A stretch of DNA of 64,000 nucleotides. It comes from a virus (taxonomy: Duplodnaviria > Heunggongvirae > Uroviricota > Caudoviricetes). The stretch spans positions 64,001 through 128,000 of the IMG/VR virus record IMGVR_UViG_3300028666_000024. One strand, given 5' to 3'. Under the pieces are notes generated by a model. It did no database searches and was not told where the DNA came from. It saw nothing but the letters and a program-made list of their open reading frames with translations. Both the position numbers and the translations under genes were made by a program. Positions within the stretch are counted from its first letter, which is position 1. Every line of letters begins with the position of its first letter. Positions 1-64,000 of the stretch are shown piece after piece.

Positions 1-39
1 GTAGGATTGTTAAACTACGTTGTTAAACTACATAACTAT

Positions 40-975
40 TTATAATGCCAACTCTTTGAAGTCTTTTTCAGTAAGTTCTTGAGGAGACTTATCCAACCAC
101 ATCAATTGAGACATTTGAGATAATCCTCTTTTCTTATGTCCTGTGTGTATACCTATCAAATTATACATCATTCCATTTTCTTTAGCAACATCAAAACTTT
201 CAGGATGTTCAAATACCAATTTACCACCCGGACCATATTTTTTTGCAATATCTTTGTTAAATAGAAAGAGATAAATCCTACCCTCTTCATCATCACCCTT
301 TACTTTATATTTGTATCCATGACCTATTTCACATTCAAACTCATATGGTTTAGAATGTTTTCTATCAATTCTTCCAAAATCACTTACTAAGGTTTCATAA
401 TCTGCTTCATCAATATTAAAATAACCATACTTATCCTGAACCTCATCAACATTAAAATATTTCTTTTCCTGTGGTTGAGGTTGTGTTGCATTTTTAACTG
501 CTTGTTTCTGTGCTGTTCGTTCGGCTGTTCTTTGGTCAAAGTTTGTTTTCTTCACTCCTAAATGCTGTAATAGAGTATACATATTAATATGAGTTTTAGA
601 TTCAAAATCATTATCTGCTGCCATAAAGTAATAATTTCTATTTGCTTTAGAATCTAATAATTTAATCAAATGTAGTTTCCCACCACCAACAAATTCAACA
701 TCAACTATTTCTTCGGCCTTATCCCATCCATTATGAGTAATAAAAACATGAGCATTATCTTTAAATTGAGGTTCTTTATTATAAATAATATTTACAATCT
801 GAACTTTAAAATCTTCATTATTTTTATTTTTAAATATCATCCCATTTGGTTTATTTTTAATCTTTTTAAAATATTCCCAAACATATTTAAAAGTTTCTTG
901 TTCTATAGGCCAAACAGTTTTAAAATTTTTCGAAGATAATTCTTCTTGTAAAATATAAAAGTTTTTAAAATTCAT
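40..975 (-). CDS. Hypothetical protein with MNFKNFYILQEE N-terminal tag (putative internal head protein)
   Basis: 311-aa ORF; N-terminus shared with several other late ORFs; body not recognised. Confidence 0.6.
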   Translation of the reverse strand: MNFKNFYILQEELSSKNFKTVWPIEQETFKYVWEYFKKIKNKPNGMIFKNKNNEDFKVQIVNIIYNKEPQFKDNAHVFITHNGWDKAEEIVDVEFVGGGKLHLIKLLDSKANRNYYFMAADNDFESKTHINMYTLLQHLGVKKTNFDQRTAERTAQKQAVKNATQPQPQEKKYFNVDEVQDKYGYFNIDEADYETLVSDFGRIDRKHSKPYEFECEIGHGYKYKVKGDDEEGRIYLFLFNKDIAKKYGPGGKLVFEHPESFDVAKENGMMYNLIGIHTGHKKRGLSQMSQLMWLDKSPQELTEKDFKELAL

Positions 976-976
976 C

Positions 977-2299
977 TTATTTAACCTGTGTTTGATTTGT
1001 AGTATTTTGATTTATAGCATTTGATGTAATAACTTTAAATAATTCATCAATATTATCAATCAATTGTTTATTCATTTTAACTAATCTTCCATTAACCTCT
1101 ACACCATCACTAAATAATTTTAAATAATTATCCCAAACTGTTTTTCTAATATCTGGTTTAGTGTTTATCTTTTCATATAAAGAAATCATATTTTTATCTC
1201 GTAAATTTCCTCTAAACATATTCATAAAATTTGAATGATCTTTTGTAATTAAATTTCCAATAGATTGTGTTGAACGAGTTTTTTGCATAAGATATTTAAA
1301 AGTAATATATTCGTCTGCTACAAGTTCATAGTTTCTTCCGGGATTTTGACCTTGTGTGTTTTTATAAGCAGTTAGAAAATTAGCAGTATCCGATTCATCA
1401 AATTTAATAGAAACCTTACCTATAATTGATGTTCCATTATCAAATTTTTCTTTTACATAACCAAAAAAATCTTCATTACTAACTCCCATAGAATTTTTTA
1501 TATTTTCTGCGTTAGGTTCTATTCCCTTAGAAAGTAATTCTAAAAATTTTGTGTTAATTTCATCTAAAGAATGTCCATTCATTTCTTTTAAAACCGTATC
1601 AACAATCAAAGAATCTGCTCCCTCAACATCACCACCTTCTAAACGATTTTTCCACGAACAAAAAAGTGTTGCTGTTTTAATCCAATGACCTAATTGAGAA
1701 GCATCTTTCAAAGCATTACCTTCAAAATATTCCAAAGCTTCTTTAGGACCATTCATCTTTGGAATTCTTACTTTAGAAAATTGATAAGCATCATCAAGAG
1801 TTTTAAAAGAAACTGTTATCTTAGTTTTTGTTCCGTATACATCCTGATTTTTTTCAGCATTTCCCAAAACAGCACCAAATACCCTGACACAAATATCAAA
1901 TCCGGGAGAGTAGTATTTATCTACATGAAAACTATTGTTATCTATAGAGGTTGATTTCTCAAGTGCTTTAGTGCTAATCCACTGAGACATATAATCAGAA
2001 AACCCTTGTTTATCCTTTTTCATCGCTGCGTAAATTATTTTATCGTATGGATAAACTTTCTCTGCAAGTGCTACAAGATTATCAATTTTATTCTTAATCT
2101 GATCATAAACCCGTTTTGCATTCTTAATAAAAAAATCAAAAGGATTAATCATCTTCAAAACCCCTTTGATAGCCTTACCTGCAATACCAGAAACAAATGA
2201 GGTTGCTTTACCAGCCTGTTTAGCAATATAATCAACGCCGGAACCATTAAACTCCTGCAACATCTCTTGTTCTCTATAGTATTGTTTGAAATTAGTCAT
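977..2299 (-). CDS. Hypothetical late protein with MTNFKQYY..MLQE N-terminal tag
   Basis: 440-aa ORF directly downstream of late promoter at 2332-2339. Confidence 0.6.
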   Translation of the reverse strand: MTNFKQYYREQEMLQEFNGSGVDYIAKQAGKATSFVSGIAGKAIKGVLKMINPFDFFIKNAKRVYDQIKNKIDNLVALAEKVYPYDKIIYAAMKKDKQGFSDYMSQWISTKALEKSTSIDNNSFHVDKYYSPGFDICVRVFGAVLGNAEKNQDVYGTKTKITVSFKTLDDAYQFSKVRIPKMNGPKEALEYFEGNALKDASQLGHWIKTATLFCSWKNRLEGGDVEGADSLIVDTVLKEMNGHSLDEINTKFLELLSKGIEPNAENIKNSMGVSNEDFFGYVKEKFDNGTSIIGKVSIKFDESDTANFLTAYKNTQGQNPGRNYELVADEYITFKYLMQKTRSTQSIGNLITKDHSNFMNMFRGNLRDKNMISLYEKINTKPDIRKTVWDNYLKLFSDGVEVNGRLVKMNKQLIDNIDELFKVITSNAINQNTTNQTQVK

Positions 2300-2331
2300 A
2301 CTTTATTATCCTCTTATTCATCTTCAGAAAG

Positions 2332-2339
2332 TATTTATA
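2332..2339 (-). promoter_or_regulatory. T4-type late promoter TATAAATA
   Basis: Exact TATAAATA on minus strand, intergenic, about 33 nt upstream of the 2299 start. Confidence 0.8.
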
Positions 2340-2343
2340 AATC

Positions 2344-2994
2344 TTACGAATCAAACTTATCAAAGGTTTTTTCAATAAAAGAACTATGAAAAGTGATATC
2401 ATATCTCAATGTATCTTTCGAATCATAATCTAATTGAATAGGAGTTGAATCTACATAGAATGCATCTTTATATGAAACTCCTAAAACTCTATCTCCAAAA
2501 TCATCATATATATCCACGTTGATACTGCTTATTCTGTTTTGTGTCTGACTTGCATAGTTACCATTATAAAACGGGTTATCATTATCCATTATCAGTTCTT
2601 GTAGATTCTCTATGAGATATGCTATTGTACCTTGATCATCTTCCTCAAGTGTTATATTGATATTATATCCATTAAAATCCATCACAGGAACACCATATGC
2701 ATAGGGTCCAAGTTTTATCTGTTCTACTTTCCAACCATTATTCATAGGCAAAGTACATTTGATAATATGGTAGGGAAGAATTGTATTATTTACAGAATCA
2801 GGAAGACCTTCAAAACTCAAAAGATATGTCCAAGTCTTTTGAACTGTTTTAGAATTTCCAAAGAAACCTTTTAAATTACTATCAATAATTAAAGAGTTTG
2901 GTAAGTTTCTTTGTGATTTTCCTCCACCTACTTTACCCACAATACCATTAACCTTTGATTTTACAAAATTCTTTGTTGTATTAAATAGACTCAT
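2344..2994 (-). CDS. Tail-tube-fold protein (gp19/gp48/gp54 family; likely baseplate-tube initiator)
   Basis: Tube-fold pattern: CTLP.., NITLEEDDQG, VDIYDDFG..V..YKDAF, LDYD...YDITF. Confidence 0.6.
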   Translation of the reverse strand: MSLFNTTKNFVKSKVNGIVGKVGGGKSQRNLPNSLIIDSNLKGFFGNSKTVQKTWTYLLSFEGLPDSVNNTILPYHIIKCTLPMNNGWKVEQIKLGPYAYGVPVMDFNGYNINITLEEDDQGTIAYLIENLQELIMDNDNPFYNGNYASQTQNRISSINVDIYDDFGDRVLGVSYKDAFYVDSTPIQLDYDSKDTLRYDITFHSSFIEKTFDKFDS

Positions 2995-3643
2995 TTATTT
3001 TACCATGTTTCTTTAGTAATTTTCTTTGCTCTTCCATCGTGTGATATTTTCTAATCATTGTTGCATATTCTGGTTCTGAAATATCAATATCTACCTTCTT
3101 TGTTTTATATTTTGAAGGATTTTTTCCTAAATAATTCTTTGTATCATACATTCTCTTCTCATAGTCTATATACTTAATTGATGAAATGTTTATCGGAAGT
3201 TTGTTTATTACATAAATAAGTTTCTCTTTTATTTCATCATCAAGGCCTTCATAATAAAATGCTCCCTCGTCTTGTAAACTCTTAGGATACCTTGAATTCC
3301 ATTGTAAACTAACTTTGAAATATGGTTCTCCTAAACCCAACCTGTTTCCTTCTGCTGTTTTTAAAAAATTTCGAACTGAGTTATGAAATACTCCTCCGGG
3401 CCAAATCAACATATTAGGATCATCTGTTTGCATATCCATAGGAAACATTCTTACACCACCAAACCAATTATCTCCAAAATGAAATGTTGAATATTCACTC
3501 TTTGCAATTCTTATAAACTCATCTTCTGAAGGATTCAAAGCCATTGGAACATTTTCAAAATCTCCATAATCCCCATGTTGAAATATATTTGGAAAGTTTA
3601 CTCGAATCTCTTCCTGTAATTTATAAAAGTTTTTAAAATTCAT
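2981..3643 (-). CDS. Hypothetical protein with MNFKNFYKLQEE N-terminal tag
   Basis: 220-aa ORF; first 12 aa nearly identical to those of ORF 40..975. Confidence 0.6.
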   Translation of the reverse strand: MNFKNFYKLQEEIRVNFPNIFQHGDYGDFENVPMALNPSEDEFIRIAKSEYSTFHFGDNWFGGVRMFPMDMQTDDPNMLIWPGGVFHNSVRNFLKTAEGNRLGLGEPYFKVSLQWNSRYPKSLQDEGAFYYEGLDDEIKEKLIYVINKLPINISSIKYIDYEKRMYDTKNYLGKNPSKYKTKKVDIDISEPEYATMIRKYHTMEEQRKLLKKHGKINESI

Positions 3644-3682
3644 TATGAAACTTTCTGATATCTGTTGAATATTCTGGTTCTA

Positions 3683-4450
3683 TTACCACTTTATCTTTGT
3701 TGCTTTTTGTTCAATGAAACTTGCTCCTGCATTCACAACATTTGAAACCACTGTGTTAGCAAGATCTGTAAAAGTATTTGGAACCAATTCCCAAAAATCA
3801 TAACTAAATCCTATGTTATACTTTATCAAATCTCCACCATCAATATAACTCACACCAACTTCCTGAACCTCTTTCGGCCAACAATTATAAAATACTATTG
3901 ATTTATCTAACTGAATTCCATTATAGGCATACATCATAAGTGTAATACTTGTCATATACTGACTTTTATCGACAACAGAAGTCCCGGAGAATGCTGCTTG
4001 ATTTCTAAATTGTGAGTTTGAAATAATATTCATCCAATCATCCATAAACTTCTTGATTGTTTGTCTCTCAGTTTCTTCATATAAAATATTTAATACATTT
4101 GAGAATTCTGCTCTACCGGGAAGTTTTCTAGTTTGACCATAGAATGATGTTGATATATCACTCATAACTTTAGAAGGTATAGAAGCAGAACGACATTTAA
4201 TTATCAAATCCTCATCTATTAAAACCTTATCAGTATTACCTCCTAAAGTTTGTAAATTTAATCCTCCTAAATAATTTGAAGAATACTTTTGAACGTTCTT
4301 TATAAAATCGTTAGCAATAATAACTTCAAATGTCCAATTCCGTTGAGGATCAGCATAACGGACGGAAAGTCCTTGGCGACTCTCCAATGTTAAATTTTGA
4401 CCTACCAACCCCTTAACACTTGAAAAAGCACTATTGAAACTAAGCGGCAT
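3683..4450 (-). CDS. Tail tube family protein (gp19/gp54-like paralog)
   Basis: CRSASIPS, RKLPGRAEF, NILYEETE, FMDDW, FYNCWPKEV, YNIGFSYDFW: T4 gp19 family motifs. Confidence 0.75.
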   Translation of the reverse strand: MPLSFNSAFSSVKGLVGQNLTLESRQGLSVRYADPQRNWTFEVIIANDFIKNVQKYSSNYLGGLNLQTLGGNTDKVLIDEDLIIKCRSASIPSKVMSDISTSFYGQTRKLPGRAEFSNVLNILYEETERQTIKKFMDDWMNIISNSQFRNQAAFSGTSVVDKSQYMTSITLMMYAYNGIQLDKSIVFYNCWPKEVQEVGVSYIDGGDLIKYNIGFSYDFWELVPNTFTDLANTVVSNVVNAGASFIEQKATKIKW

Positions 4451-4507
4451 CTTGAAAATCCTTTTTAAAATCTTGTACTAAATCTTTAGAAGTAACACCT
4501 TTAGAAG

Positions 4508-4515
4508 TATTTATA
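4508..4515 (-). promoter_or_regulatory. T4-type late promoter TATAAATA
   Basis: Exact motif, intergenic, upstream of the 4450 start. Confidence 0.75.
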
Positions 4516-4720
4516 AAATTATTATATTGCCAATTCTTTGATAATTTTCCACCTCTAAATATAACAAAATCTCTAACAAGTTCTGTAGAAACCTGTCTGT
4601 TTTTCAAAATATATTTTCTCTAATTTTTTGAACTTATTCTTTGATTTTATCTTTTAAATTAATGCAATAATTACACATATTTACATCCTCCGTATGTTGC
4701 CGAGAGTTTAGATTCAAAGA

Positions 4721-4751
4721 GAAAGGACGCTCTCGGAGGTAACGTCCTTTT
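4721..4751. terminator. Intrinsic terminator-like hairpin downstream of the tail tube gene
   Basis: aaaggacg (4722-4729) pairs with cgtccttt (4743-4750); A/T tracts on both sides. Confidence 0.6.
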
Positions 4752-4779
4752 CGGGGATCAGCCTATCTCTTATACTAAT

Positions 4780-5379
4780 TTATAATGTTACAATAGGGTC
4801 GCCGATATTATCAAGTAAATAAAACCAATCAAAGGCGAAGGTTGCATTATATTTAACACTATCATTTCCTCCTGTATAATCTAAATCTACTGCCGCAACA
4901 TTTTGAATAAAACAGTTCTTAAAAAGAATTATTTTCTTTTCAAAGGTTCCATCATATTTCTTTAATTGAAGAACTGCATCTGTTACATATCCTAGAGGAG
5001 TATTTCCGGGACGCTTACCAATCATGTTACTATATCCCTTAGTAATATCAAATATTGATTGAAGCCAATTATAAAAAATACGATATGCATTTTGATTCTC
5101 TGATTCCTCAAAGTTAATTGAAAACGTATTTGAAAATGTTGGTTTGCCCGGAAAAATCTGATGCATTCCACCAAAGAAGCTAGAAATCTGCTCTATTCCT
5201 CTCTCTGGAATCTGAATACTTCTTGCTCTAACTGTCAACTCCTCAACCAAATCAGTTGAGATAGTTTTATCTGCAATAAGATTTGCTACGTTTGGAAAAC
5301 TTATCTCAAACATAAACTGTCTCTGAATATCTTGCATTACAGAAGCAGCACGACCTTCTATTGTAAAATTATTTGTCAT
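4780..5379 (-). CDS. gp19: Tail tube protein
   Basis: RARSIQIPE, IFPGKPTF, INFEESE, FYNWL, FKNCFI.NV..VDLDY, FAFDWF; two genes downstream of the sheath gene. Confidence 0.85.
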   Translation of the reverse strand: MTNNFTIEGRAASVMQDIQRQFMFEISFPNVANLIADKTISTDLVEELTVRARSIQIPERGIEQISSFFGGMHQIFPGKPTFSNTFSINFEESENQNAYRIFYNWLQSIFDITKGYSNMIGKRPGNTPLGYVTDAVLQLKKYDGTFEKKIILFKNCFIQNVAAVDLDYTGGNDSVKYNATFAFDWFYLLDNIGDPIVTL

Positions 5380-5420
5380 ATCTTTTAAACTCCTTTTAAA
5401 CTCTTTGTAAATTTCTTAAA

Positions 5421-5906
5421 TTACTTTTGAACTTGCTTATTAAAGAAATTAATAAATTCTTCAACTTTTTCTTTTGGAATCATAATCCTGCAATGATTGT
5501 TTCCCTTTTCACCTTCTGGTTTATAGAGTCTAAGTTCGAGATCACCACCGGGATATGGATTTACAGATACTTCCTGTTTTCCAGAAGTTCCTTTAGCTTC
5601 AAACTTAAAGACATGTCCAGAAGTTTCATCTGTTGATTCGTCTTCATCATCAAAAAAAGGATCGTCTGGATCATTATCAACACCATAACCTTCATGTTCT
5701 TCACCATAATTCTCAAATAAAAATCTACCAGCGATAAGATAACCTTCATTCTTAGTCTTCTGTTTTGCTTCAAACTCTTTCAACTCTTTTTCAGCTTTTT
5801 TCAATTTTACTCTATAAAACTTTTTAGCTGATTCTAAAACTTTCTTACTTGCAATCTTTTCTTTACAATCATTAATCTCATTTTCAATATATTTCTTATC
5901 TCTCAT
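5421..5906 (-). CDS. Acidic/coiled-coil hypothetical protein between sheath and tube genes
   Basis: 161-aa ORF with RBS; contains IAGRFLFE motif. Confidence 0.6.
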   Translation of the reverse strand: MRDKKYIENEINDCKEKIASKKVLESAKKFYRVKLKKAEKELKEFEAKQKTKNEGYLIAGRFLFENYGEEHEGYGVDNDPDDPFFDDEDESTDETSGHVFKFEAKGTSGKQEVSVNPYPGGDLELRLYKPEGEKGNNHCRIMIPKEKVEEFINFFNKQVQK

Positions 5907-5923
5907 TTTAATATTCCTTTTCG

Positions 5924-7786
5924 TTATACAAGTTCAACAATACTAACACCACTTTGTTCAATGATGGTTTTCAGGGTAATAAACTCAATAACCTTAGTTG
6001 GTTGAACATAGATATCTACCATCAACTGATTATTATTCACAACATCAGGAGTATTATTTGAGGCATCACAAACAACCTTATAACCTGTCAATCCTCCTCC
6101 AGCAGTAACATCACCAAGGAAACTTGACACCAAACTCGAAATTCTCTGTTGAGTTCTGGAAGTGTTAAGTTCAAACAAGAAATCCTGAAGCATCGGTTCA
6201 ATACTATTCTCAAGATAAATCAAAAGTCTTCGAACATTAATTCTATCAAGAGCGGTGGCCTTCAACTGAGCAGTCTTTTGACCCCACATAACAGAACCAA
6301 CTCCCGGAACAACAAGACTTGTGTTGATGTTTCTGTCATACAAATATCCAATATCTGCCTTATCAAGAGTAAACTTCTGAGCATAACTTGAAATAATACC
6401 GCGAGTAGTTCCAGCAGGAGCATCCCAAGTATTAGCAACATTATCTGTTCTTGCCATGATAGCAGCACCAAAAGCAGCCTTCGGCAACCACAACCATTTA
6501 CTATTGAAAGTATCTCTTACCTTATCAAAACCAGCATACAATGCCATATAGGAAGGATTAGTATAACCATATTGTTCATCCTGCCAAATTAATTGAGCAG
6601 TGTTGTGATTAGATTGATTTGTTCCTGTCTGTCCAGTTGCAATACAATCCATTCTCTTTGTTGCAATTCCACCAACCTGTTGTTTTACTTGAGTATTCCA
6701 ATCAGCATTGATAAGAATATTCACTCCCGGAAGTTTGGAACGACTTGCAAAAATATTCCAAGCGTTTGTAACGTCATTTCCCATACCAGTTCCGCTTGTA
6801 GACAAAGAACCACCACTAAGAGGAATCAAGTTGAATGCTCTTAGATTAGGAACAGAGTCAACAAGACCAGAGGTAGGACATGTATTTATAGCACCATTAT
6901 TCTTAATATAAATCCAATTTGAAACACCATTTATAACTGTTGTAATATTTAATTGATTTCCATTAACATCAAGTTGATCTCCAAGGGTTCCATAAAAGGT
7001 TTCAACTGGTTGTAAAAGACTTGTTAAATCTGTAGCACTGGTAGTTGCTGAAGTAGCTTGTAAACCAGAAATATTTGCTGAAATAGTTGACCAGTTCTGT
7101 GACTGTTGTTTTAGATAAACATCAATCCTCATAACCTTTGCTGCAATAGGAAGTGCTGAAGTAGCAAGAGTATATGCAGAAAGTGGAGCACCTGCTGAAA
7201 TAGTAGTATCATCATACTTATATAACCAATCAGAAGCACTTGTCGCTGTCTGAATAGAAACTGCAATATTATTTCCATCAAGTCCCGGATATAAAGCAGC
7301 AATACAAAAGTCACCCGGAGGAACTGCCGCGCTTGTCTCGATAGAAGAAATATTATCTGGAGTATCAAACTGTCCTCCTAAAATAAAAGGAGTTGATGGA
7401 ATTCCAGAAGTTGTACAAGCAGATAGTGTAGTAGCACTCAAGAAATCATATCCAGACATATTTACATATAATGCAGCATACTTGTCACTTGGATCACAGG
7501 CTCTTGCAACATAAAGATTATTTGACTCATTCAAAAACTGCAACGCTGCGTACATTCCATATCCATACTCAGGGACATCAGGATTACCAGAAGCACCACT
7601 TGTATAAACTGGATTTCCAAAAGTATTAACCAAATCTTGATCCGAAGTCACAAGAACTGGGCTATTAATCGGTCCTCGAATTGAACGAACAACTACTCCA
7701 CCAACGGATGTTCCGGCAGGTTGAAGTATATTTGATTGATCTATTTCTTGTCTCTGAACTCCGGGTGTTGACATTTTCTGTGCCAT
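5924..7786 (-). CDS. gp18: Tail sheath protein
   Basis: STPGVQRQEID N-terminus; W.APAG..RG; WGQKT....TALDRINVRRLLIYLE; DIYVQPTKVIEFI. Confidence 0.95.
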   Translation of the reverse strand: MAQKMSTPGVQRQEIDQSNILQPAGTSVGGVVVRSIRGPINSPVLVTSDQDLVNTFGNPVYTSGASGNPDVPEYGYGMYAALQFLNESNNLYVARACDPSDKYAALYVNMSGYDFLSATTLSACTTSGIPSTPFILGGQFDTPDNISSIETSAAVPPGDFCIAALYPGLDGNNIAVSIQTATSASDWLYKYDDTTISAGAPLSAYTLATSALPIAAKVMRIDVYLKQQSQNWSTISANISGLQATSATTSATDLTSLLQPVETFYGTLGDQLDVNGNQLNITTVINGVSNWIYIKNNGAINTCPTSGLVDSVPNLRAFNLIPLSGGSLSTSGTGMGNDVTNAWNIFASRSKLPGVNILINADWNTQVKQQVGGIATKRMDCIATGQTGTNQSNHNTAQLIWQDEQYGYTNPSYMALYAGFDKVRDTFNSKWLWLPKAAFGAAIMARTDNVANTWDAPAGTTRGIISSYAQKFTLDKADIGYLYDRNINTSLVVPGVGSVMWGQKTAQLKATALDRINVRRLLIYLENSIEPMLQDFLFELNTSRTQQRISSLVSSFLGDVTAGGGLTGYKVVCDASNNTPDVVNNNQLMVDIYVQPTKVIEFITLKTIIEQSGVSIVELV

Positions 7787-7826
7787 CTATTTATCTCCTT
7801 CAAAAATTTTCAAATCTTCCTAAAAG

Positions 7827-7834
7827 TATTTATA
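7827..7834 (-). promoter_or_regulatory. T4-type late promoter (sheath operon)
   Basis: Exact TATAAATA upstream of gp18. Confidence 0.8.
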
Positions 7835-7883
7835 ATCTTAACAATTTAAAAATTGAAATTTACAACTAAACCATTTTTCAAAC

Positions 7884-7891
7884 TATTTATA
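7884..7891 (-). promoter_or_regulatory. Second T4-type late promoter, back-to-back with an early promoter
   Basis: Exact TATAAATA in the divergent intergenic region. Confidence 0.65.
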
Positions 7892-7898
7892 ATTCTTC

Positions 7899-7927
7899 TT
7901 GCATTCTTTCCCGGCATGATATATATT
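7899..7927 (+). promoter_or_regulatory. Sigma70-type early promoter, class A
   Basis: TTGCAT-17 nt (contains CCGGCATG)-TATATT; architecture recurs at 12755, 12842, 20048. Confidence 0.7.
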
Positions 7928-7970
7928 TAAAATAACAATGATAATTTAACCAACTTTTAGGAGATTCAAT

Positions 7971-8159
7971 ATGGCGGCGAAGACCTTTAAATGTGTTGGA
8001 TGTGAAAGAGAAGTTATTGTTCCTGCTGAGTTTCATACTTACGGGGATAGTGCCTGTGCTACCCGTTATTGCTCGGAAGAGTGTTTCAATGACTCTATGG
8101 CTGGAGTTCTATCTATCTCGAAGCACAAGGCCTGTGGGGAGTTCTATTTTGAAGATTAA
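7971..8159 (+). CDS. Small Cys-rich (Zn-finger/TRASH-like) protein
   Basis: 62 aa, CxxC..C..YCSEEC; strong RBS (AGGAG) and own promoter. Confidence 0.7.
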   Translation: MAAKTFKCVGCEREVIVPAEFHTYGDSACATRYCSEECFNDSMAGVLSISKHKACGEFYFED

Positions 8160-8173
8160 AACTGGAACTCCTC

Positions 8174-9757
8174 TTAATAGTCAAAGAAAACAGCATCATT
8201 ATAATTCTCGTCTTCTTCTTTATCTTTCTTTTCAATATTTTCATCAAACACAGAATCCTCATCAAAATCATCAAGATATTCATTTGTCTTAGTATAAAAT
8301 AATCCCCAATTGAGAGAAGTAACACAATCATCAAATGCATTCCTTTTTGATCCTTTTGCTGCGTATCTTCCTATTCCAACCTCCTCATACTGTGAAAGTT
8401 CTGTAATTGTGTCTTTATCATAAATCTTTAACCATCCCTTTTCGATATATCTCTTGAGGAGTGTGTTTGCTTCTGCCTTTGTCATTGGTCCCGAACGAAC
8501 TCCCAATCCTCCCTTGTTGTATCTTTTACCATCAATACCAATAGGTTGATAGGTAATGATTCCTTCCCACTCATATTCGATCCAAAGCATTGTCAAAACT
8601 ATTCCTCCAACATCTGCGTTATTTTCAATCATTGCAGGAGCCATATTATAAAAATTTGAAACATCTATAATAACCTTTGCAAAATCATAAGGAGATATTG
8701 TATTACTTCTGTATACTGCTACCTGTTCTATATCAAGACGACTTTTAATTTTTAGAACCTGAATCACTGAATAGTTTGACTCCTGTTTTCCACCACCTGC
8801 TGCAACATCAACACCAAGAACATACTTAGCATTATCTACAGGATTCTCCCAAATTTTCATCACACCATTCCACTTATAATCAATTGGAGGCATAAACTTC
8901 ATCTTTTCTAAAATATCTTGATCAACCATCGTGTTGTTTGCTCCAACAAAACGACAATCAAACTCCTGCATGAATTGAATTTCACCATATGGAAGAGATT
9001 TTATTGTTCTCTTCTTCCAATCTTCATCCCTTCCCGGAACTTCTGTCCAAAGAATCTTGATTGGATAATAATTATTTTCTCCTCGAACAGCATTAATCCA
9101 TAGATCATAAAACATTTCTTGTCCGTTTGGAGTTGAAAGTATAATAACCTTTGATTTCTTTCCTGAAGATATTGTAGGAATCACAGCACTCATAAAACTC
9201 TTCTGCATATTCTGATCCACGAAAGCAAACTCATCAAGTAACAATGTTGAGAATGATAAACCTCTGACCGCTGTTGAGGATGTTGAAAAGGCATATAATG
9301 AACTTCCATTTTCTAAAATAATATCTTTTTTGTTCCATTCAACTATTCCTTGTTGTAACCACATGGGAAGAGCTTCATAAGCACTTTTAATTTTGTCAAG
9401 AATTTCAACAGAAATCATTTCTTTATTTGCAAGAATTGCCGCTACATGATCTTTGTTGAATAAAATAGTATGAAGTAAATTTAGAGATATCATAGCTGTC
9501 TTACCAATCTGACGTGATGCTAATATGATAACATGTTGTTTGTCCTCCGGAGGTTCTTTACAAACCTTTAGAACTTTCTTTTGATAATCTCTTAAAGGTA
9601 TTAAAATCTTTCCATAATCAATTGTAATGATATAGAAATACTTCTCAGCGAAATAACAAATATCCTCGGCACACTTAACATACTCCTCAAGCATTTCTTT
9701 TGTATAAGTTACTTCCTGACCCTTACCCCTCAACTTCTTATTACCCATGAACGCCAT
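8174..9757 (-). CDS. gp17: Terminase large subunit
   Basis: SRQIGKT Walker A, LLLDEFAF Walker B, STPNG, FMQEFDC.F, GVDVA nuclease motif. Confidence 0.95.
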   Translation of the reverse strand: MAFMGNKKLRGKGQEVTYTKEMLEEYVKCAEDICYFAEKYFYIITIDYGKILIPLRDYQKKVLKVCKEPPEDKQHVIILASRQIGKTAMISLNLLHTILFNKDHVAAILANKEMISVEILDKIKSAYEALPMWLQQGIVEWNKKDIILENGSSLYAFSTSSTAVRGLSFSTLLLDEFAFVDQNMQKSFMSAVIPTISSGKKSKVIILSTPNGQEMFYDLWINAVRGENNYYPIKILWTEVPGRDEDWKKRTIKSLPYGEIQFMQEFDCRFVGANNTMVDQDILEKMKFMPPIDYKWNGVMKIWENPVDNAKYVLGVDVAAGGGKQESNYSVIQVLKIKSRLDIEQVAVYRSNTISPYDFAKVIIDVSNFYNMAPAMIENNADVGGIVLTMLWIEYEWEGIITYQPIGIDGKRYNKGGLGVRSGPMTKAEANTLLKRYIEKGWLKIYDKDTITELSQYEEVGIGRYAAKGSKRNAFDDCVTSLNWGLFYTKTNEYLDDFDEDSVFDENIEKKDKEEDENYNDAVFFDY

Positions 9758-9768
9758 TAGTTTATCCT

Positions 9769-11010
9769 TTAATTAAGAATTATATCCACTTCAACTTTAC
9801 ACTTACTTCTAATAATTTTTTTTATTTTATCTATGAGAATATTCTTTTTGAATATATTCATTCCATGTGGAAACAACCAATTATCTTGAGCAAAGAAATA
9901 TCTTCCAACATATTCTGGTAACTCTGATTCATCTGTAATTTCTTCGATTGAGTTGTGTGTGCAATCAAAATCTATTCCAACTTTTTTTGGACATCCTTTC
10001 AAATCTTTTAAAAGATTTCCACTACATCTGAAACTTCCTGCAACAGAGTGAGGACATCCTTCTAATGTTGTTAGTCCTAAATCTGCACAAGTAAAATTAC
10101 CATCAACCTTTTTAAATTTAATTATTAATTTTCCATCTCTTGCAAAATTTTCGTCTAGATAAACACTCTCTTTAGAATCATATGTTCCATCAGGATTCTT
10201 AGTAAATTTTTTAAACAATTTCTCAGTTATTTCTTCTTCACTCATAGGTTTAAATATTTCTGCTTCCTTTTTAAGTATTCCTAAGTAATTTAAAAGATTA
10301 TTTTTGATATATATAGGACTATCATCTGCAATTGAAAATTTATTTTTGAGATATATATTATTATCATTTGCATTAAACCATTCTATTATTTCATAATTTG
10401 GATAAATTGCTACTGCTATCTTTTGAAAATACTTCTTAACAGATTCACTACTTTTATCTTCATGTCTATCTGTAAAATTATTTTTTAAATCCTCAATATC
10501 CTTTATCATTATAAAATAAAATGCTACCCCTCGGTTTGTATATTCGTCAAAATAATTTGAACTCTTTGCGCTGATACACCACTTGGTATTTGCTCCATAT
10601 ATCTGTGCAGCTTCCTTTGTAAGAATTTTAAAAATTTGACACTTTTCATTTTCAAATACTTTTAAAGCACCTTTAGTCTTTAAAACACTTTGTACTTCAT
10701 TTTTAGAAGGAGGAAGACTATCTAAGGCCTTTTTCAATCCTCTTAGAAAATATTTATTAATATCTTTCTCTTTAAGTCTATTTAAATTCTTTTCAAATTT
10801 TTCTAATAATTCAACAACTTCGTCTGTATACTCAAAGGCTCTGTGCATAATATCTGTACTGTTCTTTATAAGAAACTTTACAAACTTTGATTTATTTTGA
10901 AGTCTGCTGTTAATATCTCTTATAGTTATTTTAGCAATATCAGTAAGATTACTCTTTTCAAGTTCATCTTCTATCTTAGATTCTATCAAATAAAAACTTT
11001 TAAAGTTCAA
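9769..11010 (-). CDS. Tagged hypothetical protein with WCI module and C-terminal LRR-like repeats
   Basis: MNFKSFYLIE start; YGANTKWCIS..YFDEY; G.F.C....L..L.GCP..V repeats. Confidence 0.6.
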   Translation of the reverse strand: MNFKSFYLIESKIEDELEKSNLTDIAKITIRDINSRLQNKSKFVKFLIKNSTDIMHRAFEYTDEVVELLEKFEKNLNRLKEKDINKYFLRGLKKALDSLPPSKNEVQSVLKTKGALKVFENEKCQIFKILTKEAAQIYGANTKWCISAKSSNYFDEYTNRGVAFYFIMIKDIEDLKNNFTDRHEDKSSESVKKYFQKIAVAIYPNYEIIEWFNANDNNIYLKNKFSIADDSPIYIKNNLLNYLGILKKEAEIFKPMSEEEITEKLFKKFTKNPDGTYDSKESVYLDENFARDGKLIIKFKKVDGNFTCADLGLTTLEGCPHSVAGSFRCSGNLLKDLKGCPKKVGIDFDCTHNSIEEITDESELPEYVGRYFFAQDNWLFPHGMNIFKKNILIDKIKKIIRSKCKVEVDIILN

Positions 11011-11836
11011 TTTTAAACTCCTTTTGAAATTCTTGCCAAACTAAATATAAACGACTTATCAACTTTTTTAAACCTTTTGAATTATTTTTTCTCAAATGTT
11101 CTTTATATTCAAACTTTAAAAAATGTTCTATAAAAATCTTTTGAAACGCTATAAAATTTGTTAAATACTTTTTTAATGCAATCTTGTTTTCTTTTTCACA
11201 ATTCAATAAAAATTCCTGTATTTGATATAAAGCTTGATTCCAATGAGAGTTTTTTTCTGTTCCTGAATCATAATATTTTTTTAGTCTTAGACTTTTATTC
11301 TGCAACTCTGTAGTAGTTATTTTTTTATTTTTAATAATAGAAAATTTAAATTTTATATCATCCAGATAATGATTAACTTCATGAGCTACTGTTCCCCATC
11401 CAATCCTAGTAATCTCATCCCATATCTTATAACCGTCCCATTCAACAAATGAGTTATTAAGAATATAAAACGTTATTTCATATTCTACACCGATAAAATT
11501 TTGAAGTAATGAAATAGGAATTTTATTTATTTGTTCTTTAATATTTGTATATGATGCTAATGCTCCTACTTCTCTACCATCTATTTCACTTTTAAATTTT
11601 AGAAATAATCCTTTATATTCAGGATCAAGTATTCCAACATCAATCTTATATGTATTAAAACAATCTCTATATACTCCACCATATGTGAAGAATAAATCCT
11701 CTTCAATAAGTTTTAAACTACCATTTTTATAAGAAGCAAAAGAAATCCACTTTCTAACCTTTTCAACAAAGATTTTAACTTCTTTTGCTCTTTCTAAATC
11801 TTCTCTTTCTAAGAAATAAAATTGTTTGAAATTCAT
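11000..11836 (-). CDS. Tagged hypothetical protein with HExxH zincin-like motif
   Basis: MNFKQFYFLE start; TVAHEVNHYLD. Confidence 0.55.
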   Translation of the reverse strand: MNFKQFYFLEREDLERAKEVKIFVEKVRKWISFASYKNGSLKLIEEDLFFTYGGVYRDCFNTYKIDVGILDPEYKGLFLKFKSEIDGREVGALASYTNIKEQINKIPISLLQNFIGVEYEITFYILNNSFVEWDGYKIWDEITRIGWGTVAHEVNHYLDDIKFKFSIIKNKKITTTELQNKSLRLKKYYDSGTEKNSHWNQALYQIQEFLLNCEKENKIALKKYLTNFIAFQKIFIEHFLKFEYKEHLRKNNSKGLKKLISRLYLVWQEFQKEFKIEL

Positions 11837-11838
11837 AA

Positions 11839-12177
11839 TTAAATCTCTCCCAATACAACAAGCAAATCCAACGCAGCATTAACATTTGTAACTCCCTCTT
11901 TCTCAAGATTGGGAGAGTCAACTGATCGTGCAACATACAATCCTTCATGAATTCTATATACAACACCAAACTCATTCTTTCCTTCTATATTTGTGAAGAA
12001 TACTCTCCAAATCTCACCTTCACTAACAGACTCAAACTCAATACGAATATCACTTCCCTCAATCTTGTAAACTTTATCCTTCTGAATCTCTTCAAAAGCA
12101 ACAGTCTCTTCCAAAGGAATTTTATAAGTTTGATAACGATTTTTCAATGATTTTAATGTTATATAATCTTTGAGCAT
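11839..12177 (-). CDS. Hypothetical protein
   Basis: 112-aa ORF coupled to the upstream small terminase-like gene. Confidence 0.6.
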   Translation of the reverse strand: MLKDYITLKSLKNRYQTYKIPLEETVAFEEIQKDKVYKIEGSDIRIEFESVSEGEIWRVFFTNIEGKNEFGVVYRIHEGLYVARSVDSPNLEKEGVTNVNAALDLLVVLGEI

Positions 12178-12710
12178 TACTTTCTATCCTCCACAGTGAA
12201 TGTAGCATCAATTGCTGTCATTGTAGAATTATCTCTTGCTTTGTTCACCAAATCTAAAAGTTGAGATGCATTCATGGTTATCTTTCCACCATCAGGAATA
12301 TCTTTAACTGAATTTATTTTGTTCAAATCCATCTTTGCTTTGAAAATTGCTTGGTCAAGTTCTCGAAGTTCTTTATAAGCTTCAGTAAGAGTTTTTACAA
12401 GTTCACCATAAACTTTGTGAGAATATGCCTTGGTTCCTATTCTAATATCAGCTTCAAGTTTCTCCATGACAAGTTCAGTCTTTATAATCATATTTTTCAA
12501 ACCTTCACGAAGTTCTACTTGGTCTTCAAAAATTTCAACACCTGTTGTCTTTAATGCAATAACTTCATTCTTCTGTCTTGTCAAACTTTCAAAAGTATTC
12601 AAAAGAGTTAAGGAAGTCTCTTGAACATTTTCTTCAGGAACAAATGATGTATCTAATTTTTGAGAAATTTTTTCTAATGAATCAAAAACTTTCTCGTTCG
12701 ATTCTGGCAT
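12177..12710 (-). CDS. gp16: Probable terminase small subunit
   Basis: Helical protein with VYGELVKTLTEAYKELREL and ITMNASQLLDLV, typical of T4-like gp16; in the late operon upstream of gp17. Confidence 0.65.
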   Translation of the reverse strand: MPESNEKVFDSLEKISQKLDTSFVPEENVQETSLTLLNTFESLTRQKNEVIALKTTGVEIFEDQVELREGLKNMIIKTELVMEKLEADIRIGTKAYSHKVYGELVKTLTEAYKELRELDQAIFKAKMDLNKINSVKDIPDGGKITMNASQLLDLVNKARDNSTMTAIDATFTVEDRK

Positions 12711-12732
12711 TATAATCCTCCTATTATCTAAT

Positions 12733-12740
12733 TATTTATA
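12733..12740 (-). promoter_or_regulatory. T4-type late promoter (terminase operon)
   Basis: Exact TATAAATA upstream of the 12710 start. Confidence 0.75.
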
Positions 12741-12754
12741 ATTTTGGATTTTAT

Positions 12755-12783
12755 TTGCAATTTATCCCGGCATAGATTATATT
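12755..12783 (+). promoter_or_regulatory. Sigma70-type early promoter, class A
   Basis: TTGCAA-17 nt (CCGGCATA)-TATATT. Confidence 0.7.
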
Positions 12784-12841
12784 TATTACAGAACTTCAAT
12801 ATGCAGAGATTCTTCCTGAAGGGAACCATTTAAAATAGTTC

Positions 12842-12870
12842 TTGCTTTTTATTCTGGCATGTTGTATATT
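12842..12870 (+). promoter_or_regulatory. Sigma70-type early promoter, class A (tandem)
   Basis: TTGCTT-17 nt (CTGGCATG)-TATATT. Confidence 0.7.
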
Positions 12871-12923
12871 ATTCATGAAAGAGATTTAAAATAAATTCAT
12901 AAATATTTTAAAAGGAGATTCAA

Positions 12924-13280
12924 ATGCCGTGCGATTCAGTCATAACAGTCAAAATGTCCGAGAAGGTTAATTACGAAATCTTTCAGGCCGAAGCTGCTGC
13001 AAAGGCTATGGGAATGGATGTTGTTAAACGGGGAAATTCCCTCTACATCACTCATAACGGTGTAAGTATGGTTCTCCGGGATGGAACTCTATCGGCAGAA
13101 GTTCAGTCTTACAATTATTCTGACAGAAAGAAGGAAGAGGAAAAGATTCAGGAAGTTCGAAAAAAACTCAACCTCGGATATCAGCAAAAGAACGTCGAAA
13201 AAGATATGCTCAGAAACGGATTCCGGCCTCTCTCTGCACCCCAAGGACCGACTATGAAGGTTGAATGGGTGAGAATCTAA
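12924..13280 (+). CDS. Hypothetical protein (weakly DUF1257/Ycf35-like)
   Basis: 118 aa, strong RBS; MPC start and LNLGYQ...KDMLRNGF C-terminal pattern. Confidence 0.55.
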   Translation: MPCDSVITVKMSEKVNYEIFQAEAAAKAMGMDVVKRGNSLYITHNGVSMVLRDGTLSAEVQSYNYSDRKKEEEKIQEVRKKLNLGYQQKNVEKDMLRNGFRPLSAPQGPTMKVEWVRI

Positions 13281-13282
13281 TC

Positions 13283-13873
13283 ATGCCTTATACCGTGACA
13301 TTTATCTGCACAGGAAACACTTGCAGAAGCGCTATGGGTGAAGCAATAACCAAATCACTACTGCTTCCATATAAGAATATCAAGGTTGATTCTTGTGGTA
13401 TTCAAACTACCACAGGAACCCCTGCCTCTGTTAATTCTAAAATTGTTAGCAAACAAAACGGTATTGATCTTAACAAACATCGTTCCCGGAAGATGACTTA
13501 CAAAATCCTTCAGAACTCAAACTTGATTCTTTGTATGGAAGATTTACATATGGATAGAATTATATCTCTCTATCCTGAATTCAAAGACAAAATCTTCAGA
13601 CTGAAAAGTTGGATGAAAGTTTCAAAACCTACTAACGGCAATAAAAAAATTCAACACCCTACAGTGAAAACAAATAAGTCTTTCGATTCATATTACGATA
13701 AAGATATATGGAACTCTTTTTTTGGTGATTATGATGAAGAAAATTATGCTGACAACATTCCAGATCCTTATGGCGGCAACCTCAAAGAATATGAGATGAC
13801 CTTCAAAGAGATATATCAGGAAGTAAAAAGAGTAGTTCCTTTTATCATTGCTGCTGCTAATAAAGGTTCTTAA
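13283..13873 (+). CDS. Low-molecular-weight phosphatase, YwlE-type (protein-arginine phosphatase-like)
   Basis: P-loop FICTGNTCRSAMGE and catalytic D-loop IPDPYGG; start taken at ATG 13283. Confidence 0.85.
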   Translation: MPYTVTFICTGNTCRSAMGEAITKSLLLPYKNIKVDSCGIQTTTGTPASVNSKIVSKQNGIDLNKHRSRKMTYKILQNSNLILCMEDLHMDRIISLYPEFKDKIFRLKSWMKVSKPTNGNKKIQHPTVKTNKSFDSYYDKDIWNSFFGDYDEENYADNIPDPYGGNLKEYEMTFKEIYQEVKRVVPFIIAAANKGS

Positions 13874-16800
13874 GAAATTCAACTTCAAAACCAATTGGAT
13901 AGTTTTGAATTGTAGCTATATCTCCATGTAGAGCCGTTATATCTCCTGTCTCTCCTATGAATGATGTTACTCCTTCAATATTTGGGCCAATAATTCTAAC
14001 ATTATCACCAATTTTAAAATTTTCTTTCTTCTTTTCCCCGGTTTTATTTTCAATTTTTTTAGAATCTTCCTCTTTAGAACTTCCTTCTTTGTTAATTAAT
14101 TTTAAACACTTATATGTATCAGAAAATATATTAAAACCATGATAAGGTTTTGTTATTGATGAATATTGATGAAATAATTTATTTTCATCGTCCCATTCAA
14201 TAGTCATATACATTTCCTGAATTTTCTTAACTGTTCCTTTCATTCCTATATTAAAAACTATACCACTTTCGATAAAATCTTTTATGACTTCTATTCTATC
14301 ACCAATTTTAAAATTTTCTTTCTTCTTTTCCCCGGTTTTATTTTCAATTTTTTTTTCAATTTTTTTAATCTTATCATATCCAATATATCCACTCATAGAA
14401 GATACCCAATCTACCCAACACACAGTAGAGTAGACGCTTATAATAACTCCGGTATCTCCTCTTTTTACACTTCCAATTGTTTTAATACATTCAACAAAAT
14501 CACCACTTTTAAACTTTCTTTCTTCCTTCTTTTCAACAGGAATATCTTCATCTTTGATTAATTCTAAACTTTTACCATAATAACTACCGTACTCATCAAA
14601 ATAATCATTTGTATCTAAACTACGTTTTAATTTATATAGACCAATAGTATATATTTTTCTGCCGACAGAGGTGGAAGGTATTGTTTGTATTTTCCCCCAT
14701 TTGCCGAGATAATCATCCTTCGTATTATAAATATTATTACCTATAATATTTACTTTATCACCAATTTTAAACTTCTCTTTTAATTTTAAAGAATCATCAA
14801 GTCTTAGAAATCCTAATCCGAAATATGGTGCTGATATTAGTGACATTTTTCTTAAATTTTTATCAGCAACATTAGCAACTTTCTTATTCCAACTAACAGT
14901 TATTAAATTTTTTGAACCAGTAGAGTCAGCGGTACGAACTATTCCAGTTTCACCTTTTTTATACACAAAACCATTCTTTATAAAATCTTTCATAACCTCT
15001 ATGGTGTCTCCAACCTCAATACCTATTGGAAATTTGTAAGATGAATCTATAGGTATACGTGTATCTTTTTTCTTTCCTTCCTGATTCTTTTCAACTTTTT
15101 TAACCTGAGTAGGATAAAATGTGGAAGTTTTTGTTTTTTCCTTATTCCACACTTCATAATTTGTAAATTTACCATTAGTGCTATAAACCTCTTTTACTTC
15201 ATATTCTTCGCCTACTTTATATGAGTTCCTAGTAGTGTGAAGAATTTTAACAGTATCCCCTGCCTTTATACCCTTTTCTAATTCATTTCCAATTACTTTT
15301 AAACTTTCCTTTGGAAATAATTTTAAAACTGCGCTCGTTAAAGTAACCTGATAAAGATTCTTATCCAGAAATATTAAACCTACTCTACCCTCACCACCAA
15401 TATATAAGGTATTATCTTTATCGTCAGGCCCTACAATTTGAACAAAATCACCAATTTTTATTTTTTTAGAATCTTCCTCTTCATCTTTGATTTTTTCTAT
15501 ACTGTTCTTTGGAAAAAGATAAGAATGAGGATTATCACCTACTACTACCCAATAAGTATCGGAATGAGGATAATCACTATAATTTTCAATTGTTCCTATC
15601 TCTCCTATTTTATCTATACCTGAAACAGTTTTTCCAATTATCTTAACTTTATCACCTATTTTAAAAGTTTTCGAATTCTCTTCAGAAGACTTTTTAACAA
15701 TTTTAAAATATTCAGGAGTTAAGAAATTTACACCAATAACAAAGTTTTTTGAACCATCAGTCCATACTTCTTTATCCCACTCAATCTCTATTCCTGAACC
15801 TTGATTACTACCCATATAAATAATTTTTGCTTGCTCACCTACACGAAAGGTTTTACTATCTTCTGTGAATTTTTTTACAACTTCAATTATATCACCTATT
15901 TTTAGGGTTATATCTCCAAACTTAAAACCATGCATATTTCCATCATAATCTTTCTTTTCTTCAAACGGTTTATCTGTCTTCTTAACATCATTAAAACCAT
16001 ACCAATTTTCAAGTTTATATGTATACATAATCTTATATGGTAATTTTCTATCTTGCATATCAACCTTAATAATTTTACAGATGTCTCCTTTATGTCCATC
16101 TTTTGTTGTTACAATTTCTACAACATCTCCAACCTTTAAAGCATTTGCAAAAACATTTGAAAATTTTCCCTTCTTAACAACTTGTAAATTTTCTTTTTTA
16201 AGAAGGACAGAAGATTTTTTATCTAAAGTGTAAATTTTAATAAATTCTTCATCAACATATTTAACCTCAGAAATAGAATCAACCATTTTTTGTGCTTCAT
16301 TATTAAGTTCTGGTGCTGACTTGATATAGACATAATCACCCTTCATAATCTCACCATCAAGATCTGCAAGAAGTTTATTTCGAAGATTTATCATACTCTT
16401 TAAAATAACAGGTTGTTCTTGAGTTTTATAAATTTTTAAAGCAGAGTCAAGAATTTTTTCTATTTTTATCTTTTTATTTTTATATAAACTTTCTATAGAT
16501 TTACAACACAACATTTGATGACCGTTAAAACTTTTTGTAGTTTTTATTAGTTTATCTAAATAATCTCCTTTTTTTGTTTTACCATTTTTAATAAAATATT
16601 TTACACAACTTATTATTATTTTTGTTTTATTTTTAACTTCTTTTGAATTTTCTGGATTATTTAACATATCTTCAGCAATATAAAGAAAAACTTTGTATGC
16701 ATTTATCTCTGTTAATGCGCTGAAAATAAACCATATTGAATCTGATTTACTAGCACAATTTTTTGCTAATGTTTCTAAATCAAGTGGTAATTTTGCACCA

Positions 16801-18125
16801 ATCCATGTAATTTGCCATTCTTTAGGAAAGTTGTTTATATAATTGATATTAGAATGATCTTCAGGATTTGGTTTAAATTTTCCTTTTAAAACCTTTGTTA
16901 CAAAATATTTAAAAAGTTTTAACTGATCTTCTGAAATTTGAAAATCAGCAACTGGTCTGCGTTCTCTTTCTGGTCTTGGTTCTTGATTGGTAATATAATC
17001 ATCATCGTCATTGTATTCTTCACTCGAACCTAATATATTTCTTGATGTTTCTCTTGGTATTAAATCTTTTCTCGTATCATAACTATCTCTTTGTGGAGGA
17101 AGATTATCGTTGTCAGGTATATCTTCAACCTTATCGGCAGAGTGACCAAACAAATCCTTATAAGCAGCATAGAAGGCCGGTTGAATTTGTGGAGAACACC
17201 ACGGAATTAACTTCTGATATGAAATTGGTTTTGTTTCATCTTTCTCATAAACAAATTCTGAGTTTCTGTGTTTATCATATGTCTTTATATATTCTCCTTC
17301 TGCATTTTTTAGAGGTATTTTATTACCATAAATATCTCTTTTATATGGATGTGAAATATCCGCTTTCAAATCTATAAGAGTGCTACTAACATGAACACCT
17401 CTCCATTTAGTTAATATAGATCCATTATTATGCTCAATATCAACAACATGGTCTATTGCTCCATATATTTCTCTACTCTTTTCATCTAATTCAAACTTCT
17501 TATAAGCAGACTCCATAGCCATCCAAGCATCAGCGATATCCTTCCACGCCTTACCACCATATGAATACTCCATAGCCGCGATATCCTTCCACGCCTTACC
17601 ACCATATGAAGAATGCCACATATTATATCTTTGTGAAAAAGCTACTTTACAAAAATATACAAAGTCTGAAGGATTAAACCCACTAATATGAGAAATTACC
17701 TTCCATCTTATTTCATATCTATTACCTTCTGCATTTAATCTTTGTAAACTATAACCATCTTCATCTGGATTTATAGCATTTGCAAGTTTTTCAAACATAT
17801 TTTTAAGATATTCATTTTTTTCTAAAAATTCTTCTTGTAAAGATGTATCATAAAATGCTTGAAAATGAACAATTTCACAAGCACATGCCCGGAGAACTGC
17901 TTCATTCAAAAATTTATAAAGACCTTTGATTATCTGTTTGTTTGCATATTCCAAAGAAAATCCCAATTCTTCATCCCTTAAATCTTTGAATGCATCTGCG
18001 TCTGTCTTGTGAACGGAGAACATTGCATAGAAGTCGGCAACAAGTTGGTTAGGATCTTTAGGAATTCTATAATCAAAATTAAATCCTTCTTTTAAAACAC
18101 TTTTATAAAAATCTGAAAATTTCAT
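13857..18125 (-). CDS. Giant tagged protein (about 1422 aa) with 11 KOW/SH3-like repeats in the C-terminal half
   Basis: Start MKFSDFY overlaps the gp15 stop (TAATG); repeated (F/I/L)K(I/V)GD.V.(I/V) units. Confidence 0.7.
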   Translation of the reverse strand: MKFSDFYKSVLKEGFNFDYRIPKDPNQLVADFYAMFSVHKTDADAFKDLRDEELGFSLEYANKQIIKGLYKFLNEAVLRACACEIVHFQAFYDTSLQEEFLEKNEYLKNMFEKLANAINPDEDGYSLQRLNAEGNRYEIRWKVISHISGFNPSDFVYFCKVAFSQRYNMWHSSYGGKAWKDIAAMEYSYGGKAWKDIADAWMAMESAYKKFELDEKSREIYGAIDHVVDIEHNNGSILTKWRGVHVSSTLIDLKADISHPYKRDIYGNKIPLKNAEGEYIKTYDKHRNSEFVYEKDETKPISYQKLIPWCSPQIQPAFYAAYKDLFGHSADKVEDIPDNDNLPPQRDSYDTRKDLIPRETSRNILGSSEEYNDDDDYITNQEPRPERERRPVADFQISEDQLKLFKYFVTKVLKGKFKPNPEDHSNINYINNFPKEWQITWIGAKLPLDLETLAKNCASKSDSIWFIFSALTEINAYKVFLYIAEDMLNNPENSKEVKNKTKIIISCVKYFIKNGKTKKGDYLDKLIKTTKSFNGHQMLCCKSIESLYKNKKIKIEKILDSALKIYKTQEQPVILKSMINLRNKLLADLDGEIMKGDYVYIKSAPELNNEAQKMVDSISEVKYVDEEFIKIYTLDKKSSVLLKKENLQVVKKGKFSNVFANALKVGDVVEIVTTKDGHKGDICKIIKVDMQDRKLPYKIMYTYKLENWYGFNDVKKTDKPFEEKKDYDGNMHGFKFGDITLKIGDIIEVVKKFTEDSKTFRVGEQAKIIYMGSNQGSGIEIEWDKEVWTDGSKNFVIGVNFLTPEYFKIVKKSSEENSKTFKIGDKVKIIGKTVSGIDKIGEIGTIENYSDYPHSDTYWVVVGDNPHSYLFPKNSIEKIKDEEEDSKKIKIGDFVQIVGPDDKDNTLYIGGEGRVGLIFLDKNLYQVTLTSAVLKLFPKESLKVIGNELEKGIKAGDTVKILHTTRNSYKVGEEYEVKEVYSTNGKFTNYEVWNKEKTKTSTFYPTQVKKVEKNQEGKKKDTRIPIDSSYKFPIGIEVGDTIEVMKDFIKNGFVYKKGETGIVRTADSTGSKNLITVSWNKKVANVADKNLRKMSLISAPYFGLGFLRLDDSLKLKEKFKIGDKVNIIGNNIYNTKDDYLGKWGKIQTIPSTSVGRKIYTIGLYKLKRSLDTNDYFDEYGSYYGKSLELIKDEDIPVEKKEERKFKSGDFVECIKTIGSVKRGDTGVIISVYSTVCWVDWVSSMSGYIGYDKIKKIEKKIENKTGEKKKENFKIGDRIEVIKDFIESGIVFNIGMKGTVKKIQEMYMTIEWDDENKLFHQYSSITKPYHGFNIFSDTYKCLKLINKEGSSKEEDSKKIENKTGEKKKENFKIGDNVRIIGPNIEGVTSFIGETGDITALHGDIATIQNYPIGFEVEFLKNLY
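14003..14354. repeat. 58-bp direct repeat (14003-14060 and 14297-14354), in frame
   Basis: Encodes KKIENKTGEKKKENFKIGD twice, 294 bp apart. Confidence 0.9.
17533..17610. repeat. 33-bp perfect direct repeat (17533-17565 and 17578-17610)
   Basis: Encodes SYGGKAWKDIA twice; 45-bp period keeps the frame. Confidence 0.9.
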
Positions 18126-18961
18126 TATGCTAAGTTCTCCCCTTGAAACCACTCGTAAGATAAATTACTATTTAGATTTGTTCCACTCAAATTAAAATCT
18201 CCCGGTGTCAAACTTCCAGATAAAGGAACATCATCAGATAAAAGAACACCAGATAATCCTATACTATCTATTTCTGAATTATTTATAAAATATCTCGTAT
18301 TGATTACTTGTATAATACTTGCTGGACTCCAAGGACGATACACAACAGCTTCAACAGTCAATGGTAAATCTAAATTAATTTGTCTGTAATCATTCTCACC
18401 GATATCTTCTGTAATCCTTGGACTGATACTATCAATATTTACCGGAAAAGTTCTTTCAATATTTAAAAAACTAAACTCCTTAACCCTCAACTGAAGTTTT
18501 GGATTGAAATAAGGAAGAATATTTTCCAACAATTGAAACATAGACTCATATGAATCTGTTCTGATATATAACATAAAATTCAAATTGTATGGAGCAGGTT
18601 GAATATCTTTCATAATTTCACCAACACTATTTCCATCTACTCCTACTGTATCAGTCAACCACTCTCTTGTAGCTTCGACAGATGTTGCTCGGTCAGGGGC
18701 ATATGTCACTCCCTGAAAACATAATGCCATTCTCGGAAGTTTGATATAGAATCTTTGACCGTGCTCCTGATTATTTTTGTCAAAGTAATGATTCTGAAGC
18801 AACCACTGATATTCTTTCTCAGGTTGGTTTGCCATGATAGGAACTTCAACTGGATTTCCAACAGGATTTCCAGTTTTATCATATGTCTTTACAATCAAAT
18901 TTTTAAAAGTGTTTAATAAAGATTCTGTAATATTATACATCGTTCTAGGGTAATAATACAT
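18125..18961 (-). CDS. gp15: Tail terminator / sheath stabiliser
   Basis: YYY..T..N....L..F..L.V, VEVPI, LPRMAL, PAPYNLNF.L, FQLLENILPYFNP pattern of T4 gp15. Confidence 0.8.
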   Translation of the reverse strand: MYYYPRTMYNITESLLNTFKNLIVKTYDKTGNPVGNPVEVPIMANQPEKEYQWLLQNHYFDKNNQEHGQRFYIKLPRMALCFQGVTYAPDRATSVEATREWLTDTVGVDGNSVGEIMKDIQPAPYNLNFMLYIRTDSYESMFQLLENILPYFNPKLQLRVKEFSFLNIERTFPVNIDSISPRITEDIGENDYRQINLDLPLTVEAVVYRPWSPASIIQVINTRYFINNSEIDSIGLSGVLLSDDVPLSGSLTPGDFNLSGTNLNSNLSYEWFQGENLA

Positions 18962-18974
18962 TAGTTCAACTCCG

Positions 18975-19466
18975 TTATGGTCTGTTCCTTAAAAAATCAA
19001 TAAGTTCTTCCATTTGATATTCAGTTTCAAACTCTTCTGAATCAAGAGTTTCATAATTCTTTGAAAGCCAATCAACTCTTACCTTAAATGCTCCTGTCTT
19101 TTCAACCTCATACTTCTGGTCATATGTAATAGGATTAACCAAAGATATAATTAAAAATTTACCTTGATCTACTGTTCGAGCTCTTATTGCTCCTGTCTCT
19201 CCCATAAATGCAACCATATATCCCGAACCACTTCCCGGATCGTTATAATAACCTTTTGGAACTTCATATTTAAAAACCCTACTAATAATTCTATGATCAT
19301 TATTAACCATTATACAAGTTCCATCAGAAAGAACATATTCAGCTAAATCAATTCCATCAACAACATCAAAAATTTCTTTTGCACGTTTTTCAAGTTGAAC
19401 CGGATAATCTTGATCAGTAACTTTTAAAACTTTTGAAGCTTCATTATAAAATTTTTGAAATCTCAT
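18975..19466 (-). CDS. Tagged hypothetical protein (MRFQKFYNE start)
   Basis: Likely start at ATG 19466, matching the shared N-terminal tag. Confidence 0.55.
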   Translation of the reverse strand: MRFQKFYNEASKVLKVTDQDYPVQLEKRAKEIFDVVDGIDLAEYVLSDGTCIMVNNDHRIISRVFKYEVPKGYYNDPGSGSGYMVAFMGETGAIRARTVDQGKFLIISLVNPITYDQKYEVEKTGAFKVRVDWLSKNYETLDSEEFETEYQMEELIDFLRNRP

Positions 19467-20013
19467 CTTCAGAATGTCCATTATATGTTAAAATTTTTTC
19501 TAACTGTTCTTTTGAATATCCTATCTTCATTAAATACTCAAGTGCTTCCTTCTTTGACATTCCACCCATAACACTTGCACCTACATCATTCATCTTAAGT
19601 GTCTTCAATGCAATCTGTTTCTTATGTTTGTCAAATATATCTACAGACTCTTTTATTCTATCAATGTTCTGTATTTCTTTTCCTGATATTTTCTTATTGT
19701 CTGCTCCTGCATATTTCTCTTCTTCTCTCTTCTCTTCCTTTTCAATTTCATAATATTTGTCTTGTTGTTCCAAATCGGCAAACTCAGTATAATATTTTGG
19801 ATGTTCTTTAAGATGTGCCTTTACAATCATATCAAAAAATGTATCTTCAGAGAATGGAAGTTGATAATCATTGTCTTCAGCCCAATTTTGAAGTTTAGTC
19901 CAAATATCCATATGCTCAGATTTTTCATCTTCAAGACCTAGAGATACTTCCCTTGGATCAAAATCTTCCTTATTACCGGCAGTATTTTCATCAATATACT
20001 GTGAAAATTTCAT
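19444..20013 (-). CDS. Tagged acidic protein with DUF5661-like module
   Basis: MKFSQYIDE start; EVSLGLEDEKSEH...KAHLKEHPKYYT resembles the phage G..VEMEH..HL.E.P.YY motif. Confidence 0.55.
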   Translation of the reverse strand: MKFSQYIDENTAGNKEDFDPREVSLGLEDEKSEHMDIWTKLQNWAEDNDYQLPFSEDTFFDMIVKAHLKEHPKYYTEFADLEQQDKYYEIEKEEKREEEKYAGADNKKISGKEIQNIDRIKESVDIFDKHKKQIALKTLKMNDVGASVMGGMSKKEALEYLMKIGYSKEQLEKILTYNGHSEDEISKIL

Positions 20014-20031
20014 AAAATCCCCTTTAATAAG

Positions 20032-20039
20032 TATTTATA
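20032..20039 (-). promoter_or_regulatory. T4-type late promoter
   Basis: Exact TATAAATA upstream of the 20013 start. Confidence 0.8.
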
Positions 20040-20047
20040 ATTTTTAC

Positions 20048-20076
20048 TTGCAAGTTATTCCGGCATGAATTATATT
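20048..20076 (+). promoter_or_regulatory. Sigma70-type early promoter, class A
   Basis: TTGCAA-17 nt (CCGGCATG)-TATATT, back-to-back with the late promoter. Confidence 0.7.
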
Positions 20077-20145
20077 TATTATATAACTTAAAGAGGATAA
20101 TTTATCATGCGTTTCATATCACGATAATTATATTTCTTTATAAAT

Positions 20146-20400
20146 TTGGAGACTATTATGAAACAAAAATTAAAGAAAACTGGTGTAAGGATATTTCCCA
20201 ATCAACCAAGACTTTTATTAGGTCGTGAAAAAGTTGTTGAATTATCTATTATAAGAGAGCAAATTAGAGCGTATCAACAATTTATTGAAGATATAGAAGA
20301 GTTTAATAATTTTGATTCAGTTTTACGACAAGGAGAATGGCAAGAATCTGGTATAAGACAACGTGAATGTTTTAGAAAAAGTGTTTCAAAATTTTATTAA
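20146..20400 (+). CDS. Hypothetical protein
   Basis: 84-aa ORF first in the early island; the start may be the ATG preceded by GGAG near 20158. Confidence 0.5.
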   Translation: METIMKQKLKKTGVRIFPNQPRLLLGREKVVELSIIREQIRAYQQFIEDIEEFNNFDSVLRQGEWQESGIRQRECFRKSVSKFY

Positions 20401-20433
20401 TTCTTTATAAATATTTCAAAAGGATTCTAAATC

Positions 20434-20796
20434 ATGCCGCGACCAATAACCTGTTGTATTTGTGAAACTCACCTTGGAGAAATCTCAGGAAAGATTCGAA
20501 AGGATACTTTTCAAATCTGTGGAAAGTGTCTTGGAAATATTGGAAAAATTCCTATTGATCCCTTCAAAAAACGTGGTATTGTTCACATGCCGATTAATAA
20601 TCATATTATAGTTGTCGGTGATCAATTCAGAATCAAAGGCGAAAAATTTGAATCTCAGTGGGTTGATGTTGATGAAAAATGTCCCTTCGTAGGTGCTAAC
20701 TCAGCAACATTCACAAAATTTGAATTTCGAAGAACCATCAGGAAAGCACCAATCTCTTCAATTGAAACTGTTGTTGATTTTGTGGGACGAAATTAA
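20434..20796 (+). CDS. Hypothetical protein with N-terminal Zn ribbon
   Basis: CCICE...ICGKC; RBS AAGGA. Confidence 0.6.
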   Translation: MPRPITCCICETHLGEISGKIRKDTFQICGKCLGNIGKIPIDPFKKRGIVHMPINNHIIVVGDQFRIKGEKFESQWVDVDEKCPFVGANSATFTKFEFRRTIRKAPISSIETVVDFVGRN

Positions 20797-20815
20797 CCAC
20801 CTAAGAGGCTCTACA

Positions 20816-21151
20816 ATGGTAGCAAAATCTAAAAGACTCCAGAGTAAGTCTAAAGCAACAAAGTCTCTGGCACCGGGAAAGGATAGTATGATTACACCCG
20901 CAAAAATACGTGCTCTTCTCCACAAAAAGGGAACTCGAATACAGATGGTGTGGGCCTTTCGGAGTCATCCATACCTCAATTTAAAAAGGGAGGTGATAGG
21001 GTGCGACAAGACATCGTGTGAGTTTTCAAACCATGCTTGGATGCCGTTTCCAAAGGACAGTGAAATTCATGTACTTTCAGATACAATGTTTCAGATACTC
21101 GACCATAATGGACGGCGAGCGTTTGAATATATTATTGAGGAGGGATTCTAA
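20816..21151 (+). CDS. Hypothetical basic protein
   Basis: Likely start MVAKSK at 20816 after AAGAGG. Confidence 0.55.
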   Translation: MVAKSKRLQSKSKATKSLAPGKDSMITPAKIRALLHKKGTRIQMVWAFRSHPYLNLKREVIGCDKTSCEFSNHAWMPFPKDSEIHVLSDTMFQILDHNGRRAFEYIIEEGF

Positions 21152-21153
21152 GG

Positions 21154-21234
21154 ATGATTTACCAAGGCAATTACGGTTTTACTATCGAATTGACACTGGC
21201 GCAGGCACAGTCTGCAACACACCGTCGTCGGTGA
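21154..21234 (+). pseudogene. 26-aa remnant resembling a module of the 25385..26731 protein
   Basis: FTIELTLAQAQSATH vs FEIEMTLEQAESCSH. Confidence 0.35.
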
Positions 21235-21330
21235 TAAATTTTGACATTACCGCTGTCTAAACGTCTTTAAATTTGGTTTTGTCGATTGTTCTAAAAAATG
21301 CCTCGGAAAATTCAGTAGTTGTTATAAATC

Positions 21331-22944
21331 TTATTGATTCCAAACATATTTTAGACTACCAGAATCATAAATCCTATAATATCCTCGTTCTAACATAATC
21401 TCTTCTTCGGTTTTGTTTGGGTCTGCTCCCTCTGCAACTAACACAGATTTTCTAAAATTGAATCTGTTAAGTCTACTTCCTGTTCCTTCTTTAATATAAT
21501 AATAATTTTGTTTTGTTGAACCGTGAAATTTAAATCCTAAAACATCATATAAAGTCTTGTTGTTATTCATACTCCAACTTCTATCGGCATAACTTATAAT
21601 TTCTTCTGGATTATTATTCTTGATAAAATTTTTAAAAAGTTTAGAAGCAGCACCAATAACATTTGTATTTAATTTATTACAAAATCTATAAAGTTCAAAA
21701 CTCCGATCTTTTGCATCTTTTCCAAGAGATTTTCTAAAACTTCCAAATGTCATTAATGAAACCAACTCTTCGTTGTAATATAATCCTAACCTGATTTTAG
21801 AATTTACATTACCTTGCAAATGATTTTCTTCTAAAAATACTTTAGAATCTTTTGAAAAAACTTCTTTAATTTCACAATTTCTTGCAAATATTTTTTGAAA
21901 AGAATTTTTAAGAAGATTTAAAAGTCTTGATTTTACAATACTTTGTTTATAAATCCAATCATCTTCATATATGTGAATAAGATGAATACCAAGTTCTTCA
22001 GCCTCGTTTGTTTTATATGATTGAGAAAATACATCATCATTAAATTTTTCTGAATGCCATATTAAACCGTTATATTCTATTGCTAATTTTAAATCTGGAA
22101 GATAAATGTCAAATTCTTTTTTACCAGATAAAATATTCTTTGTGTTTTCTAAAATTACTCCTAAATAGTTTTGTTTTATAAATTCGTAAATTTCTTTCTC
22201 AGCACTTGAAAATTTCTTTTGAAGTGGGTTGCAGTGAATACATATTTCATTATTATTTTTCTTTCTTAGATTAAATAACTGCCAACGCATCTCAAACTCT
22301 TTTTCACACTTTAAACACCTAAATAAATACCAATCTTTTTTACAATCTATTAATTTAAGTTTTAAATTGTTTTCTATAATCTGATTTTCAACATATTTAA
22401 AACGTTTTGTATTGTAAAAATCTTTTAAACTATTTTTAATCTTATCAATATTTGTATATTCTTCATCCCCATACTTTTTAAATTTTGTTAATCTTATTTG
22501 TTTTTCATTTCTATAAAATTCATTACCATATCTTTCAAATTTTGTTGCTTTTGCAAGTTCTACACTATTTTGAATTTCTTCATCTGATTTATTTTTCCAA
22601 GTTTCTTTTAATGCTTCTTTATTTACATAATTTCTATCACCATACTTTTTTTCTAAAGTATCTTTGATTTTCTTTTTAGACTCTGGATTTTTAGCAGAAC
22701 ATGCCGGGGAACAATGTTTAGAATAACCTATAGTGAATGTTTGATATGGAGTTTCTTTATTACAAACAGGACATATACCTTCACCATCTTCTTTATAAAA
22801 TCTGTCATAATAATCTTTAGAAGTTTTACAATCAGGATGATATTTTCTAAGATGTCCGATTGCAAAAGTTTCAATAGAATATTTTGTTTGTTGATTGCAA
22901 ATTTTACAAAATATTAATTCTTTGGAGGATCTTTTATATTCCAT
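21331..22944 (-). mobile_element. Hef-like free-standing homing endonuclease gene (PD-(D/E)XK)
   Basis: Zn-finger N-terminus (CKIC, CPVC, CSPAC), KKEFDIYLPDLKLAIEYNGLIWHSE, EDDW, C-terminal RIYDSG; directly after gp23. Confidence 0.8.
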
Positions 22945-22987
22945 TACAATAATATACCATATTATTCTGAAGAAATCAAGGATAAAT

Positions 22988-23016
22988 AAAAAAAGGACCG
23001 ATTTTTCAACCGGCCC
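22988..23016 (-). terminator. Intrinsic terminator of major capsid gene
   Basis: Minus strand GGGCCGGTT-GAAA-AATCGGTCC followed by T7. Confidence 0.85.
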
Positions 23017-23047
23017 TCAACTTTCGTCTTCTATACTACCTTCAGTC

Positions 23048-24448
23048 TTAGATACTAGACTGAGCGGTAAAGGCAAGATCAGTGGCATTTGCACCAGCAA
23101 TCAGGTTACTCATATTGAAGAACGGAATCAATCTGTAGTACCTTCCAGCACCAAGCAGGTTAGTGGTCAATGCATAACGCGAAAGAACACCAATGTTTGG
23201 AGCGTGAGTAAGAGGGTCTACGGCACGGTCAGTCAAACCCATTATGTAGGGGCTGAAGATTACACCAGCATCGTCAATTCGTGGTCCCTTAAAACCAACA
23301 AGCGCCATCTCAGAAGTACAGTACATATCATGGTAAACATCGATGTAGGAATTAACCTTACCGATTGAAGTCATGACCTGAGTAGGATTAACATTTGCAT
23401 TCAAAGTAACGAACGGATGTCCAGCACCCTGCAACGCTGACGCAATACCTGAACTCACTACGGCAAAGTTACCAGCACCACGCCGAGTTTTCTTCGCAAT
23501 CATATTCGCCTGATAGACGATAGACGCGATGATGTTCATATACTTCTCACCAGACCACCGACCATCAATACCAGTTCCGTTTCCGGTCAGGTCGATAGCG
23601 TTAATAACAGCACCACCGTTTGTAGTATCAACAGCAGCATTCTTAACAGCAGTGATAATCTCTCTATCCATTTCAGCAATAATTTCGTACTGAAGGAAGG
23701 TAATCATCTCTTTCTCAATAGACAAACCCTGCATAGCCTGAATGTCCTGAGCAGCTTCCAAACTATATGACGCAGCAAGCTTACGTTCCTGAGCGTAAAT
23801 TGACTTCTGGTCGATATGAATCTTCAACTGAGGCCAAGCACCAAAACCAGTGGGAGGAGTAATAGTTCCAGAGGTAGAAGTCAACGGCCACACACCACCA
23901 CTCAAAGTCCAACCTTCAGCAGCACTTGTTGCAGCACCAGTTGCGGAAGTATCACCGAAACCAGTATTAGCAGAAGTGTTAACCCCACCACGCAACGCAG
24001 CGGAAGTCCCAACGCTTGAACCAGTGTAACCAGCGTATTGCTGAACGGCTTCCCATGCAGCTTCGTTATTTGAACCGTCATTATACATTACTCTCAAAGC
24101 GTAAGCAAGTCCGTAAGGAGTGCTCATAGCCTGAGTTCCAACAATCTTATTTGCAAACAAATCCGGGAAAGTTCTACGCATCAAAGCCAAAGAAATGGGT
24201 TTGAAGATGTATGAACCACTATCACCGGCTCCATCAGTATATCCACCGGCAGTTCCTGTATTAATGCTACCAAAAGCTGCTTCTCTTAAAAGTTGTGAAC
24301 CATCCAACCGACCGAGGTTATCCTGATTCTCAAGCAACTTCGCCATATTTCTCTTAATATTGTAATCACCAATATTTTTAATAGAGAGTTTACCAACATC
24401 CTTACTCTCCCATTTTTCAATCAACTGTGATTCGTTTATCATTTGCAT
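23048..24448 (-). CDS. gp23: Major capsid protein
   Basis: LIEKW, AKLLENQ, LMRRTFP.L.A..IVGTQAM..P, RKLAASYSLEAAQDI.A.QG, AEMDREII, FSPY, SRYAL. Confidence 0.95.
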   Translation of the reverse strand: MQMINESQLIEKWESKDVGKLSIKNIGDYNIKRNMAKLLENQDNLGRLDGSQLLREAAFGSINTGTAGGYTDGAGDSGSYIFKPISLALMRRTFPDLFANKIVGTQAMSTPYGLAYALRVMYNDGSNNEAAWEAVQQYAGYTGSSVGTSAALRGGVNTSANTGFGDTSATGAATSAAEGWTLSGGVWPLTSTSGTITPPTGFGAWPQLKIHIDQKSIYAQERKLAASYSLEAAQDIQAMQGLSIEKEMITFLQYEIIAEMDREIITAVKNAAVDTTNGGAVINAIDLTGNGTGIDGRWSGEKYMNIIASIVYQANMIAKKTRRGAGNFAVVSSGIASALQGAGHPFVTLNANVNPTQVMTSIGKVNSYIDVYHDMYCTSEMALVGFKGPRIDDAGVIFSPYIMGLTDRAVDPLTHAPNIGVLSRYALTTNLLGAGRYYRLIPFFNMSNLIAGANATDLAFTAQSSI

Positions 24449-24483
24449 AATCTTTTTCTCCTTGAATTTAAAACTTCATTAAT

Positions 24484-24491
24484 TATTTATT
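24484..24491 (-). promoter_or_regulatory. Variant late promoter AATAAATA upstream of gp23
   Basis: One mismatch to consensus, in the gp22-gp23 spacer. Confidence 0.5.
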
Positions 24492-24535
24492 ATCTTATTA
24501 CAAAACATTTTGTAATATTTTACAACTTTTACAAA

Positions 24536-25327
24536 TTAGTCAAGAAAACGGCTTGCCATACTATAGAAACTATTCTCTTCATTCTCTTTGATTACTTTCT
24601 TTTCAGTCTTAATATTATCATCTTCTGAAATTACAGTATCAATAGTTTTCTTATCACCTTGAGTTTTTCTGGTTTCCTTTGATTCTTTGATCAACGACAC
24701 AAAGTTATCAATCTGTCCCTTTACTTCCTCAAACTTCTTATCCTTAAACATGGTAACAACTCTGTTTTTCTGAGTTTCAGTCAATCCATCAACCTTTTCA
24801 GAAATCAACAAGAAAGTTGCAACTTTATCCTTACCCTCTTCAGCTTCCATCTTACTAAGAATTGCTTCAGAAAGTTGTTTTTCAAGATTACCAATTTTAT
24901 TTGTAGACTCTTTCAAAGCCTTAGAACCATCACTATCAAGAGTTACATAATGCTTTGCAAAAACTTGTCGAATTTCTTCAACAAGAGGACTCAAAATTCT
25001 ATCAGTCGCTGCTGTAGTAATTGCATCATCGGAAATTTGTTCAGTGATAATATGATCGAAGAACCCATCCAACCGAGCAACGATCTTACCTTCAAGTTGA
25101 TCCATCTTCCCATCATATGACTCAATCAACGAAGCTTGAATTTTTGCAGTCTCTTCCGCAATTCTTTTCTCACAATACTTCTTAGAAAGTGCATCATACT
25201 CTTTCTTGATTTCCTCTTCGCGTAGAGCAACTGAATCTGTTACTTTCTTAGTGATAGCGGCTTCAAAAACTTTTTGATCCTCTTCAGAAAGAACTTCTTT
25301 AATTTTATCTGCAATCTTTTTATCCAT
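24536..25327 (-). CDS. gp22: Prohead core scaffold protein
   Basis: LSEEDQKVFEAAIT, long coiled coil, VDGLTETQKNRV; directly upstream of gp23. Confidence 0.85.
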   Translation of the reverse strand: MDKKIADKIKEVLSEEDQKVFEAAITKKVTDSVALREEEIKKEYDALSKKYCEKRIAEETAKIQASLIESYDGKMDQLEGKIVARLDGFFDHIITEQISDDAITTAATDRILSPLVEEIRQVFAKHYVTLDSDGSKALKESTNKIGNLEKQLSEAILSKMEAEEGKDKVATFLLISEKVDGLTETQKNRVVTMFKDKKFEEVKGQIDNFVSLIKESKETRKTQGDKKTIDTVISEDDNIKTEKKVIKENEENSFYSMASRFLD

Positions 25328-25356
25328 CTTTAAAATCTCCTTTGTGATTCAATAAG

Positions 25357-25364
25357 TATTTATT
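25357..25364 (-). promoter_or_regulatory. Variant late promoter AATAAATA upstream of gp22
   Basis: AATAAATACTT context matches the other late promoters. Confidence 0.55.
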
Positions 25365-25384
25365 ATATTAATGTTTTTTACTTT

Positions 25385-26731
25385 CTATATCCTATCAAAC
25401 AATGATATACCTGATTGTTTTTTTCCAAAACTCTTGTTAAGTTGTTTTGCAATTTCTTCGGCAGTTCCTTTTATTTTAAGATGTTCAATATAAAATCTTT
25501 CATCATTTTCTACTTCAAACCAAACCTTATCAGTTCTATTACCAATCCGAACCAAAGCATACGGACCTTGATATTTATCAAAAGGTCTAATCTCTTTAAA
25601 ACGTAACTTCCCATTAGTAAGATTTGAAATCTCTTCACAAACACTTTTCAACTTTTGTGCAGCTTCATAATATTCTCCACCTTCTTCAATATCATTCGGC
25701 CCCATCTCACCAGATTCATAAAGATTATTAATATTTCTATTTAAAAATTCTTCCGAAGATTCTTTTATACCTTCAAAATTTTCTCCATACAAATCTTTTA
25801 TATTATTATTTAAAAAATCTTTAAAAGACATATTTGAAATAGATTCATCTACCTTTTTATAATCTTCAGGATTTATAGAACCCTTAACGGTTGGATTTGC
25901 TTCCCATGCTTCTTCAGGTGTATCATAACCTAAACGCTTTGCAATTCCATAAGTTTCACAATAACTTTCAAACTCTTCAAAATTTTCATACTGATCTTGA
26001 AGTTTACCTTGCCAATCTTCAGAAATATTTTGAACTGATTCATTCTGAGTGTGATATTCATCAGAAATATTTCCAGCAGCAATCCAAAGAATACGTATGT
26101 AATTTTCTTCTTCATCACTTAATTGTTCTTCATCCCAAGATCCATACCCCTTCAATTCTTTCTTAATATCTTCGGGAGAAATTTTTTCAAGTTGATTTTT
26201 AATCTCTGGATTTTTTAACAATTCTTCAACATCCGAATCACATTCACCTTGATGTGAACACGACTCTGCCTGCTCTAATGTCATTTCTATTTCAAATCTA
26301 TTAAAATGAGCAACCTGCATTCCTTGAGGATCATCAGACTTTTCATCATCATCTCTGTCTGATTGTGGATTATCAAAATTCTCTTCTTCCCGGTCAACAG
26401 CATGTTCAAAATTATCGTCGTATTCATCTTCCATCAAAAATCTTCCGGCAATTTTATATCTCTCTTCCATATCAATTGTTCCCTGTTCTTCTCTATTATC
26501 TTCAAAAGAAATATCTTGTGGATCTACCGCTATTCCGAACATATCTCTTAAATCTTCTGCAAGACAATCTTTAAAAGCATCTTTGTCATTCTTATAAAGA
26601 TATTCATAAGAATCAGCAACTTCTTCACCAATTCTTTTAAACTCAATTCCACCGTTTTTTTCAACAAGTCTAATTTGTTTCAGTCTTGAATCTATGGTAA
26701 ACTTATTTCCATCACAATAAACGTTAATCAT
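25385..26731 (-). CDS. Acidic multi-module protein between gp21 and gp22 (putative core/internal protein)
   Basis: 448 aa, very D/E-rich, contains IAGRFLME and many I/L/V-x-E sites. Confidence 0.6.
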   Translation of the reverse strand: MINVYCDGNKFTIDSRLKQIRLVEKNGGIEFKRIGEEVADSYEYLYKNDKDAFKDCLAEDLRDMFGIAVDPQDISFEDNREEQGTIDMEERYKIAGRFLMEDEYDDNFEHAVDREEENFDNPQSDRDDDEKSDDPQGMQVAHFNRFEIEMTLEQAESCSHQGECDSDVEELLKNPEIKNQLEKISPEDIKKELKGYGSWDEEQLSDEEENYIRILWIAAGNISDEYHTQNESVQNISEDWQGKLQDQYENFEEFESYCETYGIAKRLGYDTPEEAWEANPTVKGSINPEDYKKVDESISNMSFKDFLNNNIKDLYGENFEGIKESSEEFLNRNINNLYESGEMGPNDIEEGGEYYEAAQKLKSVCEEISNLTNGKLRFKEIRPFDKYQGPYALVRIGNRTDKVWFEVENDERFYIEHLKIKGTAEEIAKQLNKSFGKKQSGISLFDRI

Positions 26732-27417
26732 TATAGTATACTCCCTGAATTAATTTGAATGTCTTCTATAAATTTTACAAAATATTGCTTTGCAAGTTCT
26801 GAAGAGTATTTCTTATCCATACTTTGTTTGAGATTTGAAACTGCACGTTCAATAAAAATATCACCGTTAAGATACCATTGTTTTGATTCCATGATTGACT
26901 CACAGAAGGAATTTGTATTTGATGGGTTCATAACTACATCAACTGCTGCAATCATCAATCCTCTTTTTACTCTTCCATCATCTCCTAACTCGCCAACACT
27001 TCTAAAACTAACCCCAACAGGACAAGATTCTTTTATAAGACCTCGAACAACTTTTGCAAGAGGAAAACACTCCTCATCTAAAAGTCTAGCAACTCCATAT
27101 ACATTATTATCTTTTTCATCCTTAAACCCCAAACTTTCAATACATATCACAGCTCTCTCAGGATTTAGGTTAGGATCTTCGGGATGCGATAATTCTCCGT
27201 AACTTCTTCGTCTTTGAATATATTCTTTATCATAAATACCAATCGATTCATCTAATACATCTCTACCATAAATTCTATTGTTTTTATTCTTCTGTTCTGC
27301 TGTGATAAAACTTCCTTTAAGTTTATATCTTTTCTCTGGTTTTCCGTCAATACTTATATCTTCTGTAAAAACAGAAACATTATTTTCATCTGTAATTTCT
27401 CTTAGTAATATTCCCAT
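26731..27417 (-). CDS. gp21: Prohead core protease
   Basis: LKGSFITAEQKNKNNRIY, YGELSHP, GVSFRSVG, AVDVVMNPS. Confidence 0.92.
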   Translation of the reverse strand: MGILLREITDENNVSVFTEDISIDGKPEKRYKLKGSFITAEQKNKNNRIYGRDVLDESIGIYDKEYIQRRRSYGELSHPEDPNLNPERAVICIESLGFKDEKDNNVYGVARLLDEECFPLAKVVRGLIKESCPVGVSFRSVGELGDDGRVKRGLMIAAVDVVMNPSNTNSFCESIMESKQWYLNGDIFIERAVSNLKQSMDKKYSSELAKQYFVKFIEDIQINSGSIL

Positions 27418-27427
27418 AAGTTACTCC

Positions 27428-27598
27428 TTATATCCTTTTCAACAAATTTTCAAAACTTATTTTCAAACTTTGTAAATCATTTAAAATATCTTCAAAATTT
27501 TTCTTTTGTAATTCATCTTTTGAAAATTTTTCTATTTCCTCTTTTAAAGTTTTGATAGAAATAGATAAACAAGTTTCTACCAATTTTAAATCTTTCAA
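27428..27598 (-). CDS. Possible 56-aa ORF with TTG start (not in ORF track)
   Basis: Open frame filling the gap between the gp67-like ORF and gp21; no clear RBS. Confidence 0.3.
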   Translation of the reverse strand: MKDLKLVETCLSISIKTLKEEIEKFSKDELQKKNFEDILNDLQSLKISFENLLKRI

Positions 27599-27604
27599 AA
27601 TTTA

Positions 27605-27781
27605 TTAATCTTTCGAAGCCAACATTTCAAGAACCTGTTCATCTGACATACCATTCATCTTCGCCAGAATAGAAGTCTTTCTATCGGTAATTTTCTCTTC
27701 AATTTTTTCACCAATCTTTTCTTCAAGATAGGACTTTAGAGAAACTAAATCGTTATCCAAAATATTTTTAATTATACTCAT
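27605..27781 (-). CDS. gp67: Prohead core protein gp67-like (58 aa, not in ORF track)
   Basis: MSIIKNILDNDLVSLKSYLEEKIGEKIEEKITDRKTSILAKM resembles T4 gp67 (IKSNDLV..RK); GGAG RBS, own late promoter, syntenic between portal and gp21. Confidence 0.7.
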   Translation of the reverse strand: MSIIKNILDNDLVSLKSYLEEKIGEKIEEKITDRKTSILAKMNGMSDEQVLEMLASKD

Positions 27782-27802
27782 TTTAAATCTCCTTTTAAAT
27801 TT

Positions 27803-27810
27803 TATTTATA
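27803..27810 (-). promoter_or_regulatory. T4-type late promoter
   Basis: Exact TATAAATA upstream of 27781. Confidence 0.75.
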
Positions 27811-27815
27811 AATTT

Positions 27816-28178
27816 TTAAAATCTATCACTTTCAACATCATTTTCCGAAGGAATATCTGCATAGTTATCATTCTCTACATCATCTTTTTCTTTACTGAAA
27901 TACCAAGCACGAGTACCATTATCACCAGCACTCATATAATTATTATCATATCCCAAAGAATTTACATATTGTTTTCCTTCATCCATAAACCTTACCGTCT
28001 TAACAACATCACCATAACTTTTATACAAATCATCATCGGTAACTATATAAGTGTCATCGTTTATACCTTCTGCTTTATTTTCTGTTGTGCAATGAATCAC
28101 CAAAACACTATCTGGCATATCATCTTCAAACAAATTAGAGAGTAGATTGTTTACTGCTTCATATCTTTTATTAATCAT
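27816..28178 (-). CDS. Acidic hypothetical head-region protein
   Basis: 120-aa ORF between portal and gp67-like gene. Confidence 0.6.
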   Translation of the reverse strand: MINKRYEAVNNLLSNLFEDDMPDSVLVIHCTTENKAEGINDDTYIVTDDDLYKSYGDVVKTVRFMDEGKQYVNSLGYDNNYMSAGDNGTRAWYFSKEKDDVENDNYADIPSENDVESDRF

Positions 28179-28506
28179 TTGAATCCTCTTGTTCTATATT
28201 CTTTTCAAGTTCTACAAATTTTAAAGCTTCATGTTGCAAAACATTTTTAATCTTATTTACAATAATTTCAAAGACTTCTTTTGAATCTTGATCTTCTAAA
28301 CTATCTTTTGAAATTTCTAAAAGAGTCTGGTCTTCCCAAATATTAATAGAACCATCTTTTAAAAGATAAATTCTAAAATCTTTTTTAAGTTCTGATTCAT
28401 CATTTTCAATACCTTCTGTAGTTTGGTCTGGTTTATATTCTGAATCCGCCGGAGCAATTTCCTCAATTAGAAATCTATTTGCAACTTGATATATTTTATT
28501 TTTCAT
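28171..28506 (-). CDS. Acidic hypothetical head-region protein (VANRFLIE motif)
   Basis: 111-aa ORF with RBS and late promoter. Confidence 0.6.
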   Translation of the reverse strand: MKNKIYQVANRFLIEEIAPADSEYKPDQTTEGIENDESELKKDFRIYLLKDGSINIWEDQTLLEISKDSLEDQDSKEVFEIIVNKIKNVLQHEALKFVELEKNIEQEDSND

Positions 28507-28523
28507 TTAAATCTCCTAAGAAC

Positions 28524-28531
28524 TATTTATA
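28524..28531 (-). promoter_or_regulatory. T4-type late promoter
   Basis: Exact TATAAATA upstream of 28506. Confidence 0.75.
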
Positions 28532-28542
28532 ATTTTCTTTCT

Positions 28543-30330
28543 TTAGAATCTCTTCTCCATGTATTTTCTTGCTTCTGTCAAAATAACAGTGTCATAGATT
28601 TTTGATTCTGAAGCACTCATTGCAGTTTGCATACCAACACCTTCAGGAGCACCAGTTCCCTCAGCACCTACTTCAGTCGTTGCAGGAACTTCAGGAGTAA
28701 CTTCACCGGGAATAGTTCCACCTCCCATAGCACCTCCCTGACCTTCAATACCAGCAGGAGGATTAACATTCTTTTTCTTTCCTACACCTGCCTTTGCCTT
28801 CGCTGCTTCTATTAAATCTGCATTTTTCTGATATTCTTCATCACTTATAAAAAGCATCCGTTTCATCACATACTCTTCGGCAAACATTCCTTCAAAATTA
28901 TTACTTGGTTTAGCAATGAAGGCATCTACTGAAGTTAATAAATTAATTTTTGATTCTGTCATTTCCATTTCTCGATATTCAGAGAAAAGATTTGACTTTG
29001 TAAACTCTATATCATACAATCCTAAATCAACATATTGTTCATCAAAACCTTTTATACGCAATTGAGAAATAAAAGCATCTAAAATCAAATATTTAAAACG
29101 TCTTTGTAATCTTTCAACGAACTTCATAAGTTTTATCTCTTCTCTTGTAACTTCAGAAGAGTTTTTACCTGTAGAATATCCAGCGGTTTTAGAATCTTCC
29201 CATCTTGCTTTAGGAATTTTCAAAGCTTTGTTAAGTTTTCCAAGAAAAAGTTTTATATCATCAATTTCATTCAAAAATCCTGTGCTCTCACCAAGAGTCG
29301 TAACTTCGGTTCCAGAATTATCTTCATTCTTCAAAAACCAATAATCTTCCGTTAAAGTCTGAATATTTGCGGCGGAATCAATATCTCCAGTTTGAGGATT
29401 ATAAATTACCTTCTTTCGAAACTTTTGAATTAAACCTTTCAAATATTCTTCAGATTTTCCCTTTGGCATCCTTCTTGTTGCAACATTCCAAAGTCTTCTC
29501 AGAGGAGCTTTGTTAATACGATAGATAACTAAAGAATCTTCAAGATTTTTCAATTGATTGTATGTTCTGATAGCAGGTTCAAGATAACCACGAACATCAA
29601 CAACATTTTCCCCTGATTGACCATAATTCACATAAGATACCTGATCTCTATCGAAAGGCATTACTGTTTCTTCTTTAGTACCCTTTACCTCAACTGAATT
29701 CTTATCTACAACACCTTCTTTACGAGTTTGAAGAAAAGCAACTATCTTGTTGTTTTCCATAACAGGAACCATAGAATGTGCTGGAAGAATCTTAATACCA
29801 ATGATAGAATTTGCTTTATCATTCAAAATCAATTCTACATAAAGTTCTGCCTCAACCAACCACTTCTTAAAAAAATCCCACCCACGCTCATTAAAAGCAA
29901 AAACCTCAGTCAGAAGATATTTCCACTCTTCCCGGATTTGTCTTTCAATGTTGCTCGGAAGTTCTTCTTTGATTGTGAGAGAAACAATATCTCCATTAGG
30001 ATTATCAACAATAGCTTCATCACAAAGCATATCAAGAGCATCAGAAATCTCAGGATATAAACTCATCTCCCTATACTTCATAATCCTTTGAACCTTATTT
30101 GCAAAGTAATTTTCAAAAGAAACACCTACATAAGAAGCAGCTTGATTAGAATTGAAAAGGTTTTCATAAGAAAGAAAATTTGATTTATCAAACTCTTCCT
30201 GTGACATACCCTGAGAATTCTTCATCTGCTGATATTCTAATGCATCCTCTTTTTCACGACCAGTCTGAAAGAACCTTGAAACGCGATTAAATGGAAAAAT
30301 GCGTGAGAAAATTGAATTACTTGTTGCCAT
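28543..30330 (-). CDS. gp20: Portal protein
   Basis: YREMSLYPEISDALD..CDEAIV, YLEPAIRTYNQLKNLEDSLVIYRI.KAP.RR, EDYWF, TLG, ITREE.K..KFVERLQRRF pattern. Confidence 0.95.
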   Translation of the reverse strand: MATSNSIFSRIFPFNRVSRFFQTGREKEDALEYQQMKNSQGMSQEEFDKSNFLSYENLFNSNQAASYVGVSFENYFANKVQRIMKYREMSLYPEISDALDMLCDEAIVDNPNGDIVSLTIKEELPSNIERQIREEWKYLLTEVFAFNERGWDFFKKWLVEAELYVELILNDKANSIIGIKILPAHSMVPVMENNKIVAFLQTRKEGVVDKNSVEVKGTKEETVMPFDRDQVSYVNYGQSGENVVDVRGYLEPAIRTYNQLKNLEDSLVIYRINKAPLRRLWNVATRRMPKGKSEEYLKGLIQKFRKKVIYNPQTGDIDSAANIQTLTEDYWFLKNEDNSGTEVTTLGESTGFLNEIDDIKLFLGKLNKALKIPKARWEDSKTAGYSTGKNSSEVTREEIKLMKFVERLQRRFKYLILDAFISQLRIKGFDEQYVDLGLYDIEFTKSNLFSEYREMEMTESKINLLTSVDAFIAKPSNNFEGMFAEEYVMKRMLFISDEEYQKNADLIEAAKAKAGVGKKKNVNPPAGIEGQGGAMGGGTIPGEVTPEVPATTEVGAEGTGAPEGVGMQTAMSASESKIYDTVILTEARKYMEKRF

Positions 30331-30333
30331 AAA

Positions 30334-30765
30334 TTATTTTCTTTCCTTGAGATATTCTGTAAAGTATTTATCCAAATAGATATCTACATCAACATCTTCC
30401 TTAACTTCTTTCTTCTTACATTTGAATCTTTTAAAAGTTCCAAATTTTGGTTTGTAAATATATGAATTACTATCTGATTTTCCATCTTTATATCCACCGG
30501 CTGATGTTGTAGTAATCGAACCAACATCTTCCTGCACCTGAACATCATCTGCAATATTTAATTTCTTTTTAACTGCTTCTAAAACCTTTGCATTAAACTT
30601 TCCAAGCAATTCATTTTTAGAATCTTCATTTTGTTCCTGTGTATATCTCTTGTAATCAGGATCTGAGGCTTTGAGAAGATCCGTTGTTTGATTCCAAATC
30701 TGTTCGACTGCTTCAGGACTCTTCTTTGAAAGGTCTGCTAACGATTGAATTTGTGATGTTGCCAT
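30334..30765 (-). CDS. Hypothetical protein
   Basis: Likely start MATSQ at 30765 after GGAG. Confidence 0.6.
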   Translation of the reverse strand: MATSQIQSLADLSKKSPEAVEQIWNQTTDLLKASDPDYKRYTQEQNEDSKNELLGKFNAKVLEAVKKKLNIADDVQVQEDVGSITTTSAGGYKDGKSDSNSYIYKPKFGTFKRFKCKKKEVKEDVDVDIYLDKYFTEYLKERK

Positions 30766-30797
30766 ATTATTTACTCCTATCAATTTTAACTTGTTCT

Positions 30798-31238
30798 TTA
30801 TCCATTTAAAATCTCCTTCTTTTCAACTTCTTTTTCAACTAAATATTCTAAATAATTTTCAAAAGAGATTCCAACATTTTCCAACTTCATTTTCATATCT
30901 CTTTCAATCTTTTGTAACTCAGCTCTCTGCATAACAGATCCACGAATTATCAACTTTGAATACATTGATCCTTCACCACCCATTGATAAAGTATATAGAA
31001 AACTTTGAAATATTAAAATTTTACTTCCTAAAAGTCTTCTCAACTTAAAAATAACTCTATCAAGTAAAGTCAATGCCATTCTCTCCTCATCTGTAGAAGG
31101 CTCCTTAATAACCTTACCAGCAGTATCAATTAAACCTAACTTGTGTGCTGGAGTTCTTACAAAAGGAGTTAATAACTTCTTCAGAAAAACAAAAGTTATA
31201 ATAGCATCAATATTGTTTCTTTGCTCTGAATTATTCAC
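30798..31238 (-). CDS. Conserved T4-like hypothetical protein (61.1-like)
   Basis: FVFLKKLLTPF...AHKLGLIDTAGKVIK..ST.EE..A pattern common in T4-like phages. Confidence 0.55.
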   Translation of the reverse strand: MNNSEQRNNIDAIITFVFLKKLLTPFVRTPAHKLGLIDTAGKVIKEPSTDEERMALTLLDRVIFKLRRLLGSKILIFQSFLYTLSMGGEGSMYSKLIIRGSVMQRAELQKIERDMKMKLENVGISFENYLEYLVEKEVEKKEILNG

Positions 31239-31274
31239 AAATATCCTTTTATTAAATCTTTAATGAAAATTTTA

Positions 31275-31448
31275 TTAACTAACTACAGTTGCACTCGTCG
31301 CTATAGTAGTTGGTTCACCCTGCACAAATATCTTATCAACAATCAAATTTCCTGAACCATCAACATACGAAACAAATGCATATTGACCATCACCAACAAT
31401 TGAACATATTGTAACACTTGAACCATTATAAGTCGCTGTAACATTCAT
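31275..31448 (-). CDS. 57-aa beta-rich protein (not in ORF track)
   Basis: MNVTATYNGSSVTICSIVGDGQYAF..; TAGGAG RBS; fills the gap exactly. Confidence 0.6.
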   Translation of the reverse strand: MNVTATYNGSSVTICSIVGDGQYAFVSYVDGSGNLIVDKIFVQGEPTTIATSATVVS

Positions 31449-31457
31449 AATATTCTC

Positions 31458-32216
31458 CTATTTTAAAATTTCATACATTATAAAACAACCAACTGATAAA
31501 CTTCCAATTATTTCAATCTTATCTTTCAAAGTAAAAAATGGAATCTTTGCAACCATTACAGGAGTATTTACATTCAAAAATCCTGCATTAATCTTTGTAA
31601 ATTTTATATAAGGATAACTTGAACTTGCTCCAGCTTCCAACCGATTATCTTTATTTTTATGAATATCTATTGTCAAAATCGTATTGATAATATCTGTATC
31701 AATTGTTGTTGTTCCGGGAAGTACAATATTATCCTTCAAAGAAAAATTACTATATCCTGAAATTTTTCTTGACCATGTTGAATCCTCTTTAATAGATTTA
31801 AAATTCAAAGTATATTCTCCAGTAGATTTTTTTGAAGAATCTATTGTATTATTTGTTGTTGTTGATGGTGTAGAAAGAATAGTATTTGCCTCAACAACAC
31901 TAATAGGTTTTAAACCAGACTTTTGAAGATTTAAAATTTTTTCTTGTAAAGTTTTTGAAAATTCTGTTGCCTTGTTTGTTGCTGATACTTGAACTAATAT
32001 CTCTGATTGAAGTTGACCGTTTTCTAAAGTCTTAATTCGAACAGTATCTTTAGAAGCTGCAAAATTTTGTTCTGTAATAGCTTTGGCATTCTGAAGACTT
32101 TTAATCTTCTCATTTTGATATACATTACAAGTAATCAAACTCAAAATAATAATAATAACAATATACCAAACATACTTCTTAATATTTGCAATTGTTATAT
32201 ATTTTAAAAAGTTCAT
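31458..32216 (-). CDS. Spanin-like membrane protein
   Basis: N-terminal TM helix, coiled coil and hydrophobic C-terminus; third gene of the lysis cassette. Confidence 0.5.
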   Translation of the reverse strand: MNFLKYITIANIKKYVWYIVIIIILSLITCNVYQNEKIKSLQNAKAITEQNFAASKDTVRIKTLENGQLQSEILVQVSATNKATEFSKTLQEKILNLQKSGLKPISVVEANTILSTPSTTTNNTIDSSKKSTGEYTLNFKSIKEDSTWSRKISGYSNFSLKDNIVLPGTTTIDTDIINTILTIDIHKNKDNRLEAGASSSYPYIKFTKINAGFLNVNTPVMVAKIPFFTLKDKIEIIGSLSVGCFIMYEILK

Positions 32217-32539
32217 TATTTATCCTCACCAGTCGCTTTATCAATATCATCTGATACCTTACCAAATACTCCCTTTAGTCTTTCGGGAACCTTATCCTTT
32301 AATGTCTTAATTCCTCCAGTTAATCCTAACGTGACAAAATATGCACCAATTATTGAAGCGGGAATCACAGCAGCAACATGTGTTGCAATTGTTAAACCTA
32401 CAAATGTTCCCCAAAGTGCAAGAGTTGATAATGTTGACGAAAATACAAAAATTACCTTACTTGCATCCCACTGATCTATTAAATTACCTTTGTCGTCTGA
32501 CTTTTTTAACATATCTGAAATTTTTTTTAAAATATTCAT
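32216..32539 (-). CDS. Holin-like protein (2 TM)
   Basis: Two hydrophobic segments and a charged tail; directly after the endolysin. Confidence 0.65.
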   Translation of the reverse strand: MNILKKISDMLKKSDDKGNLIDQWDASKVIFVFSSTLSTLALWGTFVGLTIATHVAAVIPASIIGAYFVTLGLTGGIKTLKDKVPERLKGVFGKVSDDIDKATGEDK

Positions 32540-32549
32540 AATTCTTCCT

Positions 32550-33077
32550 TTAAAATTTATTTAAAAAATTGTAAAGATTGTTAATTCTATTTTCCCAACC
32601 ATTTAAAAAAATTGATTGAGAAGAGTCTTTTTCAACTATTTCTTTGTAAAAATCTCTTCGCTCTTGTAATAAAACCGCTTCAAGTGTGATGTTTGTTTGA
32701 TTAGCTGCTTGAATTGTTCCTGAACCAATAATACCATCAATTTGATTTTTTGGAAATCCTAATGCTCTCTGTAAAAGAATACCCGCTTCACCACATCCTG
32801 AATTAACAGATGTATCAAAAATAACTATATCAATCTTATCTGGTAACTGATCACATTTACATTTATCCCAATAAAATGTTTTATACAAATCTAACATCTC
32901 TACATTAGACATTAAAGAAACAGATTGTTGTGATAATTTCTTAATATCTCGATAAGTATCATAGACCGATTGAGTAACACCATGATTTGTTGCACCACCA
33001 TGATCGTTTACTTTGTTTGACCACCCACCCTCAGTCGGCATCAAAAAATCCATACCTTTAGTAAAATTATCTTGCAT
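32550..33077 (-). CDS. Endolysin, glycoside hydrolase family 108 with peptidoglycan-binding domain
   Basis: TEGGWSN..NDHGGATNHGVT, FD.SVNSG, LQRALG..DGIIG.GT, FLNGWENR. Confidence 0.9.
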   Translation of the reverse strand: MQDNFTKGMDFLMPTEGGWSNKVNDHGGATNHGVTQSVYDTYRDIKKLSQQSVSLMSNVEMLDLYKTFYWDKCKCDQLPDKIDIVIFDTSVNSGCGEAGILLQRALGFPKNQIDGIIGSGTIQAANQTNITLEAVLLQERRDFYKEIVEKDSSQSIFLNGWENRINNLYNFLNKF

Positions 33078-33096
33078 AATCTTATCTCCTTAGAAG

Positions 33097-33104
33097 TATT
33101 TATA
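33097..33104 (-). promoter_or_regulatory. T4-type late promoter (lysis cassette)
   Basis: Exact TATAAATA upstream of the endolysin. Confidence 0.8.
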
Positions 33105-33124
33105 ATAATTGAAATGATAATGGT

Positions 33125-36100
33125 TTAAAGAAAAAATCTTGCTTTTTGTATCGCTGTAAGTCCTGTAGATGTTCCAGACTGTGATCCCCAAATCAATCCA
33201 CCAGTTGCACTATTTGTAATTGAATAGGTATATGCCATATAAACAGCAGATCTTACAATATTAGAAATTCTTAATTCATCTATTAGACCATTAAACTTTT
33301 GAGAATGTGGACTATCTGTAAGTGATCCAACATTATTATTTGCAGGAGTTCCAGTTGTATTAAGAGTATAACTACCTGTGTTATTTTGTGCTCCATTTAC
33401 ATATAATATTGGAGTATTTGCACCACCATACGTTGCTGCCACATGATACCATGTAGTATTTGAAAGTGTGTTAAATGTTCCAGTCGATGTCAAAGTTGAA
33501 CTACCAAGGTAGAATTTTAATTGATTGCTTAACCCATCACTAATACCAGTTACCCATCCATGAGAGGCAGATACTATATAATTAGCGAATATAGTTCTTG
33601 CTGACTGCGTTGCATTTAGATATATCCAATGTTCACAAGTAAAATTTGTTATGGCCCCAACAAAGTTTGGAGTATCAATCCATCTTGAACTTGCTCCATC
33701 AAATGATGCTGCACCACCAATTTTTCCGGCAGAGGAAGGGGTAGAACCATTATTGGTCATTGTATTCTTACCAGTCGAATCTACAATACTTAAAGTTGAC
33801 GCTGAACCCATATGCATCACCAACAAGTAATTATCATTCCATGTCCTTTGTGGGTTTGTTTGTGTACTTGCTGTACCGCAACCATAAAAACAAACTATTG
33901 TTGTTGTTCCTGTAGATATGTATGGAATATTAACCCAAAATTGTGCAGTAGCAACACCACCTGATACAGAACCAGATTCTTTTTCAGCATATAATAAATT
34001 TCCAACATTATCAGTAAATCTAAGATCACTAAGGTCAGATTTACAAACACCCCCTATATTAGAATCAGTAATTGGAACCGATATTGCATATTGTGTTAAA
34101 ATTCCAGTTGGTGTTGTTAGTGTAATTGTTTTATTATTAGTATAGCTATTTCCATCAACTGTCCAAGGACCAGAACCTGATACACTTGGTGTTATAGTTT
34201 TAGATTGGGTGATTGTATATCCATTGAAATTTACTAATCCAGTAACGATAGTATAGTTAAGGCAAGATATACTGGCACCAAGCGTAACTGTTAAATTGGT
34301 AGTAGCTTTGAAGTTGATTGTTCCCCAAGAAGCACTAGTGTAGGTTACAGTTGATGTGGATGTTACATTCCATATCTCAGACCCAGCAACAATAGTATGC
34401 GTTGATCCTATTACTACATTTCCAGAAGAATTGATTGTGCAAGTTCCAAAATTTTGAGTGCAAGTTCCGGTATTATAGGAACTACCATCATAAGAAGTAC
34501 AGGTTATTGCACTTCCTCGATAATAGTAATAAGTATTTCCAGCAGCATTATTTGTACCTACCCTGAAAACCCCACAAGAAATTGTCTGTCCATTAAAGTC
34601 AATTGTAACTCCGGCAGAGGCGTTATTTACATATAACATTGTAGTGCATGAAAAGGTTCCCATAAATGTTATGCTTGAATTTGTATATGGGGATATTTGA
34701 ATGTTACCAGCACCAGTATAGGATAATGTTGGTATATTTGTAGTCAGGTTAGCACTATACGCTTGCAGACTAACCAAGCCTGAACCGTTCCATACTGACC
34801 CTGTTGACGTAGAATAAAATGGAGTTGATGAGGTTTGTTGAAATTGTGTTGTTGCATTCTGCGTGAACGTTGCATTGCTTCCTATTGCAATACAAACTAC
34901 GGAAGTAACTGGCCTGATATTTACCAATGTTCCTACAAGGGTAGCACTACAACTATTATTTATAATAAAATTAGAGTATACAGCAGTCGCTCTGTAATCA
35001 GCAAACACACAACCCGTACCGTTATAGGTTACAACAGTACTAGTCGAGGTGACAGTAGCATTTGGGATGGTTACTGTTCCACTATTAAATGCTATACCAT
35101 TGCCTAAATTTCTCGTTCCACCTAAATCGATTGTTGATGGATAAGCAACTGATAAAGTTTGCCCACTAATAGACCAAGTGTTAGTATGACCTGCTGTGCA
35201 TATAATAGACCCAACAGTAAGTCCAGCAGTTGATATAGCATTAACAGAAACTGTTCCATTAAATAGTAAAACATCCGTTGATAGTAGAGCACCTGAACCC
35301 GTATAATTAGTACTGAGGTTCATATCGGTACTACCACCAGAGTTCCACGTCCTTACAGTATATTGTGAAAGCTGAAATATTGAATAACCGTTATAGGTTA
35401 CTGCTCCTGTAATTGTGAAGGCATTACAATACACTGCACTATTGAGTGTAACTGTTTTACCAGATGCGATAGAAATGTTATAGAATAAGGAACCATATGT
35501 ATATAATGTACAATTATTAGTTAAGTTAATCGTCGATGTTCCGCAATAAATATAATTATTGGATGCGTATGATCTAAAAGTACTACTACAATTAATAGTA
35601 CAGGAATCAAAATAATAGTAAGTTGCGCCAGTATTATATGAATTCATATAAAACGATGCGCATGTTATTGTCCCCGATCTGAAATGGAAAGTTGTAGATT
35701 GAAATCCGTTGTTACCGAGTGTTAAAGTAGCACAATTAATGTTATAAGTGTTTAAATCTATATTAGTTGTATACGTTGTCGGGGTATATATATCTACAAT
35801 ACCAGCAGTAGATAGATTTCCTGTAAGCTTTATAGTTGATGAGGCTGCATTTGGATTAATCGTTATCTCTAAATTTGATAAAGTTGTAAATGCAGGTATA
35901 GTAGAAGTGCCAGATACATTACCATACATAAACAGAGTAGCTATTGTACCAGTCCATGTATATGTACCCAAGAATGAAAAGAAATCAGATGCTGAGGTGT
36001 TAGTCAGTACAATTGTTACACCCGTATGAACAAGTGTTGCTGCATTACCTAATGTAATAAGGGGACCACCTCCGGTAAAGGACGGAGCCTGACCTGTAAA

Positions 36101-36541
36101 AGTTATTGACATACTTGCATTGACAGTTAATGATAGATATACGGCATTCGATGTTCTGTTTTCTGTCCAAGTGCATCCAGTACCATTACAAATTATTGCA
36201 CAGGAGGTTGTAGTCATAACAGCATTAGCTATTGTAAATGTAATACTGTTGCCATTCAACGTAACACCATTACCAAGGTTTCTTGTCCCATTACCATTAA
36301 TAATAGAAGTTGCAGCTACAGTTAGCGCATAACCTCCCATTGACCATGTTCCAGTATGCCCTGTAGTAACTGAAACAGAATTGCAGGATAAACCAGCGGT
36401 AGCAGTAGCATTTGCAATAGAAGATGTTCCATCAAATGATAAATCCCACGTAGACATGGCACCAGTACCACCAGTATAATTACCAGAGGCACACATGTCA
36501 CCATTTGATAATGCATTTGTCCATTTAGCTGTATTTGCCAT
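33125..36541 (-). CDS. Large adhesin/fibre-like virion protein with beta-helix-like repeats, DUF2341-like and LamG/concanavalin-like domains
   Basis: T/S/G/N-rich; DLSDLRFTD..FWVNIP..I..FYG; GKIGGAASFDG, WYHVAATY, FNGLIDELRISNIVRS. Confidence 0.7.
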   Translation of the reverse strand: MANTAKWTNALSNGDMCASGNYTGGTGAMSTWDLSFDGTSSIANATATAGLSCNSVSVTTGHTGTWSMGGYALTVAATSIINGNGTRNLGNGVTLNGNSITFTIANAVMTTTSCAIICNGTGCTWTENRTSNAVYLSLTVNASMSITFTGQAPSFTGGGPLITLGNAATLVHTGVTIVLTNTSASDFFSFLGTYTWTGTIATLFMYGNVSGTSTIPAFTTLSNLEITINPNAASSTIKLTGNLSTAGIVDIYTPTTYTTNIDLNTYNINCATLTLGNNGFQSTTFHFRSGTITCASFYMNSYNTGATYYYFDSCTINCSSTFRSYASNNYIYCGTSTINLTNNCTLYTYGSLFYNISIASGKTVTLNSAVYCNAFTITGAVTYNGYSIFQLSQYTVRTWNSGGSTDMNLSTNYTGSGALLSTDVLLFNGTVSVNAISTAGLTVGSIICTAGHTNTWSISGQTLSVAYPSTIDLGGTRNLGNGIAFNSGTVTIPNATVTSTSTVVTYNGTGCVFADYRATAVYSNFIINNSCSATLVGTLVNIRPVTSVVCIAIGSNATFTQNATTQFQQTSSTPFYSTSTGSVWNGSGLVSLQAYSANLTTNIPTLSYTGAGNIQISPYTNSSITFMGTFSCTTMLYVNNASAGVTIDFNGQTISCGVFRVGTNNAAGNTYYYYRGSAITCTSYDGSSYNTGTCTQNFGTCTINSSGNVVIGSTHTIVAGSEIWNVTSTSTVTYTSASWGTINFKATTNLTVTLGASISCLNYTIVTGLVNFNGYTITQSKTITPSVSGSGPWTVDGNSYTNNKTITLTTPTGILTQYAISVPITDSNIGGVCKSDLSDLRFTDNVGNLLYAEKESGSVSGGVATAQFWVNIPYISTGTTTIVCFYGCGTASTQTNPQRTWNDNYLLVMHMGSASTLSIVDSTGKNTMTNNGSTPSSAGKIGGAASFDGASSRWIDTPNFVGAITNFTCEHWIYLNATQSARTIFANYIVSASHGWVTGISDGLSNQLKFYLGSSTLTSTGTFNTLSNTTWYHVAATYGGANTPILYVNGAQNNTGSYTLNTTGTPANNNVGSLTDSPHSQKFNGLIDELRISNIVRSAVYMAYTYSITNSATGGLIWGSQSGTSTGLTAIQKARFFL

Positions 36542-36542
36542 A

Positions 36543-39026
36543 TTAGAATCCTGCTGGATCTTGTGCTAATAAATACCAATTAGTACCAAAATAAATAAAC
36601 TTTAAAAACATAGGTTTTCCTGCAACAGTTGTTGTTGGTAATGGAAGATTTGTTCCTGCCTTAAAAATAATATTCCATCCTAATGTTTGTGCTCCACCAT
36701 TATCTAAAATAGCAATAAGTAATTCATTTCCTGTAATTGGTGATCCTGATGGAATTCCAAATGTTGTTCCCGCAGAAAGAGCAGTTATTTCAAAATAATT
36801 ATCTTGTGAACTACCTACAGGAACAGGAGAAGCAGATGTTGTTATACTTGTTCTTGTCCATGTCTTTGCACCAGCAGGAGAATACAAAGAATTTAAAAGT
36901 GTTGTAAATTCTCCATAAGTAATATGTTTCAATATATTAGATGCAGAGATATCACTTATAGCAATACAATCCCCACTAACAAGAGTTGATTTATCTGTCG
37001 CTCCGTTAATAAGAGTTCCAATTGTATTTGCTGTTTCATTTCCTGTATTTGTTCCAGATGTATTTCCCATTATTGTTTTTTGTGCAGTTGTTAATAAATG
37101 GGTATTTGTTCCGTCAGAAATATCATCACATGTTAATGTTATATCTGCTGAAAGAGAATGATTATTTATTTGTCTACTTGTTGGAACAGCGCCAACATCT
37201 CCTGCCACAGCACCTGTTTTATTTATCTTACTCCATGCAATTGCTGCACCACTTGCAACTTTAACATCTGTAACTGTTCCATCTGTAGGTGTTCTTGTAT
37301 CAGTAAGACGAGAATCACCAGAACTTACAAGTCCTCCATGTGCAGATGTTGTTAAATTAGAATGTGTTGTTAAATTACTTTGCACAGTAGATGCAGAACC
37401 AGAAGTGTCAAATGCACCAGCAGCATATGTTGAAGCAGTTCCTAATGAGTCTATTGCTGTTTTTTCTGCGTCTGTGCAATATCTTTTATTTAAACTATCT
37501 GCTATATCTGAGGTTGTTGTATTTGAACCGGAAGTAATAATACCATCTGTTCCATAAGTAATTTTAGTATAAGTTGCCCCGGTTATTGGTGTGTGTGCAG
37601 TTTGATAATATGAAGGTAATTGACCACCAAGTTTTGCACTATCTGTTGCTTGTGAAAGTATTCCTAAATATGTTGCTGCTAAATTTAAAGAAGTTATTAA
37701 TGAAGATGCTGTACCGGCAGATTCAAATGTTGAAGAATTATATCCACTATCACTTATTAATGTTCCACTTCCATCAGTAAAATAACAAAAATTTCCAGTT
37801 GTTGATGATGAAGGACCGATAACTGCACCGTCAATATTTGTTCTAACAACAGAAAAATTAGATCCAACATCAGATTCTATTCCACCAACACTATTAGTAA
37901 TACAAATAAGTAAATCAAGATTTTTACAAACATGTCCTGAAGATCCACCTATTTTTCCTCCCGGTGACAACTTCCAAACCCAACCAACAGAGGCAGGAGG
38001 ATAATTAGGATTTGAACTGCAATCTAAAACTCCTTGAAAAGTAAGTGCTCCGTTTGAATTTAAAAGATTATTAATAAGATTTGTTAAAGATACAACTTGA
38101 GAATATAAAAGTTTTGCAGAAGGATATTGAGTATCTGTAGAACCAGAAGTAATTGTTGTAACTTTATTTATAATATTTTCTGAATTAATTATATCTGTTG
38201 CTGAAAGAATTATATCAGCACTAAGACTTTTATTATTAATATTACGAGTTATTGGAACACCACCAAGACCAGATAATGTTGGAAGAATCTGATCTCCAGT
38301 ATTTACTCCGGAAAGATTGGTTATAGCAGTTACTTGTATATCTGTTATTCCAAGTAATGATTCCACAGAAGATTTTGAAAAACCACTTGATAGTAAATAA
38401 TTTGATAATTTTCTAATTGTTCCATCTGAGATATTATCAAGAGTTGTTCCTACTGGTAATCCACCAAGACTAGATAATGTTATAGTTGCTGCTGCACTTG
38501 TCGCTGCACCAGAAGGATCTGCATTAACATCAAGATATGTTAAATTAATATCAGCACTAAGACTTTTATTATTAATATTACGAGTTATTGGAACACCACC
38601 AAGACCAGATAATGTTGGAAGAATCTGATCTCCAGTATTTACTCCGGAAAGATTTGAAAGAGATTGAATATTTCCAGAAGTTACATTTAAAAGATTTTCA
38701 ATATCTTGTAAATTTTTTGGATTTGAGTTCCATTGATTTATTTCAGCACTTGTTATAGTATGTGCAGGTGATGCTGAAAAAATAGGATCTGATTCTTCAA
38801 AAGTTAAAACTGGTAATGTAAAATTTAATATTGCTGAAGTTGAAGTTCCTACATTAACAACCGAAGCAGAAGTTCCAGATAATACGGTTCCTATTTGAAT
38901 TGTTGCTGCAAGACCGGGAGAACCACTAAGAACACCTATTCCCGGATATGTAGGATAGAGTTCATCAGGTAAAGAATTAAGAGCAAAAATATCATCGGCA
39001 CTTAGGAAAAAATTTAAATCACTCAT
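36543..39026 (-). CDS. Tail-fibre-like protein
   Basis: IGTV.SG..ASV.N.GT.T.AILNFTLP, ESDP.F.AS, TITGATYTKITY..DG.IT.G, SGVNTGDQ fibre modules. Confidence 0.7.
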   Translation of the reverse strand: MSDLNFFLSADDIFALNSLPDELYPTYPGIGVLSGSPGLAATIQIGTVLSGTSASVVNVGTSTSAILNFTLPVLTFEESDPIFSASPAHTITSAEINQWNSNPKNLQDIENLLNVTSGNIQSLSNLSGVNTGDQILPTLSGLGGVPITRNINNKSLSADINLTYLDVNADPSGAATSAAATITLSSLGGLPVGTTLDNISDGTIRKLSNYLLSSGFSKSSVESLLGITDIQVTAITNLSGVNTGDQILPTLSGLGGVPITRNINNKSLSADIILSATDIINSENIINKVTTITSGSTDTQYPSAKLLYSQVVSLTNLINNLLNSNGALTFQGVLDCSSNPNYPPASVGWVWKLSPGGKIGGSSGHVCKNLDLLICITNSVGGIESDVGSNFSVVRTNIDGAVIGPSSSTTGNFCYFTDGSGTLISDSGYNSSTFESAGTASSLITSLNLAATYLGILSQATDSAKLGGQLPSYYQTAHTPITGATYTKITYGTDGIITSGSNTTTSDIADSLNKRYCTDAEKTAIDSLGTASTYAAGAFDTSGSASTVQSNLTTHSNLTTSAHGGLVSSGDSRLTDTRTPTDGTVTDVKVASGAAIAWSKINKTGAVAGDVGAVPTSRQINNHSLSADITLTCDDISDGTNTHLLTTAQKTIMGNTSGTNTGNETANTIGTLINGATDKSTLVSGDCIAISDISASNILKHITYGEFTTLLNSLYSPAGAKTWTRTSITTSASPVPVGSSQDNYFEITALSAGTTFGIPSGSPITGNELLIAILDNGGAQTLGWNIIFKAGTNLPLPTTTVAGKPMFLKFIYFGTNWYLLAQDPAGF
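38212..38654. repeat. 107-bp perfect direct repeat (38212-38318 and 38548-38654)
   Basis: Identical DNA encoding NLSGVNTGDQILPTLSGLGGVPITRNINNKSLSADI, 336 bp apart. Confidence 0.92.
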
Positions 39027-39042
39027 TTAAAATCCTAACTAA

Positions 39043-39639
39043 TTAAAAAGTCAATCCAAAATCAGTATCACTACCAGATATATTTGGAACATCACTTCCG
39101 CTTGTTGTAAATTTTCCAAGTCTTAGAGGTTTAACCATAAGTTCCCAAACATGTTGCTTACTCATTAAATACATTCCTGCTTCTTCTTTTATATCAACTA
39201 TTTCATAAAAGTAATTATTATAATTTGCATTAATAACATCACCGACACATGGAATATATGCTGAAAACGATTGTGTTGTTTGTGTATCATCATATTGTGA
39301 AGCAGTGTCAAAATGTCGCTTGGAAATAAATATTGAAAATTGATCCATACCCTCAATTCCAAATTTAGTCCATAATTTTTCCTCTTTTGGTAACTGATAA
39401 AATCCCATACATTGAAAACTTCTAACAAGTCTTCTGTTATTATCTTCTCCGAACAAAGGCATGTAACTTGTATCAAAGGATATGACATTATATGTGAGTG
39501 AAACTCCGTGTTTGTTATATGCTTCAGTTATAAACAAATCAAAAAGTTGTCTCTCAGAATCATACTTTCCATCATTCCTTTTTGTAAGAACACCATTTGG
39601 AAGATCTGAGTAGTTTAGATATGTTGCCGATAGTGTCAT
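39043..39639 (-). CDS. gp14: Neck/head-closure protein
   Basis: FDLFITEAYNKHG, PLFGED, KFGIEGMD, ISKRHF, PCVGDVI, YEIVDI. Confidence 0.7.
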   Translation of the reverse strand: MTLSATYLNYSDLPNGVLTKRNDGKYDSERQLFDLFITEAYNKHGVSLTYNVISFDTSYMPLFGEDNNRRLVRSFQCMGFYQLPKEEKLWTKFGIEGMDQFSIFISKRHFDTASQYDDTQTTQSFSAYIPCVGDVINANYNNYFYEIVDIKEEAGMYLMSKQHVWELMVKPLRLGKFTTSGSDVPNISGSDTDFGLTF

Positions 39640-39642
39640 TTA

Positions 39643-40074
39643 TTATCTTCCACCTGCCAACCACATAGCATTAGCAGAGTCTTGTTTTGTTTTTTCTTGT
39701 GCTGTTTTCCATTGTTTATCGGACGCTACCTGTTTCAAAACATTATATGTCATATCTGTTTTGAGTTTTAAATCATTTACATTTGTGTTCATGTGTTCTA
39801 TTTTATCTGCAATCTTATCAACCTTTTCATCATTTACAATATTATTAACAGAATCTAAAGTTTTTGCAACCATTTCAATCTTGGGTTTTTCAAAATTTTG
39901 AAATCCATAATTTGTGCAAGAACGTAATGTTCCTATGGCAGCACCCAAAGTTATTACTACTCCTGCAATATATAAAATAGTATTTAAAGAAATTTTAAAA
40001 TCTTTTTTTATTTCCATACCAACCTCGGCTGCTTTACATTCACAACCGGATTCATTTTTTATTTCCTCACTCAT
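39643..40074 (-). CDS. Single-TM membrane protein with coiled coil
   Basis: ILYIAGVVITLGAAIG segment. Confidence 0.55.
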   Translation of the reverse strand: MSEEIKNESGCECKAAEVGMEIKKDFKISLNTILYIAGVVITLGAAIGTLRSCTNYGFQNFEKPKIEMVAKTLDSVNNIVNDEKVDKIADKIEHMNTNVNDLKLKTDMTYNVLKQVASDKQWKTAQEKTKQDSANAMWLAGGR

Positions 40075-40075
40075 T

Positions 40076-40669
40076 TTAAACTCCCTTTCCTAAATTCTGT
40101 TGAACAATCATATCCAATTCAATGTCATTAATATTTATTGGTTGTATAATCTGAAACTCCGGAGGAATTGTCACCTGAGTTTCTTGTGTTTTATCTTGAA
40201 TTGGTTTTTTAATATATTGAGAAAAATCTGGCATAGGAAGTTCCATAATAGGAGAATCATCATCCAAAAGAGCAGATGCTTCACTTATAGCTGATTTTTT
40301 ATTTTTAATATCTTCTTTAATAATTTTTTGTAATGGACTATTAATATATCCATCACCTTCATCTAATAAAGCACTTGCATGACTGATACATGTTTCTTTC
40401 TTAGGAGCATTTGTTTTGGTAAACTTATCACTTGTAATTAATGTTCCTCTTCCACATTTTGGACAGAACTCCCCCTCTACAATTATATTCTGTTTTGTAC
40501 CACATGACGTACAGACAGAATAAACTTTAGAAGATTTTAAAGTTTCCTTCAAAACCTTCCTCGGTGGTTCTTTATGTGTAGTTTCTGTTCTGGTTGAAGA
40601 TATAGGTCTGACTTTTAAATGTCTTTCCTCAAATTCTCTCAGATAGGAATCAATGAAATCGTTTGCCAT
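40076..40669 (-). CDS. Hypothetical protein with Zn ribbon
   Basis: CTSCG..CPKCG; internal ASALLD repeat. Confidence 0.55.
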   Translation of the reverse strand: MANDFIDSYLREFEERHLKVRPISSTRTETTHKEPPRKVLKETLKSSKVYSVCTSCGTKQNIIVEGEFCPKCGRGTLITSDKFTKTNAPKKETCISHASALLDEGDGYINSPLQKIIKEDIKNKKSAISEASALLDDDSPIMELPMPDFSQYIKKPIQDKTQETQVTIPPEFQIIQPININDIELDMIVQQNLGKGV

Positions 40670-40689
40670 AATAACTTTTCATTTCGAAA

Positions 40690-41148
40690 TTATTCTGTCA
40701 AAAACCTGCTAGCGATTTGAACTGTCCTTGATATAGATTCATTCTTCATTTCATCTTCTCTCGGGGGTTGCTCTTCTGATTCTTCAGTGGGATGCTCATT
40801 ACCTTCTTCACCACCCTCTTGACCTTCAGATTTTTCATCTACTGGATTTTCATCCTCAAGACCCTCTTTACGTTCCTTCTCTTCGTCAGTCTCATACTCT
40901 TCTCTCTCTGAAGGAAGAAGATCCTTTTCTGTAGCCAATTCTTTCATTCTTTGAAAAAGTTCCTTCAAAAATGCCTTTACAGCAATGTCATCATGAAACA
41001 ATACCTTACGAAAACACTTAACAACTTCTGTCTTTGCTTCTGCTCTGTAATATGATCCTTCGATATCAAATTCAACCAACTGTTTGATTGCTTTCTTTAT
41101 TTCTAAGGCCTTCTTTTCTTGATTTACACCTTCATTTAATATTCCCAT
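40690..41148 (-). CDS. Acidic hypothetical protein ending IASRFLTE
   Basis: 152-aa ORF with RBS. Confidence 0.6.
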   Translation of the reverse strand: MGILNEGVNQEKKALEIKKAIKQLVEFDIEGSYYRAEAKTEVVKCFRKVLFHDDIAVKAFLKELFQRMKELATEKDLLPSEREEYETDEEKERKEGLEDENPVDEKSEGQEGGEEGNEHPTEESEEQPPREDEMKNESISRTVQIASRFLTE

Positions 41149-41172
41149 TTTAATCTCCTTTAAAGTTTTCTA

Positions 41173-41766
41173 TTATTCTTCACTACCAGTAACTGTTTTT
41201 TCTCTTGCTATTAAAACCAACTCTGTTTTACTATCACCACCATTAAAACCATCACCAGCAGTAACAAGTGGATTAATATTTCTCTCAACATCAACAGTAT
41301 TAAAAAATTTCTTCTGAATTTCAAATGTAATTTTATCTGCAAGAGATTCAGCAAAATCAAGAGGTTCAACACTATCTGGAGTTTGTGCTTGATTGTCGTT
41401 GAATGTAATAGTAAAGACCGCGCTATTAGTATTCACGTTGATACCAAACTGAAATGAAATAGTAGACATTCCTTTAACATAAAAATTAAAATCAATAATA
41501 TCCTTCACAACCTTTACAACTTCATATAGTTTTGAATTATCATTAATTTTAAAACCTTTTTCATCTGCATAAAGATCTACAAGTCCAGCGTTCGGATACA
41601 TTATTTCTGAAGTATCTTTAGGTTCAACTCCACCTACAGCTTGAGTAGTTGCACCAAACCCTGACTGAACTCTCTGCGTGAATCCACTTTCTTTTGGGAG
41701 TGTTCCTGTACCAATCTTGCCGTTAAGTCCCAACATCTTAGATATTTTTTTATCAATTTTTGGCAT
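41173..41766 (-). CDS. Hypothetical late protein
   Basis: 197-aa ORF downstream of the late promoter at 41834. Confidence 0.6.
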   Translation of the reverse strand: MPKIDKKISKMLGLNGKIGTGTLPKESGFTQRVQSGFGATTQAVGGVEPKDTSEIMYPNAGLVDLYADEKGFKINDNSKLYEVVKVVKDIIDFNFYVKGMSTISFQFGINVNTNSAVFTITFNDNQAQTPDSVEPLDFAESLADKITFEIQKKFFNTVDVERNINPLVTAGDGFNGGDSKTELVLIAREKTVTGSEE

Positions 41767-41833
41767 AATTTCTTAATTCCTTCCAAATTTTGTTGCCGCT
41801 CAATAGGGCTTTGTTATATATTTCATCACAAAG

Positions 41834-41841
41834 TATTTATA
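41834..41841 (-). promoter_or_regulatory. T4-type late promoter
   Basis: Exact TATAAATA at the strand switch. Confidence 0.8.
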
Positions 41842-41874
41842 ATTTTATGAATCTGAAGATAAAGAACAAAACTA

Positions 41875-41903
41875 TTGACTTTGATTCTGCCATGATATAT
41901 TTT
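41875..41903 (+). promoter_or_regulatory. Sigma70-type early promoter (class A-like)
   Basis: TTGACT...CTGCCATGATATATT with extended -10 (TGnTATATT). Confidence 0.6.
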
Positions 41904-41911
41904 GAATCATT

Positions 41912-42034
41912 ATGAAAATTAAACCATTAAGAATACCTCTTCCAAAACAAATTGAAAAACCTTTTAAAGATAAGAATAAATATTCAAGGAACCCGAAGCA
42001 TAAGAAAGACTTTGTAAAATATGCAAAAGACTGA
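41912..42034 (+). CDS. 40-aa highly basic peptide (not in ORF track)
   Basis: MKIKPLRIPLPKQIEKPFKDKNKYSRNPKHKKDFVKYAKD; first ORF after the promoter. Confidence 0.55.
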   Translation: MKIKPLRIPLPKQIEKPFKDKNKYSRNPKHKKDFVKYAKD

Positions 42035-42650
42035 TTTTAAACCATTTCAAAGAATTAAATTTCTTGAAGAAATAGAATATAAATATTCTAACCCTACAGG
42101 AACTATTACTGGTAAATATATTCCTATAAACTCTACAGGAACTATTATTGGTATAGATAATTCTTATGGTGTTGATTTACTGGTTGAAATGGATGAACCT
42201 ATCGTCTGCGGCCATGATTTTACAGCAATTAAAAATTGGAAATCCTTTTTAAAACGACCCTGTAAACCTAATTGTGGAATTTGGATATTAGATAAAGAAT
42301 TAGATATATTTAATATTCAAATAATTGATGAAAATTATTCTAAATATAGATTTAAAACTCTTGATAAAATAAGAATTGAAAAGGATCATGAACTTATTCC
42401 AAAGGGTTCTGTCGGAGTTATTCTCTATATTGATCCAGATGGAAGTATGGCCGTTGAATGGGAAAATATATCGGACGGTCATGAATTTTTAAAAAACAAA
42501 GATCTTATTCGTCGTTGTAAGAAAAATCACGGCAGATGGATAAATACCGAAAGTGATCCTAAAATTTTAAAATTTGTAAAGATTTTTTCAAAGGCGGAAG
42601 TTCCACTTATACTATCAAAAAGAAGAAGATTCTTTTTTGATGAGGAATAA
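42021..42650 (+). CDS. Protein with two KOW/SH3-like repeats
   Basis: FK...RI.F...GTIIGID..LLVEMDE and FK..DKI.I...PKGSVGVI..AVEWE. Confidence 0.6.
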   Translation: MQKTDFKPFQRIKFLEEIEYKYSNPTGTITGKYIPINSTGTIIGIDNSYGVDLLVEMDEPIVCGHDFTAIKNWKSFLKRPCKPNCGIWILDKELDIFNIQIIDENYSKYRFKTLDKIRIEKDHELIPKGSVGVILYIDPDGSMAVEWENISDGHEFLKNKDLIRRCKKNHGRWINTESDPKILKFVKIFSKAEVPLILSKRRRFFFDEE

Positions 42651-42660
42651 AGGGGGAGTT

Positions 42661-42825
42661 ATGATCAGATATAGTCCGGTAGTAGACAGCAGTGGTAACT
42701 TTTGTAAATGTATTCCAAGTGTGAGTGGTAAATATTACCTTGCTTCAGAAGTCGATGTCGAAATAGCAAGGTTGAGGGAGAAATGTAATTTATTAAAAAC
42801 AAGACTGGAATCATTTTATGACTGA
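42661..42825 (+). CDS. Small hypothetical protein
   Basis: GGGGAG RBS before ATG 42661. Confidence 0.5.
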   Translation: MIRYSPVVDSSGNFCKCIPSVSGKYYLASEVDVEIARLREKCNLLKTRLESFYD

Positions 42826-43069
42826 TATAAAAATAATAAACGATACAAAAAGTTTAGTTGGTATTCGAATAGAAATGGTAACAATTTTTGTTTCAAGAAG
42901 AAAAGTTGGTCGTGTTTTAAAATACATAACCAATGCTGGTATAGAATGGAAGCGTCAAGGTATAACACAGTTTCCTGATGATTATAAGATTTTTCACTTC
43001 TCTGTACCAACAAATTATGTGGATGAAACACATTCTATCTTAATTACAGTGTGGGAAAACCAAAAATGA
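42818..43069 (+). CDS. Hypothetical protein
   Basis: 83-aa ORF coupled to its neighbours. Confidence 0.5.
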   Translation: MTDIKIINDTKSLVGIRIEMVTIFVSRRKVGRVLKYITNAGIEWKRQGITQFPDDYKIFHFSVPTNYVDETHSILITVWENQK

Positions 43070-43569
43070 TAACATCCAGAGATTTTGCAATTCAAGCACA
43101 TAGCAATCAGATGTATGGAGATAAACCATATTCTGTTCATCTTGAAAATGTTGTCGAAGTTTTACAAAGATTTAAAATGCTTGATGAATATCCAGAACTT
43201 GAGGCTGCTGGTTGGTTACATGACACGATTGAGGATTGTCATATCAATTTTACAGATATTCGAAAAGAATTTGGAACTGATATTGCCGAGATAGTATATT
43301 GTGTTACAGATGAACTCGGTAGAAGTCGAAGGGAACGACATATGAAAACTTATCCCAAAACAGCGGGAAATAAAAGAGCAGTAATTTTAAAATTTGCTGA
43401 TAGAATTGCAAACGTTGAATATTCTATTACAACAAAGAATTTTAAAAAATTTCAAATGTATTATAAAGAATTTCCAATTTTCTCAGGATTTTTCAAAGAC
43501 TTCGAAATAATTTATACAATGCATCAACATTTAAAAGAACTCTTAGAAACTCAGATGAAGGAGATATAA
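43066..43569 (+). CDS. Small alarmone hydrolase-like HD protein (RelA/SpoT hydrolase, Mesh1 type)
   Basis: FA..AH.NQ..GDKPY..H, AAGWLHDTIED, VTDE, KFADRIAN. Confidence 0.85.
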   Translation: MITSRDFAIQAHSNQMYGDKPYSVHLENVVEVLQRFKMLDEYPELEAAGWLHDTIEDCHINFTDIRKEFGTDIAEIVYCVTDELGRSRRERHMKTYPKTAGNKRAVILKFADRIANVEYSITTKNFKKFQMYYKEFPIFSGFFKDFEIIYTMHQHLKELLETQMKEI

Positions 43570-43572
43570 AAG

Positions 43573-44700
43573 ATGGCAACAGGTTTTTATCCCGGTTCTT
43601 TTGATCCAATTACAAACGGACATTTGGATATTATTGAGAGGGCAATTCCTTTCTTTGATAAGGTTATTATTGGGATTGGTTCAAATTCAGGTAAGGCCGG
43701 GACATTCTCTATTAATCATCGTATACAACTTGCTGAAGAGGCATTACGAAAGTTTGGAGATAAAATTAAGGTTATATCTTTCTCAGGACTCTCTGTTGAT
43801 TATGTTTACATTAATAATCTTGTAATGATTCGTGGATTACGGGATGGAATGGATTTTGAATATGAGAAGGCTGTTCATGATGCAAATTATTCTCAGCGGA
43901 AATTTGAATGTATTAATTTCTTTACCAATCCTGAAGTTGCTGGTGTTTCAAGTTCTATCGTAAAAGAAATGCAGAAACATCAAGGTAATATCCTGAAGTA
44001 TGTTCCTATGAATGTCAAGGTTGCATTGGAATGTGTTGTCTCTAAACGACTTATTGTCGGCCTGACTGGTTATATCGGAGCAGGAAAAACATATGTTGGT
44101 AAACTCCTCGGAAACCAGATTGAATTAGATCAGATAGGTAGAGATCTTCTTTGCACCGATACAAGACCTTTTGCTGTTAATATGAGAAACCAACTTTGGA
44201 ATGAATTAAATTTAAAATCTATTATTGGAATGAAGAGACCTGATAATTATAATTTCATCGACCCAAAAGTTATCTCTGGTGTTATCTTTAAAAACAAAGA
44301 ATTTATGAATATTTACAATGAAATTACAAAGGAACCAATTCTTTGTGAAATGTATCAACAATTACGAAAGATGAATGGAATTGTTTATATCAACAGCGCA
44401 ATCTTGGTTGAAGGAGGACTCTTACCGATATGTAACAATACATTTGTCTTTGTCACTGCACCGGTAGAATTAAATATTAAGAGATTGGTTGAGAGAGGTT
44501 ACAGTGAAGAAGATATTATAAACAGGGCAGAGACACAGATGAGTGGAGTAGATAAGGTCGATGCTATCACGAAGGCTGTTGAAAGAGATAATTTCGGAGA
44601 GATTTTTTATATAAATAATAATGAAGATGGAACACTCAACATCCAAATAACAGAACTTAAAGTTAAACTTAATAAAAGGTATAACCAATATGAGTTATAA
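43573..44700 (+). CDS. coaD: Fused phosphopantetheine adenylyltransferase (CoaD) and dephospho-CoA kinase (CoaE)
   Basis: N-half FYPGSFDPITNGHLDIIERA, IRGLRDGMDFEYE, VSSSIVKE; C-half IVGLTGYIGAGKTYV, VIFKN, FVTAPVE..IKRLVER..SEE.I..R..TQM. Confidence 0.9.
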   Translation: MATGFYPGSFDPITNGHLDIIERAIPFFDKVIIGIGSNSGKAGTFSINHRIQLAEEALRKFGDKIKVISFSGLSVDYVYINNLVMIRGLRDGMDFEYEKAVHDANYSQRKFECINFFTNPEVAGVSSSIVKEMQKHQGNILKYVPMNVKVALECVVSKRLIVGLTGYIGAGKTYVGKLLGNQIELDQIGRDLLCTDTRPFAVNMRNQLWNELNLKSIIGMKRPDNYNFIDPKVISGVIFKNKEFMNIYNEITKEPILCEMYQQLRKMNGIVYINSAILVEGGLLPICNNTFVFVTAPVELNIKRLVERGYSEEDIINRAETQMSGVDKVDAITKAVERDNFGEIFYINNNEDGTLNIQITELKVKLNKRYNQYEL

Positions 44701-45313
44701 TTTTCTTCAAAACCCTGATAATTTTTTGAATGCTGTTAGTTTAATGATAGATGCTTATATGCAACCTCAATCTGTTATGATTTATAACCAGATTGAAGAT
44801 GCTTATATGCAACCTCATAGAAAATATCATGATTCTGAACATATTCAAGAAGGTTTAGACCTGATTAATAAATATTCAAAACTTTTTACAAATCTTCCTG
44901 AAGTCTATTATGCTTGGTATTTTCATGACTTTGTTTATATGCCGGGAAGTAAGGTAAATGAAATTGCAAGTGCTGATGCTGCTGAAGTCTATGCTCATTA
45001 TCTAAATCTGTCTGAAGAACAAATTAAAATCATTAAAGGTCTTATTCTCAACACAAACACAGAGGATGAAAAACTCCTGCATGATATTGATTTTAGTATT
45101 TTGGCAAAAGAAGAGACACGATATAATAGATATGTTGAAGATGTTTCAAAAGAATATTTCTTCAAGGATAAATCACTCAGAGCAAATTTTTTAATTTTTA
45201 CGCTTGCAGACGATAAGATTTTTCTTTCAAAACATTTTCATAAATTATTTGAAAAGAAGGCTCGAAAGAATCTTGAAAAAGAATTAGAAAAGTATCAAAC
45301 GACAGTAAAGTAA
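44690..45313 (+). CDS. Predicted metal-dependent HD-superfamily hydrolase (COG4339-like)
   Basis: Y.QPHRKYHD.EHI, AWYFHDFVY....VNE..SA, LLHDIDFSILA, Y..YV..V.KEY. Confidence 0.75.
   Translation: MSYNFLQNPDNFLNAVSLMIDAYMQPQSVMIYNQIEDAYMQPHRKYHDSEHIQEGLDLINKYSKLFTNLPEVYYAWYFHDFVYMPGSKVNEIASADAAEVYAHYLNLSEEQIKIIKGLILNTNTEDEKLLHDIDFSILAKEETRYNRYVEDVSKEYFFKDKSLRANFLIFTLADDKIFLSKHFHKLFEKKARKNLEKELEKYQTTVK
44750..44817. repeat. 20-bp direct repeat (44750-44769 and 44798-44817), in frame
   Basis: GATGCTTATATGCAACCTCA twice, DAYMQP duplicated. Confidence 0.85.
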
Positions 45314-45326
45314 TATTGACGATAAC

Positions 45327-45403
45327 GCTCCCGTAGCTCAGTTGAATAGAGCAAGAAACTTCTAATTTCTAGGTCACAGGTTTAAATCCTGTCGGGAGTA
45401 CCA
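45327..45403 (+). tRNA. tRNA-Arg (UCU)
   Basis: Full cloverleaf, anticodon TCT at 45361-45363, encoded CCA; T-loop TTTAAAT. Confidence 0.9.
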
Positions 45404-45409
45404 ATTTAC

Positions 45410-45487
45410 AGAGGTATAGTTCAATTGGTTAGAACGCTTGGTTTTGAGCCAAGATGTTTGAGGGTTCGAATCCTTCTACCTCTGCCA
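45410..45487 (+). tRNA. tRNA-Gln (UUG)
   Basis: AGAGGTA/TACCTCT acceptor stem, CTTGG/CCAAG anticodon stem, anticodon TTG at 45444-45446, TTCGAAT, G73, CCA. Confidence 0.85.
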
Positions 45488-45527
45488 CTATTACAGGCTC
45501 GTAACTCTGACCTTATCTCATTAATTA

Positions 45528-47144
45528 TCATTTTAAATCATTTATATTTAATTTAATTGATTTATATGGAAATTTTTCTTTATTATAAATTGCTAATCTT
45601 CCCAACCAGTGATCATATGAGTAATTTGTTCCGATAGTTCCTGTTCTCTTTGTATATGTTAGATCATCAACAACATCCCAACAGAATATAGTTTCTTTAG
45701 AAGAATGCTTTCTAAGACCTCTTCCAAAAGTTTGAATAGTTTGAATCCTGCTTTTAGAACCACTTGCAAAGATTAAATGATGCAACTTCTTGATATTCAA
45801 TCCAACCTGTATAGTTTTATAAGTTCCAAGAAGAACAACCCCATTATATCCTTCGATACTTGTTCTGATTTCTTCCCGGACAGAAGCCTTTGTTGCACCG
45901 TAAATTACAAAAACTTTTCTTTTCAAAGTATTTTCAAGATATTCCTGAATACTTTTCAAATGTTCAATACGTTTACAAATAATCATAATGTTGTGATCTG
46001 GATTTAATTTATTTAAAATATAACCAAAAATCTTATTCCTGTCTGGTTGTCTTATTATCTCCTCAACTTCAAGATCATAAATCCTTACCTTCGGGTTTTC
46101 TTTTTTCCATTCAGGATCATGAGCAAGACTTCGTAACTTTTTGAACTTTTGAATAGTCTCTTCAGAATATTTTACAAGAACATTTACAATCTCAACTTTA
46201 GAACTTATTCCTCTTGCAATCAATTCATCTGTAGTTACCTGTAAAAGTCTTGGTCCTAAAAATCCAAAAATTGTTAATAAATCAAGTTTTTCTTCCGGGA
46301 GAGTTCCAGTGCATCCAAACCTATATTCTGCATTATCAAGATTTGTAAGAATATCTGCAACAAGTTTTGACTTAAAATTTGAACCATGAACCTCATCTAC
46401 AAGAACACTTCCAAATTCTTTCAAAAATTCCTTTCTAATATTATTAATCTTTATAAGTTCTTGTTTTTTATCATAATCTTTTTCTTTATCAACATCTTTT
46501 AACATTAATGACTGCCATGTTGAAATTTGTACTCTCTTTGATAAATCTTTTGTTTCACTCTGAGAACTTATAATCGATATAATTTCTTCTGCATTTTTCC
46601 AACCATATTCCTTAAAATCAGAGAACATCTGGTTTGTGAGGGTAATATTTGGCACTATCAGAAGTATCTTTTTGTCTGTGTTTTCTAGAAGGTATCGAAT
46701 GAGCAAATATATCACAAAACTTTTTCCGGAATTAACTGCCAGCTCAATTACCCCTCTTTTGGCACTCAGGAGGCGTTTAAAGGCATCTTCTTGGTAATCC
46801 CGTAGTTTGATACCCTTAGAAATTAAAGTGTCTAAAAAGGGCCTTAGAAACGTTTTAAACGAATATTCAGAAATTTCATTCGTTAGAGTCTTTTTATCGA
46901 AGTCAAATCCATACTCGTAACCGTTGTTGATACAGAACTTTTCAAACATCTTTAAAAGTCCTATTGGAAACTTTCCTGCTTTGTAAAATGAAATCTTTCC
47001 ATCCCATTGCTTTGCACGAAACTTAGGATTAAATTTATAATCTTTTACAAAGAAAGACATAAATTCTCTAAATTCAATTGCTTGCGAAGTTGTTTCGAAA
47101 GTAACATTAAAAAATACTTCTGAAGGTTTGGAAAGGGTTATCAT
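45528..47144 (-). CDS. uvsW: UvsW SF2 helicase
   Basis: LRDYQ, AVNSGKS, IVPNITLTNQM, STWQS, VDEVH, GCTGT, IQTFGRGLR. Confidence 0.92.
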   Translation of the reverse strand: MITLSKPSEVFFNVTFETTSQAIEFREFMSFFVKDYKFNPKFRAKQWDGKISFYKAGKFPIGLLKMFEKFCINNGYEYGFDFDKKTLTNEISEYSFKTFLRPFLDTLISKGIKLRDYQEDAFKRLLSAKRGVIELAVNSGKSFVIYLLIRYLLENTDKKILLIVPNITLTNQMFSDFKEYGWKNAEEIISIISSQSETKDLSKRVQISTWQSLMLKDVDKEKDYDKKQELIKINNIRKEFLKEFGSVLVDEVHGSNFKSKLVADILTNLDNAEYRFGCTGTLPEEKLDLLTIFGFLGPRLLQVTTDELIARGISSKVEIVNVLVKYSEETIQKFKKLRSLAHDPEWKKENPKVRIYDLEVEEIIRQPDRNKIFGYILNKLNPDHNIMIICKRIEHLKSIQEYLENTLKRKVFVIYGATKASVREEIRTSIEGYNGVVLLGTYKTIQVGLNIKKLHHLIFASGSKSRIQTIQTFGRGLRKHSSKETIFCWDVVDDLTYTKRTGTIGTNYSYDHWLGRLAIYNKEKFPYKSIKLNINDLK

Positions 47145-47443
47145 TATTCTTTTTCTAAAATTTCACCTGTTTGTGGATTAATTGCAACAAATTGATCACA
47201 TTGACCATATTCAATATCTGCAATCATCTGTTCAGTTAGGGTTGGATAATGAATCACACCATCTTTAAACCACCCTTGTTGAACAGGATGTGAATTATGG
47301 GAGATTGTTGAAACCTTACAATTACAAACATCTGATTGAGGATTGATATGAAGCATAACTCCTGTAAATTCATACTTCAGATTATATCCTTTACCTCTTA
47401 CCAAGTCACCAATTTTTGCTTCTCTACCGTTTGAATAGTGCAT
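47144..47443 (-). CDS. Hypothetical protein
   Basis: 99 aa, MHYSNGREAKIGDLV start; RBS. Confidence 0.6.
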   Translation of the reverse strand: MHYSNGREAKIGDLVRGKGYNLKYEFTGVMLHINPQSDVCNCKVSTISHNSHPVQQGWFKDGVIHYPTLTEQMIADIEYGQCDQFVAINPQTGEILEKE

Positions 47444-47483
47444 AGTTATCTATCTCCTTTTAAAATTGTTTCATGTGGAACAT

Positions 47484-47903
47484 TTAATTGATAATTCCTA
47501 ACTGCAACTTCTTTAACTCAATGTAATTTCTGATACTTGTGGTAAATTTATCAATGGTTGTTATCGTTCCTTCGAGATATTCAACCTTCAATTCCTGACC
47601 TAAACACTGTCTGAGTTGAGCAAAATATTCTTTATCAAGCATCAGATAGGTTTCAATGTCTGTTTTAAACTTACCGATTTCGTGACCGTTAAAACCTTTC
47701 GTTCTGAGATTATGACCTTTTTCTGCTGCCATTTTATCCTTCAAAAGATTCATACTTCTAAGAATTTCAATCTCGTTTCGATACATGTTAAAGTATTTGC
47801 TCCTGAGTCTGCAAAAATATAGAGAACAATCAACCGCTGTTTCTGGTGTGAGTTGTAATTCTTTTTCAGCCATGTCTTTTATTTCTTGCAACGTAAAACT
47901 CAT
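47484..47903 (-). CDS. uvsY: Recombination mediator UvsY
   Basis: Helical 139 aa, SKY..Y, KTDIETYL..D, VEYLE.TI..I, IRNYIE; upstream of uvsW. Confidence 0.75.
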   Translation of the reverse strand: MSFTLQEIKDMAEKELQLTPETAVDCSLYFCRLRSKYFNMYRNEIEILRSMNLLKDKMAAEKGHNLRTKGFNGHEIGKFKTDIETYLMLDKEYFAQLRQCLGQELKVEYLEGTITTIDKFTTSIRNYIELKKLQLGIIN

Positions 47904-47947
47904 GAATACCTCGTTTGGTAAATTTGGATGTGAACTGAACCCAAAAG

Positions 47948-47955
47948 TATTTATA
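47948..47955 (-). promoter_or_regulatory. T4-type late promoter (uvsY-uvsW)
   Basis: Exact TATAAATA upstream of 47903. Confidence 0.7.
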
Positions 47956-48248
47956 CGTTTCAGTTATTGACTCTGCTTCAAAAAGATGGTAAGGTGAGTA
48001 GCCAGAGGTGTATCTTGTCGGCAGACTCACCCGGAGCGCCGCGCGATGTCAGTTTCAAATAACGGACTGTTTGACAATTGATGGACACAGTGTTTATTAA
48101 CTAGAAACAAATGAAGTCTAATTTTGTCAAAGCAGAATGGTGCCGTTTTTGTGACGAAGGAACAAAAACGTCAATACCTTGATAATATATAAACAACTTC
48201 AAAATATAAAGATATTGTTTTGATATTTGGTTATCATATCCAGTTATT

Positions 48249-48289
48249 TGTTTTAAAACACATATCTAGATATTAATCGCGCGCGCGCG
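48249..48289. other. Three adjacent 12-bp palindromes including (CG)6; candidate replication origin element
   Basis: TGTTTTAAAACA, ATATCTAGATAT and CGCGCGCGCGCG in a 540-bp non-coding strand switch. Confidence 0.45.
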
Positions 48290-48335
48290 TACTATATAAT
48301 ATATGAACTTGACAAATGAATATATTCTGTGAGTT

Positions 48336-48351
48336 TGTGAAATTTTTCACA
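48336..48351. promoter_or_regulatory. Perfect TGTGA-N6-TCACA (CRP/FNR-family-like) box
   Basis: TGTGAaattttTCACA upstream of the gp46 promoter. Confidence 0.45.
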
Positions 48352-48396
48352 ATCTTCGGTTCCTTCAAAATTCATCAAAAAGACATTAAAAAATCC

Positions 48397-48425
48397 TTGC
48401 ATTTTGAAAAATAAGATGGTATTAT
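48397..48425 (+). promoter_or_regulatory. Sigma70-type promoter, class B
   Basis: TTGCAT-17 nt-TATTAT with ATGG extended -10; recurs at 54762 and 58431. Confidence 0.7.
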
Positions 48426-48444
48426 TAAGGGTGAGGAAACGCAT

Positions 48445-50634
48445 ATGAAAATAAACATCAATAAAATCAGTCTTCAAAACTTCATGATATTCGGAAGTGA
48501 ATCAATTGATTTCACGTTTCGGCAAGGACTTCACCTGATTACCGGCAAGAACGGTTCAGGCAAATCATCTCTTCTCAACGAAGTTTTGTCATTTTGCTGG
48601 TATGGGAAGCCTTATCGAGAAATCAAAATAGAAAAACTTTTCAACAGAAAGAACAAGAAAAATTTAAAAACATATTCAGAATTCACGATAAACGACAGAG
48701 ACAAGTATGAAATTTCAAGAAATCTTCAACCAGATTCTTTTCAAATTACAAAAAACGGAGAGGATTTAAAAACTCTTTCGTCAAAAAAACTGAATCAAGA
48801 TGAAATTGACAAGATTATTGGTGCTGCTTATAATGTCTTCAAAAATGCAATATCTCTATCAATTTCTTACAATACTCCGTTCTTAAAACTCAAATCAGAA
48901 GAGAAGCGTAAATTAATTGATAATATGTTTTCATTAGCAATTATCGGGAAGATGCTTGCTAATGTTAAAAAACAACTCTCAGAAAAGACCAAAAAATTAG
49001 AACTTCTTATCAAGGACTATGAAAATCTTTATAATCACACCCTTTTGCTTCGAACCCAATGTGATGAATTCAAGGCACACAACAAGAAAATTGAAAATGA
49101 TAAACAAACAAAGATTAAAAATTGTGAAGAAAGTATTATAAATCTTAAAAATAATTTAAAAACTTTAGAATTTCATCTTGCCAAGAAAGACAGACGTAAA
49201 GATAGAATTCTGAAGGTTCTTTCAAAATTTGATTTAAAATTTATTGAAGATTTTAAGAAAAGTATTACTAATATAATTTTTGAAAATCAAACAAAAATAG
49301 CGGCAGAAAAGTCCCGTAAGGAATCTCTTGAGAAACATGTCAAGGATATTGGAGTAATCAAGACTACAATTGTTGATAAGAGTAAGGTTGCCGCAAAGAA
49401 TGCTTGGAGAATTAGTAGATTAGAATCTCTCAAGTTTAATGACAAAGAATTGAATGATAAAAATATTGAATTTGCAAAAGAATTTAATATCATTAAGTTT
49501 CAACGTGGAAGTAACAATGATAGAATTAAGTTTTTGAATGAAAATGAAATATGTCCCACCTGTAAAAATGTAATGACTGAGGAACATAGATATGAAGAAA
49601 TAAGAAAACTCAACAACGAAGAACTTATATTGATTGAACGGCAGAGAATCATAACTGTTGAAACAAATAAAATTTCAAAAATTCTTAATAAGATTTCTAA
49701 ACTTCAAAAACAACTTTTAAAAACATCTTCTGAAAACACTTTTATAGAACTTAATCTTAGAAATGATATTGAAAAACTTGATAAACTTCAGGAATTAATT
49801 GATAAGAGTAATAATGATTTCGGTGTTGATATATTAAATCTTCAAGATGATATAGACAAAGGCAAAATTAAATTACGAGAAATTGAAAAGAAATTAACAA
49901 AGATTAAAAATTTAAAAAATATTATTGCTGATGTAGAGTTAAAAATTATTCAAACAAATTATGAAATTAAAAATAATGAGAGTAATATAACTAAACTTCT
50001 TTCTGATCTTGATAATATTCAAAAGACAGATAACCAGATAGACCTGAAGAAACATGCAGCAAACTACGAGACCAAGAGAGAAGAGTTTGTTAAGATGAAG
50101 ACCGATAGAAAACTACTTGAGGGTGAGGTTGAGGATTTGAATGTTATGGTTGATGTCCTCTCTGATAAGGGTGCAAAATCTTATATCATAGACAAGTTAG
50201 TTCCTTTGTTCAATAAGAAGGTTAATGAGTATCTTGATATTTTTGAAATACCTGTTAAAATAATATTTGATAAATTTATGAATGCACAGATATATGATGT
50301 GTCTGGTGTGACTGAGGAAATCTCTTATTATAGCAACTCAGCCGGAGAACAGAAGAGAATAGACTTTGCAATAATGCTTTCTTTGATTGAAACTATGAAG
50401 ATTATATCCAACTGGAATTCAAATATTCTCTTGATTGATGAATTGCTTGATGGTTCTGTTGATGGAGAAGGTCTTGAGAAAATGGTTGTGACTTTGAAAC
50501 AATTGGCTGAGGATAAACAACTTGGAATATATCTGATTTCTCATAGGGTAGATAATAGTTTAGATAAATACTTTGGGGATAAGTTTGAAATATCACGGAC
50601 TGCAACAGGTTTTGGAAAGGTTGAAAAATTATGA
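48445..50634 (+). CDS. gp46: Rad50/SbcC-like recombination ATPase
   Basis: GKNGSGKSS, CPTC zinc hook, SAGEQKRIDFA signature, LLIDELLDGSVD. Confidence 0.92.
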   Translation: MKININKISLQNFMIFGSESIDFTFRQGLHLITGKNGSGKSSLLNEVLSFCWYGKPYREIKIEKLFNRKNKKNLKTYSEFTINDRDKYEISRNLQPDSFQITKNGEDLKTLSSKKLNQDEIDKIIGAAYNVFKNAISLSISYNTPFLKLKSEEKRKLIDNMFSLAIIGKMLANVKKQLSEKTKKLELLIKDYENLYNHTLLLRTQCDEFKAHNKKIENDKQTKIKNCEESIINLKNNLKTLEFHLAKKDRRKDRILKVLSKFDLKFIEDFKKSITNIIFENQTKIAAEKSRKESLEKHVKDIGVIKTTIVDKSKVAAKNAWRISRLESLKFNDKELNDKNIEFAKEFNIIKFQRGSNNDRIKFLNENEICPTCKNVMTEEHRYEEIRKLNNEELILIERQRIITVETNKISKILNKISKLQKQLLKTSSENTFIELNLRNDIEKLDKLQELIDKSNNDFGVDILNLQDDIDKGKIKLREIEKKLTKIKNLKNIIADVELKIIQTNYEIKNNESNITKLLSDLDNIQKTDNQIDLKKHAANYETKREEFVKMKTDRKLLEGEVEDLNVMVDVLSDKGAKSYIIDKLVPLFNKKVNEYLDIFEIPVKIIFDKFMNAQIYDVSGVTEEISYYSNSAGEQKRIDFAIMLSLIETMKIISNWNSNILLIDELLDGSVDGEGLEKMVVTLKQLAEDKQLGIYLISHRVDNSLDKYFGDKFEISRTATGFGKVEKL

Positions 50635-50809
50635 AAGTTGAACTTCAAAAGAACGGCCTTTTAATAACCTTTGAAACTGATTTTGAAAAAGAATTTTTAA
50701 AAGAAAATTTTTAATGGGTGAGAATTTGGTTGCACATATAAAAACTTCATTAAGTCCTGTTGATTTTATCGGGATTAAAATAAAATAAAATATAGCGAGG
50801 CATAAAGTA

Positions 50810-51214
50810 ATGGTAAAAAAAGAACGTTCAAATAACTATGTTGATAATAAGGTTTTCTATGCTCTACTTTTAGAATATTCTTTAACAAAATCTAAAAAAA
50901 CTCATAATGATATTGCAAAAATATTTTTAAAGATTGCAAATAATTTTTTAAATAGACCTAGATATATTAATCTTACAATTGACAGAAAAAATGAAATGGT
51001 AAGTGATGCTACTTGGTATATGTTAAAAGCTGTACCAAAATATAATCTTGAAGAGAAAAATCCACATGCATATTTTACCAAGGTTGCAGAGAATGCATTT
51101 CTCCAATATATAAATTCATATGTTAAGAGAGATAAAACATTCACAAGTCTTGAATATTTGTATGGTGAAGATTCTATCAAGAGTTCTGATAAATATGCAG
51201 AAAGTGAGAATTAA
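50810..51214 (+). CDS. gp55: Late sigma factor
   Basis: NNYVDNKVF, FLKIA, EMVSDA, NPHAYFT..A.NAFLQYI; consistent with the TATAAATA promoters. Confidence 0.88.
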   Translation: MVKKERSNNYVDNKVFYALLLEYSLTKSKKTHNDIAKIFLKIANNFLNRPRYINLTIDRKNEMVSDATWYMLKAVPKYNLEEKNPHAYFTKVAENAFLQYINSYVKRDKTFTSLEYLYGEDSIKSSDKYAESEN

Positions 51215-51215
51215 A

Positions 51216-51482
51216 ATGGATGATACTATCAATAACTACTTTGAATCACTTAAAAATAAAGAAATACAATCATATAAAAATAATTTAGAAAAACCAGAAG
51301 TTGTAGATAATAAAAGAAAATATATATCTGCTTTCGAATCATGGTGGGAAGATAATTACAAAGGTAAAATAGGAATTGATGAAGGAAGAATAAAAGAAAT
51401 TGTAGAGAAGACTTGGAAAGCTGGATATAAAGAAGGATATGAATGGGGTCAAGAACCAACTGGATTTGGAGGTGGGTGGTAA
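51216..51482 (+). CDS. Small protein with FE.WW..NY...W.AGY motif
   Basis: Start likely at ATG 51216. Confidence 0.55.
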   Translation: MDDTINNYFESLKNKEIQSYKNNLEKPEVVDNKRKYISAFESWWEDNYKGKIGIDEGRIKEIVEKTWKAGYKEGYEWGQEPTGFGGGW

Positions 51483-51620
51483 ATGGATTTTGAAACGTGG
51501 TGGAAAGAAAATTATGCTTCCAAGATGCCGGATTCAATAATAACTACTTCTTATAAAGAACTTGCAGAGGATGCTTGGTATGCAGGTTATGGAAGAAGAT
51601 GCGAAGAGGAGAATCAGTAA
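51483..51620 (+). CDS. 45-aa paralog of the upstream ORF (not in ORF track)
   Basis: MDFETWWKENY...KELAEDAWYAGY. Confidence 0.55.
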   Translation: MDFETWWKENYASKMPDSIITTSYKELAEDAWYAGYGRRCEEENQ

Positions 51621-52195
51621 TGATAAGAATTGGTCTTAGTGGAATACCGGGCAGTGGAAAGACTACATCAACAAGAGCAATATCATCAAAACTTAAAAAT
51701 GTTGAAGTTGTTTCTGAATATGCTCGAAGATATATTTCTAAACATGGAAATATTAATAGTATTTACGAACAGTTTAGGATACTTCAAAAGCAACTTGATT
51801 GGGAAAACTCAGTAACAAATGATAAATTAAAATATCTCATCACAGATTCACCAATTTTTTTAGGATTTATTTATTGCTCTGAACTTCCTAAAAGAGATTC
51901 AAAAGAGATTATGTTTTTCATAGATACTTTTAAACAGTTAGTAAAATTAAATTTTCCAATTCCGAGATATGATTTAATTATCCATCTGAATCCATCAAAG
52001 TCTCCAGTTAATGATGGAATCCGTGCTGAACATCAATTCAATTCTGAGTGGAGAAATAAAACAAATAATTTAATATTGTCAACTTATAATATTTTTCCTC
52101 CTAAAAAGCTAGTAATTATTGACAAGTATGATATTGATGAAATAGTTGAAAAATCTTTAGAAATTATAAAGGAGATAGAAAGTGGGGAAGAATAA
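51620..52195 (+). CDS. P-loop kinase, NadR/AAA_28-like
   Basis: IGLSGIPGSGKTT, VSEYARRY, ITDSPIF, YDLIIHL, DGIR; start overlaps the upstream stop (TAATG). Confidence 0.7.
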   Translation: MIRIGLSGIPGSGKTTSTRAISSKLKNVEVVSEYARRYISKHGNINSIYEQFRILQKQLDWENSVTNDKLKYLITDSPIFLGFIYCSELPKRDSKEIMFFIDTFKQLVKLNFPIPRYDLIIHLNPSKSPVNDGIRAEHQFNSEWRNKTNNLILSTYNIFPPKKLVIIDKYDIDEIVEKSLEIIKEIESGEE

Positions 52196-52299
52196 AAGGT
52201 AGTGATGGTTGGGAATATTTTGAAGTATCAGGATATAATACAGTTTTTAATAAAGAAAAAATATTTACAATTAACGTGAATTATTAAATAGGAGATTAA

Positions 52300-52449
52300 A
52301 TGGAAACCTTATTGGTTATTGGATTTTATATTTTCGTTTTTATTGCCGTTGGTAGTGGAATTTTCAAAGTTAAAAATGATGTTAAAAATTATTGTGAAGG
52401 TAATACTTTAGAAGAAGATTTGAAAGGTATTGATATATCTAATGAATAG
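52300..52449 (+). CDS. 49-aa single-TM protein (not in ORF track)
   Basis: AGGAG RBS; METLLVIGFYIFVFIAVGSG. Confidence 0.5.
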   Translation: METLLVIGFYIFVFIAVGSGIFKVKNDVKNYCEGNTLEEDLKGIDISNE

Positions 52450-53494
52450 TTCTCAAACCAATAATCAAATAGCTCTAATATCCGACATTCATTTTGGTGT
52501 CAGGAAAAATAGTGAATTATTTTTAAAAAGTCAAACTAAATTTTTCTACGAGCAATTCTTTCCATATCTTAAAGCAAATGGGATTGAAAAGATTTTGATT
52601 CTTGGAGATGTATTTGAAAGCAGGACTTCTATTGATGTTCGGATAGAGGAAGCTGCACTTGATTTTTTCAAGGAACCTTTTCAATTTGATATTCTTATTG
52701 GAAATCATGATTTGTATTATAACAATGACAATTCTACATCATCTTTGAAAATGCTTGAAAAATATGAAAATGTAAATATTATCAATGCTGTTACTTTGGA
52801 TAATGAAACAGGATTTGCTTATATTCCTTGGATTGTAGATAAAGATAAATTTCTCAGCGGTATTGAATCACATATGACATCTGATGTGTGTTTCGGGCAT
52901 TTTGATTTGTGTGGATTTAATATCCTTGGTAATCATATTTCAAAGAATTGGTTGACTCCAGAACATTTGAAAGGTTTCAAGAAAGTATATTCTGGACATT
53001 TTCACACAAAAAGTTGTCGTCAATATGGAAACACAACGGTTACTTATTTAGGTTGCCCTTACTGGTTGGATAGAAATGATAAGGGGCAGGAAAAAGGTTT
53101 TTATATTTTTAATACAGATACATATGAGGATAGATTTATTGAGAATACTGTTTCTTCGAGATTTATTGATATTAAGTATCCTGAACCAATCAACAAGGAT
53201 ATTATTAGAGACAACTTTATAGATGTATATGTCAAAGAGGATGATGTTAATTTAAATGAGATTGAGTTCAATAAATACTTAGCAGAAATTAATGCCTGTA
53301 ATCCAATTCGAAATGCAACCGTGGTAGTAGAGAAGAATAAAGATTATCTGAATAATGATGTTGAAATTGTTACAGAATCTAAAAGCATTATTGATCTTAT
53401 TAAAGATTTTGTAAACGTTCAGGAAAAAATTGAAAATAAAGAATCTTTAGTTGAAAAACTTTTTAAAATTTATGAAGAATGTTTGGAGGAATAG
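52442..53494 (+). CDS. gp47: Mre11/SbcD-like nuclease
   Basis: SDIHFG, LGDVF, IGNHDLYY, FGHF, SGHFH, YLGCPY. Confidence 0.92.
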   Translation: MNSSQTNNQIALISDIHFGVRKNSELFLKSQTKFFYEQFFPYLKANGIEKILILGDVFESRTSIDVRIEEAALDFFKEPFQFDILIGNHDLYYNNDNSTSSLKMLEKYENVNIINAVTLDNETGFAYIPWIVDKDKFLSGIESHMTSDVCFGHFDLCGFNILGNHISKNWLTPEHLKGFKKVYSGHFHTKSCRQYGNTTVTYLGCPYWLDRNDKGQEKGFYIFNTDTYEDRFIENTVSSRFIDIKYPEPINKDIIRDNFIDVYVKEDDVNLNEIEFNKYLAEINACNPIRNATVVVEKNKDYLNNDVEIVTESKSIIDLIKDFVNVQEKIENKESLVEKLFKIYEECLEE

Positions 53495-54742
53495 ATGTTA
53501 CCAACAAGTGATATGAAAATTTTTGAAGAACAGTTGAAAAATCCCAATATAGATTTTACTAATCAAAATGTAGAAGTTAAAAATAAACCTTCTAAAGTAA
53601 TGAAGGTAAATAAGAATATTGTAATAACATATCCGTGCGACAAGGGTGGTTGTTCATTCTATCGTGCAAATCAACCGTTTAATTACCTTAACTATATTTT
53701 TAAGGAAAATTTTGAAATTATTCAATCAAACCATCAAGCATTTATTTATCAAGAAGACATCCTTGCAAGAACAAGAATGATATTTTTCCAACGTGTGTTT
53801 TCTCCTTCAGCACTTCCGGGAATGAAATTATATAAAGAACTTCAAAAGAAGTATGGATTTAAAATCATCTTCGAACTTGATGATTTCATATGGAAAAATC
53901 TTGATAATCCACTTGAGGGTATTCCACCTTACAATCCGGGATACGAAGGTATTACAGACGATATAAGAAAAGCAACAAATGAGATAATGAGTATGTGTGA
54001 TCTCATTACGGTTTCTTCGGAGTTTATGGGAAATTATATCAGGGATGTTGTAGGTATAAAGGTTCCAATTGTCTTTATTAAAAATTCTGTTGCTCAATAT
54101 ATGTGGGGAACTAAGCGCAGACCACAGATAACAGAAAAGATAACTAAACCTAAAGTAATTTACACAGGATCTCCACTTCATTACTCAAACGGTGTAGTTC
54201 AAAAAAATGGTAAACTTTATTTTGATAAATCTAAACAACTACTTGGAGATTTTGAAATTTCTTGGGCTGAGTGGATTTTGAAGGCCGTTAAGGATGATAA
54301 GATTGAAATGTGTTTTATGGGTGGACTTCCATTTTTCCTTGAAGAGGTAAAAGACAAAATCAAAGTTATCAAATGGATTAATCCTTGGGTATATCATATT
54401 CCCATTCAAAGTTACCAACCTGATTTCTTTATCGGTCCTCTCTGCAAGAATCATTTCAATGCATCAAAATCCGATATTAAGATGATTGAAGCATTTGCCT
54501 CTGGTGGAGCGTTTGTAGGCACTGTTTTCTCAGGTGACTCTAACTACACCTCACCTTACGATACCGCCTTCCTGAAGCTCCCTGACACGGCTACGGTACA
54601 GGATATTGAAAGGTGTATTGAAGATGCTTGTGAACCAAATATATATAACGCCATAACTGAAAAACAGTATAATTTTATGTTATCTGAAGGTAGATATTTG
54701 GAGTCTGCTGCCGCTATTAAGATGTGGAGTTCGATATTATAA
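53495..54742 (+). CDS. GT-B-fold glycosyltransferase-like protein
   Basis: GGCSFYR..QP, IFFQR, FELDDFIW, DLITVSSEF, IGPL...FNASKSDIK.IE. Confidence 0.65.
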   Translation: MLPTSDMKIFEEQLKNPNIDFTNQNVEVKNKPSKVMKVNKNIVITYPCDKGGCSFYRANQPFNYLNYIFKENFEIIQSNHQAFIYQEDILARTRMIFFQRVFSPSALPGMKLYKELQKKYGFKIIFELDDFIWKNLDNPLEGIPPYNPGYEGITDDIRKATNEIMSMCDLITVSSEFMGNYIRDVVGIKVPIVFIKNSVAQYMWGTKRRPQITEKITKPKVIYTGSPLHYSNGVVQKNGKLYFDKSKQLLGDFEISWAEWILKAVKDDKIEMCFMGGLPFFLEEVKDKIKVIKWINPWVYHIPIQSYQPDFFIGPLCKNHFNASKSDIKMIEAFASGGAFVGTVFSGDSNYTSPYDTAFLKLPDTATVQDIERCIEDACEPNIYNAITEKQYNFMLSEGRYLESAAAIKMWSSIL

Positions 54743-54761
54743 ACCAAGGTGAAGATTTTTC

Positions 54762-54790
54762 TTGACTTCTCTATTTTAAAATGGTATTAT
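54762..54790 (+). promoter_or_regulatory. Sigma70-type promoter, class B
   Basis: TTGACT-17 nt-TATTAT, ATGG extended -10. Confidence 0.75.
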
Positions 54791-54844
54791 ATATGCAACA
54801 AAATCAGTTCAACCTTATGGATAAGATGAGAAAACAGGGACGAA

Positions 54845-55219
54845 ATGAAAAAACTGCCAGAAGAGGTTAAGATTTTTGACACTGTTTATCCGATACAATA
54901 CTTTGATTCTTATGAAGATGTAGATCCTGATAAAAATTCTGAAGATGATCTTGCTGGTTGTTATGATCCATCTACTACAACAATTAGAATTTGGCGTGGG
55001 GAAAGAAGCAGGACAGAAATCATGAAAATTATCCTTCATGAGGTTATCCATATTATAGGTGAAAAATTTAATGTTGAGATGCTTAGAAGTGACTCCCCGA
55101 AGAATGATTGTTTCGTTGATGTTTTAGCTATGGCGTTTAATACACTTCTTGTAGATAATCCAGAAGTTTTTAACTACGAAACCACCGTACAGACTGCGAT
55201 AGAGGAGATGACTGAATGA
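54845..55219 (+). CDS. Small HExxH zincin-like protein
   Basis: GCYD....TIRI, IILHEVIHII. Confidence 0.65.
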   Translation: MKKLPEEVKIFDTVYPIQYFDSYEDVDPDKNSEDDLAGCYDPSTTTIRIWRGERSRTEIMKIILHEVIHIIGEKFNVEMLRSDSPKNDCFVDVLAMAFNTLLVDNPEVFNYETTVQTAIEEMTE

Positions 55220-55596
55220 GTTTTTTCAAATCTGATACAGCAAAGAAGTATAAACTGAAAAGATGTCCCTTCTGTGGTAGTTATGAAATTCATTTTCAAG
55301 AGACGAGACGAGGTTATGTTGGGTGTAGTAAAGAAGATATAAAACTAATTGTAGAAAAAGATAGATTGTGGAATGTTTCATGTTTTGATTGTGATTGTGA
55401 AACTTTATCATATTCAAAAGATGATTTTGAAATGTGTTTTAAAGATTACTTTCCAACCTTTGAAGATCTTCTTGTAAAGGAATGGAATAGAAGGACTTCT
55501 CTTTTAAAAAGGATTATAGAATTTTTTCAATGGAACTGGAAAAATTACTATTATATAATTTATTATAAAATATTCAAAATTAAAGAGGAGAAATAA
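55216..55596 (+). CDS. Lar-like (restriction alleviation) Zn-ribbon protein
   Basis: LKRCPFCGS..VSCFDC..WNRR pattern. Confidence 0.55.
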   Translation: MSFFKSDTAKKYKLKRCPFCGSYEIHFQETRRGYVGCSKEDIKLIVEKDRLWNVSCFDCDCETLSYSKDDFEMCFKDYFPTFEDLLVKEWNRRTSLLKRIIEFFQWNWKNYYYIIYYKIFKIKEEK

Positions 55597-55817
55597 TGAT
55601 TATAAGCATGAGTCAAAAATACTGTGATAAGTGTAAGAAAATTACAGACCATAACTTTGATATCTGTTGTGAATGTAAAGAAAGAAATATTGCTAAAGCA
55701 AAGCAGAAATATGAAGATAATTGGAATAAAATGTCAGTTGATGAAAAGTTATTATATCTTAGAGATAGAATAGATGAAAAATCAAACAACACATCAATTT
55801 ACGACAGGTTATATTAA
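55596..55817 (+). CDS. Small Cys-rich protein
   Basis: CDKCK..CCEC. Confidence 0.55.
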   Translation: MIISMSQKYCDKCKKITDHNFDICCECKERNIAKAKQKYEDNWNKMSVDEKLLYLRDRIDEKSNNTSIYDRLY

Positions 55818-55819
55818 AA

Positions 55820-58396
55820 TTGACTGAAAACAAAGTAGATGTCAAAAAAGCATTTGTGGGAATATTTTTTGATAAGCAGTCGAAGAAGATGTATCATTGG
55901 TATATCAACTCCGAAAACAAACTCAAAAAAGAAACGGTTAAAGTAGCTTACGATTATTACACTCAGAGAGAATACTTTGGGTGTAAGGATATTAAAAAAG
56001 ATTTGTGGGGCAGGAAGGTATATCACAAAACAACTGATAATTTCGGAGAACTTCAACGTGCTACAGAAGTTGGTAGTTGTGAAGCAAAGGTTCCTCAAGA
56101 GATAAAGTTTCTTCACAGGATGTATGAAAAAATAGATCTCAAACCTGATCTCTCTAATTTTAATATTGCTATCATAGATATTGAAATTGAATCTGAAAAG
56201 GAATTTCCACTACCTGAACAGGCCAAATTTCCAATTAATCTAATTTCAATCTGGACATCAAAAACAAACAGAGTTCAAACGTTTGGTTTAAGACCCTATA
56301 CTGGAACAAAAGAAATAAATTATACATATTGTGCTACAGAACAGGAACTTTTTGAAAAGTTTTTTGATTTTTATTCTTCAAAACTTGTAAATATTCTTTC
56401 AGGATGGTATTGTAAACTTTTTGATATTCCTTATATGATTAAAAGGTGTGAAATTTTAAAAATTAAAAATAGATTTTCACCACTTGGAATTTGTATTGAG
56501 AATCAGAATAAGGGTGGTTATCATATTGATGGTGGTGGATATTTTATCGGTGGTGTATCAACTCTTGACTATATTGACCTTTATAAGAATTTTGTGTATG
56601 ATAAGAAAGAATCCTACCAACTTCATAGTATTTGTATGGGTGAGATAAAAGAAGGTAAGGCTGAGTTTGGTGGAACTATTAATACAGGTTGGAAAGAAGA
56701 TTGGAATGGATTTGTAGAGTATAACATTCAGGACGTTATGCTTGTAAAGAAACTTGATGATAAAATGAGATTTTTTGATTTAGCGGTTAATTTATCCTAT
56801 CAGTGTCTTGTTCCGTTTGAGAAGGTGTTTAGTTCGGTTAATCTACTCACCGGGATTCTTATGCGGTATGCTCACCAGAAGGGACTTGTTCTTCCTGATG
56901 TGACCGGAACAAAAGAAGAGAAATTTGAAGGTGCATATGTCGAGGCAAAAGAAGGATTATATCATTATGTTGTTAATTATGATGTTCAGTCTCTATATCC
57001 TACATTGATTCGTGCTTTTAATATTTCACCAGAAAAACTTGTAATGAATCCTTCAGAAACACAAAAGAAGGATTTAATTTCTACTCCACTTACAGGAGTT
57101 TATTACAAGAAGGAAAAGGGATTGCTTCCAGATGTTATTGAGGATTTTTTCAATAAGAGATTGCGTTTTATTGACAAAAATAAGGTTTGTATAGGTCTTG
57201 ACCAGAAACTTTCAGATGAAGAAATTTCCAAAAGGTTTAAAGTTGATATTGAAAAGATTTCAGAACTTAAAACAGAAATTGTATCAGAAAATGGCGATGC
57301 TATTTATTACAAGAGACAAGAACAAATTATAAAAATTTTCATGAATAGTTTATATGGAGTGCTTGGAAATCCTTATTTTTGTATGTTTAATTTAACCAAT
57401 GCAAAGACTATTACGGGTTGTGGTCAGGATGTTATTAAATATCTTACAAGTGGTGTTGATTCTTGGTTTAAAGAAAATTGGCATAAGAAGTATCAAATAT
57501 TCTTTCCTGAATATAATAAAGGTGAAATAAAACCCATAAAGAAAGATATGATTTGTTTGATTGATACAGATTCAGGTCATGTATCGTTGGAAGAACTTAT
57601 AACTAATATGGGACTTACCTTCAAAACAAATCAGGAGTTTCTTGATTTTGTTTTAAAACTTGATGAAAAATTTTTCAAACCCTTCTTTAAAAGAAAATTG
57701 GAAATATATTCTAAAAAGTATGGTTGTAAAGATTTGATAAATTTTCAAAAGGAAAAGATTATTCTGAAGAAAATTATCATGGCGAAGAAGAAATATTGTG
57801 ATTATACTTTGGATAAAAAGGGAGAACGTTTTGATCCACCTAAACTCGGTGTTACTGGTATTGAAATTATTAAAAGCGACACCTGCCGATTTGGTCGTAA
57901 GTATCTCCGACAGATTTTACAGTTAATTGTGGAAACTGAAGATAAGAAAAAAGTTTTAGAGTTTATAAATAGTATTAAAGATGAATTTTTTAATAACACT
58001 TCAATTGAGGATATAGCAGTCCCAAAAGGAATAAATGACTATGATAAATATGCAAATGGTAATGTTGAAGATACTCTACAGTTTAAACTCCATTGTCCTA
58101 TATACACCAGAGCAGGTATTTGCTACAATAATTTGGTTAGAAAGTATGATCTCCCTTATCCACTAATTGCAAATAAATCTAAACTTCGTTATGTTTATGT
58201 TTCTGAAGAGAATGAAATCCGACAGAATGTAATTGGTTTTATGGAAACTTATCCTGATAAATTTAAAGAAATTTTTAAAGTTGATATGAATACTCAATGG
58301 GAAAAAGCAATTGAAAATATTTGTGGAAGATTTTTTAAAGTTTTAAAATGGGGAAATGTTTGGGATGTTGAAACAGATTGGAGTATATTAGACTGA
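55820..58396 (+). CDS. gp43: Family B DNA polymerase
   Basis: Exonuclease DIEIE, SGWY..FDIPY, YNIQDV; polymerase DVQSLYPT, KIFMNSLYG, DTDS, KKKY. Confidence 0.95.
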   Translation: MTENKVDVKKAFVGIFFDKQSKKMYHWYINSENKLKKETVKVAYDYYTQREYFGCKDIKKDLWGRKVYHKTTDNFGELQRATEVGSCEAKVPQEIKFLHRMYEKIDLKPDLSNFNIAIIDIEIESEKEFPLPEQAKFPINLISIWTSKTNRVQTFGLRPYTGTKEINYTYCATEQELFEKFFDFYSSKLVNILSGWYCKLFDIPYMIKRCEILKIKNRFSPLGICIENQNKGGYHIDGGGYFIGGVSTLDYIDLYKNFVYDKKESYQLHSICMGEIKEGKAEFGGTINTGWKEDWNGFVEYNIQDVMLVKKLDDKMRFFDLAVNLSYQCLVPFEKVFSSVNLLTGILMRYAHQKGLVLPDVTGTKEEKFEGAYVEAKEGLYHYVVNYDVQSLYPTLIRAFNISPEKLVMNPSETQKKDLISTPLTGVYYKKEKGLLPDVIEDFFNKRLRFIDKNKVCIGLDQKLSDEEISKRFKVDIEKISELKTEIVSENGDAIYYKRQEQIIKIFMNSLYGVLGNPYFCMFNLTNAKTITGCGQDVIKYLTSGVDSWFKENWHKKYQIFFPEYNKGEIKPIKKDMICLIDTDSGHVSLEELITNMGLTFKTNQEFLDFVLKLDEKFFKPFFKRKLEIYSKKYGCKDLINFQKEKIILKKIIMAKKKYCDYTLDKKGERFDPPKLGVTGIEIIKSDTCRFGRKYLRQILQLIVETEDKKKVLEFINSIKDEFFNNTSIEDIAVPKGINDYDKYANGNVEDTLQFKLHCPIYTRAGICYNNLVRKYDLPYPLIANKSKLRYVYVSEENEIRQNVIGFMETYPDKFKEIFKVDMNTQWEKAIENICGRFFKVLKWGNVWDVETDWSILD

Positions 58397-58430
58397 TGTT
58401 GAATCGTTGTAAATAAACCAATAAAAGTTC

Positions 58431-58459
58431 TTGATTTCTCAAAAATAAGATGGTATTAT
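58431..58459 (+). promoter_or_regulatory. Sigma70-type promoter, class B
   Basis: TTGATT-17 nt (AAAATAAGATGG)-TATTAT. Confidence 0.75.
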
Positions 58460-58492
58460 TACATGTAGATAACAATTCAAAGGAGAATAAAT

Positions 58493-59686
58493 ATGGATTT
58501 GTATAAAAAAATCATGGCAGATAAAGGGAAAACTGGAAGTAAAATTTTTAATCTTCCTATGTCAGAACTCCTAATGAATGAGGATGATGAAAAAAATGCA
58601 AAATATATTCATAGTGGGGTTATAGCATTTAATCTTCTTGCGACCGGACATGTTGATAAAAGTTTACGGGTTGGTGGTCAACTTCTTCTTTCAAGTCCAT
58701 CCAAACACGGAAAAAGTCTTCAAGTTTTGGCTCATATCCTTAATGCACAACAATCAGGAGAAATAGATAAGATTATTGTATTTAACACAGAGGGACCGAC
58801 AGGATTCAGTTATACTCTTGCAAGACAATTTGGTGTTGATATGGATAAAACTAAAGTGTTTGTTTTTGAAGATTGTATAATTGAAAGCATTATGAATACA
58901 TTAGCAAAAAATTGTGAAGATTTGACAATTGAACAGCGTAGGAGAATTTTTGTTGTTATTGATAGTTGGGGTGGATTGACTACATTAAATCTTGAGGATA
59001 AGGCCGTTGCTGGTTCTATTACGAAAGATTTTCAAGAGACTCAGTTGAAGAACAGGTTAGCTCTCTTCCTTAATAATATGAGAGTTACCAGATTGCTCAT
59101 TGCACACTGTTACGACAACGTTGGTGGATTTGGCGATCCATTGAAAATTGGTGGTGGAACAAAATTTTATTATCTCTCTGATTCTGCTGTTTTGTTCGCT
59201 TCACGTAAAAAACAGAAAGATTCTTCAGATGAAATTAGTGGTTGGATTATCACTGGAAAAACTCATAAATCCCGATATCATATCGAGGGAACAACACAAC
59301 TTGAAGTTCTTATTGAAACTAAGGGTTGTTTAAATCAATTTTTTGGTTTGTTGCCCGATGCTTTAGAAGGTGGTTTTGTCTTGAAGGAACAGGGGAAAAT
59401 TACCAGAGCACATATTGAGAACGATCCTCCCGTTAAAGAACTTAATATTTACACTGAGGATTTTTGGGGACCGATTTTTCTTGATACTGATTTTCAAAAG
59501 TATTTAGAAGACAAGTATCAGTATTCTAAAGACAATATAACCTTAGCAACATCAAACATCAACAAACTTTTCAAGAATCGTTCGACAGGAGAATCTAATG
59601 AAATTGTTTCAGAAGATGTTCCATCCGAGACAAAAGGTAAGCGAGGAAGAAAATCCAAAACAGAATCTACAGATCCAACAGAATGA
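58493..59686 (+). CDS. uvsX: RecA-like recombinase UvsX
   Basis: HSG.IA.N...TG, SPSKHGKS, VFNTEG, IDSWGGL, IGGG.K.YY. Confidence 0.85.
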   Translation: MDLYKKIMADKGKTGSKIFNLPMSELLMNEDDEKNAKYIHSGVIAFNLLATGHVDKSLRVGGQLLLSSPSKHGKSLQVLAHILNAQQSGEIDKIIVFNTEGPTGFSYTLARQFGVDMDKTKVFVFEDCIIESIMNTLAKNCEDLTIEQRRRIFVVIDSWGGLTTLNLEDKAVAGSITKDFQETQLKNRLALFLNNMRVTRLLIAHCYDNVGGFGDPLKIGGGTKFYYLSDSAVLFASRKKQKDSSDEISGWIITGKTHKSRYHIEGTTQLEVLIETKGCLNQFFGLLPDALEGGFVLKEQGKITRAHIENDPPVKELNIYTEDFWGPIFLDTDFQKYLEDKYQYSKDNITLATSNINKLFKNRSTGESNEIVSEDVPSETKGKRGRKSKTESTDPTE

Positions 59687-59981
59687 TTTTGTAGATATAC
59701 TTAATTCAATACCTTTGGAAGAATTTTCTTTATATAAACAAGTATTAGGTGTAATGATACTTGAATGTAAAAATTTAAATTTAACATTCTTTAATGATTC
59801 TATAATGACTGGACAAGGTAATATTGATATTCCAAGTGACAAACTGGTTGATTATAAGTCTGTTTTTAGAGGTATTTATTATAATGTTTTAAACCTTGAA
59901 AAACTTAAAAAACAAAAAGATTCTGAAAAATTTAAAAATTCTATACAAAAAGAGATAAAGGAGAAGTATGGGTCAAATTAA
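59598..59981 (+). CDS. Hypothetical protein (start uncertain)
   Basis: ORF overlaps the uvsX end by 89 nt; the true start is probably downstream. Confidence 0.45.
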   Translation: MKLFQKMFHPRQKVSEEENPKQNLQIQQNDFVDILNSIPLEEFSLYKQVLGVMILECKNLNLTFFNDSIMTGQGNIDIPSDKLVDYKSVFRGIYYNVLNLEKLKKQKDSEKFKNSIQKEIKEKYGSN

Positions 59982-60330
59982 TAATCTTGCCGATGAGATA
60001 TATGAAGATGCAAAGAAAAAGGGTTGGTATGATAAGGAAGAATCAGAAAACCAATATATAGAACGAATGTGTAATAATTTGCATGATGAGGTTTCTGAAT
60101 TACATGAGGCATGGAGAAATGGTTTATTGAGAGTAGATTGTGATAAGACAGACAAAATGACTGCTATGGGTCTACCAGCTATTACATCGTTAGAAGAAGA
60201 ACTTGCAGATATAATAATCCGAGCACTGGATAATTCTAAAAGACTTGGTGTTAATATAGAAAGAGCAATTGAAATCAAACTTAAATTCAATAAATCTCGC
60301 CCTTATAGACATGGGAACAAACTTTCATAA
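59968..60330 (+). CDS. MazG-like nucleoside triphosphate pyrophosphohydrolase
   Basis: LHDEVSELHEAWR and LEEELADIIIRALD; KLKFNKSRPYRHG. Confidence 0.85.
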   Translation: MGQINNLADEIYEDAKKKGWYDKEESENQYIERMCNNLHDEVSELHEAWRNGLLRVDCDKTDKMTAMGLPAITSLEEELADIIIRALDNSKRLGVNIERAIEIKLKFNKSRPYRHGNKLS

Positions 60331-60368
60331 TTAATAACAAACCAAACCTTATAGACACGGAGGAAAAT

Positions 60369-60869
60369 ATGTTAATTAATTCAGGTAAAACAAAGCAGTG
60401 TTCTTGTTGTAAAGAAGTTAAAAATGTTGAAGACTTTCATAAATGCTTAAAAATGAAAGATGGACTTTTCTCAATTTGTAAAAAATGTAATATTAATAGG
60501 GCATCAAAATATATATCAGAAAAAAGAAGAAACGATCTAAATTATAATAAAAGAAACAGAACAAAAGATAGGATCAAGAGAAAATTAAAGACTCCATTCG
60601 GAAAAAAATCTAAATTTATTTTAAATACAGTTGGAATATCATTGGATGAATTTAAAAAATATTTACAAGAATCAGCAAATTATTCAGATTTTAATATTGA
60701 AAATTATGATGGAAATAAATATCATATCCATCATTTAAAAGATTGGCATGATTTTAACTTTTGTAATGAATTAGAATTAAAAGATTATTTTTATTATAAA
60801 AACTGTGTAATATTATCCAAAGAAGATCATTTAAAAGTCCATAAGGAGATAAATGCTAATGTTAAATAA
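60369..60869 (+). mobile_element. HNH-type free-standing homing endonuclease-like gene
   Basis: KQCSCCK.VK...F.K..KDG..S.CKKC; HIHH..N...LS..DH..VH. Confidence 0.65.
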
Positions 60870-60958
60870 ATACGTCTGTGGTTTTAATATTGTTCCGATG
60901 TCTATTCCATTTCTTATTGGTGATACTGGTGAATTCTACTTTATAAAATTAGAAGAGG

Positions 60959-62425
60959 TTGAAATTGGATATTAATGTTCCTACTAAAGAAGAAGTAAAG
61001 TTCAAAGACATAGACCTTGAGAAGATGATTATAAAACTTATTCTCACAAACAAAATTGTGCAGGACCGAGCATTTCCCTTTTTAAAGTTGGAACTCTTTG
61101 CAAATGAAGGACATAGAGAAATTGTAAAGAGGATTTTAAATTTTTATGAAGAGTTTAGCAAGGTTCCAACTCTTTCTGATTTACGTTTACAACTTTCTTC
61201 AGAAGGAACTAATGAATCACTCAAGGAAGTATATCTTGAAATTCTTGACACTTCAGTTGCAGATTATGAAAATGAATTTCTTTTAAAGAAGGTTGAAAAT
61301 TTTTATAAGAGAAGATTAATTTCATGGAAGAATACAAATATTGCAATGGCATTGATGGATAACAAACTCAATGAGATTCCGGCAATAGTTAATGATCTCA
61401 ATAATGTTTTAGGTTTTAATTTCAATGATGATGTTGCCTTTGATATGTTTGCTGAAGATACTGGTGATTATGTTATGGAGTTTATCAAAAACACCAATAA
61501 GGTAGTTTCTTCTGGTATTCCTTCTCTTGACAAATATCTAAATGGTGGATTCAACGATGATAAGTTGACGGTGTTTACAGCAGAATCAAATTTGGGAAAG
61601 AGTTTAATGATGGGATCTCTAGCGGCATCATGTCTTCTTCGTAATAAAAAGGTTTTGATTGTTACAATGGAGCAATCAAACAAGGTTTATACAAGAAGAA
61701 TTCTTTCAAATATATTAGATATGGATATGGAAAGTTTTTACAATGATGAAAAGAAAAATGAAAAACTTGCAAATTATAAAAAATATAAAGATAGAATCAA
61801 AGGAAAGATTTTTATTGCAGAATATGTGCCGGGAATAACTCATAATAGAATTTTAAATCTTCTCACCGAATTGAAGTTGAAGAAAAACTTTGTTCCTGAT
61901 ATTATCTTTGTAGACTATATCAAATTAATGAGTTCTGCAAGACTTCAAAAGGGTGCAAATACAAATACTCAGTTGCAATATGTTTGTGAAGATTTGAGAA
62001 GTATTCCACAAACTTTTAAAATTCCTGTTGTAACGGCAATGCAAGTCAATCGAGGAGCATATGGTTCAACAATAATTGATAAGAAAGATACTGGAGATTC
62101 TATAGGTATTGTTCAAACTGCTGATGTTGTTATTGGACTTTCTCAACCACAGGATTATAAAGGAGATAGAGAAACAGGTCTTGGTAAGTGGTTAGCTAAC
62201 TTTGCAAAGAACCGAGATGGTATAGCAGATGTATCTATAACACTAAATGTTAATTATAAAAATATGCGTGTGTCAGATGATCCTTCAAACACAAAACAAA
62301 ACACTTCAGTATCGACAGCGGAAGCAGTTCAGAAAGTATTATCCAAGGAAGAGACAGAGAAACAGAACGTAGTCAACACAATATTTGAATTGGTTGATCC
62401 AGAGAGTGGGGCATCACAATGGTAG
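60959..62425 (+). CDS. gp41: DnaB-like replicative helicase
   Basis: GIPSLDKYLNGG, AESNLGKSL, TMEQ, IFVDYI, TAMQVNR, SIGIVQTAD, KNRDG. Confidence 0.92.
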   Translation: MKLDINVPTKEEVKFKDIDLEKMIIKLILTNKIVQDRAFPFLKLELFANEGHREIVKRILNFYEEFSKVPTLSDLRLQLSSEGTNESLKEVYLEILDTSVADYENEFLLKKVENFYKRRLISWKNTNIAMALMDNKLNEIPAIVNDLNNVLGFNFNDDVAFDMFAEDTGDYVMEFIKNTNKVVSSGIPSLDKYLNGGFNDDKLTVFTAESNLGKSLMMGSLAASCLLRNKKVLIVTMEQSNKVYTRRILSNILDMDMESFYNDEKKNEKLANYKKYKDRIKGKIFIAEYVPGITHNRILNLLTELKLKKNFVPDIIFVDYIKLMSSARLQKGANTNTQLQYVCEDLRSIPQTFKIPVVTAMQVNRGAYGSTIIDKKDTGDSIGIVQTADVVIGLSQPQDYKGDRETGLGKWLANFAKNRDGIADVSITLNVNYKNMRVSDDPSNTKQNTSVSTAEAVQKVLSKEETEKQNVVNTIFELVDPESGASQW

Positions 62426-62757
62426 TATCTGAGGTTATTATGGGCGAAAGAATAGACCAAGTTACATTTTTAAGACTTTTCAAGGAATATGGTTATGATG
62501 AGAAATCTTTAAATGATTTGTTTGATTGTGACCATATTACTACAGGCGATAAGATTCAATTCAATCAATCTCTACAGAAGATAAACAAAGAACAAGGTAT
62601 TGATATTTTTGATATGCTTATTGTTCTTGAAAAGTTTTTTACTTCTTCTAAAAAGATTGTAGAATTTTTAGATGTAAAGACTTTTGAAAAACTTAAAAAG
62701 GAAATTCGAAAGGATTATTTTATTAATGACCGGCAGGGTGAGTGGGGAAATTTGTAA
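62419..62757 (+). CDS. Possible late transcription co-activator gp33-like
   Basis: F...LQKI.KE.GI...D.L..L..F....K.I...L....EKLK.E...F pattern similar to T4-like gp33. Confidence 0.45.
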   Translation: MVVSEVIMGERIDQVTFLRLFKEYGYDEKSLNDLFDCDHITTGDKIQFNQSLQKINKEQGIDIFDMLIVLEKFFTSSKKIVEFLDVKTFEKLKKEIRKDYFINDRQGEWGNL

Positions 62758-63563
62758 TGAATAAATCTTTTCTCAAATGGGTTGGTGGTAAAACAAAATT
62801 ACTTTCTCAAATAGAAAAATATCTACCAGAGGGAAATAGATTAGTTGAACCTTTTTGTGGTAGTTGTGTTGTTTCTTTAAATTCAGAATATAAAAATTAT
62901 TTAGCAAACGATATAAACTCTGATTTGATAAATCTTTTTAATATTATCAAAAATGAAGATACTTTTAATTTTGTAAAACAATCCAAAAAATACTTTATTG
63001 ATGGAAATGATTTAGAAAAATATAATAGTCTAAGAAGTATGTTTAACAATACAAAAGATTTAAAATTAAGGGCCTTTCTATTTATTTATTTAAATAGACA
63101 TTGTTTTAACGGCATGTGTAGATATAATTCAAGTGGAGGATATAATATTCCATTTGGAAAATATAACACGATTTATTATCCTGAAAAAGAAATTTTTCTA
63201 TTTTCTAAGTTGTCACAATCTATAACATTTTCAAATAAAAATTTTTTAAATTTAAAATTAAAACAGGGAGATATTGTTTATTGTGATCCTCCATATATTC
63301 CTATAAATGAAACTTCTTCTTTTACTAATTATACCGGAAAGGATTTTAGTTTAGAAGAACATAAACAATTAGCAAACTGGTGTGAAGTTAATAATAAAGA
63401 GTTAAAAATTCCATTTTTAATTTCAAATAATGATACAAAACTTACAAGAGAGATTTATAAAAAAGCAGATGATATAATAGAAGTTGAAGTAAGCAGGTCT
63501 ATGGGTTCTAAAAAAGGAACAAAAGAAAAAAAGAAAGAAGTATTAATAATATACAAAGGATAA
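62757..63563 (+). CDS. dam: Dam-like N6-adenine DNA methyltransferase
   Basis: FLKWVGGK, EPFCGS, NDIN.DL, N..CFNG.CRYN..G.YN.PFG, YCDPPY. Confidence 0.92.
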   Translation: MNKSFLKWVGGKTKLLSQIEKYLPEGNRLVEPFCGSCVVSLNSEYKNYLANDINSDLINLFNIIKNEDTFNFVKQSKKYFIDGNDLEKYNSLRSMFNNTKDLKLRAFLFIYLNRHCFNGMCRYNSSGGYNIPFGKYNTIYYPEKEIFLFSKLSQSITFSNKNFLNLKLKQGDIVYCDPPYIPINETSSFTNYTGKDFSLEEHKQLANWCEVNNKELKIPFLISNNDTKLTREIYKKADDIIEVEVSRSMGSKKGTKEKKKEVLIIYKG

Positions 63564-63565
63564 TT

Positions 63566-64000
63566 ATGAGAGCAGAAGGAAACGGTTCAGCATTTGAATA
63601 TTTTGTTAAAAAACCACTATCAAAATTTACCTGTGTTACTTATTTAGATTGGAAGAAAAAAGATCCAAATTATTATGGAGATAATTTAATAATTACACAA
63701 TATCCATATTATAATCATTTCGGTGACAACTCTATATCAAAAACAGATTTTGTTTTAATATCAAAAGAATATAACTTGGATAATGTTAGAGTTGAATGTA
63801 GAAGTCAAATTGTGCAAGGAACATGTTCTGAAAAATTTGAAAATTTAGTTTTTAAAACACTTCATAAAAATAATATATTTAAAAATTTTATATTTATAAT
63901 TGAAGGTAATGGGACTCCTTCAAAAGTTAAAAGGTGGTTTAAAGAAGATATTATAATTGGAAAAATGCTTCAAGATTATGATCCATTTACTACCAAAAAT
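63566..64000 (+). CDS. PD-(D/E)XK nuclease-like ORF (partial, runs off window; not in ORF track)
   Basis: Hand translation MRAEGNGSAFE...YPY..FG....KTDFVL....VRVECRSQ.VQGT..EK...FIIEG.G. Confidence 0.6.
   Translation, partial: MRAEGNGSAFEYFVKKPLSKFTCVTYLDWKKKDPNYYGDNLIITQYPYYNHFGDNSISKTDFVLISKEYNLDNVRVECRSQIVQGTCSEKFENLVFKTLHKNNIFKNFIFIIEGNGTPSKVKRWFKEDIIIGKMLQDYDPFTTKN

Follow-up and report, generated by a model that had tools for sequence, protein, structure and literature searches.

A short peptide recurs at the extreme N-terminus of at least eight unrelated late proteins of an uncultured soil virus (IMG/VR record IMGVR_UViG_3300028666_000024), raising the question of whether it serves as an address for the capsid. 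The virus is a distant relative of T4 with a 169-kb genome of T4 type and a canonical head gene set; its major capsid protein shares only ~32% identity with those of T4-like cyanophages. The window analysed here comprises 64,000 nucleotides, positions 64,001 to 128,000 of the record. The original prediction had placed eight such N-termini in the window, and every one of them (8/8) begins at the start coordinate assigned to it, on the minus strand and within late structural operons. The tag has a length of 9–16 residues, and its carriers, referred to as cargo A to H, are the following:

40..975, minus strand: cargo A, 311 aa, tag MNFKNFYILQE (codons 943-975)
977..2299, minus strand: cargo B, 440 aa, tag MTNFKQYYREQEMLQE (2252-2299)
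2981..3643, minus strand: cargo C, 220 aa, tag MNFKNFYKLQE (3611-3643)
9769..11010, minus strand: cargo D, 413 aa, TTG start, tag MNFKSFYLIE (10981-11010)
11000..11836, minus strand: cargo E, 278 aa, tag MNFKQFYFLE (11807-11836)
13857..18125, minus strand: cargo F, 1422 aa, tag MKFSDFYKSVLKE (18087-18125)
18975..19466, minus strand: cargo G, 163 aa, acidic, tag MRFQKFYNE (19440-19466)
19444..20013, minus strand: cargo H, 189 aa, acidic, tag MKFSQYIDE (19987-20013)

Three of the tagged genes are located between tube and baseplate genes and two adjoin gp15; the gene encoding TerL lies directly downstream of that of cargo D. The TTG start of cargo D has GGAG 8 nt upstream, and its orthologue in the metagenomic relative L008 starts with ATG. 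For cargo F, the start is an ATG 9 codons into the longest open reading frame; it overlaps the gp15 stop codon as TAATG, and the gene is predicted to be translationally coupled to gp15. The start of cargo G is ambiguous: the second ATG was used, and the open reading frame begins 5 codons earlier at 19481. TATAAATA occurs 40 nt upstream of cargo B and 26 nt upstream of cargo H. Putative cuts fall after Glu11 in cargo A and Glu16 in cargo B (both L-Q-E), after Glu10 in cargo D (L-I-E), and after Glu13 in cargo F (L-K-E), and the tag of cargo H ends in I-D-E.

Apart from the tag, the carriers had been described as dissimilar, and this was borne out by all-against-all BLASTP, which gave a best E-value of 0.04 once the first 16 residues were removed; no Pfam or PHROG family common to the eight proteins was found. 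The proteins range from 163 to 1422 aa in size and from 4.6 to 9.1 in pI. Comparison with Pfam, PHROG, and NCBIfam yielded no assignable function or enzymatic domain in any of the eight, and no family match for cargo A. In cargo B, the tag is followed by a Gly/Ala/Lys-rich amphipathic segment and an all-alpha domain. The AF2 model of this protein (pLDDT 79.8) is confident for residues 46–430 and falls below 50 for residues 1–45, indicating that the tag lies outside the fold; fold comparison of the model gave no match. Cargo F had no match in searches of PDB, Pfam, and Atlas, and among 5.8 billion proteins no homologue of comparable length (782–2489 aa) was obtained but the protein itself.

As the original prediction had proposed, we performed a genome-wide motif search, using the core regular expression [NKRTG]F[KSQ]x[FY][YI] on 247 called proteins (51,889 residues). 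The core occurred in 14 copies, 10 of which directly follow the initiator Met (10/247 proteins). Residue shuffling predicted 2.4 copies overall and 0.13 in the first 12 residues (maximum of 3 in 500 shuffles), corresponding to an ~80-fold enrichment at protein starts. All copies of the tag display F/Y-x-x-F/Y. The aromatics mostly occupy positions 3 and 6/7, whereas cargo B and a 109-aa protein from outside the window have them at 4 and 7; further along, at residue 9–16, comes a Glu. An [LI]-x-E ending at residues 8–17 was present in 6 of the 8 tagged proteins versus 27 of the 239 others (11% background; Fisher p = 8.5e-5). The remaining two tags, which end in F-L-E and Y-N-E, have no L/I at P3, and this counts against a capsid-targeting role. 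Carriers comprise the eight proteins in the window plus two strict matches outside it, and possibly 12 in total. The further matches, in genome coordinates, are:

132790-133602, plus strand: strict tag match outside the window, MNFKDYYCKE
145964-146293, plus strand: strict tag match outside the window, MGKFSNFYYFE
26048-26713, plus strand: looser tag match, TATAAATA 29-38 nt upstream
36022-36612, minus strand: looser tag match, TATAAATA 29-38 nt upstream

The principle of capsid targeting is textbook knowledge for T-even phages. [quoted passage not shown] Within the T4 CTS, residues 4 and 7 (Tyr, Phe) are needed for targeting and residues 8 and 10 (Ile, Glu) for processing, and gp21 cleaves after L/I-x-E (PMC9026906). 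The corresponding N-termini in NC_000866 read MKTYQEFIAE in IPII and IPIII and MKTFKEF...ITE in IPI. As a positive control, the core regular expression was applied to 75 T4 ORFs and retrieved IPI, IPII, IPIII, and one other ORF; no match was obtained among 55 ORFs in the 41-kb structural region of phage Melnitz, which by TerL is among the closest cultured relatives. Like the T4 CTS, the tag is an N-terminal peptide of 9–16 residues on otherwise unrelated proteins, with aromatics three apart followed by [L/I]-x-Glu, and as in T4, a gp21-family protease and a gp22-family scaffold are encoded in one genome. The cargo is fast-evolving and phage-specific, as are the internal proteins of T-even phages. 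The core x-F-K-x-[FY] is common to the tag and T4 IPI (MTNFKQY vs MKTFKEF), 10 residues being too few for a statistic on common descent with the T-even CTS. In contrast to the T4 CTS, most tags reach the first aromatic one residue earlier (MNFKxFY vs MKTYQEF), and the cargo B family has a variable spacer between the targeting part and the cut site. Tagged genes are scattered in late structural operons, whereas T4 uses separate IP loci, and at least 8, possibly 12, cargo proteins compare with 3–4 in T4. Small size and a basic character typify the internal proteins of T4; the cargo described here spans 163–1422 aa and is not uniformly basic, which counts against a capsid-targeting role of the T4 type.

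The head-assembly genes relevant to this comparison are:

26731..27417, minus strand: gp21-type prohead protease, 228 aa (phrog_207, E = 4.9e-41)
24536..25327, minus strand: gp22-type scaffolding core protein, 263 aa (phrog_237, E = 3.9e-11)
23048..24448, minus strand: major capsid protein, gp23 type (phrog_138, E = 3.5e-72)
28543..30330, minus strand: portal protein, gp20 type (phrog_213, E = 7.4e-100)

In relatives, the protease and the scaffolding core protein are assigned to PF03420 (Peptidase_S77) and PF25623 (T4_CASP), respectively, and the catalytic-motif blocks GELxHP and GVSxR of the protease align with T4 gp21. The gp21-type protease is presumed to be the enzyme that removes the tag, and the gp22-type scaffold is the presumed docking matrix for the tagged proteins. 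The predicted maturation site of the major capsid protein, LLRE/AAFGS (P1 Glu56, codon 24281-24283; the slash marks the cut), aligned onto FLTE/AEIGG of T4 gp23 and LLRE/ST of gp24, and the specificity of the protease looks conserved relative to T4.

To compare tags and bodies, we used metagenomic phages with TerL 51–76% identical. Tags of orthologues were 67–75% identical and bodies 27–46%, with 68–70% in adjacent genes. Identities of tag versus body were 75% and 27% for the orthologue of cargo B, 67% and 46% for that of cargo D (L008:2367-3578, MNFKNFYLTE), and 75% and 29% for that of cargo E (L008:1616-2377, MNFKEYYLLE). This pattern indicates that purifying selection within the cargo is confined to the tag. 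All 13 members of the cargo B family have F4 and Y8, conservation of L14 and E16 is at least 90%, and the spacer between tag and cut site varies in length, with an insert of up to ~19 residues. Cargo A homologues in L011, L137, and L136 display 18–26% overall identity; just 8 columns of this family are invariant, two of them being F3 and Y7. In the relatives, 9 of 13 copies of the motif occur at a protein start. L008 has an extra tagged gene of 135 aa (MKFKEFYNLNE) between two conserved genes, and in L012 a tag (MIKFSQYYLVE) occurs upstream of the portal gene, pointing to turnover of cargo genes among relatives. Four phages with TerL ~50% identical carry the genes of cargo B and A as a syntenic pair, flanked by tail-tube and baseplate genes; this position counts against head loading, and the two proteins may have a tail-related role. 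Other T4-like contigs encode a T7 gp0.7-like kinase and a GNAT that are similarly tagged.

Based on the T4 grammar, the L/I-x-E found also at the maturation site of the major capsid protein, the presence of protease and scaffold, the location in late operons, and the conservation of the tag, we consider a capsid-targeting propeptide of the T4 CTS type the most likely, and on balance a rather likely, explanation, and the eight tagged proteins are probably packed into the capsid. The tag (Met, one or two residues, an aromatic, two residues, an aromatic, a hydrophobic residue) would dock nascent late proteins on the gp22-type core during head assembly, before the gp23-type shell closes. Cleavage by the gp21-type protease after the Glu of [L/I]-x-E at the end of the tag would then set the mature proteins free in the head, where they would remain with the DNA and most likely exit through the tail at infection.

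A signal peptide of the Sec, Tat, or lipoprotein type was rejected, as the tags are amphipathic with K/Q/E and have no hydrophobic stretch. Propeptides also occur on ejection and inner-body proteins of the giant phages phiKZ, 201phi2-1, and SPN3US (PMC5694885, PMC7411985). As proposed here, many head-internal proteins of these phages are cut after Glu by a gp21-related protease; some mature N-termini are membrane-active, and large proteins are packaged and ejected. However, giant-phage propeptides comprise ~80–130 aa, most of them >100, and are protein-specific (PMC5694885), and no gp22-type scaffold is confirmed in these phages, whereas one is present here. Membership in this class was rejected, as the tags have only 9–16 residues and are common to several proteins.

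The likeness of the N-termini might have no function at the protein level and reflect a preference for AT-rich sequence at translation initiation, or be left over from recombination between 5' ends. The genome has a G+C content of ~30% and the codons for N, F, K, and Y are AT-rich, the first 35 nt of the cargo A and C genes are 91% identical, and MNFKxFY arises by chance in many viral contigs. Elsewhere, plainly unrelated proteins also start with it, among them an integrase, a DnaB-like helicase, and a glucosaminidase, so that a match in the first seven residues does not by itself identify the tag. However, synonymous codons within the tag differ (AAT/AAC, TTT/TTC, TAT/TAC), indicating that it is conserved as protein; across families 22–47% identical, the aromatics are invariant and L-x-E nearly so, the Glu and L/I positions are irrelevant to initiation, and the ~80-fold enrichment at protein starts adds to this. 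We regard an origin of this kind as very improbable.

Alternatively, the tag may be recognized outside the head, by a tail or baseplate assembly site, a chaperone, or a modifying enzyme, as the genes between tube and baseplate genes and beside gp15 could suggest. A near-invariant L-x-E at variable spacing is a motif of the head protease and would have no role there, no candidate partner enzyme was noticed beside the tagged genes in the examined loci, and processing of T4 tail proteins is not known; such a partner is improbable, if less so than a tag devoid of function. Somewhat better placed, yet still unlikely, is that the tag does direct proteins to the prohead core and is cleaved, and that the cargo consists of assembly, core, or ejection-conduit proteins, which are either degraded or build the passage, and not of an anti-host arsenal. 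The maintenance of the B-A pair and the negative searches for enzymatic domains (0/8) are in line with this, as is the amphipathic segment exposed after the predicted cut of cargo B, recalling gp47 of SPN3US, an ejection protein in which a propeptide is followed by a transmembrane segment (PMC5694885). In opposition to it, cargo bodies diverge much faster than adjacent structural genes, close relatives differ in cargo content, and the tagged kinase and GNAT of other contigs fit effectors.

With regard to the capsid-targeting propeptide, the cargo is arranged in two layers, the clade-conserved pair of B (440 aa) and A (311 aa) and a variable remainder consisting of D, E, C, G, H, the 1422-aa F, and the extra gene in one relative. 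The original prediction had read the tag as a system addressing effectors to the capsid. All sequence-level tests favoured the targeting and propeptide part; the label 'effector' did not gain support, with an assignable function in 0/8 proteins and the kinase in other T4-like contigs as the sole functional hint. For the conserved A/B unit, a part in ejection or in the core is no less plausible than a role as variable anti-host effector.

Should the tag act as a capsid address, between eight and a dozen proteins would enter the host together with the phage DNA. Such proteins, which are without recognised fold or family, would be the first to meet the host and would be prime candidates for anti-defence or host takeover; in T4, IPI acts against GmrSD. 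The experimentally mapped grammar of the CTS would extend far beyond the T-even phages. Packaged proteins of metagenomic T4-like genomes could then be predicted by a simple sequence rule, and attempts to load proteins into engineered capsids would have a second natural tag to draw on. More speculatively, and in our view doubtful, the aromatic-x-x-aromatic...L-x-E code may be ancestral to the T4 superfamily, with an injected proteome that includes a B-A entry device, a 165-kDa protein, and a kinase. In that case, the mature N-terminus of cargo B would be a Gly/Lys-rich membrane-active helix of an ejectosome-like device in a contractile-tail phage, the clade would inject a 165-kDa protein without recognised fold, and marine relatives would package a T7 gp0.7-like kinase delivered before phage gene expression. 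The injected proteome of uncultured T4-like phages would then be readable from sequence alone.

The phage genome (record of 169,231 bp with direct terminal repeats and approximately 30% G+C, the window being bases 64001-128000) contains a complete T4-type late module on the minus strand. The following genes were assigned by PHROG profiles (window coordinates):

28543-30330, minus strand, portal
26731-27417, minus strand, gp21-type head maturation protease (phrog_207, 4.9e-41)
24536-25327, minus strand, gp22-type scaffold
23048-24448, minus strand, gp23-type major capsid protein (MCP)
18125-18961, minus strand, gp15-type tail sheath stabiliser
8174-9757, minus strand, large terminase (TerL)
5924-7786, minus strand, tail sheath
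4780-5379 and 3683-4450, minus strand, two tail-tube proteins

The MCP displayed at most 33% identity to cyanophage gp23, and TerL at most 40% to the best of 50,697 phage records; judged by these sequences, the phage is distant from all cultured ones. The eight genes whose products carry the short N-terminal tag (cargo A to H) are interleaved with the structural genes in the same orientation. The genes of C, B and A are flanked by the second tube gene on one side and the baseplate genes on the other, those of D and E immediately upstream of TerL, and those of G and H immediately upstream of gp15, while the gene of the 1422-aa cargo F is coupled to gp15, its ATG at 18125 overlapping the gp15 stop codon as TAATG. 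The octamer TATAAATA occurs 26-40 nt upstream of B, H and numerous structural genes. Across the genome it is not enriched (62 found, 60 expected), so late expression is supported only where it is positioned 24-45 nt before a start.

Directly downstream of the MCP gene, a 537-aa homing/HNH endonuclease (21331-22944, minus strand; phrog_3339, E = 3.7e-109) separates it from the tagged genes H and G as well as from a short island on the plus strand. H and G (18975-20013, minus strand) occupy the position that the gp13 neck gene, together with a DUF5661 gene, has upstream of gp15 in two metagenomic relatives (L010:5695-8160 and L012:6884-8553); no gp13 or gp14 homologue was seen among the profiled window genes. 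The N-terminus of the L010 DUF5661 protein, MSFKKYLDE, resembles that of H, MKFSQYIDE.

All eight N-termini listed in the original prediction were present at the expected start positions. The gene of D (9769-11010) begins with TTG behind GGAG, and the orthologue in a relative has an ATG start and the same tag; the start of the gene encoding G (163 aa) is ambiguous (19466 or 19481). A search across the genome with the core motif [NKRTG]F[KSQ]x[FY][YI] yielded 14 occurrences in 247 called proteins, 10 of which immediately follow Met1. Residue shuffling (500 rounds) gave an expectation of 0.13 occurrences within residues 1-12 and never more than 3. The protein bodies are as dissimilar as had been claimed: devoid of their first 16 residues, ten tagged proteins had no mutual similarity (BLASTP, best E = 0.04), and they belong to no common Pfam, PHROG or NCBIfam family. 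Codons within the tag vary synonymously, indicating that the peptide is the conserved level; an exception is cargo A versus C, with 91% identity over the first 35 nt. Less secure candidates for tagged genes are located outside the window (genome coordinates):

132790-133602, MNFKDYYCKE, DUF3293, with TATAAATA 24 nt upstream
145964-146293, candidate tagged gene
146299-146604, candidate tagged gene
26048-26713, candidate tagged gene
36022-36612, candidate tagged gene

The tag is built like the T4 capsid targeting sequence (CTS), with an aromatic residue, two further residues, a second aromatic, usually a hydrophobic residue, and then [L/I]-x-Glu, the Glu being residue 9-16. The T4 genes, read from NC_000866, encode the N-terminus MKTYQEFIAE in IPII and IPIII and MKTFKEFTSTTTPVSTITE in IPI. 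Mutational mapping of the CTS, as reviewed in PMC9026906, identified the aromatic residues 4 and 7 as the main determinants of targeting and Ile8 and Glu10 as those of processing; gp21 cleaves after L/I-x-E. Most tag copies are one residue shorter than the CTS before the first aromatic, whereas the T4 register is kept by cargo B (MTNFKQYY) and by a 109-aa protein encoded outside the window (MGKFSNFY); the stretch x-F-K-x-[FY] of the tag also occurs literally in T4 IPI. An [LI]-x-E ending at residues 8-17 was found in six of the eight tagged proteins compared to 27 of 239 other proteins (Fisher p = 8.5e-5), the remaining two having F-L-E and Y-N-E instead. As a positive control, the regular expression for the tag was applied to 44 kb of T4 and matched IPI, IPII, IPIII and one other ORF among 75. 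No match occurred among 55 ORFs of phage Melnitz, by TerL one of the nearest cultured relatives.

Metagenomic relatives were found via TerL and their contigs were then compared; a single-sequence TerL search for related loci gave distant phages only. In L008, with a TerL 76% identical to that of this phage, TerL is preceded by two genes orthologous to D and E, which retain the tag as MNFKNFYLTE and MNFKEYYLLE.

Identity of cargo proteins to orthologues in relatives
D and L008: first 12 residues 67%, rest of protein 46%
E and L008: first 12 residues 75%, rest of protein 29%
B and L011: first 12 residues 75%, rest of protein 27%

By comparison, the TerS-like, 112-aa and sheath proteins encoded nearby share 68-70% identity with those of L008. 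Thus, the cargo bodies evolve fast while the tag is retained. L008 has an extra tagged gene (135 aa, MKFKEFYNLNE), inserted between two conserved genes that are direct neighbours in this phage, and in L012 (TerL 50%) a 131-aa protein tagged MIKFSQYYLVE is encoded upstream of the portal gene. Over the relatives, a broadened motif stands at the protein start in 9 of 13 copies. Twelve relatives of cargo B, 22-47% identical, were recovered by profile search among 1.84 billion representatives. In this family alignment, F4 and Y8 of the tag are invariant and L14 and E16 are conserved to at least 90%, and in several members an insert, at most about 19 residues long, separates the tag from the L-x-E/F-G junction (slash, cut). 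Targeting portion and cleavage site thus behave as elements that are separable and conserved independently. The A family (18-26% identity) has only eight invariant columns, F3 and Y7 being two of them.

A viral contig from the metagenome of L012 (L065:1844-2479, plus strand) encodes a homologue of an untagged 197-aa protein of the window (41173-41766, minus strand) with the N-terminal extension MNFKRFYLQEE, which suggests that a protein can acquire or lose its tag. L008, the closest relative, has an interrupted TerL gene (L008:3588-6510): after an N-terminal piece of 120 aa comes an 856-aa ORF, which starts with a zinc-finger-like segment (MKNNFKCEICKRDF...) and then reads on as TerL. This arrangement suggests an inserted mobile endonuclease or intein-like element.

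The protease aligns with T4 gp21 across the GELxHP and GVSxR blocks, which contain the catalytic His and Ser, and its N-terminus MGILLRE is placed opposite the gp21 LIE-9 site. Similarly, LLRE/AAFGS of the MCP (P1 Glu56) aligns with the T4 maturation sites FLTE/AEIGG of gp23 and LLRE/ST of gp24, and the MCPs of two relatives have TE/AS and AE/AS in this column. From these alignments, the gp21-type protease of the phage should be able to recognise the putative cleavage sites of the tag. A complex prediction for scaffold, protease and B residues 1-45 scored 0.00 and returned no answer; it weighs neither way.

A second recurring motif, approximately K-x-Y-x-[IV]-A-[NGS]-[RK]-F-L-x-E-E, is N-terminal in two small acidic proteins encoded between portal and protease (28171-28506 and 27816-28178, both minus strand; MKNKIYQVANRFLIEE and MINKRYEAVNNLLSNLFEDD) and internal in a 448-aa ORF (ERYKIAGRFLMEDE). 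The scaffold terminates in the same motif (YSMASRFLD before the stop), and scaffolds of relatives likewise end in [FY]-L. It also occurs in small proteins of relatives, DUF5661 members among them (L008:8466-8840; L012:7670-8044; L137:1476-2146), and may be another head-core docking or cleavage element. The 448-aa ORF (25385-26731, minus strand) is very acidic, without known family, and is situated between the protease and scaffold genes, a position at which T4 has no gene; it probably encodes an additional component of the prohead core.

Searches of Pfam, PHROGs and NCBIfam returned nothing usable on the function of the eight cargo proteins, the only family matches being short ones between F and PHROGs without an assigned function. 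Neither F nor B had a usable match in the ESM Atlas. F had none in a PDB sequence search and was recovered only as itself in a word-based search, and tblastn with B gave no match in the 50,697 phage records. The AF2 model of B, based on a 13-sequence alignment, is all-alpha and confident over residues 46-430 (mean pLDDT 79.8), and its fold was unmatched by Foldseek against PDB and AFDB clusters and by VIA-align wide (best E = 0.76, best Z = 4.5). Residues 1-45, modelled with a helix over residues 5-16, have a pLDDT below 50, which fits a flexible propeptide outside the fold. The four-sequence AF2 model of A was of low quality (pLDDT 46.9). In B and each of its 12 relatives, the product remaining after the predicted cut begins with a Gly/Ala/Lys-rich amphipathic stretch, e.g. 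FNGSGVDYIAKQAGKATSFVSGIAGKAIKGVLK (product residues 17-45; gene at 977-2299, minus strand), that has a hydropathy below transmembrane level and looks like a membrane-active peptide.

In IMG/VR, an exact-pattern scan with MNFKxFYxLxE identified two contigs only, and the shorter MNFKxFY at least 119 stretches, mostly out-of-frame or chance. MNFKxFY alone was rejected as a tag marker: an integrase, a DnaB-like helicase and a glucosaminidase share this start by coincidence. In other T4-like contigs, a tagged gene directly follows the MCP gene (L078), lies a few genes from it (L031, L110) or is near gp44 (L063, L023). The cargo of L063 (662-1330, minus strand) and L078 (877-1605, plus strand) is a T7 gp0.7-like protein kinase (phrog_15752, 2.7e-17) starting with MNFKQFY, and that of L023 is a GNAT. 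As tagged cargo these are suggestive only, and the N-terminal match may be coincidence; the kinase may be a head-packaged host-takeover kinase.

Taken together, we consider it reasonably probable that the tag is a CTS-type propeptide with both targeting and cleavage functions. The tag would dock late proteins on the scaffolding core, the gp21-type protease would cut it off after the Glu, and the mature proteins would stay in the head and probably exit with the DNA. That the tag serves a different partner, e.g. the tail or a modifying enzyme, remains an alternative, which however leaves the conserved L-x-E unexplained; a translational or recombinational artefact likewise remains as an explanation of the similarity, against which stands conservation at the protein level.

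The original prediction was that of a cargo-addressing system loading a large set of diverse effectors into the head. Its addressing part is favoured, on sequence grounds, in the form of CTS-type targeting and cleavage. The diverse effectors are rated clearly lower, because no cargo function is assignable and because B and A, which form a conserved syntenic pair, could just as well serve in ejection or in the core, like SPN3US gp47, a protein with a propeptide (PMC5694885). Cargo consisting of assembly or ejection proteins remains a rival. With the tag read as a CTS-type propeptide, what is new would be the occurrence of a diverged tag in an uncultured and distant clade of T4-type phages, a cargo set larger and more heterogeneous than that of T4, with members of up to 1422 aa, the embedding of tagged genes in structural operons, and support from comparisons for separate conservation of the targeting and cleavage elements.

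Follow-up and report, generated by a model that had tools for sequence, protein, structure and literature searches.

A YwlE-like LMW-PTP phosphatase predicted in a T4-like phage and its possible role against bacterial arginine phosphorylation

A T4-like phage genome encodes, at positions 13283–13873 on the plus strand of the 64,000-nt window analysed here, a 196-aa protein (P0001) that is predicted to be a catalytically competent cysteine phosphatase, YwlE-like and belonging to a Sua5-associated branch of the LMW-PTP family. The enzyme family itself is a known one, and it is the carrier, a T4-like phage, that is unusual. From the residues of the active site, the promoters and the genomes in which similar phosphatases are found, we put at roughly one half the probability that this is a phosphatase which would be expressed ahead of the late genes, would prefer phospho-arginine and would be aimed at the McsB-ClpC pathway of the host. 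The known systems to which it is best compared are YwlE of Bacillus subtilis and Geobacillus stearothermophilus and PtpB of Staphylococcus aureus, arginine phosphatases of the LMW-PTP fold that oppose McsB. P0001 shares with these enzymes its fold, its catalytic residues, an identical P-loop (CTGNTCRS) and a DP[YF]GG D-loop, and is about 27–36% identical to them over the full length and up to about 41–45% over the N-terminal half. Unlike them it comes from a T4-like phage genome, lies outside the ywlC(sua5)-ywlE-rpiB neighbourhood, is paired with a gene whose product is predicted to be DUF1257-like, possesses an insert of 38–45 residues, and is placed by the best tree outside the Bacillota YwlE clade, although an AU test does not reject a grouping with YwlE.

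Fold, active site and insertion

The translation of the phosphatase gene begins MPYTVTFICTGNTCRS and matches the Pfam family LMWPc (PF01451) with an E value of 1.4e-29 and 103.6 bits, against a cut-off of 23.2. The P-loop (residues 9–16; 13307–13330, plus strand) carries the nucleophile Cys9 together with Arg15 and Ser16, and its fifth position is occupied by the specificity residue Thr13. The D-loop DPYGG (residues 161–165; 13763–13777, plus strand), of the YwlE-type DP[YF]GG, carries the general acid Asp161, and with it the catalytic set of Cys9, Arg15, Ser16 and Asp161 is complete; Asp161 and Pro162 are invariant in the alignment of homologues (A1). The first-pass annotation of this DNA had noted these two motifs, and the translation bears them out.

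Structural comparison points to the same family. Among PDB sequences the best matches of P0001 are arginine phosphatases, B. subtilis YwlE among them: the Geobacillus YwlE 4PIC comes first (E 1e-20), followed by 4EGS and then by 1ZGG and 4KK3. The AlphaFold model has a mean pLDDT of 86.7 and a pTM of 0.82, with 144 residues above pLDDT 90, and Foldseek ranks 4PIC, 4ETN, 4EGS and 4KK4 as its first four matches; many LMW-PTP chains are matched with a probability of 1.00 and a target-normalised TM of 0.8–0.9. Model and Foldseek matches together display the four-stranded Rossmann-like alpha/beta fold of the LMW-PTP superfamily. The protein is also matched by PHROG 12429, a phage protein family with no function assigned (E 1e-21).

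The most distinctive part of the protein is a lineage-specific insert at approximately residues 113–157 (13619–13753, plus strand), between the strand that ends in KIFRLKSW and the D-loop. Because of this insert the distance from P-loop to D-loop amounts to 152 residues in P0001 versus 99–130 in 119 homologues. Its length depends on the reference: 38 alignment columns against the closest relative (P0121, the protein of a sister phage), about 41 against the alignment A1, and up to about 45 against others, so that the insert of some 45 residues noted at the first pass agrees with the alignments. The composition of the insert changes midway, from a basic N-terminal half (pI 10.6) to an acidic, aromatic C-terminal half (pI 4.05, with 7 Tyr/Phe/Trp). 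Disorder is predicted for most of the stretch, together with two short helices, and pLDDT falls below 50 at residues 115–135 of the AlphaFold model. No second copy or repeat of the insert was found within the phage genome, and an equivalent stretch occurs in no homologue examined, including P0121. A few Bacillota homologues contain shorter acidic insertions at the same point of the alignment, which suggests a permissive site adjoining one wall of the active-site cleft. The insert of P0001 adjoins the D-loop wall of the cleft and probably alters substrate access or docking; since the sister phage does without it, the insert appears to be dispensable for the function of the family.

The specificity residue and the ancestry of the phage phosphatase

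In arginine phosphatases of this fold the guanidinium group is recognised by a threonine and an aspartate, the threonine (Thr11 of YwlE) forming a hydrogen bond with it, and when isoleucine takes the place of this threonine, the preference of YwlE and of Drosophila DARP moves away from phospho-arginine and towards phospho-tyrosine (PMC7772506; bioRxiv 2026.01.13.697720). The proposal that the threonine in CxGNTCRS is the mark of an arginine phosphatase therefore finds good ground in the literature, as this residue governs the preference between the two substrates (PMC7772506). PtpA, which is of the isoleucine type, has substantial phospho-arginine activity, and PtpA and PtpB cross-react between phospho-arginine and phospho-tyrosine (bioRxiv 2026.01.13.697720), so the residue at position 5 is no absolute marker of specificity even in characterised enzymes.

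Homologues were collected by an unbiased HMMER search of 1.84 billion representatives, of which the best 150 hits were analysed. The search returned one close relative, P0121, a protein of 156 aa that is 46% identical over the BLASTP alignment and 58% over the matched stretches; it possesses the same P-loop, threonine at position 5 included, and a DPFGL D-loop. Both phage copies thus have threonine at this position (Thr13 in P0001). Among the 139 recognised P-loops within the best 150 hits, position 5 is threonine in 85, isoleucine in 21, serine in 19 and another residue in 14. A word-indexed homologue search was also made and gave only proteins of the type C[TS]GNTCRS with DP[YFI]G; it was set aside as circular, because its candidates had been picked by words shared with the query.

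Two trees were built from the homologues. In a quick tree of 242 rows, the named Bacillota proteins fall into a clade of 82 leaves, 79 of them with threonine, which has an SH-aLRT of 89 and leaves out the phage pair. In the careful maximum-likelihood tree of 95 rows, the two phage proteins group together (100/95) and join P0131, a bacterial protein with the P-loop CTGNRMRS, at 97/91; the three lie inside a clade of 11 rows (99/86) whose other members are isoleucine-type or degenerate. Several members of this clade are Sua5/TsaC fusions, and the gene for P0131 comes immediately behind a Sua5 gene. In the 95-row tree the cellular proteins closest to the phage pair are Sua5/TsaC-linked LMW-PTPs of uncultured bacteria, namely P0131, P0148 and P0164 and the fusions P0179, P0218 and P0190. 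These resemble P0001 in how long the domain is and in having a DP-x-G D-loop, and differ from it in the isoleucine or degenerate state of position 5 (CTGNICRS, CTANICRS, CTGNRMRS) and by being without the insert; they are bacterial, and are adjacent to Sua5, fused to it, or found in ordinary chromosomal contexts. The linkage of ywlC and ywlE in Bacillus is the same Sua5 linkage. Taken together, the fusions, the adjacency and the ywlC-ywlE linkage give the whole bush the look of a single orthologous group that is associated with Sua5 and variable at position 5.

How far the phage pair is related to YwlE proper was examined in the first-pass annotation's terms, as a phylogeny against YwlE, and the outcome is mixed. 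The AU test of a tree that unites the phage pair with Bacillaceae YwlE gives a delta lnL of 23.5 and a p value of 0.241 and does not reject the grouping, but the best tree nests the pair among isoleucine-type relatives. Position 5 changes often along these trees, with at least 12 changes of state for threonine on the 95-row tree and 21 on the 242-row tree. It follows from the placement among isoleucine-type and degenerate rows that the threonine may be a lineage-specific change, and that the gene need not be an orthologue of ywlE. The functional call rests instead on residues: threonine at position 5 and a DP[YF]GG D-loop fit a phospho-arginine enzyme.

The same nesting and the same frequent changes at position 5 speak for a different enzyme, a phospho-tyrosine or dual-specificity LMW-PTP that would act on tyrosine-phosphorylated proteins of the host, such as BY-kinases for capsule or exopolysaccharide or other regulators, with a threonine that is neutral or broadens the specificity. 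The cross-reactivity of PtpA and PtpB is in line with it, and Wzb-type proteins are still strong matches of P0001, with an E value of about 1e-14 for E. coli Wzb further down the list of PDB sequence matches and a target-normalised TM of about 0.9. The phospho-tyrosine LMW-PTPs Wzb and Etp of Escherichia coli, which belong with the BY-kinases Wzc and Etk, possess the fold and the catalytic Cys, Arg and Asp of P0001. We nevertheless consider this enzyme unlikely. Threonine is present in both phage copies and its exchange for isoleucine is an experimentally shown switch, and the placement with Bacillaceae YwlE is not rejected by the AU test. The NCBIfam models of Wzb and Etp match P0001 at 63–71 bits, far below their equivalog cut-offs of 243–247. 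Their P-loop is CVGNICRS or CTGNICRS and their D-loop DPYRKS, as against Thr13 and DPYGG in P0001; the D-loops of the phage pair (DPYGG and DPFGL) are not the DPYR or DPYY of Wzb, Etp and the YfkJ-like protein, and that of P0001, while differing from this YfkJ-like paralogue, matches Bacillaceae YwlE. In wza-wzb-wzc and etp-etk, moreover, genes for the tyrosine kinase and for polysaccharide export adjoin the phosphatase gene, whereas no BY-kinase or polysaccharide gene was found near the gene of P0001, whose neighbours are phage structural genes.

The gene pair, its promoters and its phage

The window corresponds to bases 64001–128000 of an IMG/VR virus record of 169,231 bp with direct terminal repeats and a GC content of 32%. 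PHROG matches identify the phage as a T4-like myovirus with a tail sheath, large terminase, gp15-like sheath stabiliser, major head protein and portal, as well as a gp43-type polymerase and a replicative helicase. The major capsid protein shares only about 32% identity with those of the nearest cultured T4-like phages. Just one sequencing run contains the region, a rhizosphere DNA metagenome that is probably the source sample, and no RNA run with it is listed.

The phosphatase gene is the second of two genes in a plus-strand island that is flanked on both sides by late structural genes on the minus strand: next to one end lie the terminase and ORFans, next to the other the gene for a 1431-aa protein and the gp15-like gene. 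The first gene of the island (12924–13280, plus strand) encodes a protein of 118 aa that starts with MPCDSV, and the phosphatase start lies 2 nt after its stop codon. At its other end the phosphatase gene overlaps the convergent late gene for the 1431-aa protein by 17 nt, and no intrinsic terminator was found downstream of it. The 118-aa protein has an Atlas structure match to DUF1257 with a TM of 0.67, a likeness of predicted structure, and its gene has a GC content of 0.437 versus a mean of 0.319 for the ORFs of the phage. It gave no sequence homologues beyond its counterpart on the related contig described below, and no Pfam family even at an E value of 10.

Upstream of the island, the 213-bp intergenic region that separates it from a divergent 177-aa late gene (12177–12710, minus strand) holds two tandem sigma-70-like sites of the form TTGC-N10-GGCAT-N4-TATATT. 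The promoter-like site P1, TTGCAATTTATCCCGGCATAGATTATATT (12755–12783, plus strand), consists of TTGCAA, a 17-nt spacer with a conserved CCCGGCAT, and TATATT; P2, TTGCTTTTTATTCTGGCATGTTGTATATT (12842–12870, plus strand), follows P1 at a distance of 87 bp and leaves 54 nt to the ATG of the first gene, ahead of which stands an AGGAG (12913–12917, plus strand). There are four exact plus-strand copies of the motif in the window, where 0.02 matches would be expected by chance at the one-mismatch setting, and a looser motif that also allows TTGA has nine copies in the 169-kb genome. The first-pass annotation had placed the phosphatase behind two tandem early promoters. Two such sites are indeed present upstream, but they stand directly before the 118-aa gene, and the phosphatase gene is reached as the second, tightly coupled gene.

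The same intergenic region contains on its minus strand a T4-type late promoter box, TATAAATA (12733–12740), that serves the divergent 177-aa gene. This box is also found upstream of the minus-strand genes at window positions 7827 (the tail sheath), 20032, 2332 and 4508, which marks the neighbouring minus-strand genes as late, and none was found ahead of the plus-strand island. From the sigma-70-like type of the promoters and their orientation we read the island as transcribed by a host sigma-70-type polymerase before the late genes. The earlier description of the island as early is upheld in so far as its promoters are sigma-70-like and it runs opposite to the genes with late boxes, but its timing is deduced from promoter type and orientation rather than observed. 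Expression of the island would thus precede that of the late genes, the promoter resemblance being compatible with early and middle transcription alike.

The DNA of the island gave no match among 50,697 phage records, and tblastn with the phosphatase protein brought up no more than 10 weak records, most of them contigs that are short or look bacterial. Scans of IMG/VR for close relatives gave none with the phosphatase and none with the gp15-like neighbour, and a search with an alignment of two gp15 proteins yielded no more than two contigs, both distant. With so few relatives in IMG/VR, conservation across the phage lineage is judged from one relative, the 5-kb contig L002 that encodes P0121. 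The gene layout of this contig is that of the 169-kb phage: it begins with the promoter element GGCATGAATTATATT upstream of the cassette, an element also present in the 169-kb phage, and continues with a 111-aa ORF that starts with MPCDSV, is 34–39% identical to the 118-aa ORF and overlaps the start of the phosphatase gene; downstream follow a large minus-strand gene and then a T4 gp15 gene (65% identical). The shared cassette, position and promoter element make the pair a conserved unit of a rare phage lineage, in which the insert, present in the 169-kb phage and absent from L002, is a recent addition in one branch.

Arginine kinases, hosts and the possible role of the phosphatase

The phage itself gave no match to the PF00217 kinase family to which McsB belongs. 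A motif scan with one genome per species yielded the best 80 threonine-type relatives, which come from Bacillota, Eisenbacteria, Planctomycetota, Kiritimatiellota, Verrucomicrobiota, Gemmatimonadota, Zixibacteria, Ignavibacteria and Lentisphaerota, and the first 50 genomes were checked for PF00217. The kinase is present in 47 of these 50 genomes with the nearest threonine-type homologues, which had been chosen by the threonine motif, versus 1 of 14 control genomes. An McsB-like kinase is found in 98 of the 101 sampled Verrucomicrobiota genomes, and the threonine-type P-loop pattern in 115 of the 121 genomes of the phylum that holds Ignavibacteria and Zixibacteria; as both traits are near-universal in the sampled phyla, the association is one at the level of phyla and not a contrast within groups. 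At that level the association of threonine-type phosphatase and McsB is real, and it extends beyond Gram-positives. In the two operons inspected the kinase gene is paired with clpC: in a Limisphaerales genome (Verrucomicrobiota) it lies between an McsA-like gene with a UVR motif and clpC, and in a Gemmatimonadales genome (Gemmatimonadota) between a 157-aa gene that gave no Pfam hit and clpC. A McsB-bearing host need not be Gram-positive, and diderm soil phyla are included.

Several features of the phage genome bear on its host. Shine-Dalgarno-like sequences precede 61% of the crude phage ORFs versus 11% in the background, and this frequency together with promoters of the form TTGAC-17-TATATT argues against a host of the Bacteroidota type. 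The nine tRNAs of the phage mostly read A/T-rich codons, and this suggests that the host is richer in GC. An ORF of 163 aa that lies behind a promoter of the class found at the island encodes a signal peptide and ends in Phe; by language-model features (score 0.97) it resembles outer-membrane barrel clusters that are commonest in Acidobacteriota. This OmpX-like ORF gave no sequence homologues, and a search of the phage for outer-membrane barrels with PF13505 came back empty. The outer-membrane-like character of the ORF hints at a diderm host.

In the reading that we prefer, the cassette would be transcribed by the unmodified host RNA polymerase ahead of the late genes, and its phosphatase would prefer phospho-arginine and would counteract a McsB-type protein arginine kinase of the host during infection. 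It would remove from proteins the phospho-arginine degron by which they are handed to ClpC-ClpP, or dephosphorylate McsB, or do both, with the outcome that phage proteins would be spared degradation or that a stress response of the host would be blunted. The host could be any McsB-bearing bacterium, of diderm soil phyla as well as of Gram-positives. When McsB phosphorylates arginine it sets the bacterial counterpart of a degradation tag, which is also being exploited for targeted protein degradation in bacteria, and the phage phosphatase may act as an eraser of such tags.

An alternative centres on the gene pair itself: the phosphatase and its DUF1257-like partner may act together on a phage-specific or McsB-independent substrate, be it a different phosphoramidate, a small molecule, or a protein of phage or host that the partner or the insert brings in. 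The tight coupling of the two genes (the 2-nt gap here and the overlap of stop and start in L002) and their being kept together in two phages would suit such a role, as would the position of the insert beside the active site, which suggests an altered selection of substrates. The phage is without an arginine kinase, and the linkage or fusion of the cellular relatives to Sua5/TsaC is a translation-related context unconnected with McsB. On the other side, the likeness of the partner to DUF1257 is taken from predicted structure, the insert cannot define the function of the cassette as the sister phage is without it, and across cellular genomes there is a strong correlation between the threonine-type signature and McsB. 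We regard this alternative as improbable on balance. A thioredoxin-coupled arsenate reductase of the ArsC pI258 type, which has the same fold, is highly improbable. Weak matches to NCBIfam arsC (44 bits) and the ArsC chains among the PDB matches (E about 1e-7) speak for it, but 44 bits are far below the curated cut-offs of 174–215, the redox pair equivalent to Cys82/Cys89 is incomplete, with only C84 aligning (ILCMEDL..HMD versus TLCGDAADKC of Cytobacillus ArsC), and the DPYGG D-loop and the P-loop threonine are features of phosphatases.

Interference of phages with the same proteolytic pathway has a parallel in SPO1 Gp53, an early-gene, adaptor-like phage protein that modulates ClpCP of B. 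subtilis (PMC6873191). Gp53 is unrelated to P0001 and binds ClpC without removing phosphate, so the parallel is a conceptual one. The literature searched yielded no report of an LMW-PTP or an arginine phosphatase encoded by a phage. In a motif-based scan, the threonine-type LMW-PTP motif was present in 7 of 2.9 million IMG/VR contigs: in three of them, 58–192 kb long, a stand-alone gene of 138 aa is surrounded by small ORFs rich in cysteine, one carries a 210-aa form, and in three the domain lies within giant proteins of 1479 or 1885 aa. A more far-reaching version of the preferred reading can be offered tentatively and stands as a possibility rather than an expectation. P0001 would be a viral eraser of arginine phosphorylation, used by a lytic T4-like phage of a McsB-bearing and possibly diderm soil host; it would silence McsB while the insert or the partner directs it to its targets, and the other viral threonine-type LMW-PTPs would represent a counter-measure that has arisen repeatedly.

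What the gene means for phage biology depends on its substrate. If it encodes a phospho-tyrosine enzyme it would be an ordinary accessory gene. If it encodes a phospho-arginine phosphatase, it would show that phages have to deal with the McsB-ClpC pathway, and P0001 would offer a small, natural means of erasing phospho-arginine. The co-occurrence of threonine-type LMW-PTPs and McsB beyond Gram-positives, for its part, widens the range of bacteria in which the biology of phospho-arginine should be sought.

The phosphatase gene and its plus-strand island

The recorded gene call on the 169-kb contig (P0002; 179 aa, window 13334-13873, + strand) starts at Met18 of the phosphatase and thus misses the catalytic P-loop. 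On a 6.1-kb Logan contig that carries the same sequence, the gene call gives the 196-aa form. Upstream, also on the plus strand, lies the 118-aa partner gene (window 12924-13280) with a DUF1257-like predicted fold, which shares an identical MPCDSV N-terminus with its homologue on L002, a 5-kb contig of a related phage. The GC of this partner gene is 0.437 (GC3 0.454), more than 2 SD above the mean of the phage ORFs, as if the gene had been acquired from a GC-richer source.

The promoter class TTG(A/C)-N10-GGCAT-N4-TATATT occurs nine times in the 169 kb phage genome: on the plus strand of the window at 7899-7927, 12755-12783, 12842-12870 and 20048-20076, and elsewhere at genome positions 906, 10446, 41438, 47173 and 169031. 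Most copies checked have short ORFs downstream, and several plus-strand islands within the late module are driven by these predicted promoters. Within the spacer, the stretch (T/C)CCGGCAT is nearly invariant, and such conservation suggests a regulator-binding site.

Convergent with the island is a late gene for a 1431-aa protein (window 13857-18152, - strand), whose counterpart on L002 has 932 aa. About a dozen copies of a short motif of the type (K/N)FKIGDxVxIIG are found in the 1431-aa protein, roughly 60–90 residues apart, and this arrangement suggests a chain of small beta-domains.

Clues to the host

In two genomes of diderm phyla, one from Limisphaerales (Verrucomicrobiota; L111:2819-7172, + strand) and one from Gemmatimonadales (L113:676-4745, - strand), mcsB, the gene for a McsB-like arginine kinase, stands immediately 5′ of clpC. 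The small gene preceding mcsB is McsA-like with a UVR motif in the Limisphaerales genome, and that of the Gemmatimonadales genome has no Pfam match. The kinase family PF00217 was found in 98 of 101 sampled Verrucomicrobiota.

One lead to a diderm host is P0316, a 163-aa phage ORF (genome 47259-47750, + strand; L108:160-651) located downstream of a promoter of the above class. The encoded protein carries a signal peptide, ends in SYF and resembles outer-membrane beta-barrel clusters in its language-model features with a score of 0.97; neither a Pfam match nor sequence homologues were found for it. The phage also encodes nine tRNAs (genome 35520-37953, 109327-109487 and 139163-139243), namely Asp, Asn, Pro, Met, Gly-UCC, Leu-UAA, Arg-UCU, Gln-UUG and Leu-CAA. 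The majority decode A/T-rich codons, a bias suggestive of a host whose GC exceeds that of the phage.

Relatives of the phosphatase domain

A Thr-type LMW-PTP domain (CSGNTCRS) is embedded in giant proteins of 1479 and 1885 aa on other large viral contigs of 117–193 kb (L102:2019-6458, L107:2019-6458 and L105:33-5690). Pfam recognized no other domain in these giants, which may be polyvalent proteins. Separately, the 1679-aa P0122 of an Elusimicrobiota MAG is a PEP/pyruvate-binding-domain protein followed by five tandem LMW-PTP-like domains with mostly degenerate P-loops (CAGNACRS, CSFNTSRS, GAGYTDRS, CTHNTSRS and CAANHSRS).

Sua5/TsaC, the threonylcarbamoyl-AMP synthase, is either joined in one protein with those LMW-PTPs that are closest to the phage enzyme or encoded immediately upstream of them (P0179, P0218, P0190, P0146 and P0184; locus L097), and this association hints at a translation-linked role for that branch of the family.

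Follow-up and report, generated by a model that had tools for sequence, protein, structure and literature searches.

A phage CoaD-CoaE fusion and its HD-superfamily gene partner: a candidate module for the completion of coenzyme A

Comparative analysis of a stretch of phage DNA (referred to here as the window, 64,000 nucleotides at its full length) confirmed that a single open reading frame of 375 amino acids encodes, as judged by its domains and residues, an intact bacterial-type CoaD joined to an intact CoaE. This fusion and the adjoining gene for a COG4339-type HD protein form a three-part CoaD, CoaE and HD module that was shown, by synteny and gene fusions, to be conserved in bacteria and in large phages besides this one. 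We consider it likely that the module completes or salvages coenzyme A (CoA) from 4'-phosphopantetheine, with the HD protein as a third part that acts on the nucleotide side or on a related phosphodiester.

Identity of the CoaD-CoaE fusion

A sequence-only reading of this DNA had described an intact CoaD fused to an intact CoaE in a single 375-aa frame, and this description held for both halves of the protein. The N-terminal half scored 137.3 bits against the CoaD equivalog model TIGR01510 (cut-off 103.3) over fusion residues 4–152, showed 39% identity to E. coli CoaD across the full E. coli length in pairwise alignment, and was matched by PPAT structures in the PDB at an E-value of 1e-29. Residues S9, H17 (in the motif TNGH), K41, R87, R90, D94, Y97 and S126-S128 are present and align with E. 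coli T10, H18, K42, R88, R91, D95, Y98 and S128-S130, the roles of which are those assigned from established PPAT structures. The CoaD catalytic residues were invariant or nearly so in a family alignment of 37 members.

The HMM search that had been suggested for the kinase half was likewise positive, as PF01121 (Pfam CoaE) passed its gathering threshold (52.9 bits in comparison to a cut-off of 27) over fusion residues 160–335, and hhalign related this half to E. coli CoaE with a probability of 99.3%. It carries a P-loop, GLTGYIGAGKT (G163-K172-T173), the catalytic residue D186 and the lid residues R308, R318 and Q322, all of which are invariant or nearly so in the family and align with E. coli CoaE. 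The CoaE equivalog model TIGR00152 was not reached (38.3 bits in comparison to a cut-off of 65.55), so that we describe this half as a divergent CoaE, an assignment that is supported at the level of family membership but leaves exact functional equivalence uncertified. PDB matches of the fusion consisted of solved PPAT and DPCK structures only, and the DPCK structures included the DPCK domain of mouse COASY.

Operon organization and genome context

The fusion gene lies between two genes encoding HD proteins (Table 1) and is tightly coupled to both at the level of translation, as the tight coupling claimed from the sequence had indicated: its AAGGAG Shine-Dalgarno sequence is located within the end of the upstream gene, 9 nt ahead of the fusion ATG, and its stop overlaps the start of the downstream HD gene by 11 nt. 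Beyond the two tRNA genes that follow, a convergent UvsW helicase gene identified by domain search ends at 45528. A scan for promoters and terminators across the operon found none above the shuffled background.

Table 1. Coordinates of features in the CoaD-CoaE region, numbered from the first nucleotide of the window.
Feature	Position	Strand	Basis
RelA/SpoT-type small alarmone hydrolase (SAH), 172 aa, HD_4	43051..43569	+	PF13328, TIGR00691, PDB matches
AAGGAG Shine-Dalgarno sequence for the fusion, in the 3' end of the SAH gene	43558..43563	+	read from sequence
CoaD-CoaE fusion (bacterial-type PPAT, then DPCK), 375 aa	43573..44700	+	domain searches, E. coli alignments, PDB matches
CoaD domain, residues 4-153	43582..44031	+	TIGR01510, E. 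coli CoaD identity, PDB PPATs
CoaE domain, residues 160-335	44050..44577	+	PF01121, hhalign to E. coli CoaE, PDB DPCKs
COG4339-type HD phosphohydrolase (predicted), 207 aa, class-I-PDE-like fold	44690..45313	+	phrog_19425, family profile, AF2 model, VIA-align
tRNA-Arg (TCT), directly downstream of the HD gene	45327..45403	+	ARAGORN
tRNA-Gln (TTG), closes the plus-strand block	45410..45487	+	ARAGORN

No CoaB/C, PanK-III, ACP or PPTase was found in the phage genome, which carries only the last two steps of CoA synthesis, and this agrees with the earlier reading. The same genome encodes a NARP2-type NAD+ salvage pair consisting of Nampt and NMNAT-Nudix. The carrier is an uncultured, T4-like phage from soil. 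The 5.2-kb region had no megablast match among phage records, and no close relative of it is known. Among the sequencing runs searched no RNA run carries the region, the only carrier being a rhizosphere metagenome that is probably the source sample.

The flanking HD proteins

The upstream protein scored 40.4 bits against PF13328 (cut-off 27.2), matched the TIGR00691 hydrolase region, and its translation carries LHDTIED (LHD-x-IED), an HD-x-x-ED hydrolase motif. Its best PDB matches were Lmo0812, MESH1, Rel hydrolase domains and characterised SAHs. Homologues of this SAH were found in 196 phage records, and an SAH-type HD protein and CoA genes occurred together in one other locus only (L056). 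The sequence-only reading had treated both flanking HD proteins as parts of one module. The downstream COG4339-type protein was retained on the grounds of synteny and gene fusions, and the SAH was rejected as a conserved part of the CoA module, with L056 as its sole further co-occurrence. Most probably the SAH gene only shares the transcript and has a stringent-response or toxSAS-related role independent of the module. The interval 43573-45313, to which that reading was assigned, covers the fusion and the downstream HD gene only.

The downstream protein of 207 amino acids was matched by phrog_19425. A single-sequence word search recovered two relatives only and a profile was required to recover the family, which comprised at least 1,474 clusters, many of them named 'predicted metal-dependent HD superfamily phosphohydrolase'. 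Residues H47, H51, H79, D80, D132 and D134 were invariant in 43 aligned family sequences. No Pfam model matches the COG4339-type family as such; PF01966 (Pfam HD) gave no match for the phage protein and weak matches in 6 of the 43 family members (best E 0.001). Searches of PDB sequences with the protein or with the family profile returned nothing significant (YedJ at E 0.21), and its membership of the HD superfamily rests on fold (Foldseek, VIA-align). The AF2 model (pLDDT 89) gave weak Foldseek matches against the PDB and Swiss-Prot models (E of about 1e-2), and a wide VIA-align search placed it closest to the catalytic domains of class-I PDEs (Z 13–15.2 over about 200 of the 207 residues), with Z scores well above those of other HD families. 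PF00233 (PDEase_I) did not match the protein even at E<=1. Overall, the protein is predicted to be a metal-dependent hydrolase built around a core that resembles phosphodiesterases. Complex prediction for the fusion and the HD protein returned a score of 0.00, which counts neither for nor against binding.

Conservation of the module in phages and bacteria

A gene-neighbourhood survey across phages, as had been suggested from the sequence, showed that CoaD/CoaDE recurs beside the HD gene and that SAH does not; no other family was repeatedly found next to the HD protein across unrelated loci. An HD homologue adjoins or overlaps the fusion in several of the loci surveyed (L001, L002, L007, L009, L012, L017, L094, L109 and L110). 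In L006, the nearest relative of the window, the downstream ORF is not the HD. Additionally, CoaD-CoaE-HD triple fusions accounted for 20 of 149 fusion-family representatives, and seven CoaD-HD fusions were found among the homology-search matches. Conservation by synteny and by gene fusion with CoaD and CoaE thus bears out the proposal that the COG4339-type HD protein is a real third component.

CoaD was located within 5 kb of the HD gene in 20 of 52 viral loci in comparison to 7 of 80 cellular loci. Several large IMG/VR 'provirus' records are of uncertain viral status. HD-family loci that do not adjoin CoA genes amounted to 73 of 80 in cells and 32 of 52 in viruses. Since most HD-family loci lie away from CoA genes, the role of the family may be broader or different. 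A view of the cassette as phage-specific had to be given up, as it also occurs in cells. Small genomes have no other bacterial-type copy, and in large bacterial genomes the CoaD linked to the HD is a separate paralogue, additional to the housekeeping CoaD. In the fusion-protein tree, which includes six partial CoaD-only fragment rows and long branches, phage copies were not monophyletic and neither a donor nor a direction of transfer could be named.

Nampt or NMNAT-Nudix genes were found within 5 kb in 8 of 29 viral loci with complete CoaD and CoaE in comparison to 4 of 73 other loci (p=0.004), and in L056 genes for NADAR, NMNAT-Nudix, CoaE, an HD_4 protein, CoaD and Nampt are interleaved. This clustering and the Nampt and NMNAT-Nudix pair of the phage itself lend circumstantial support to the parallel with NAD+ reconstitution that had been drawn from the sequence. 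Taken together, the recurrence of the module, its frequent physical fusion and its NAD+-salvage neighbours in phages argue for a real cofactor-rebuilding unit.

Proposed function and alternative explanations

From these features we infer the enzyme activities, what the HD protein acts on and how the phage would benefit, as follows. The CoaD half would adenylylate 4'-phosphopantetheine to dephospho-CoA, the CoaE half would phosphorylate the 3'-OH of dephospho-CoA to give CoA with two ATP used over both steps, and the infected cell could thereby synthesise or restore CoA from 4'-phosphopantetheine with no need of the earlier steps. The HD protein would most likely hydrolyse the 3'-O-P bond of an adenine nucleotide. 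One candidate is 3',5'-ADP, the second product released by CoA or phosphopantetheinyl-transfer cleavage, and a related phosphodiester may be the substrate instead. Clearing of 3',5'-ADP is chemically plausible because the modelled HD fold is phosphodiesterase-like. The purpose for the phage may be that the CoA pool is kept or restored during infection, parallel to the NAD+ salvage pair located at another place in its genome. The PPAT reaction is reversible, and for this reason a fused unit of synthesis and hydrolase could also be regulatory or catabolic.

The sequence-only reading had put forward an anti-defence role, in which a hypothetical host immune effector cleaves CoA to 4'-phosphopantetheine and 3',5'-ADP, the fusion rebuilds CoA and the HD protein removes inhibitory 3',5'-ADP. 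The triad is exactly what recycling of both halves of cleaved CoA would need, given a phosphodiesterase-like fold that cleaves 3'-O-P bonds. Genomic observations consistent with this role include the NARP2-type pair in the same genome, the clustering with Nampt or NMNAT-Nudix (8/29 in comparison to 4/73, p=0.004), the mixing of NAD and CoA genes in L056, an HD-CoaD linkage that is commoner in viral (20/52) than in cellular loci (7/80), and an HD-linked CoaD that is additional to the housekeeping copy in large bacterial genomes. However, clustering with NAD-salvage genes would be equally expected of general cofactor-supply genes, and in small-genome organisms the module is the sole bacterial-type CoaD/CoaE, which resembles plain salvage. 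The NARP papers make no mention of CoA, and the literature searched contained nothing relevant on CoA depletion or cleavage as a phage defence, so that the idea is speculative. As its support comes from genomic association and the searched literature contains no CoA-cleaving defence, the anti-defence role was not upheld, and we regard this explanation, drawn by analogy with NARP1 and NARP2, as unlikely. A designation of the CoaD-CoaE fusion and the HD protein as a phage 'CoA reconstitution pathway' against hypothetical CoA-cleaving bacterial immune effectors or toxins would be similarly doubtful. If true, it would assign a function to an orphan enzyme family of at least 1,474 clusters and would predict CoA depletion as an abortive-infection strategy.

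Two further explanations depart from completion of CoA in the origin of the substrate or in the fate of the product. Within the HD family, AcpH is a non-canonical phosphodiesterase about as large as the 207-aa HD protein, and the latter may be a functional AcpH analogue that strips 4'-phosphopantetheine from host holo-ACPs, halting fatty-acid synthesis and feeding CoaD-CoaE. A maker of its substrate would be a logical fusion partner for CoaD, and the HD fold is phosphodiesterase-like, but similarity to AcpH was undetectable (hhalign 0.2% against E. coli AcpH, by which family membership was excluded; no PF04336 match to the protein or anywhere in the phage genome). A true AcpH is also encoded in two of five HD-bearing genomes, and three small genomes with a CoaD-linked HD show no carrier-protein domain, although these MAGs may be incomplete; we therefore consider a feeding role quite improbable. 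The unit may otherwise serve a purpose outside the CoA pool, such as providing dephospho-CoA for RNA 5' capping, in the role of a non-canonical initiating nucleotide, or, with CoaD and CoaE as paralogues, modifying some other phosphorylated compound; the HD protein would then be a decapping or turnover enzyme. The divergence of the CoaE half, under the TIGR00152 cut-off, and the separate HD-linked CoaD paralogue of large genomes would fit such a purpose. It is very hard to reconcile with a CoaD at equivalog score that retains all compared phosphopantetheine- and ATP-site residues, with the conserved catalytic Asp, P-loop and lid residues of CoaE, and with the joining of CoaE to CoaD, by which dephospho-CoA would be consumed instead of accumulated, and we give it very little credence. 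Should completion of CoA prove to be plain cofactor supply, the HD protein would still be a likely missing step of CoA/phosphopantetheine turnover in many bacteria.

Comparison with known systems

The halves of the fusion share their folds and catalytic residues with bacterial CoaD (EC 2.7.7.3) and CoaE (EC 2.7.1.24). Whereas the bacterial enzymes are monofunctional, the phage pair is a single polypeptide coupled to an HD hydrolase, and its CoaE half is divergent. Eukaryotic COASY combines the two activities that are predicted for the phage fusion, and arranges them identically from N to C terminus. The mouse COASY DPCK structure (2f6r) matches only the phage kinase half (residues 138–330), and membership of the COASY family was ruled out because the PPAT half matches bacterial PPAT structures and TIGR01510 only. 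The bacterial type of the PPAT half argues for an origin independent of COASY with a similar mode of working, and by these comparisons the phage protein is an independent analogue of COASY, one example of a bacterial-type PPAT-DPCK fusion that is recurrent.

In the searched literature coaD and coaE appear merely as entries in lists of viral auxiliary genes. Snow viromes include them alongside NAMPT and nadM, with a 'purpose ... not entirely known' (PMC11097641). Cultured jumbo phages have a stand-alone CoaD, and annotations of CoaD exist for Caulobacter, Brevundimonas, Microcystis and Lak phages. These virome and jumbo-phage reports concern separate genes and give no mechanism, and the fusion, the HD partner and the linkage to NAD salvage are absent from them. 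Our search of the literature on COG4339 and on CoaD-HD fusions found nothing relevant. For NARP1 and NARP2 (Nampt and Nmnat), NAD+-depleting defences and the rescue from them have been shown by experiment (10.1101/2024.02.11.579819; PMC13464706). The phage module would resemble these pathways in that the phage encodes the last steps by which a cofactor containing adenine is regenerated from a product of its breakdown; the cofactor and the enzymes differ, and depletion by a defence and rescue from it are not known to occur for CoA. NAD+ salvage genes of the kind known to defeat NAD+-depleting immunity are in physical linkage with the module in large phages, and the questions of whether phages must defend their CoA pool and whether a CoA-targeting defence exists have become testable.

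For the orphan PDE-like HD family, a CoaD/CoaE module with 20 independent triple-fusion clusters provides a first functional clue. In the alignment of the HD family the metal-ligand pattern is similar to that of class-I cyclic-nucleotide PDEs, H-[DN]-x-x-H ... HD ... D. The 207-aa protein is, however, about 100 residues shorter than the class-I PDE catalytic domain and shows no sequence-level match to it, and the genes with which it is partnered suggest CoA-related substrates, unlike the cAMP and cGMP of class-I PDEs. A further parallel is found in NadD-YqeK, in which a nucleotidyltransferase stands beside an HD-domain Ap4A hydrolase in Firmicutes. Here too the genome pairs a small HD hydrolase with an adenylyltransferase that belongs to the same superfamily and acts in cofactor synthesis, in a different cofactor pathway, and YqeK was a distant structural match of the phage HD protein (VIA-align Z 7.0).

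Operon layout and the CoaD-CoaE fusion

The source record in IMG/VR is 169,231 bp long, has direct terminal repeats and encodes a capsid protein of the gp23 type, and the phage DNA was found in one sequencing run only, a rhizosphere metagenome. The sequence-only reading had described a 375-aa ORF between two HD genes, and this description was correct. The ORF belongs to a tightly packed plus-strand block bounded by a convergent UvsW helicase gene, whose product shared at most 34% identity with cyanophage and Methylophilales-phage UvsW. The Shine-Dalgarno sequence AAGGAG, 9 nt ahead of the fusion ATG, falls within the 3'-terminal codons of HD_4, and the start of the downstream HD gene overlaps the fusion stop by 11 nt. 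The two tRNA genes that follow probably share a transcript with the small alarmone hydrolase (SAH) and CoA genes. The first ORF of the block (42021-42650, plus strand, 209 aa) gave weak SH3-like and DUF4314 matches, and its C-terminal RRRFFFDEE comprises a basic patch, FFF and an acidic tail.

Positions of the CoA block and of the NAD+ salvage genes in the phage genome
Feature	Coordinates	Strand	Remark
Three small/unknown ORFs	42021-43069	+	start of tightly packed block
HD_4 protein (SAH), 172 aa	43051-43569	+	between small ORFs and fusion
CoaD-CoaE fusion, 375 aa	43573-44700	+	ORF translation
COG4339-type HD protein, 207 aa	44690-45313	+	directly after fusion
tRNA-Arg(TCT) and tRNA-Gln(TTG)	45327-45487	+	after HD gene, gap 14 nt
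Nampt (462 aa; NAMPT_N + NAPRTase) and NMNAT-Nudix (357 aa)	G000:C1:16919-19456 (L215 420-1808, 1884-2957)	-

Profile searches recovered both enzyme domains that had been read from the sequence, with residues 4-152 scoring 137 bits against the TIGR01510 equivalog cut-off of 103 and residues 160-335 scoring 52.9 bits against the Pfam CoaE cut-off of 27. The CoaD half is 39% identical to E. coli CoaD across its full length, and S9, H17, K41, R87/R90, D94, Y97 and the SSS motif align with the catalytic residues of the latter. The CoaE half matched E. coli CoaE with 99.3% probability (hhalign) as well as dephospho-CoA kinases of known structure, among them that of mouse COASY (DPCK domain), and the P-loop, D186 and lid residues R308, R318 and Q322 were conserved in an alignment of 37 family members. 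With 38 bits it stayed below the cut-off of the more stringent TIGR00152 model (65.6 bits), which indicated that the kinase half is divergent. As the PPAT half is bacterial-type, the fusion is an independently derived analogue of eukaryotic COASY and not its relative.

The two flanking HD proteins

The upstream 172-aa protein is a RelA/SpoT-type SAH (PF13328, LHDTIED motif) with Lmo0812, MESH1, Rel hydrolase domains and characterised SAHs as its best PDB matches, and the class is widespread among phages (196 records). An SAH-type HD gene was found beside CoA genes at one other locus only (L056, 35% identity), and the SAH gene of this phage was therefore treated as an independent gene on a shared transcript.

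The downstream 207-aa protein had no match in Pfam or NCBIfam, and its sole match was phrog_19425 ('phosphohydrolase'). A profile built from syntenic homologues retrieved at least 1,474 clusters, and those that have an annotation are called 'predicted metal-dependent HD superfamily phosphohydrolase' or are misnamed; no mention of COG4339 was found in the literature searched. Several public records label members 'N-methyl-D-aspartate receptor NMDAR2C subunit', an evident annotation error that has spread through bacterial and archaeal MAGs. H47, H51, H79-D80, D132 and D134 are invariant, and the family motif H-[DN]-x-x-H ... HD ... D resembles the phosphodiesterase (PDE) metal site. The AlphaFold model is all-helical (pLDDT 89). 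When compared with 48,161 PDB representatives by a method independent of Foldseek, it ranked highest with 17 class-I cyclic-nucleotide PDE catalytic domains and the orphan HD hydrolase 2pq7 (Z 13-15.2, approximately 200 of the 207 residues aligned), followed by YpgQ (11.5), YedJ (10.6) and SAH, YqeK and SpoT (at most 9). This PDE-first ranking of the predicted structure is consistent, despite the caution that applies to helical proteins.

Conservation of the triad

Three contigs encode a homologue of the downstream HD protein next to the fusion gene or overlapping it: a phage-like one of 166 kb, with the HD gene upstream (E 9e-16), and two bacterial ones (E 5e-26 and 6e-22). The fusion family was sampled by its 149 best representatives at 50% identity, of which 128 were CoaD-CoaE and 20 were CoaD-CoaE-HD triple fusions, and the matches of one homology search included seven CoaD-HD fusions and two CoaE-CoaD proteins. 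Clustering of all neighbours of 131 HD loci identified CoaD or CoaD-CoaE as the only family recurrent across unrelated loci. CoaD lay within 5 kb of HD in 20 of 52 viral loci and immediately upstream in 7 of 80 cellular loci. The proposed two-HD module is upheld for the COG4339-type protein, with its recurrent synteny and triple fusions, and not for the SAH. Gene order and fusion state are variable, as would be expected if the linkage reflects function and not history.

The fetched IMG/VR loci, with duplicates removed by hand, comprised CoaD only (32), CoaD and CoaE (18), all three genes (11), CoaD and HD (9) and HD only (32); several of the large records bear the provirus label and may be cellular in part. 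At least three further fusion-bearing records (L011, L012 and L016) encode gp23-type capsids. The fusion tree contained at least two well-supported clades, each mixing phage and cellular copies, so a single phage origin is excluded.

Two further settings were observed. On the Logan contig that carries P0003, the gene for a 409-aa CoaD-CoaE fusion overlaps at its start with a 211-aa gene. NUDIX, AAA ATPase, DUF350 and PRPP-synthetase-like genes and a weak NAD-kinase match lie nearby, so that the region resembles a further island of cofactor and nucleotide genes. In a bacterial lineage (L003-L005, 5060-7143), fusion P0016 comes immediately after a Ser/Thr protein kinase gene and before an aminotransferase gene with no adjoining HD, and is present on more than 20 contigs.

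Linkage to NAD+ salvage and proposed function

The phage also encodes a NARP2-type NAD+ salvage pair, Nampt and NMNAT-Nudix, as adjacent genes approximately 47 kb before the window start and 90 kb from the CoA genes. One or both of these genes occurred within 5 kb in 8 of 29 complete CoaD+CoaE loci in comparison to 4 of 73 other loci (Fisher p=0.004). Locus L056 (IMGVR_UViG_3300002026_000046, 752-9132) carries NADAR, an unknown ORF, NMNAT-Nudix, CoaE, SAH-like HD_4, CoaD, a GIY-YIG homing endonuclease and Nampt on one strand, and the order in L076 is NMNAT-Nudix, nuclease, CoaE, COG4339-HD, VG64, CoaD.

We interpret the module as probably a CoA completion and salvage unit, in which the CoaD half would convert 4'-phosphopantetheine to dephospho-CoA and the CoaE half would convert this to CoA. 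No CoaB/C, PanK-III, ACP, PPTase or AcpH (ACP phosphodiesterase, PF04336) was found in the phage genome, which therefore encodes the last two CoA steps only. Our best guess for the HD protein, kept tentative because the majority of its family is not CoA-linked, is that it may split the 3'-O-P bond of an adenine nucleotide of CoA turnover. This bond is the target of PDEs and SpoT-type enzymes. The leading candidate is 3',5'-ADP, which arises as co-product both in CoA cleavage and in transfer of the phosphopantetheine arm.

The triad exactly covers recycling of the two products of CoA cleavage, and the module tends to lie near NARP2 genes, which makes it attractive to read the module as rebuilding CoA cleaved by a host defence. 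We nevertheless consider this role unlikely, as no CoA-depleting defence was found in the literature searched and general cofactor supply accounts for the identical data. In a published virome study, coaD and coaE were listed, alongside NAMPT and nadM, as abundant auxiliary genes of viruses, their purpose being given as unknown (PMC11097641). No description of the fusion family, its HD partner or the NAD linkage was found in the literature searched; the T4-size phage carrier with a separate HD, the NAD-linkage statistics, the observation of accessory copies and the arguments against AcpH are new.

Cellular copies

Two large Verrucomicrobiota MAGs encode a canonical CoaD and a separate CoaE, and there the HD-linked CoaD is an additional, second copy. 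The HD-linked CoaD is the sole bacterial-type copy in Saccharibacteria, 1-Mb gammaproteobacterial and Methanosarcinales MAGs, small genomes in which no carrier-protein domain was found. The HD family showed no similarity to AcpH, and true AcpH was present in two of five HD-carrying genomes. As far as the completeness of the MAGs allows a conclusion, these observations make an AcpH-like role unlikely.

The Methanosarcinales contig (L156, 3709-5552) carries a bacterial-type CoaD-CoaE fusion with HD. This archaeal MAG would be expected to use archaeal-type PPAT and DPCK, and the fusion could have been acquired horizontally, belong to a provirus or result from wrong binning.
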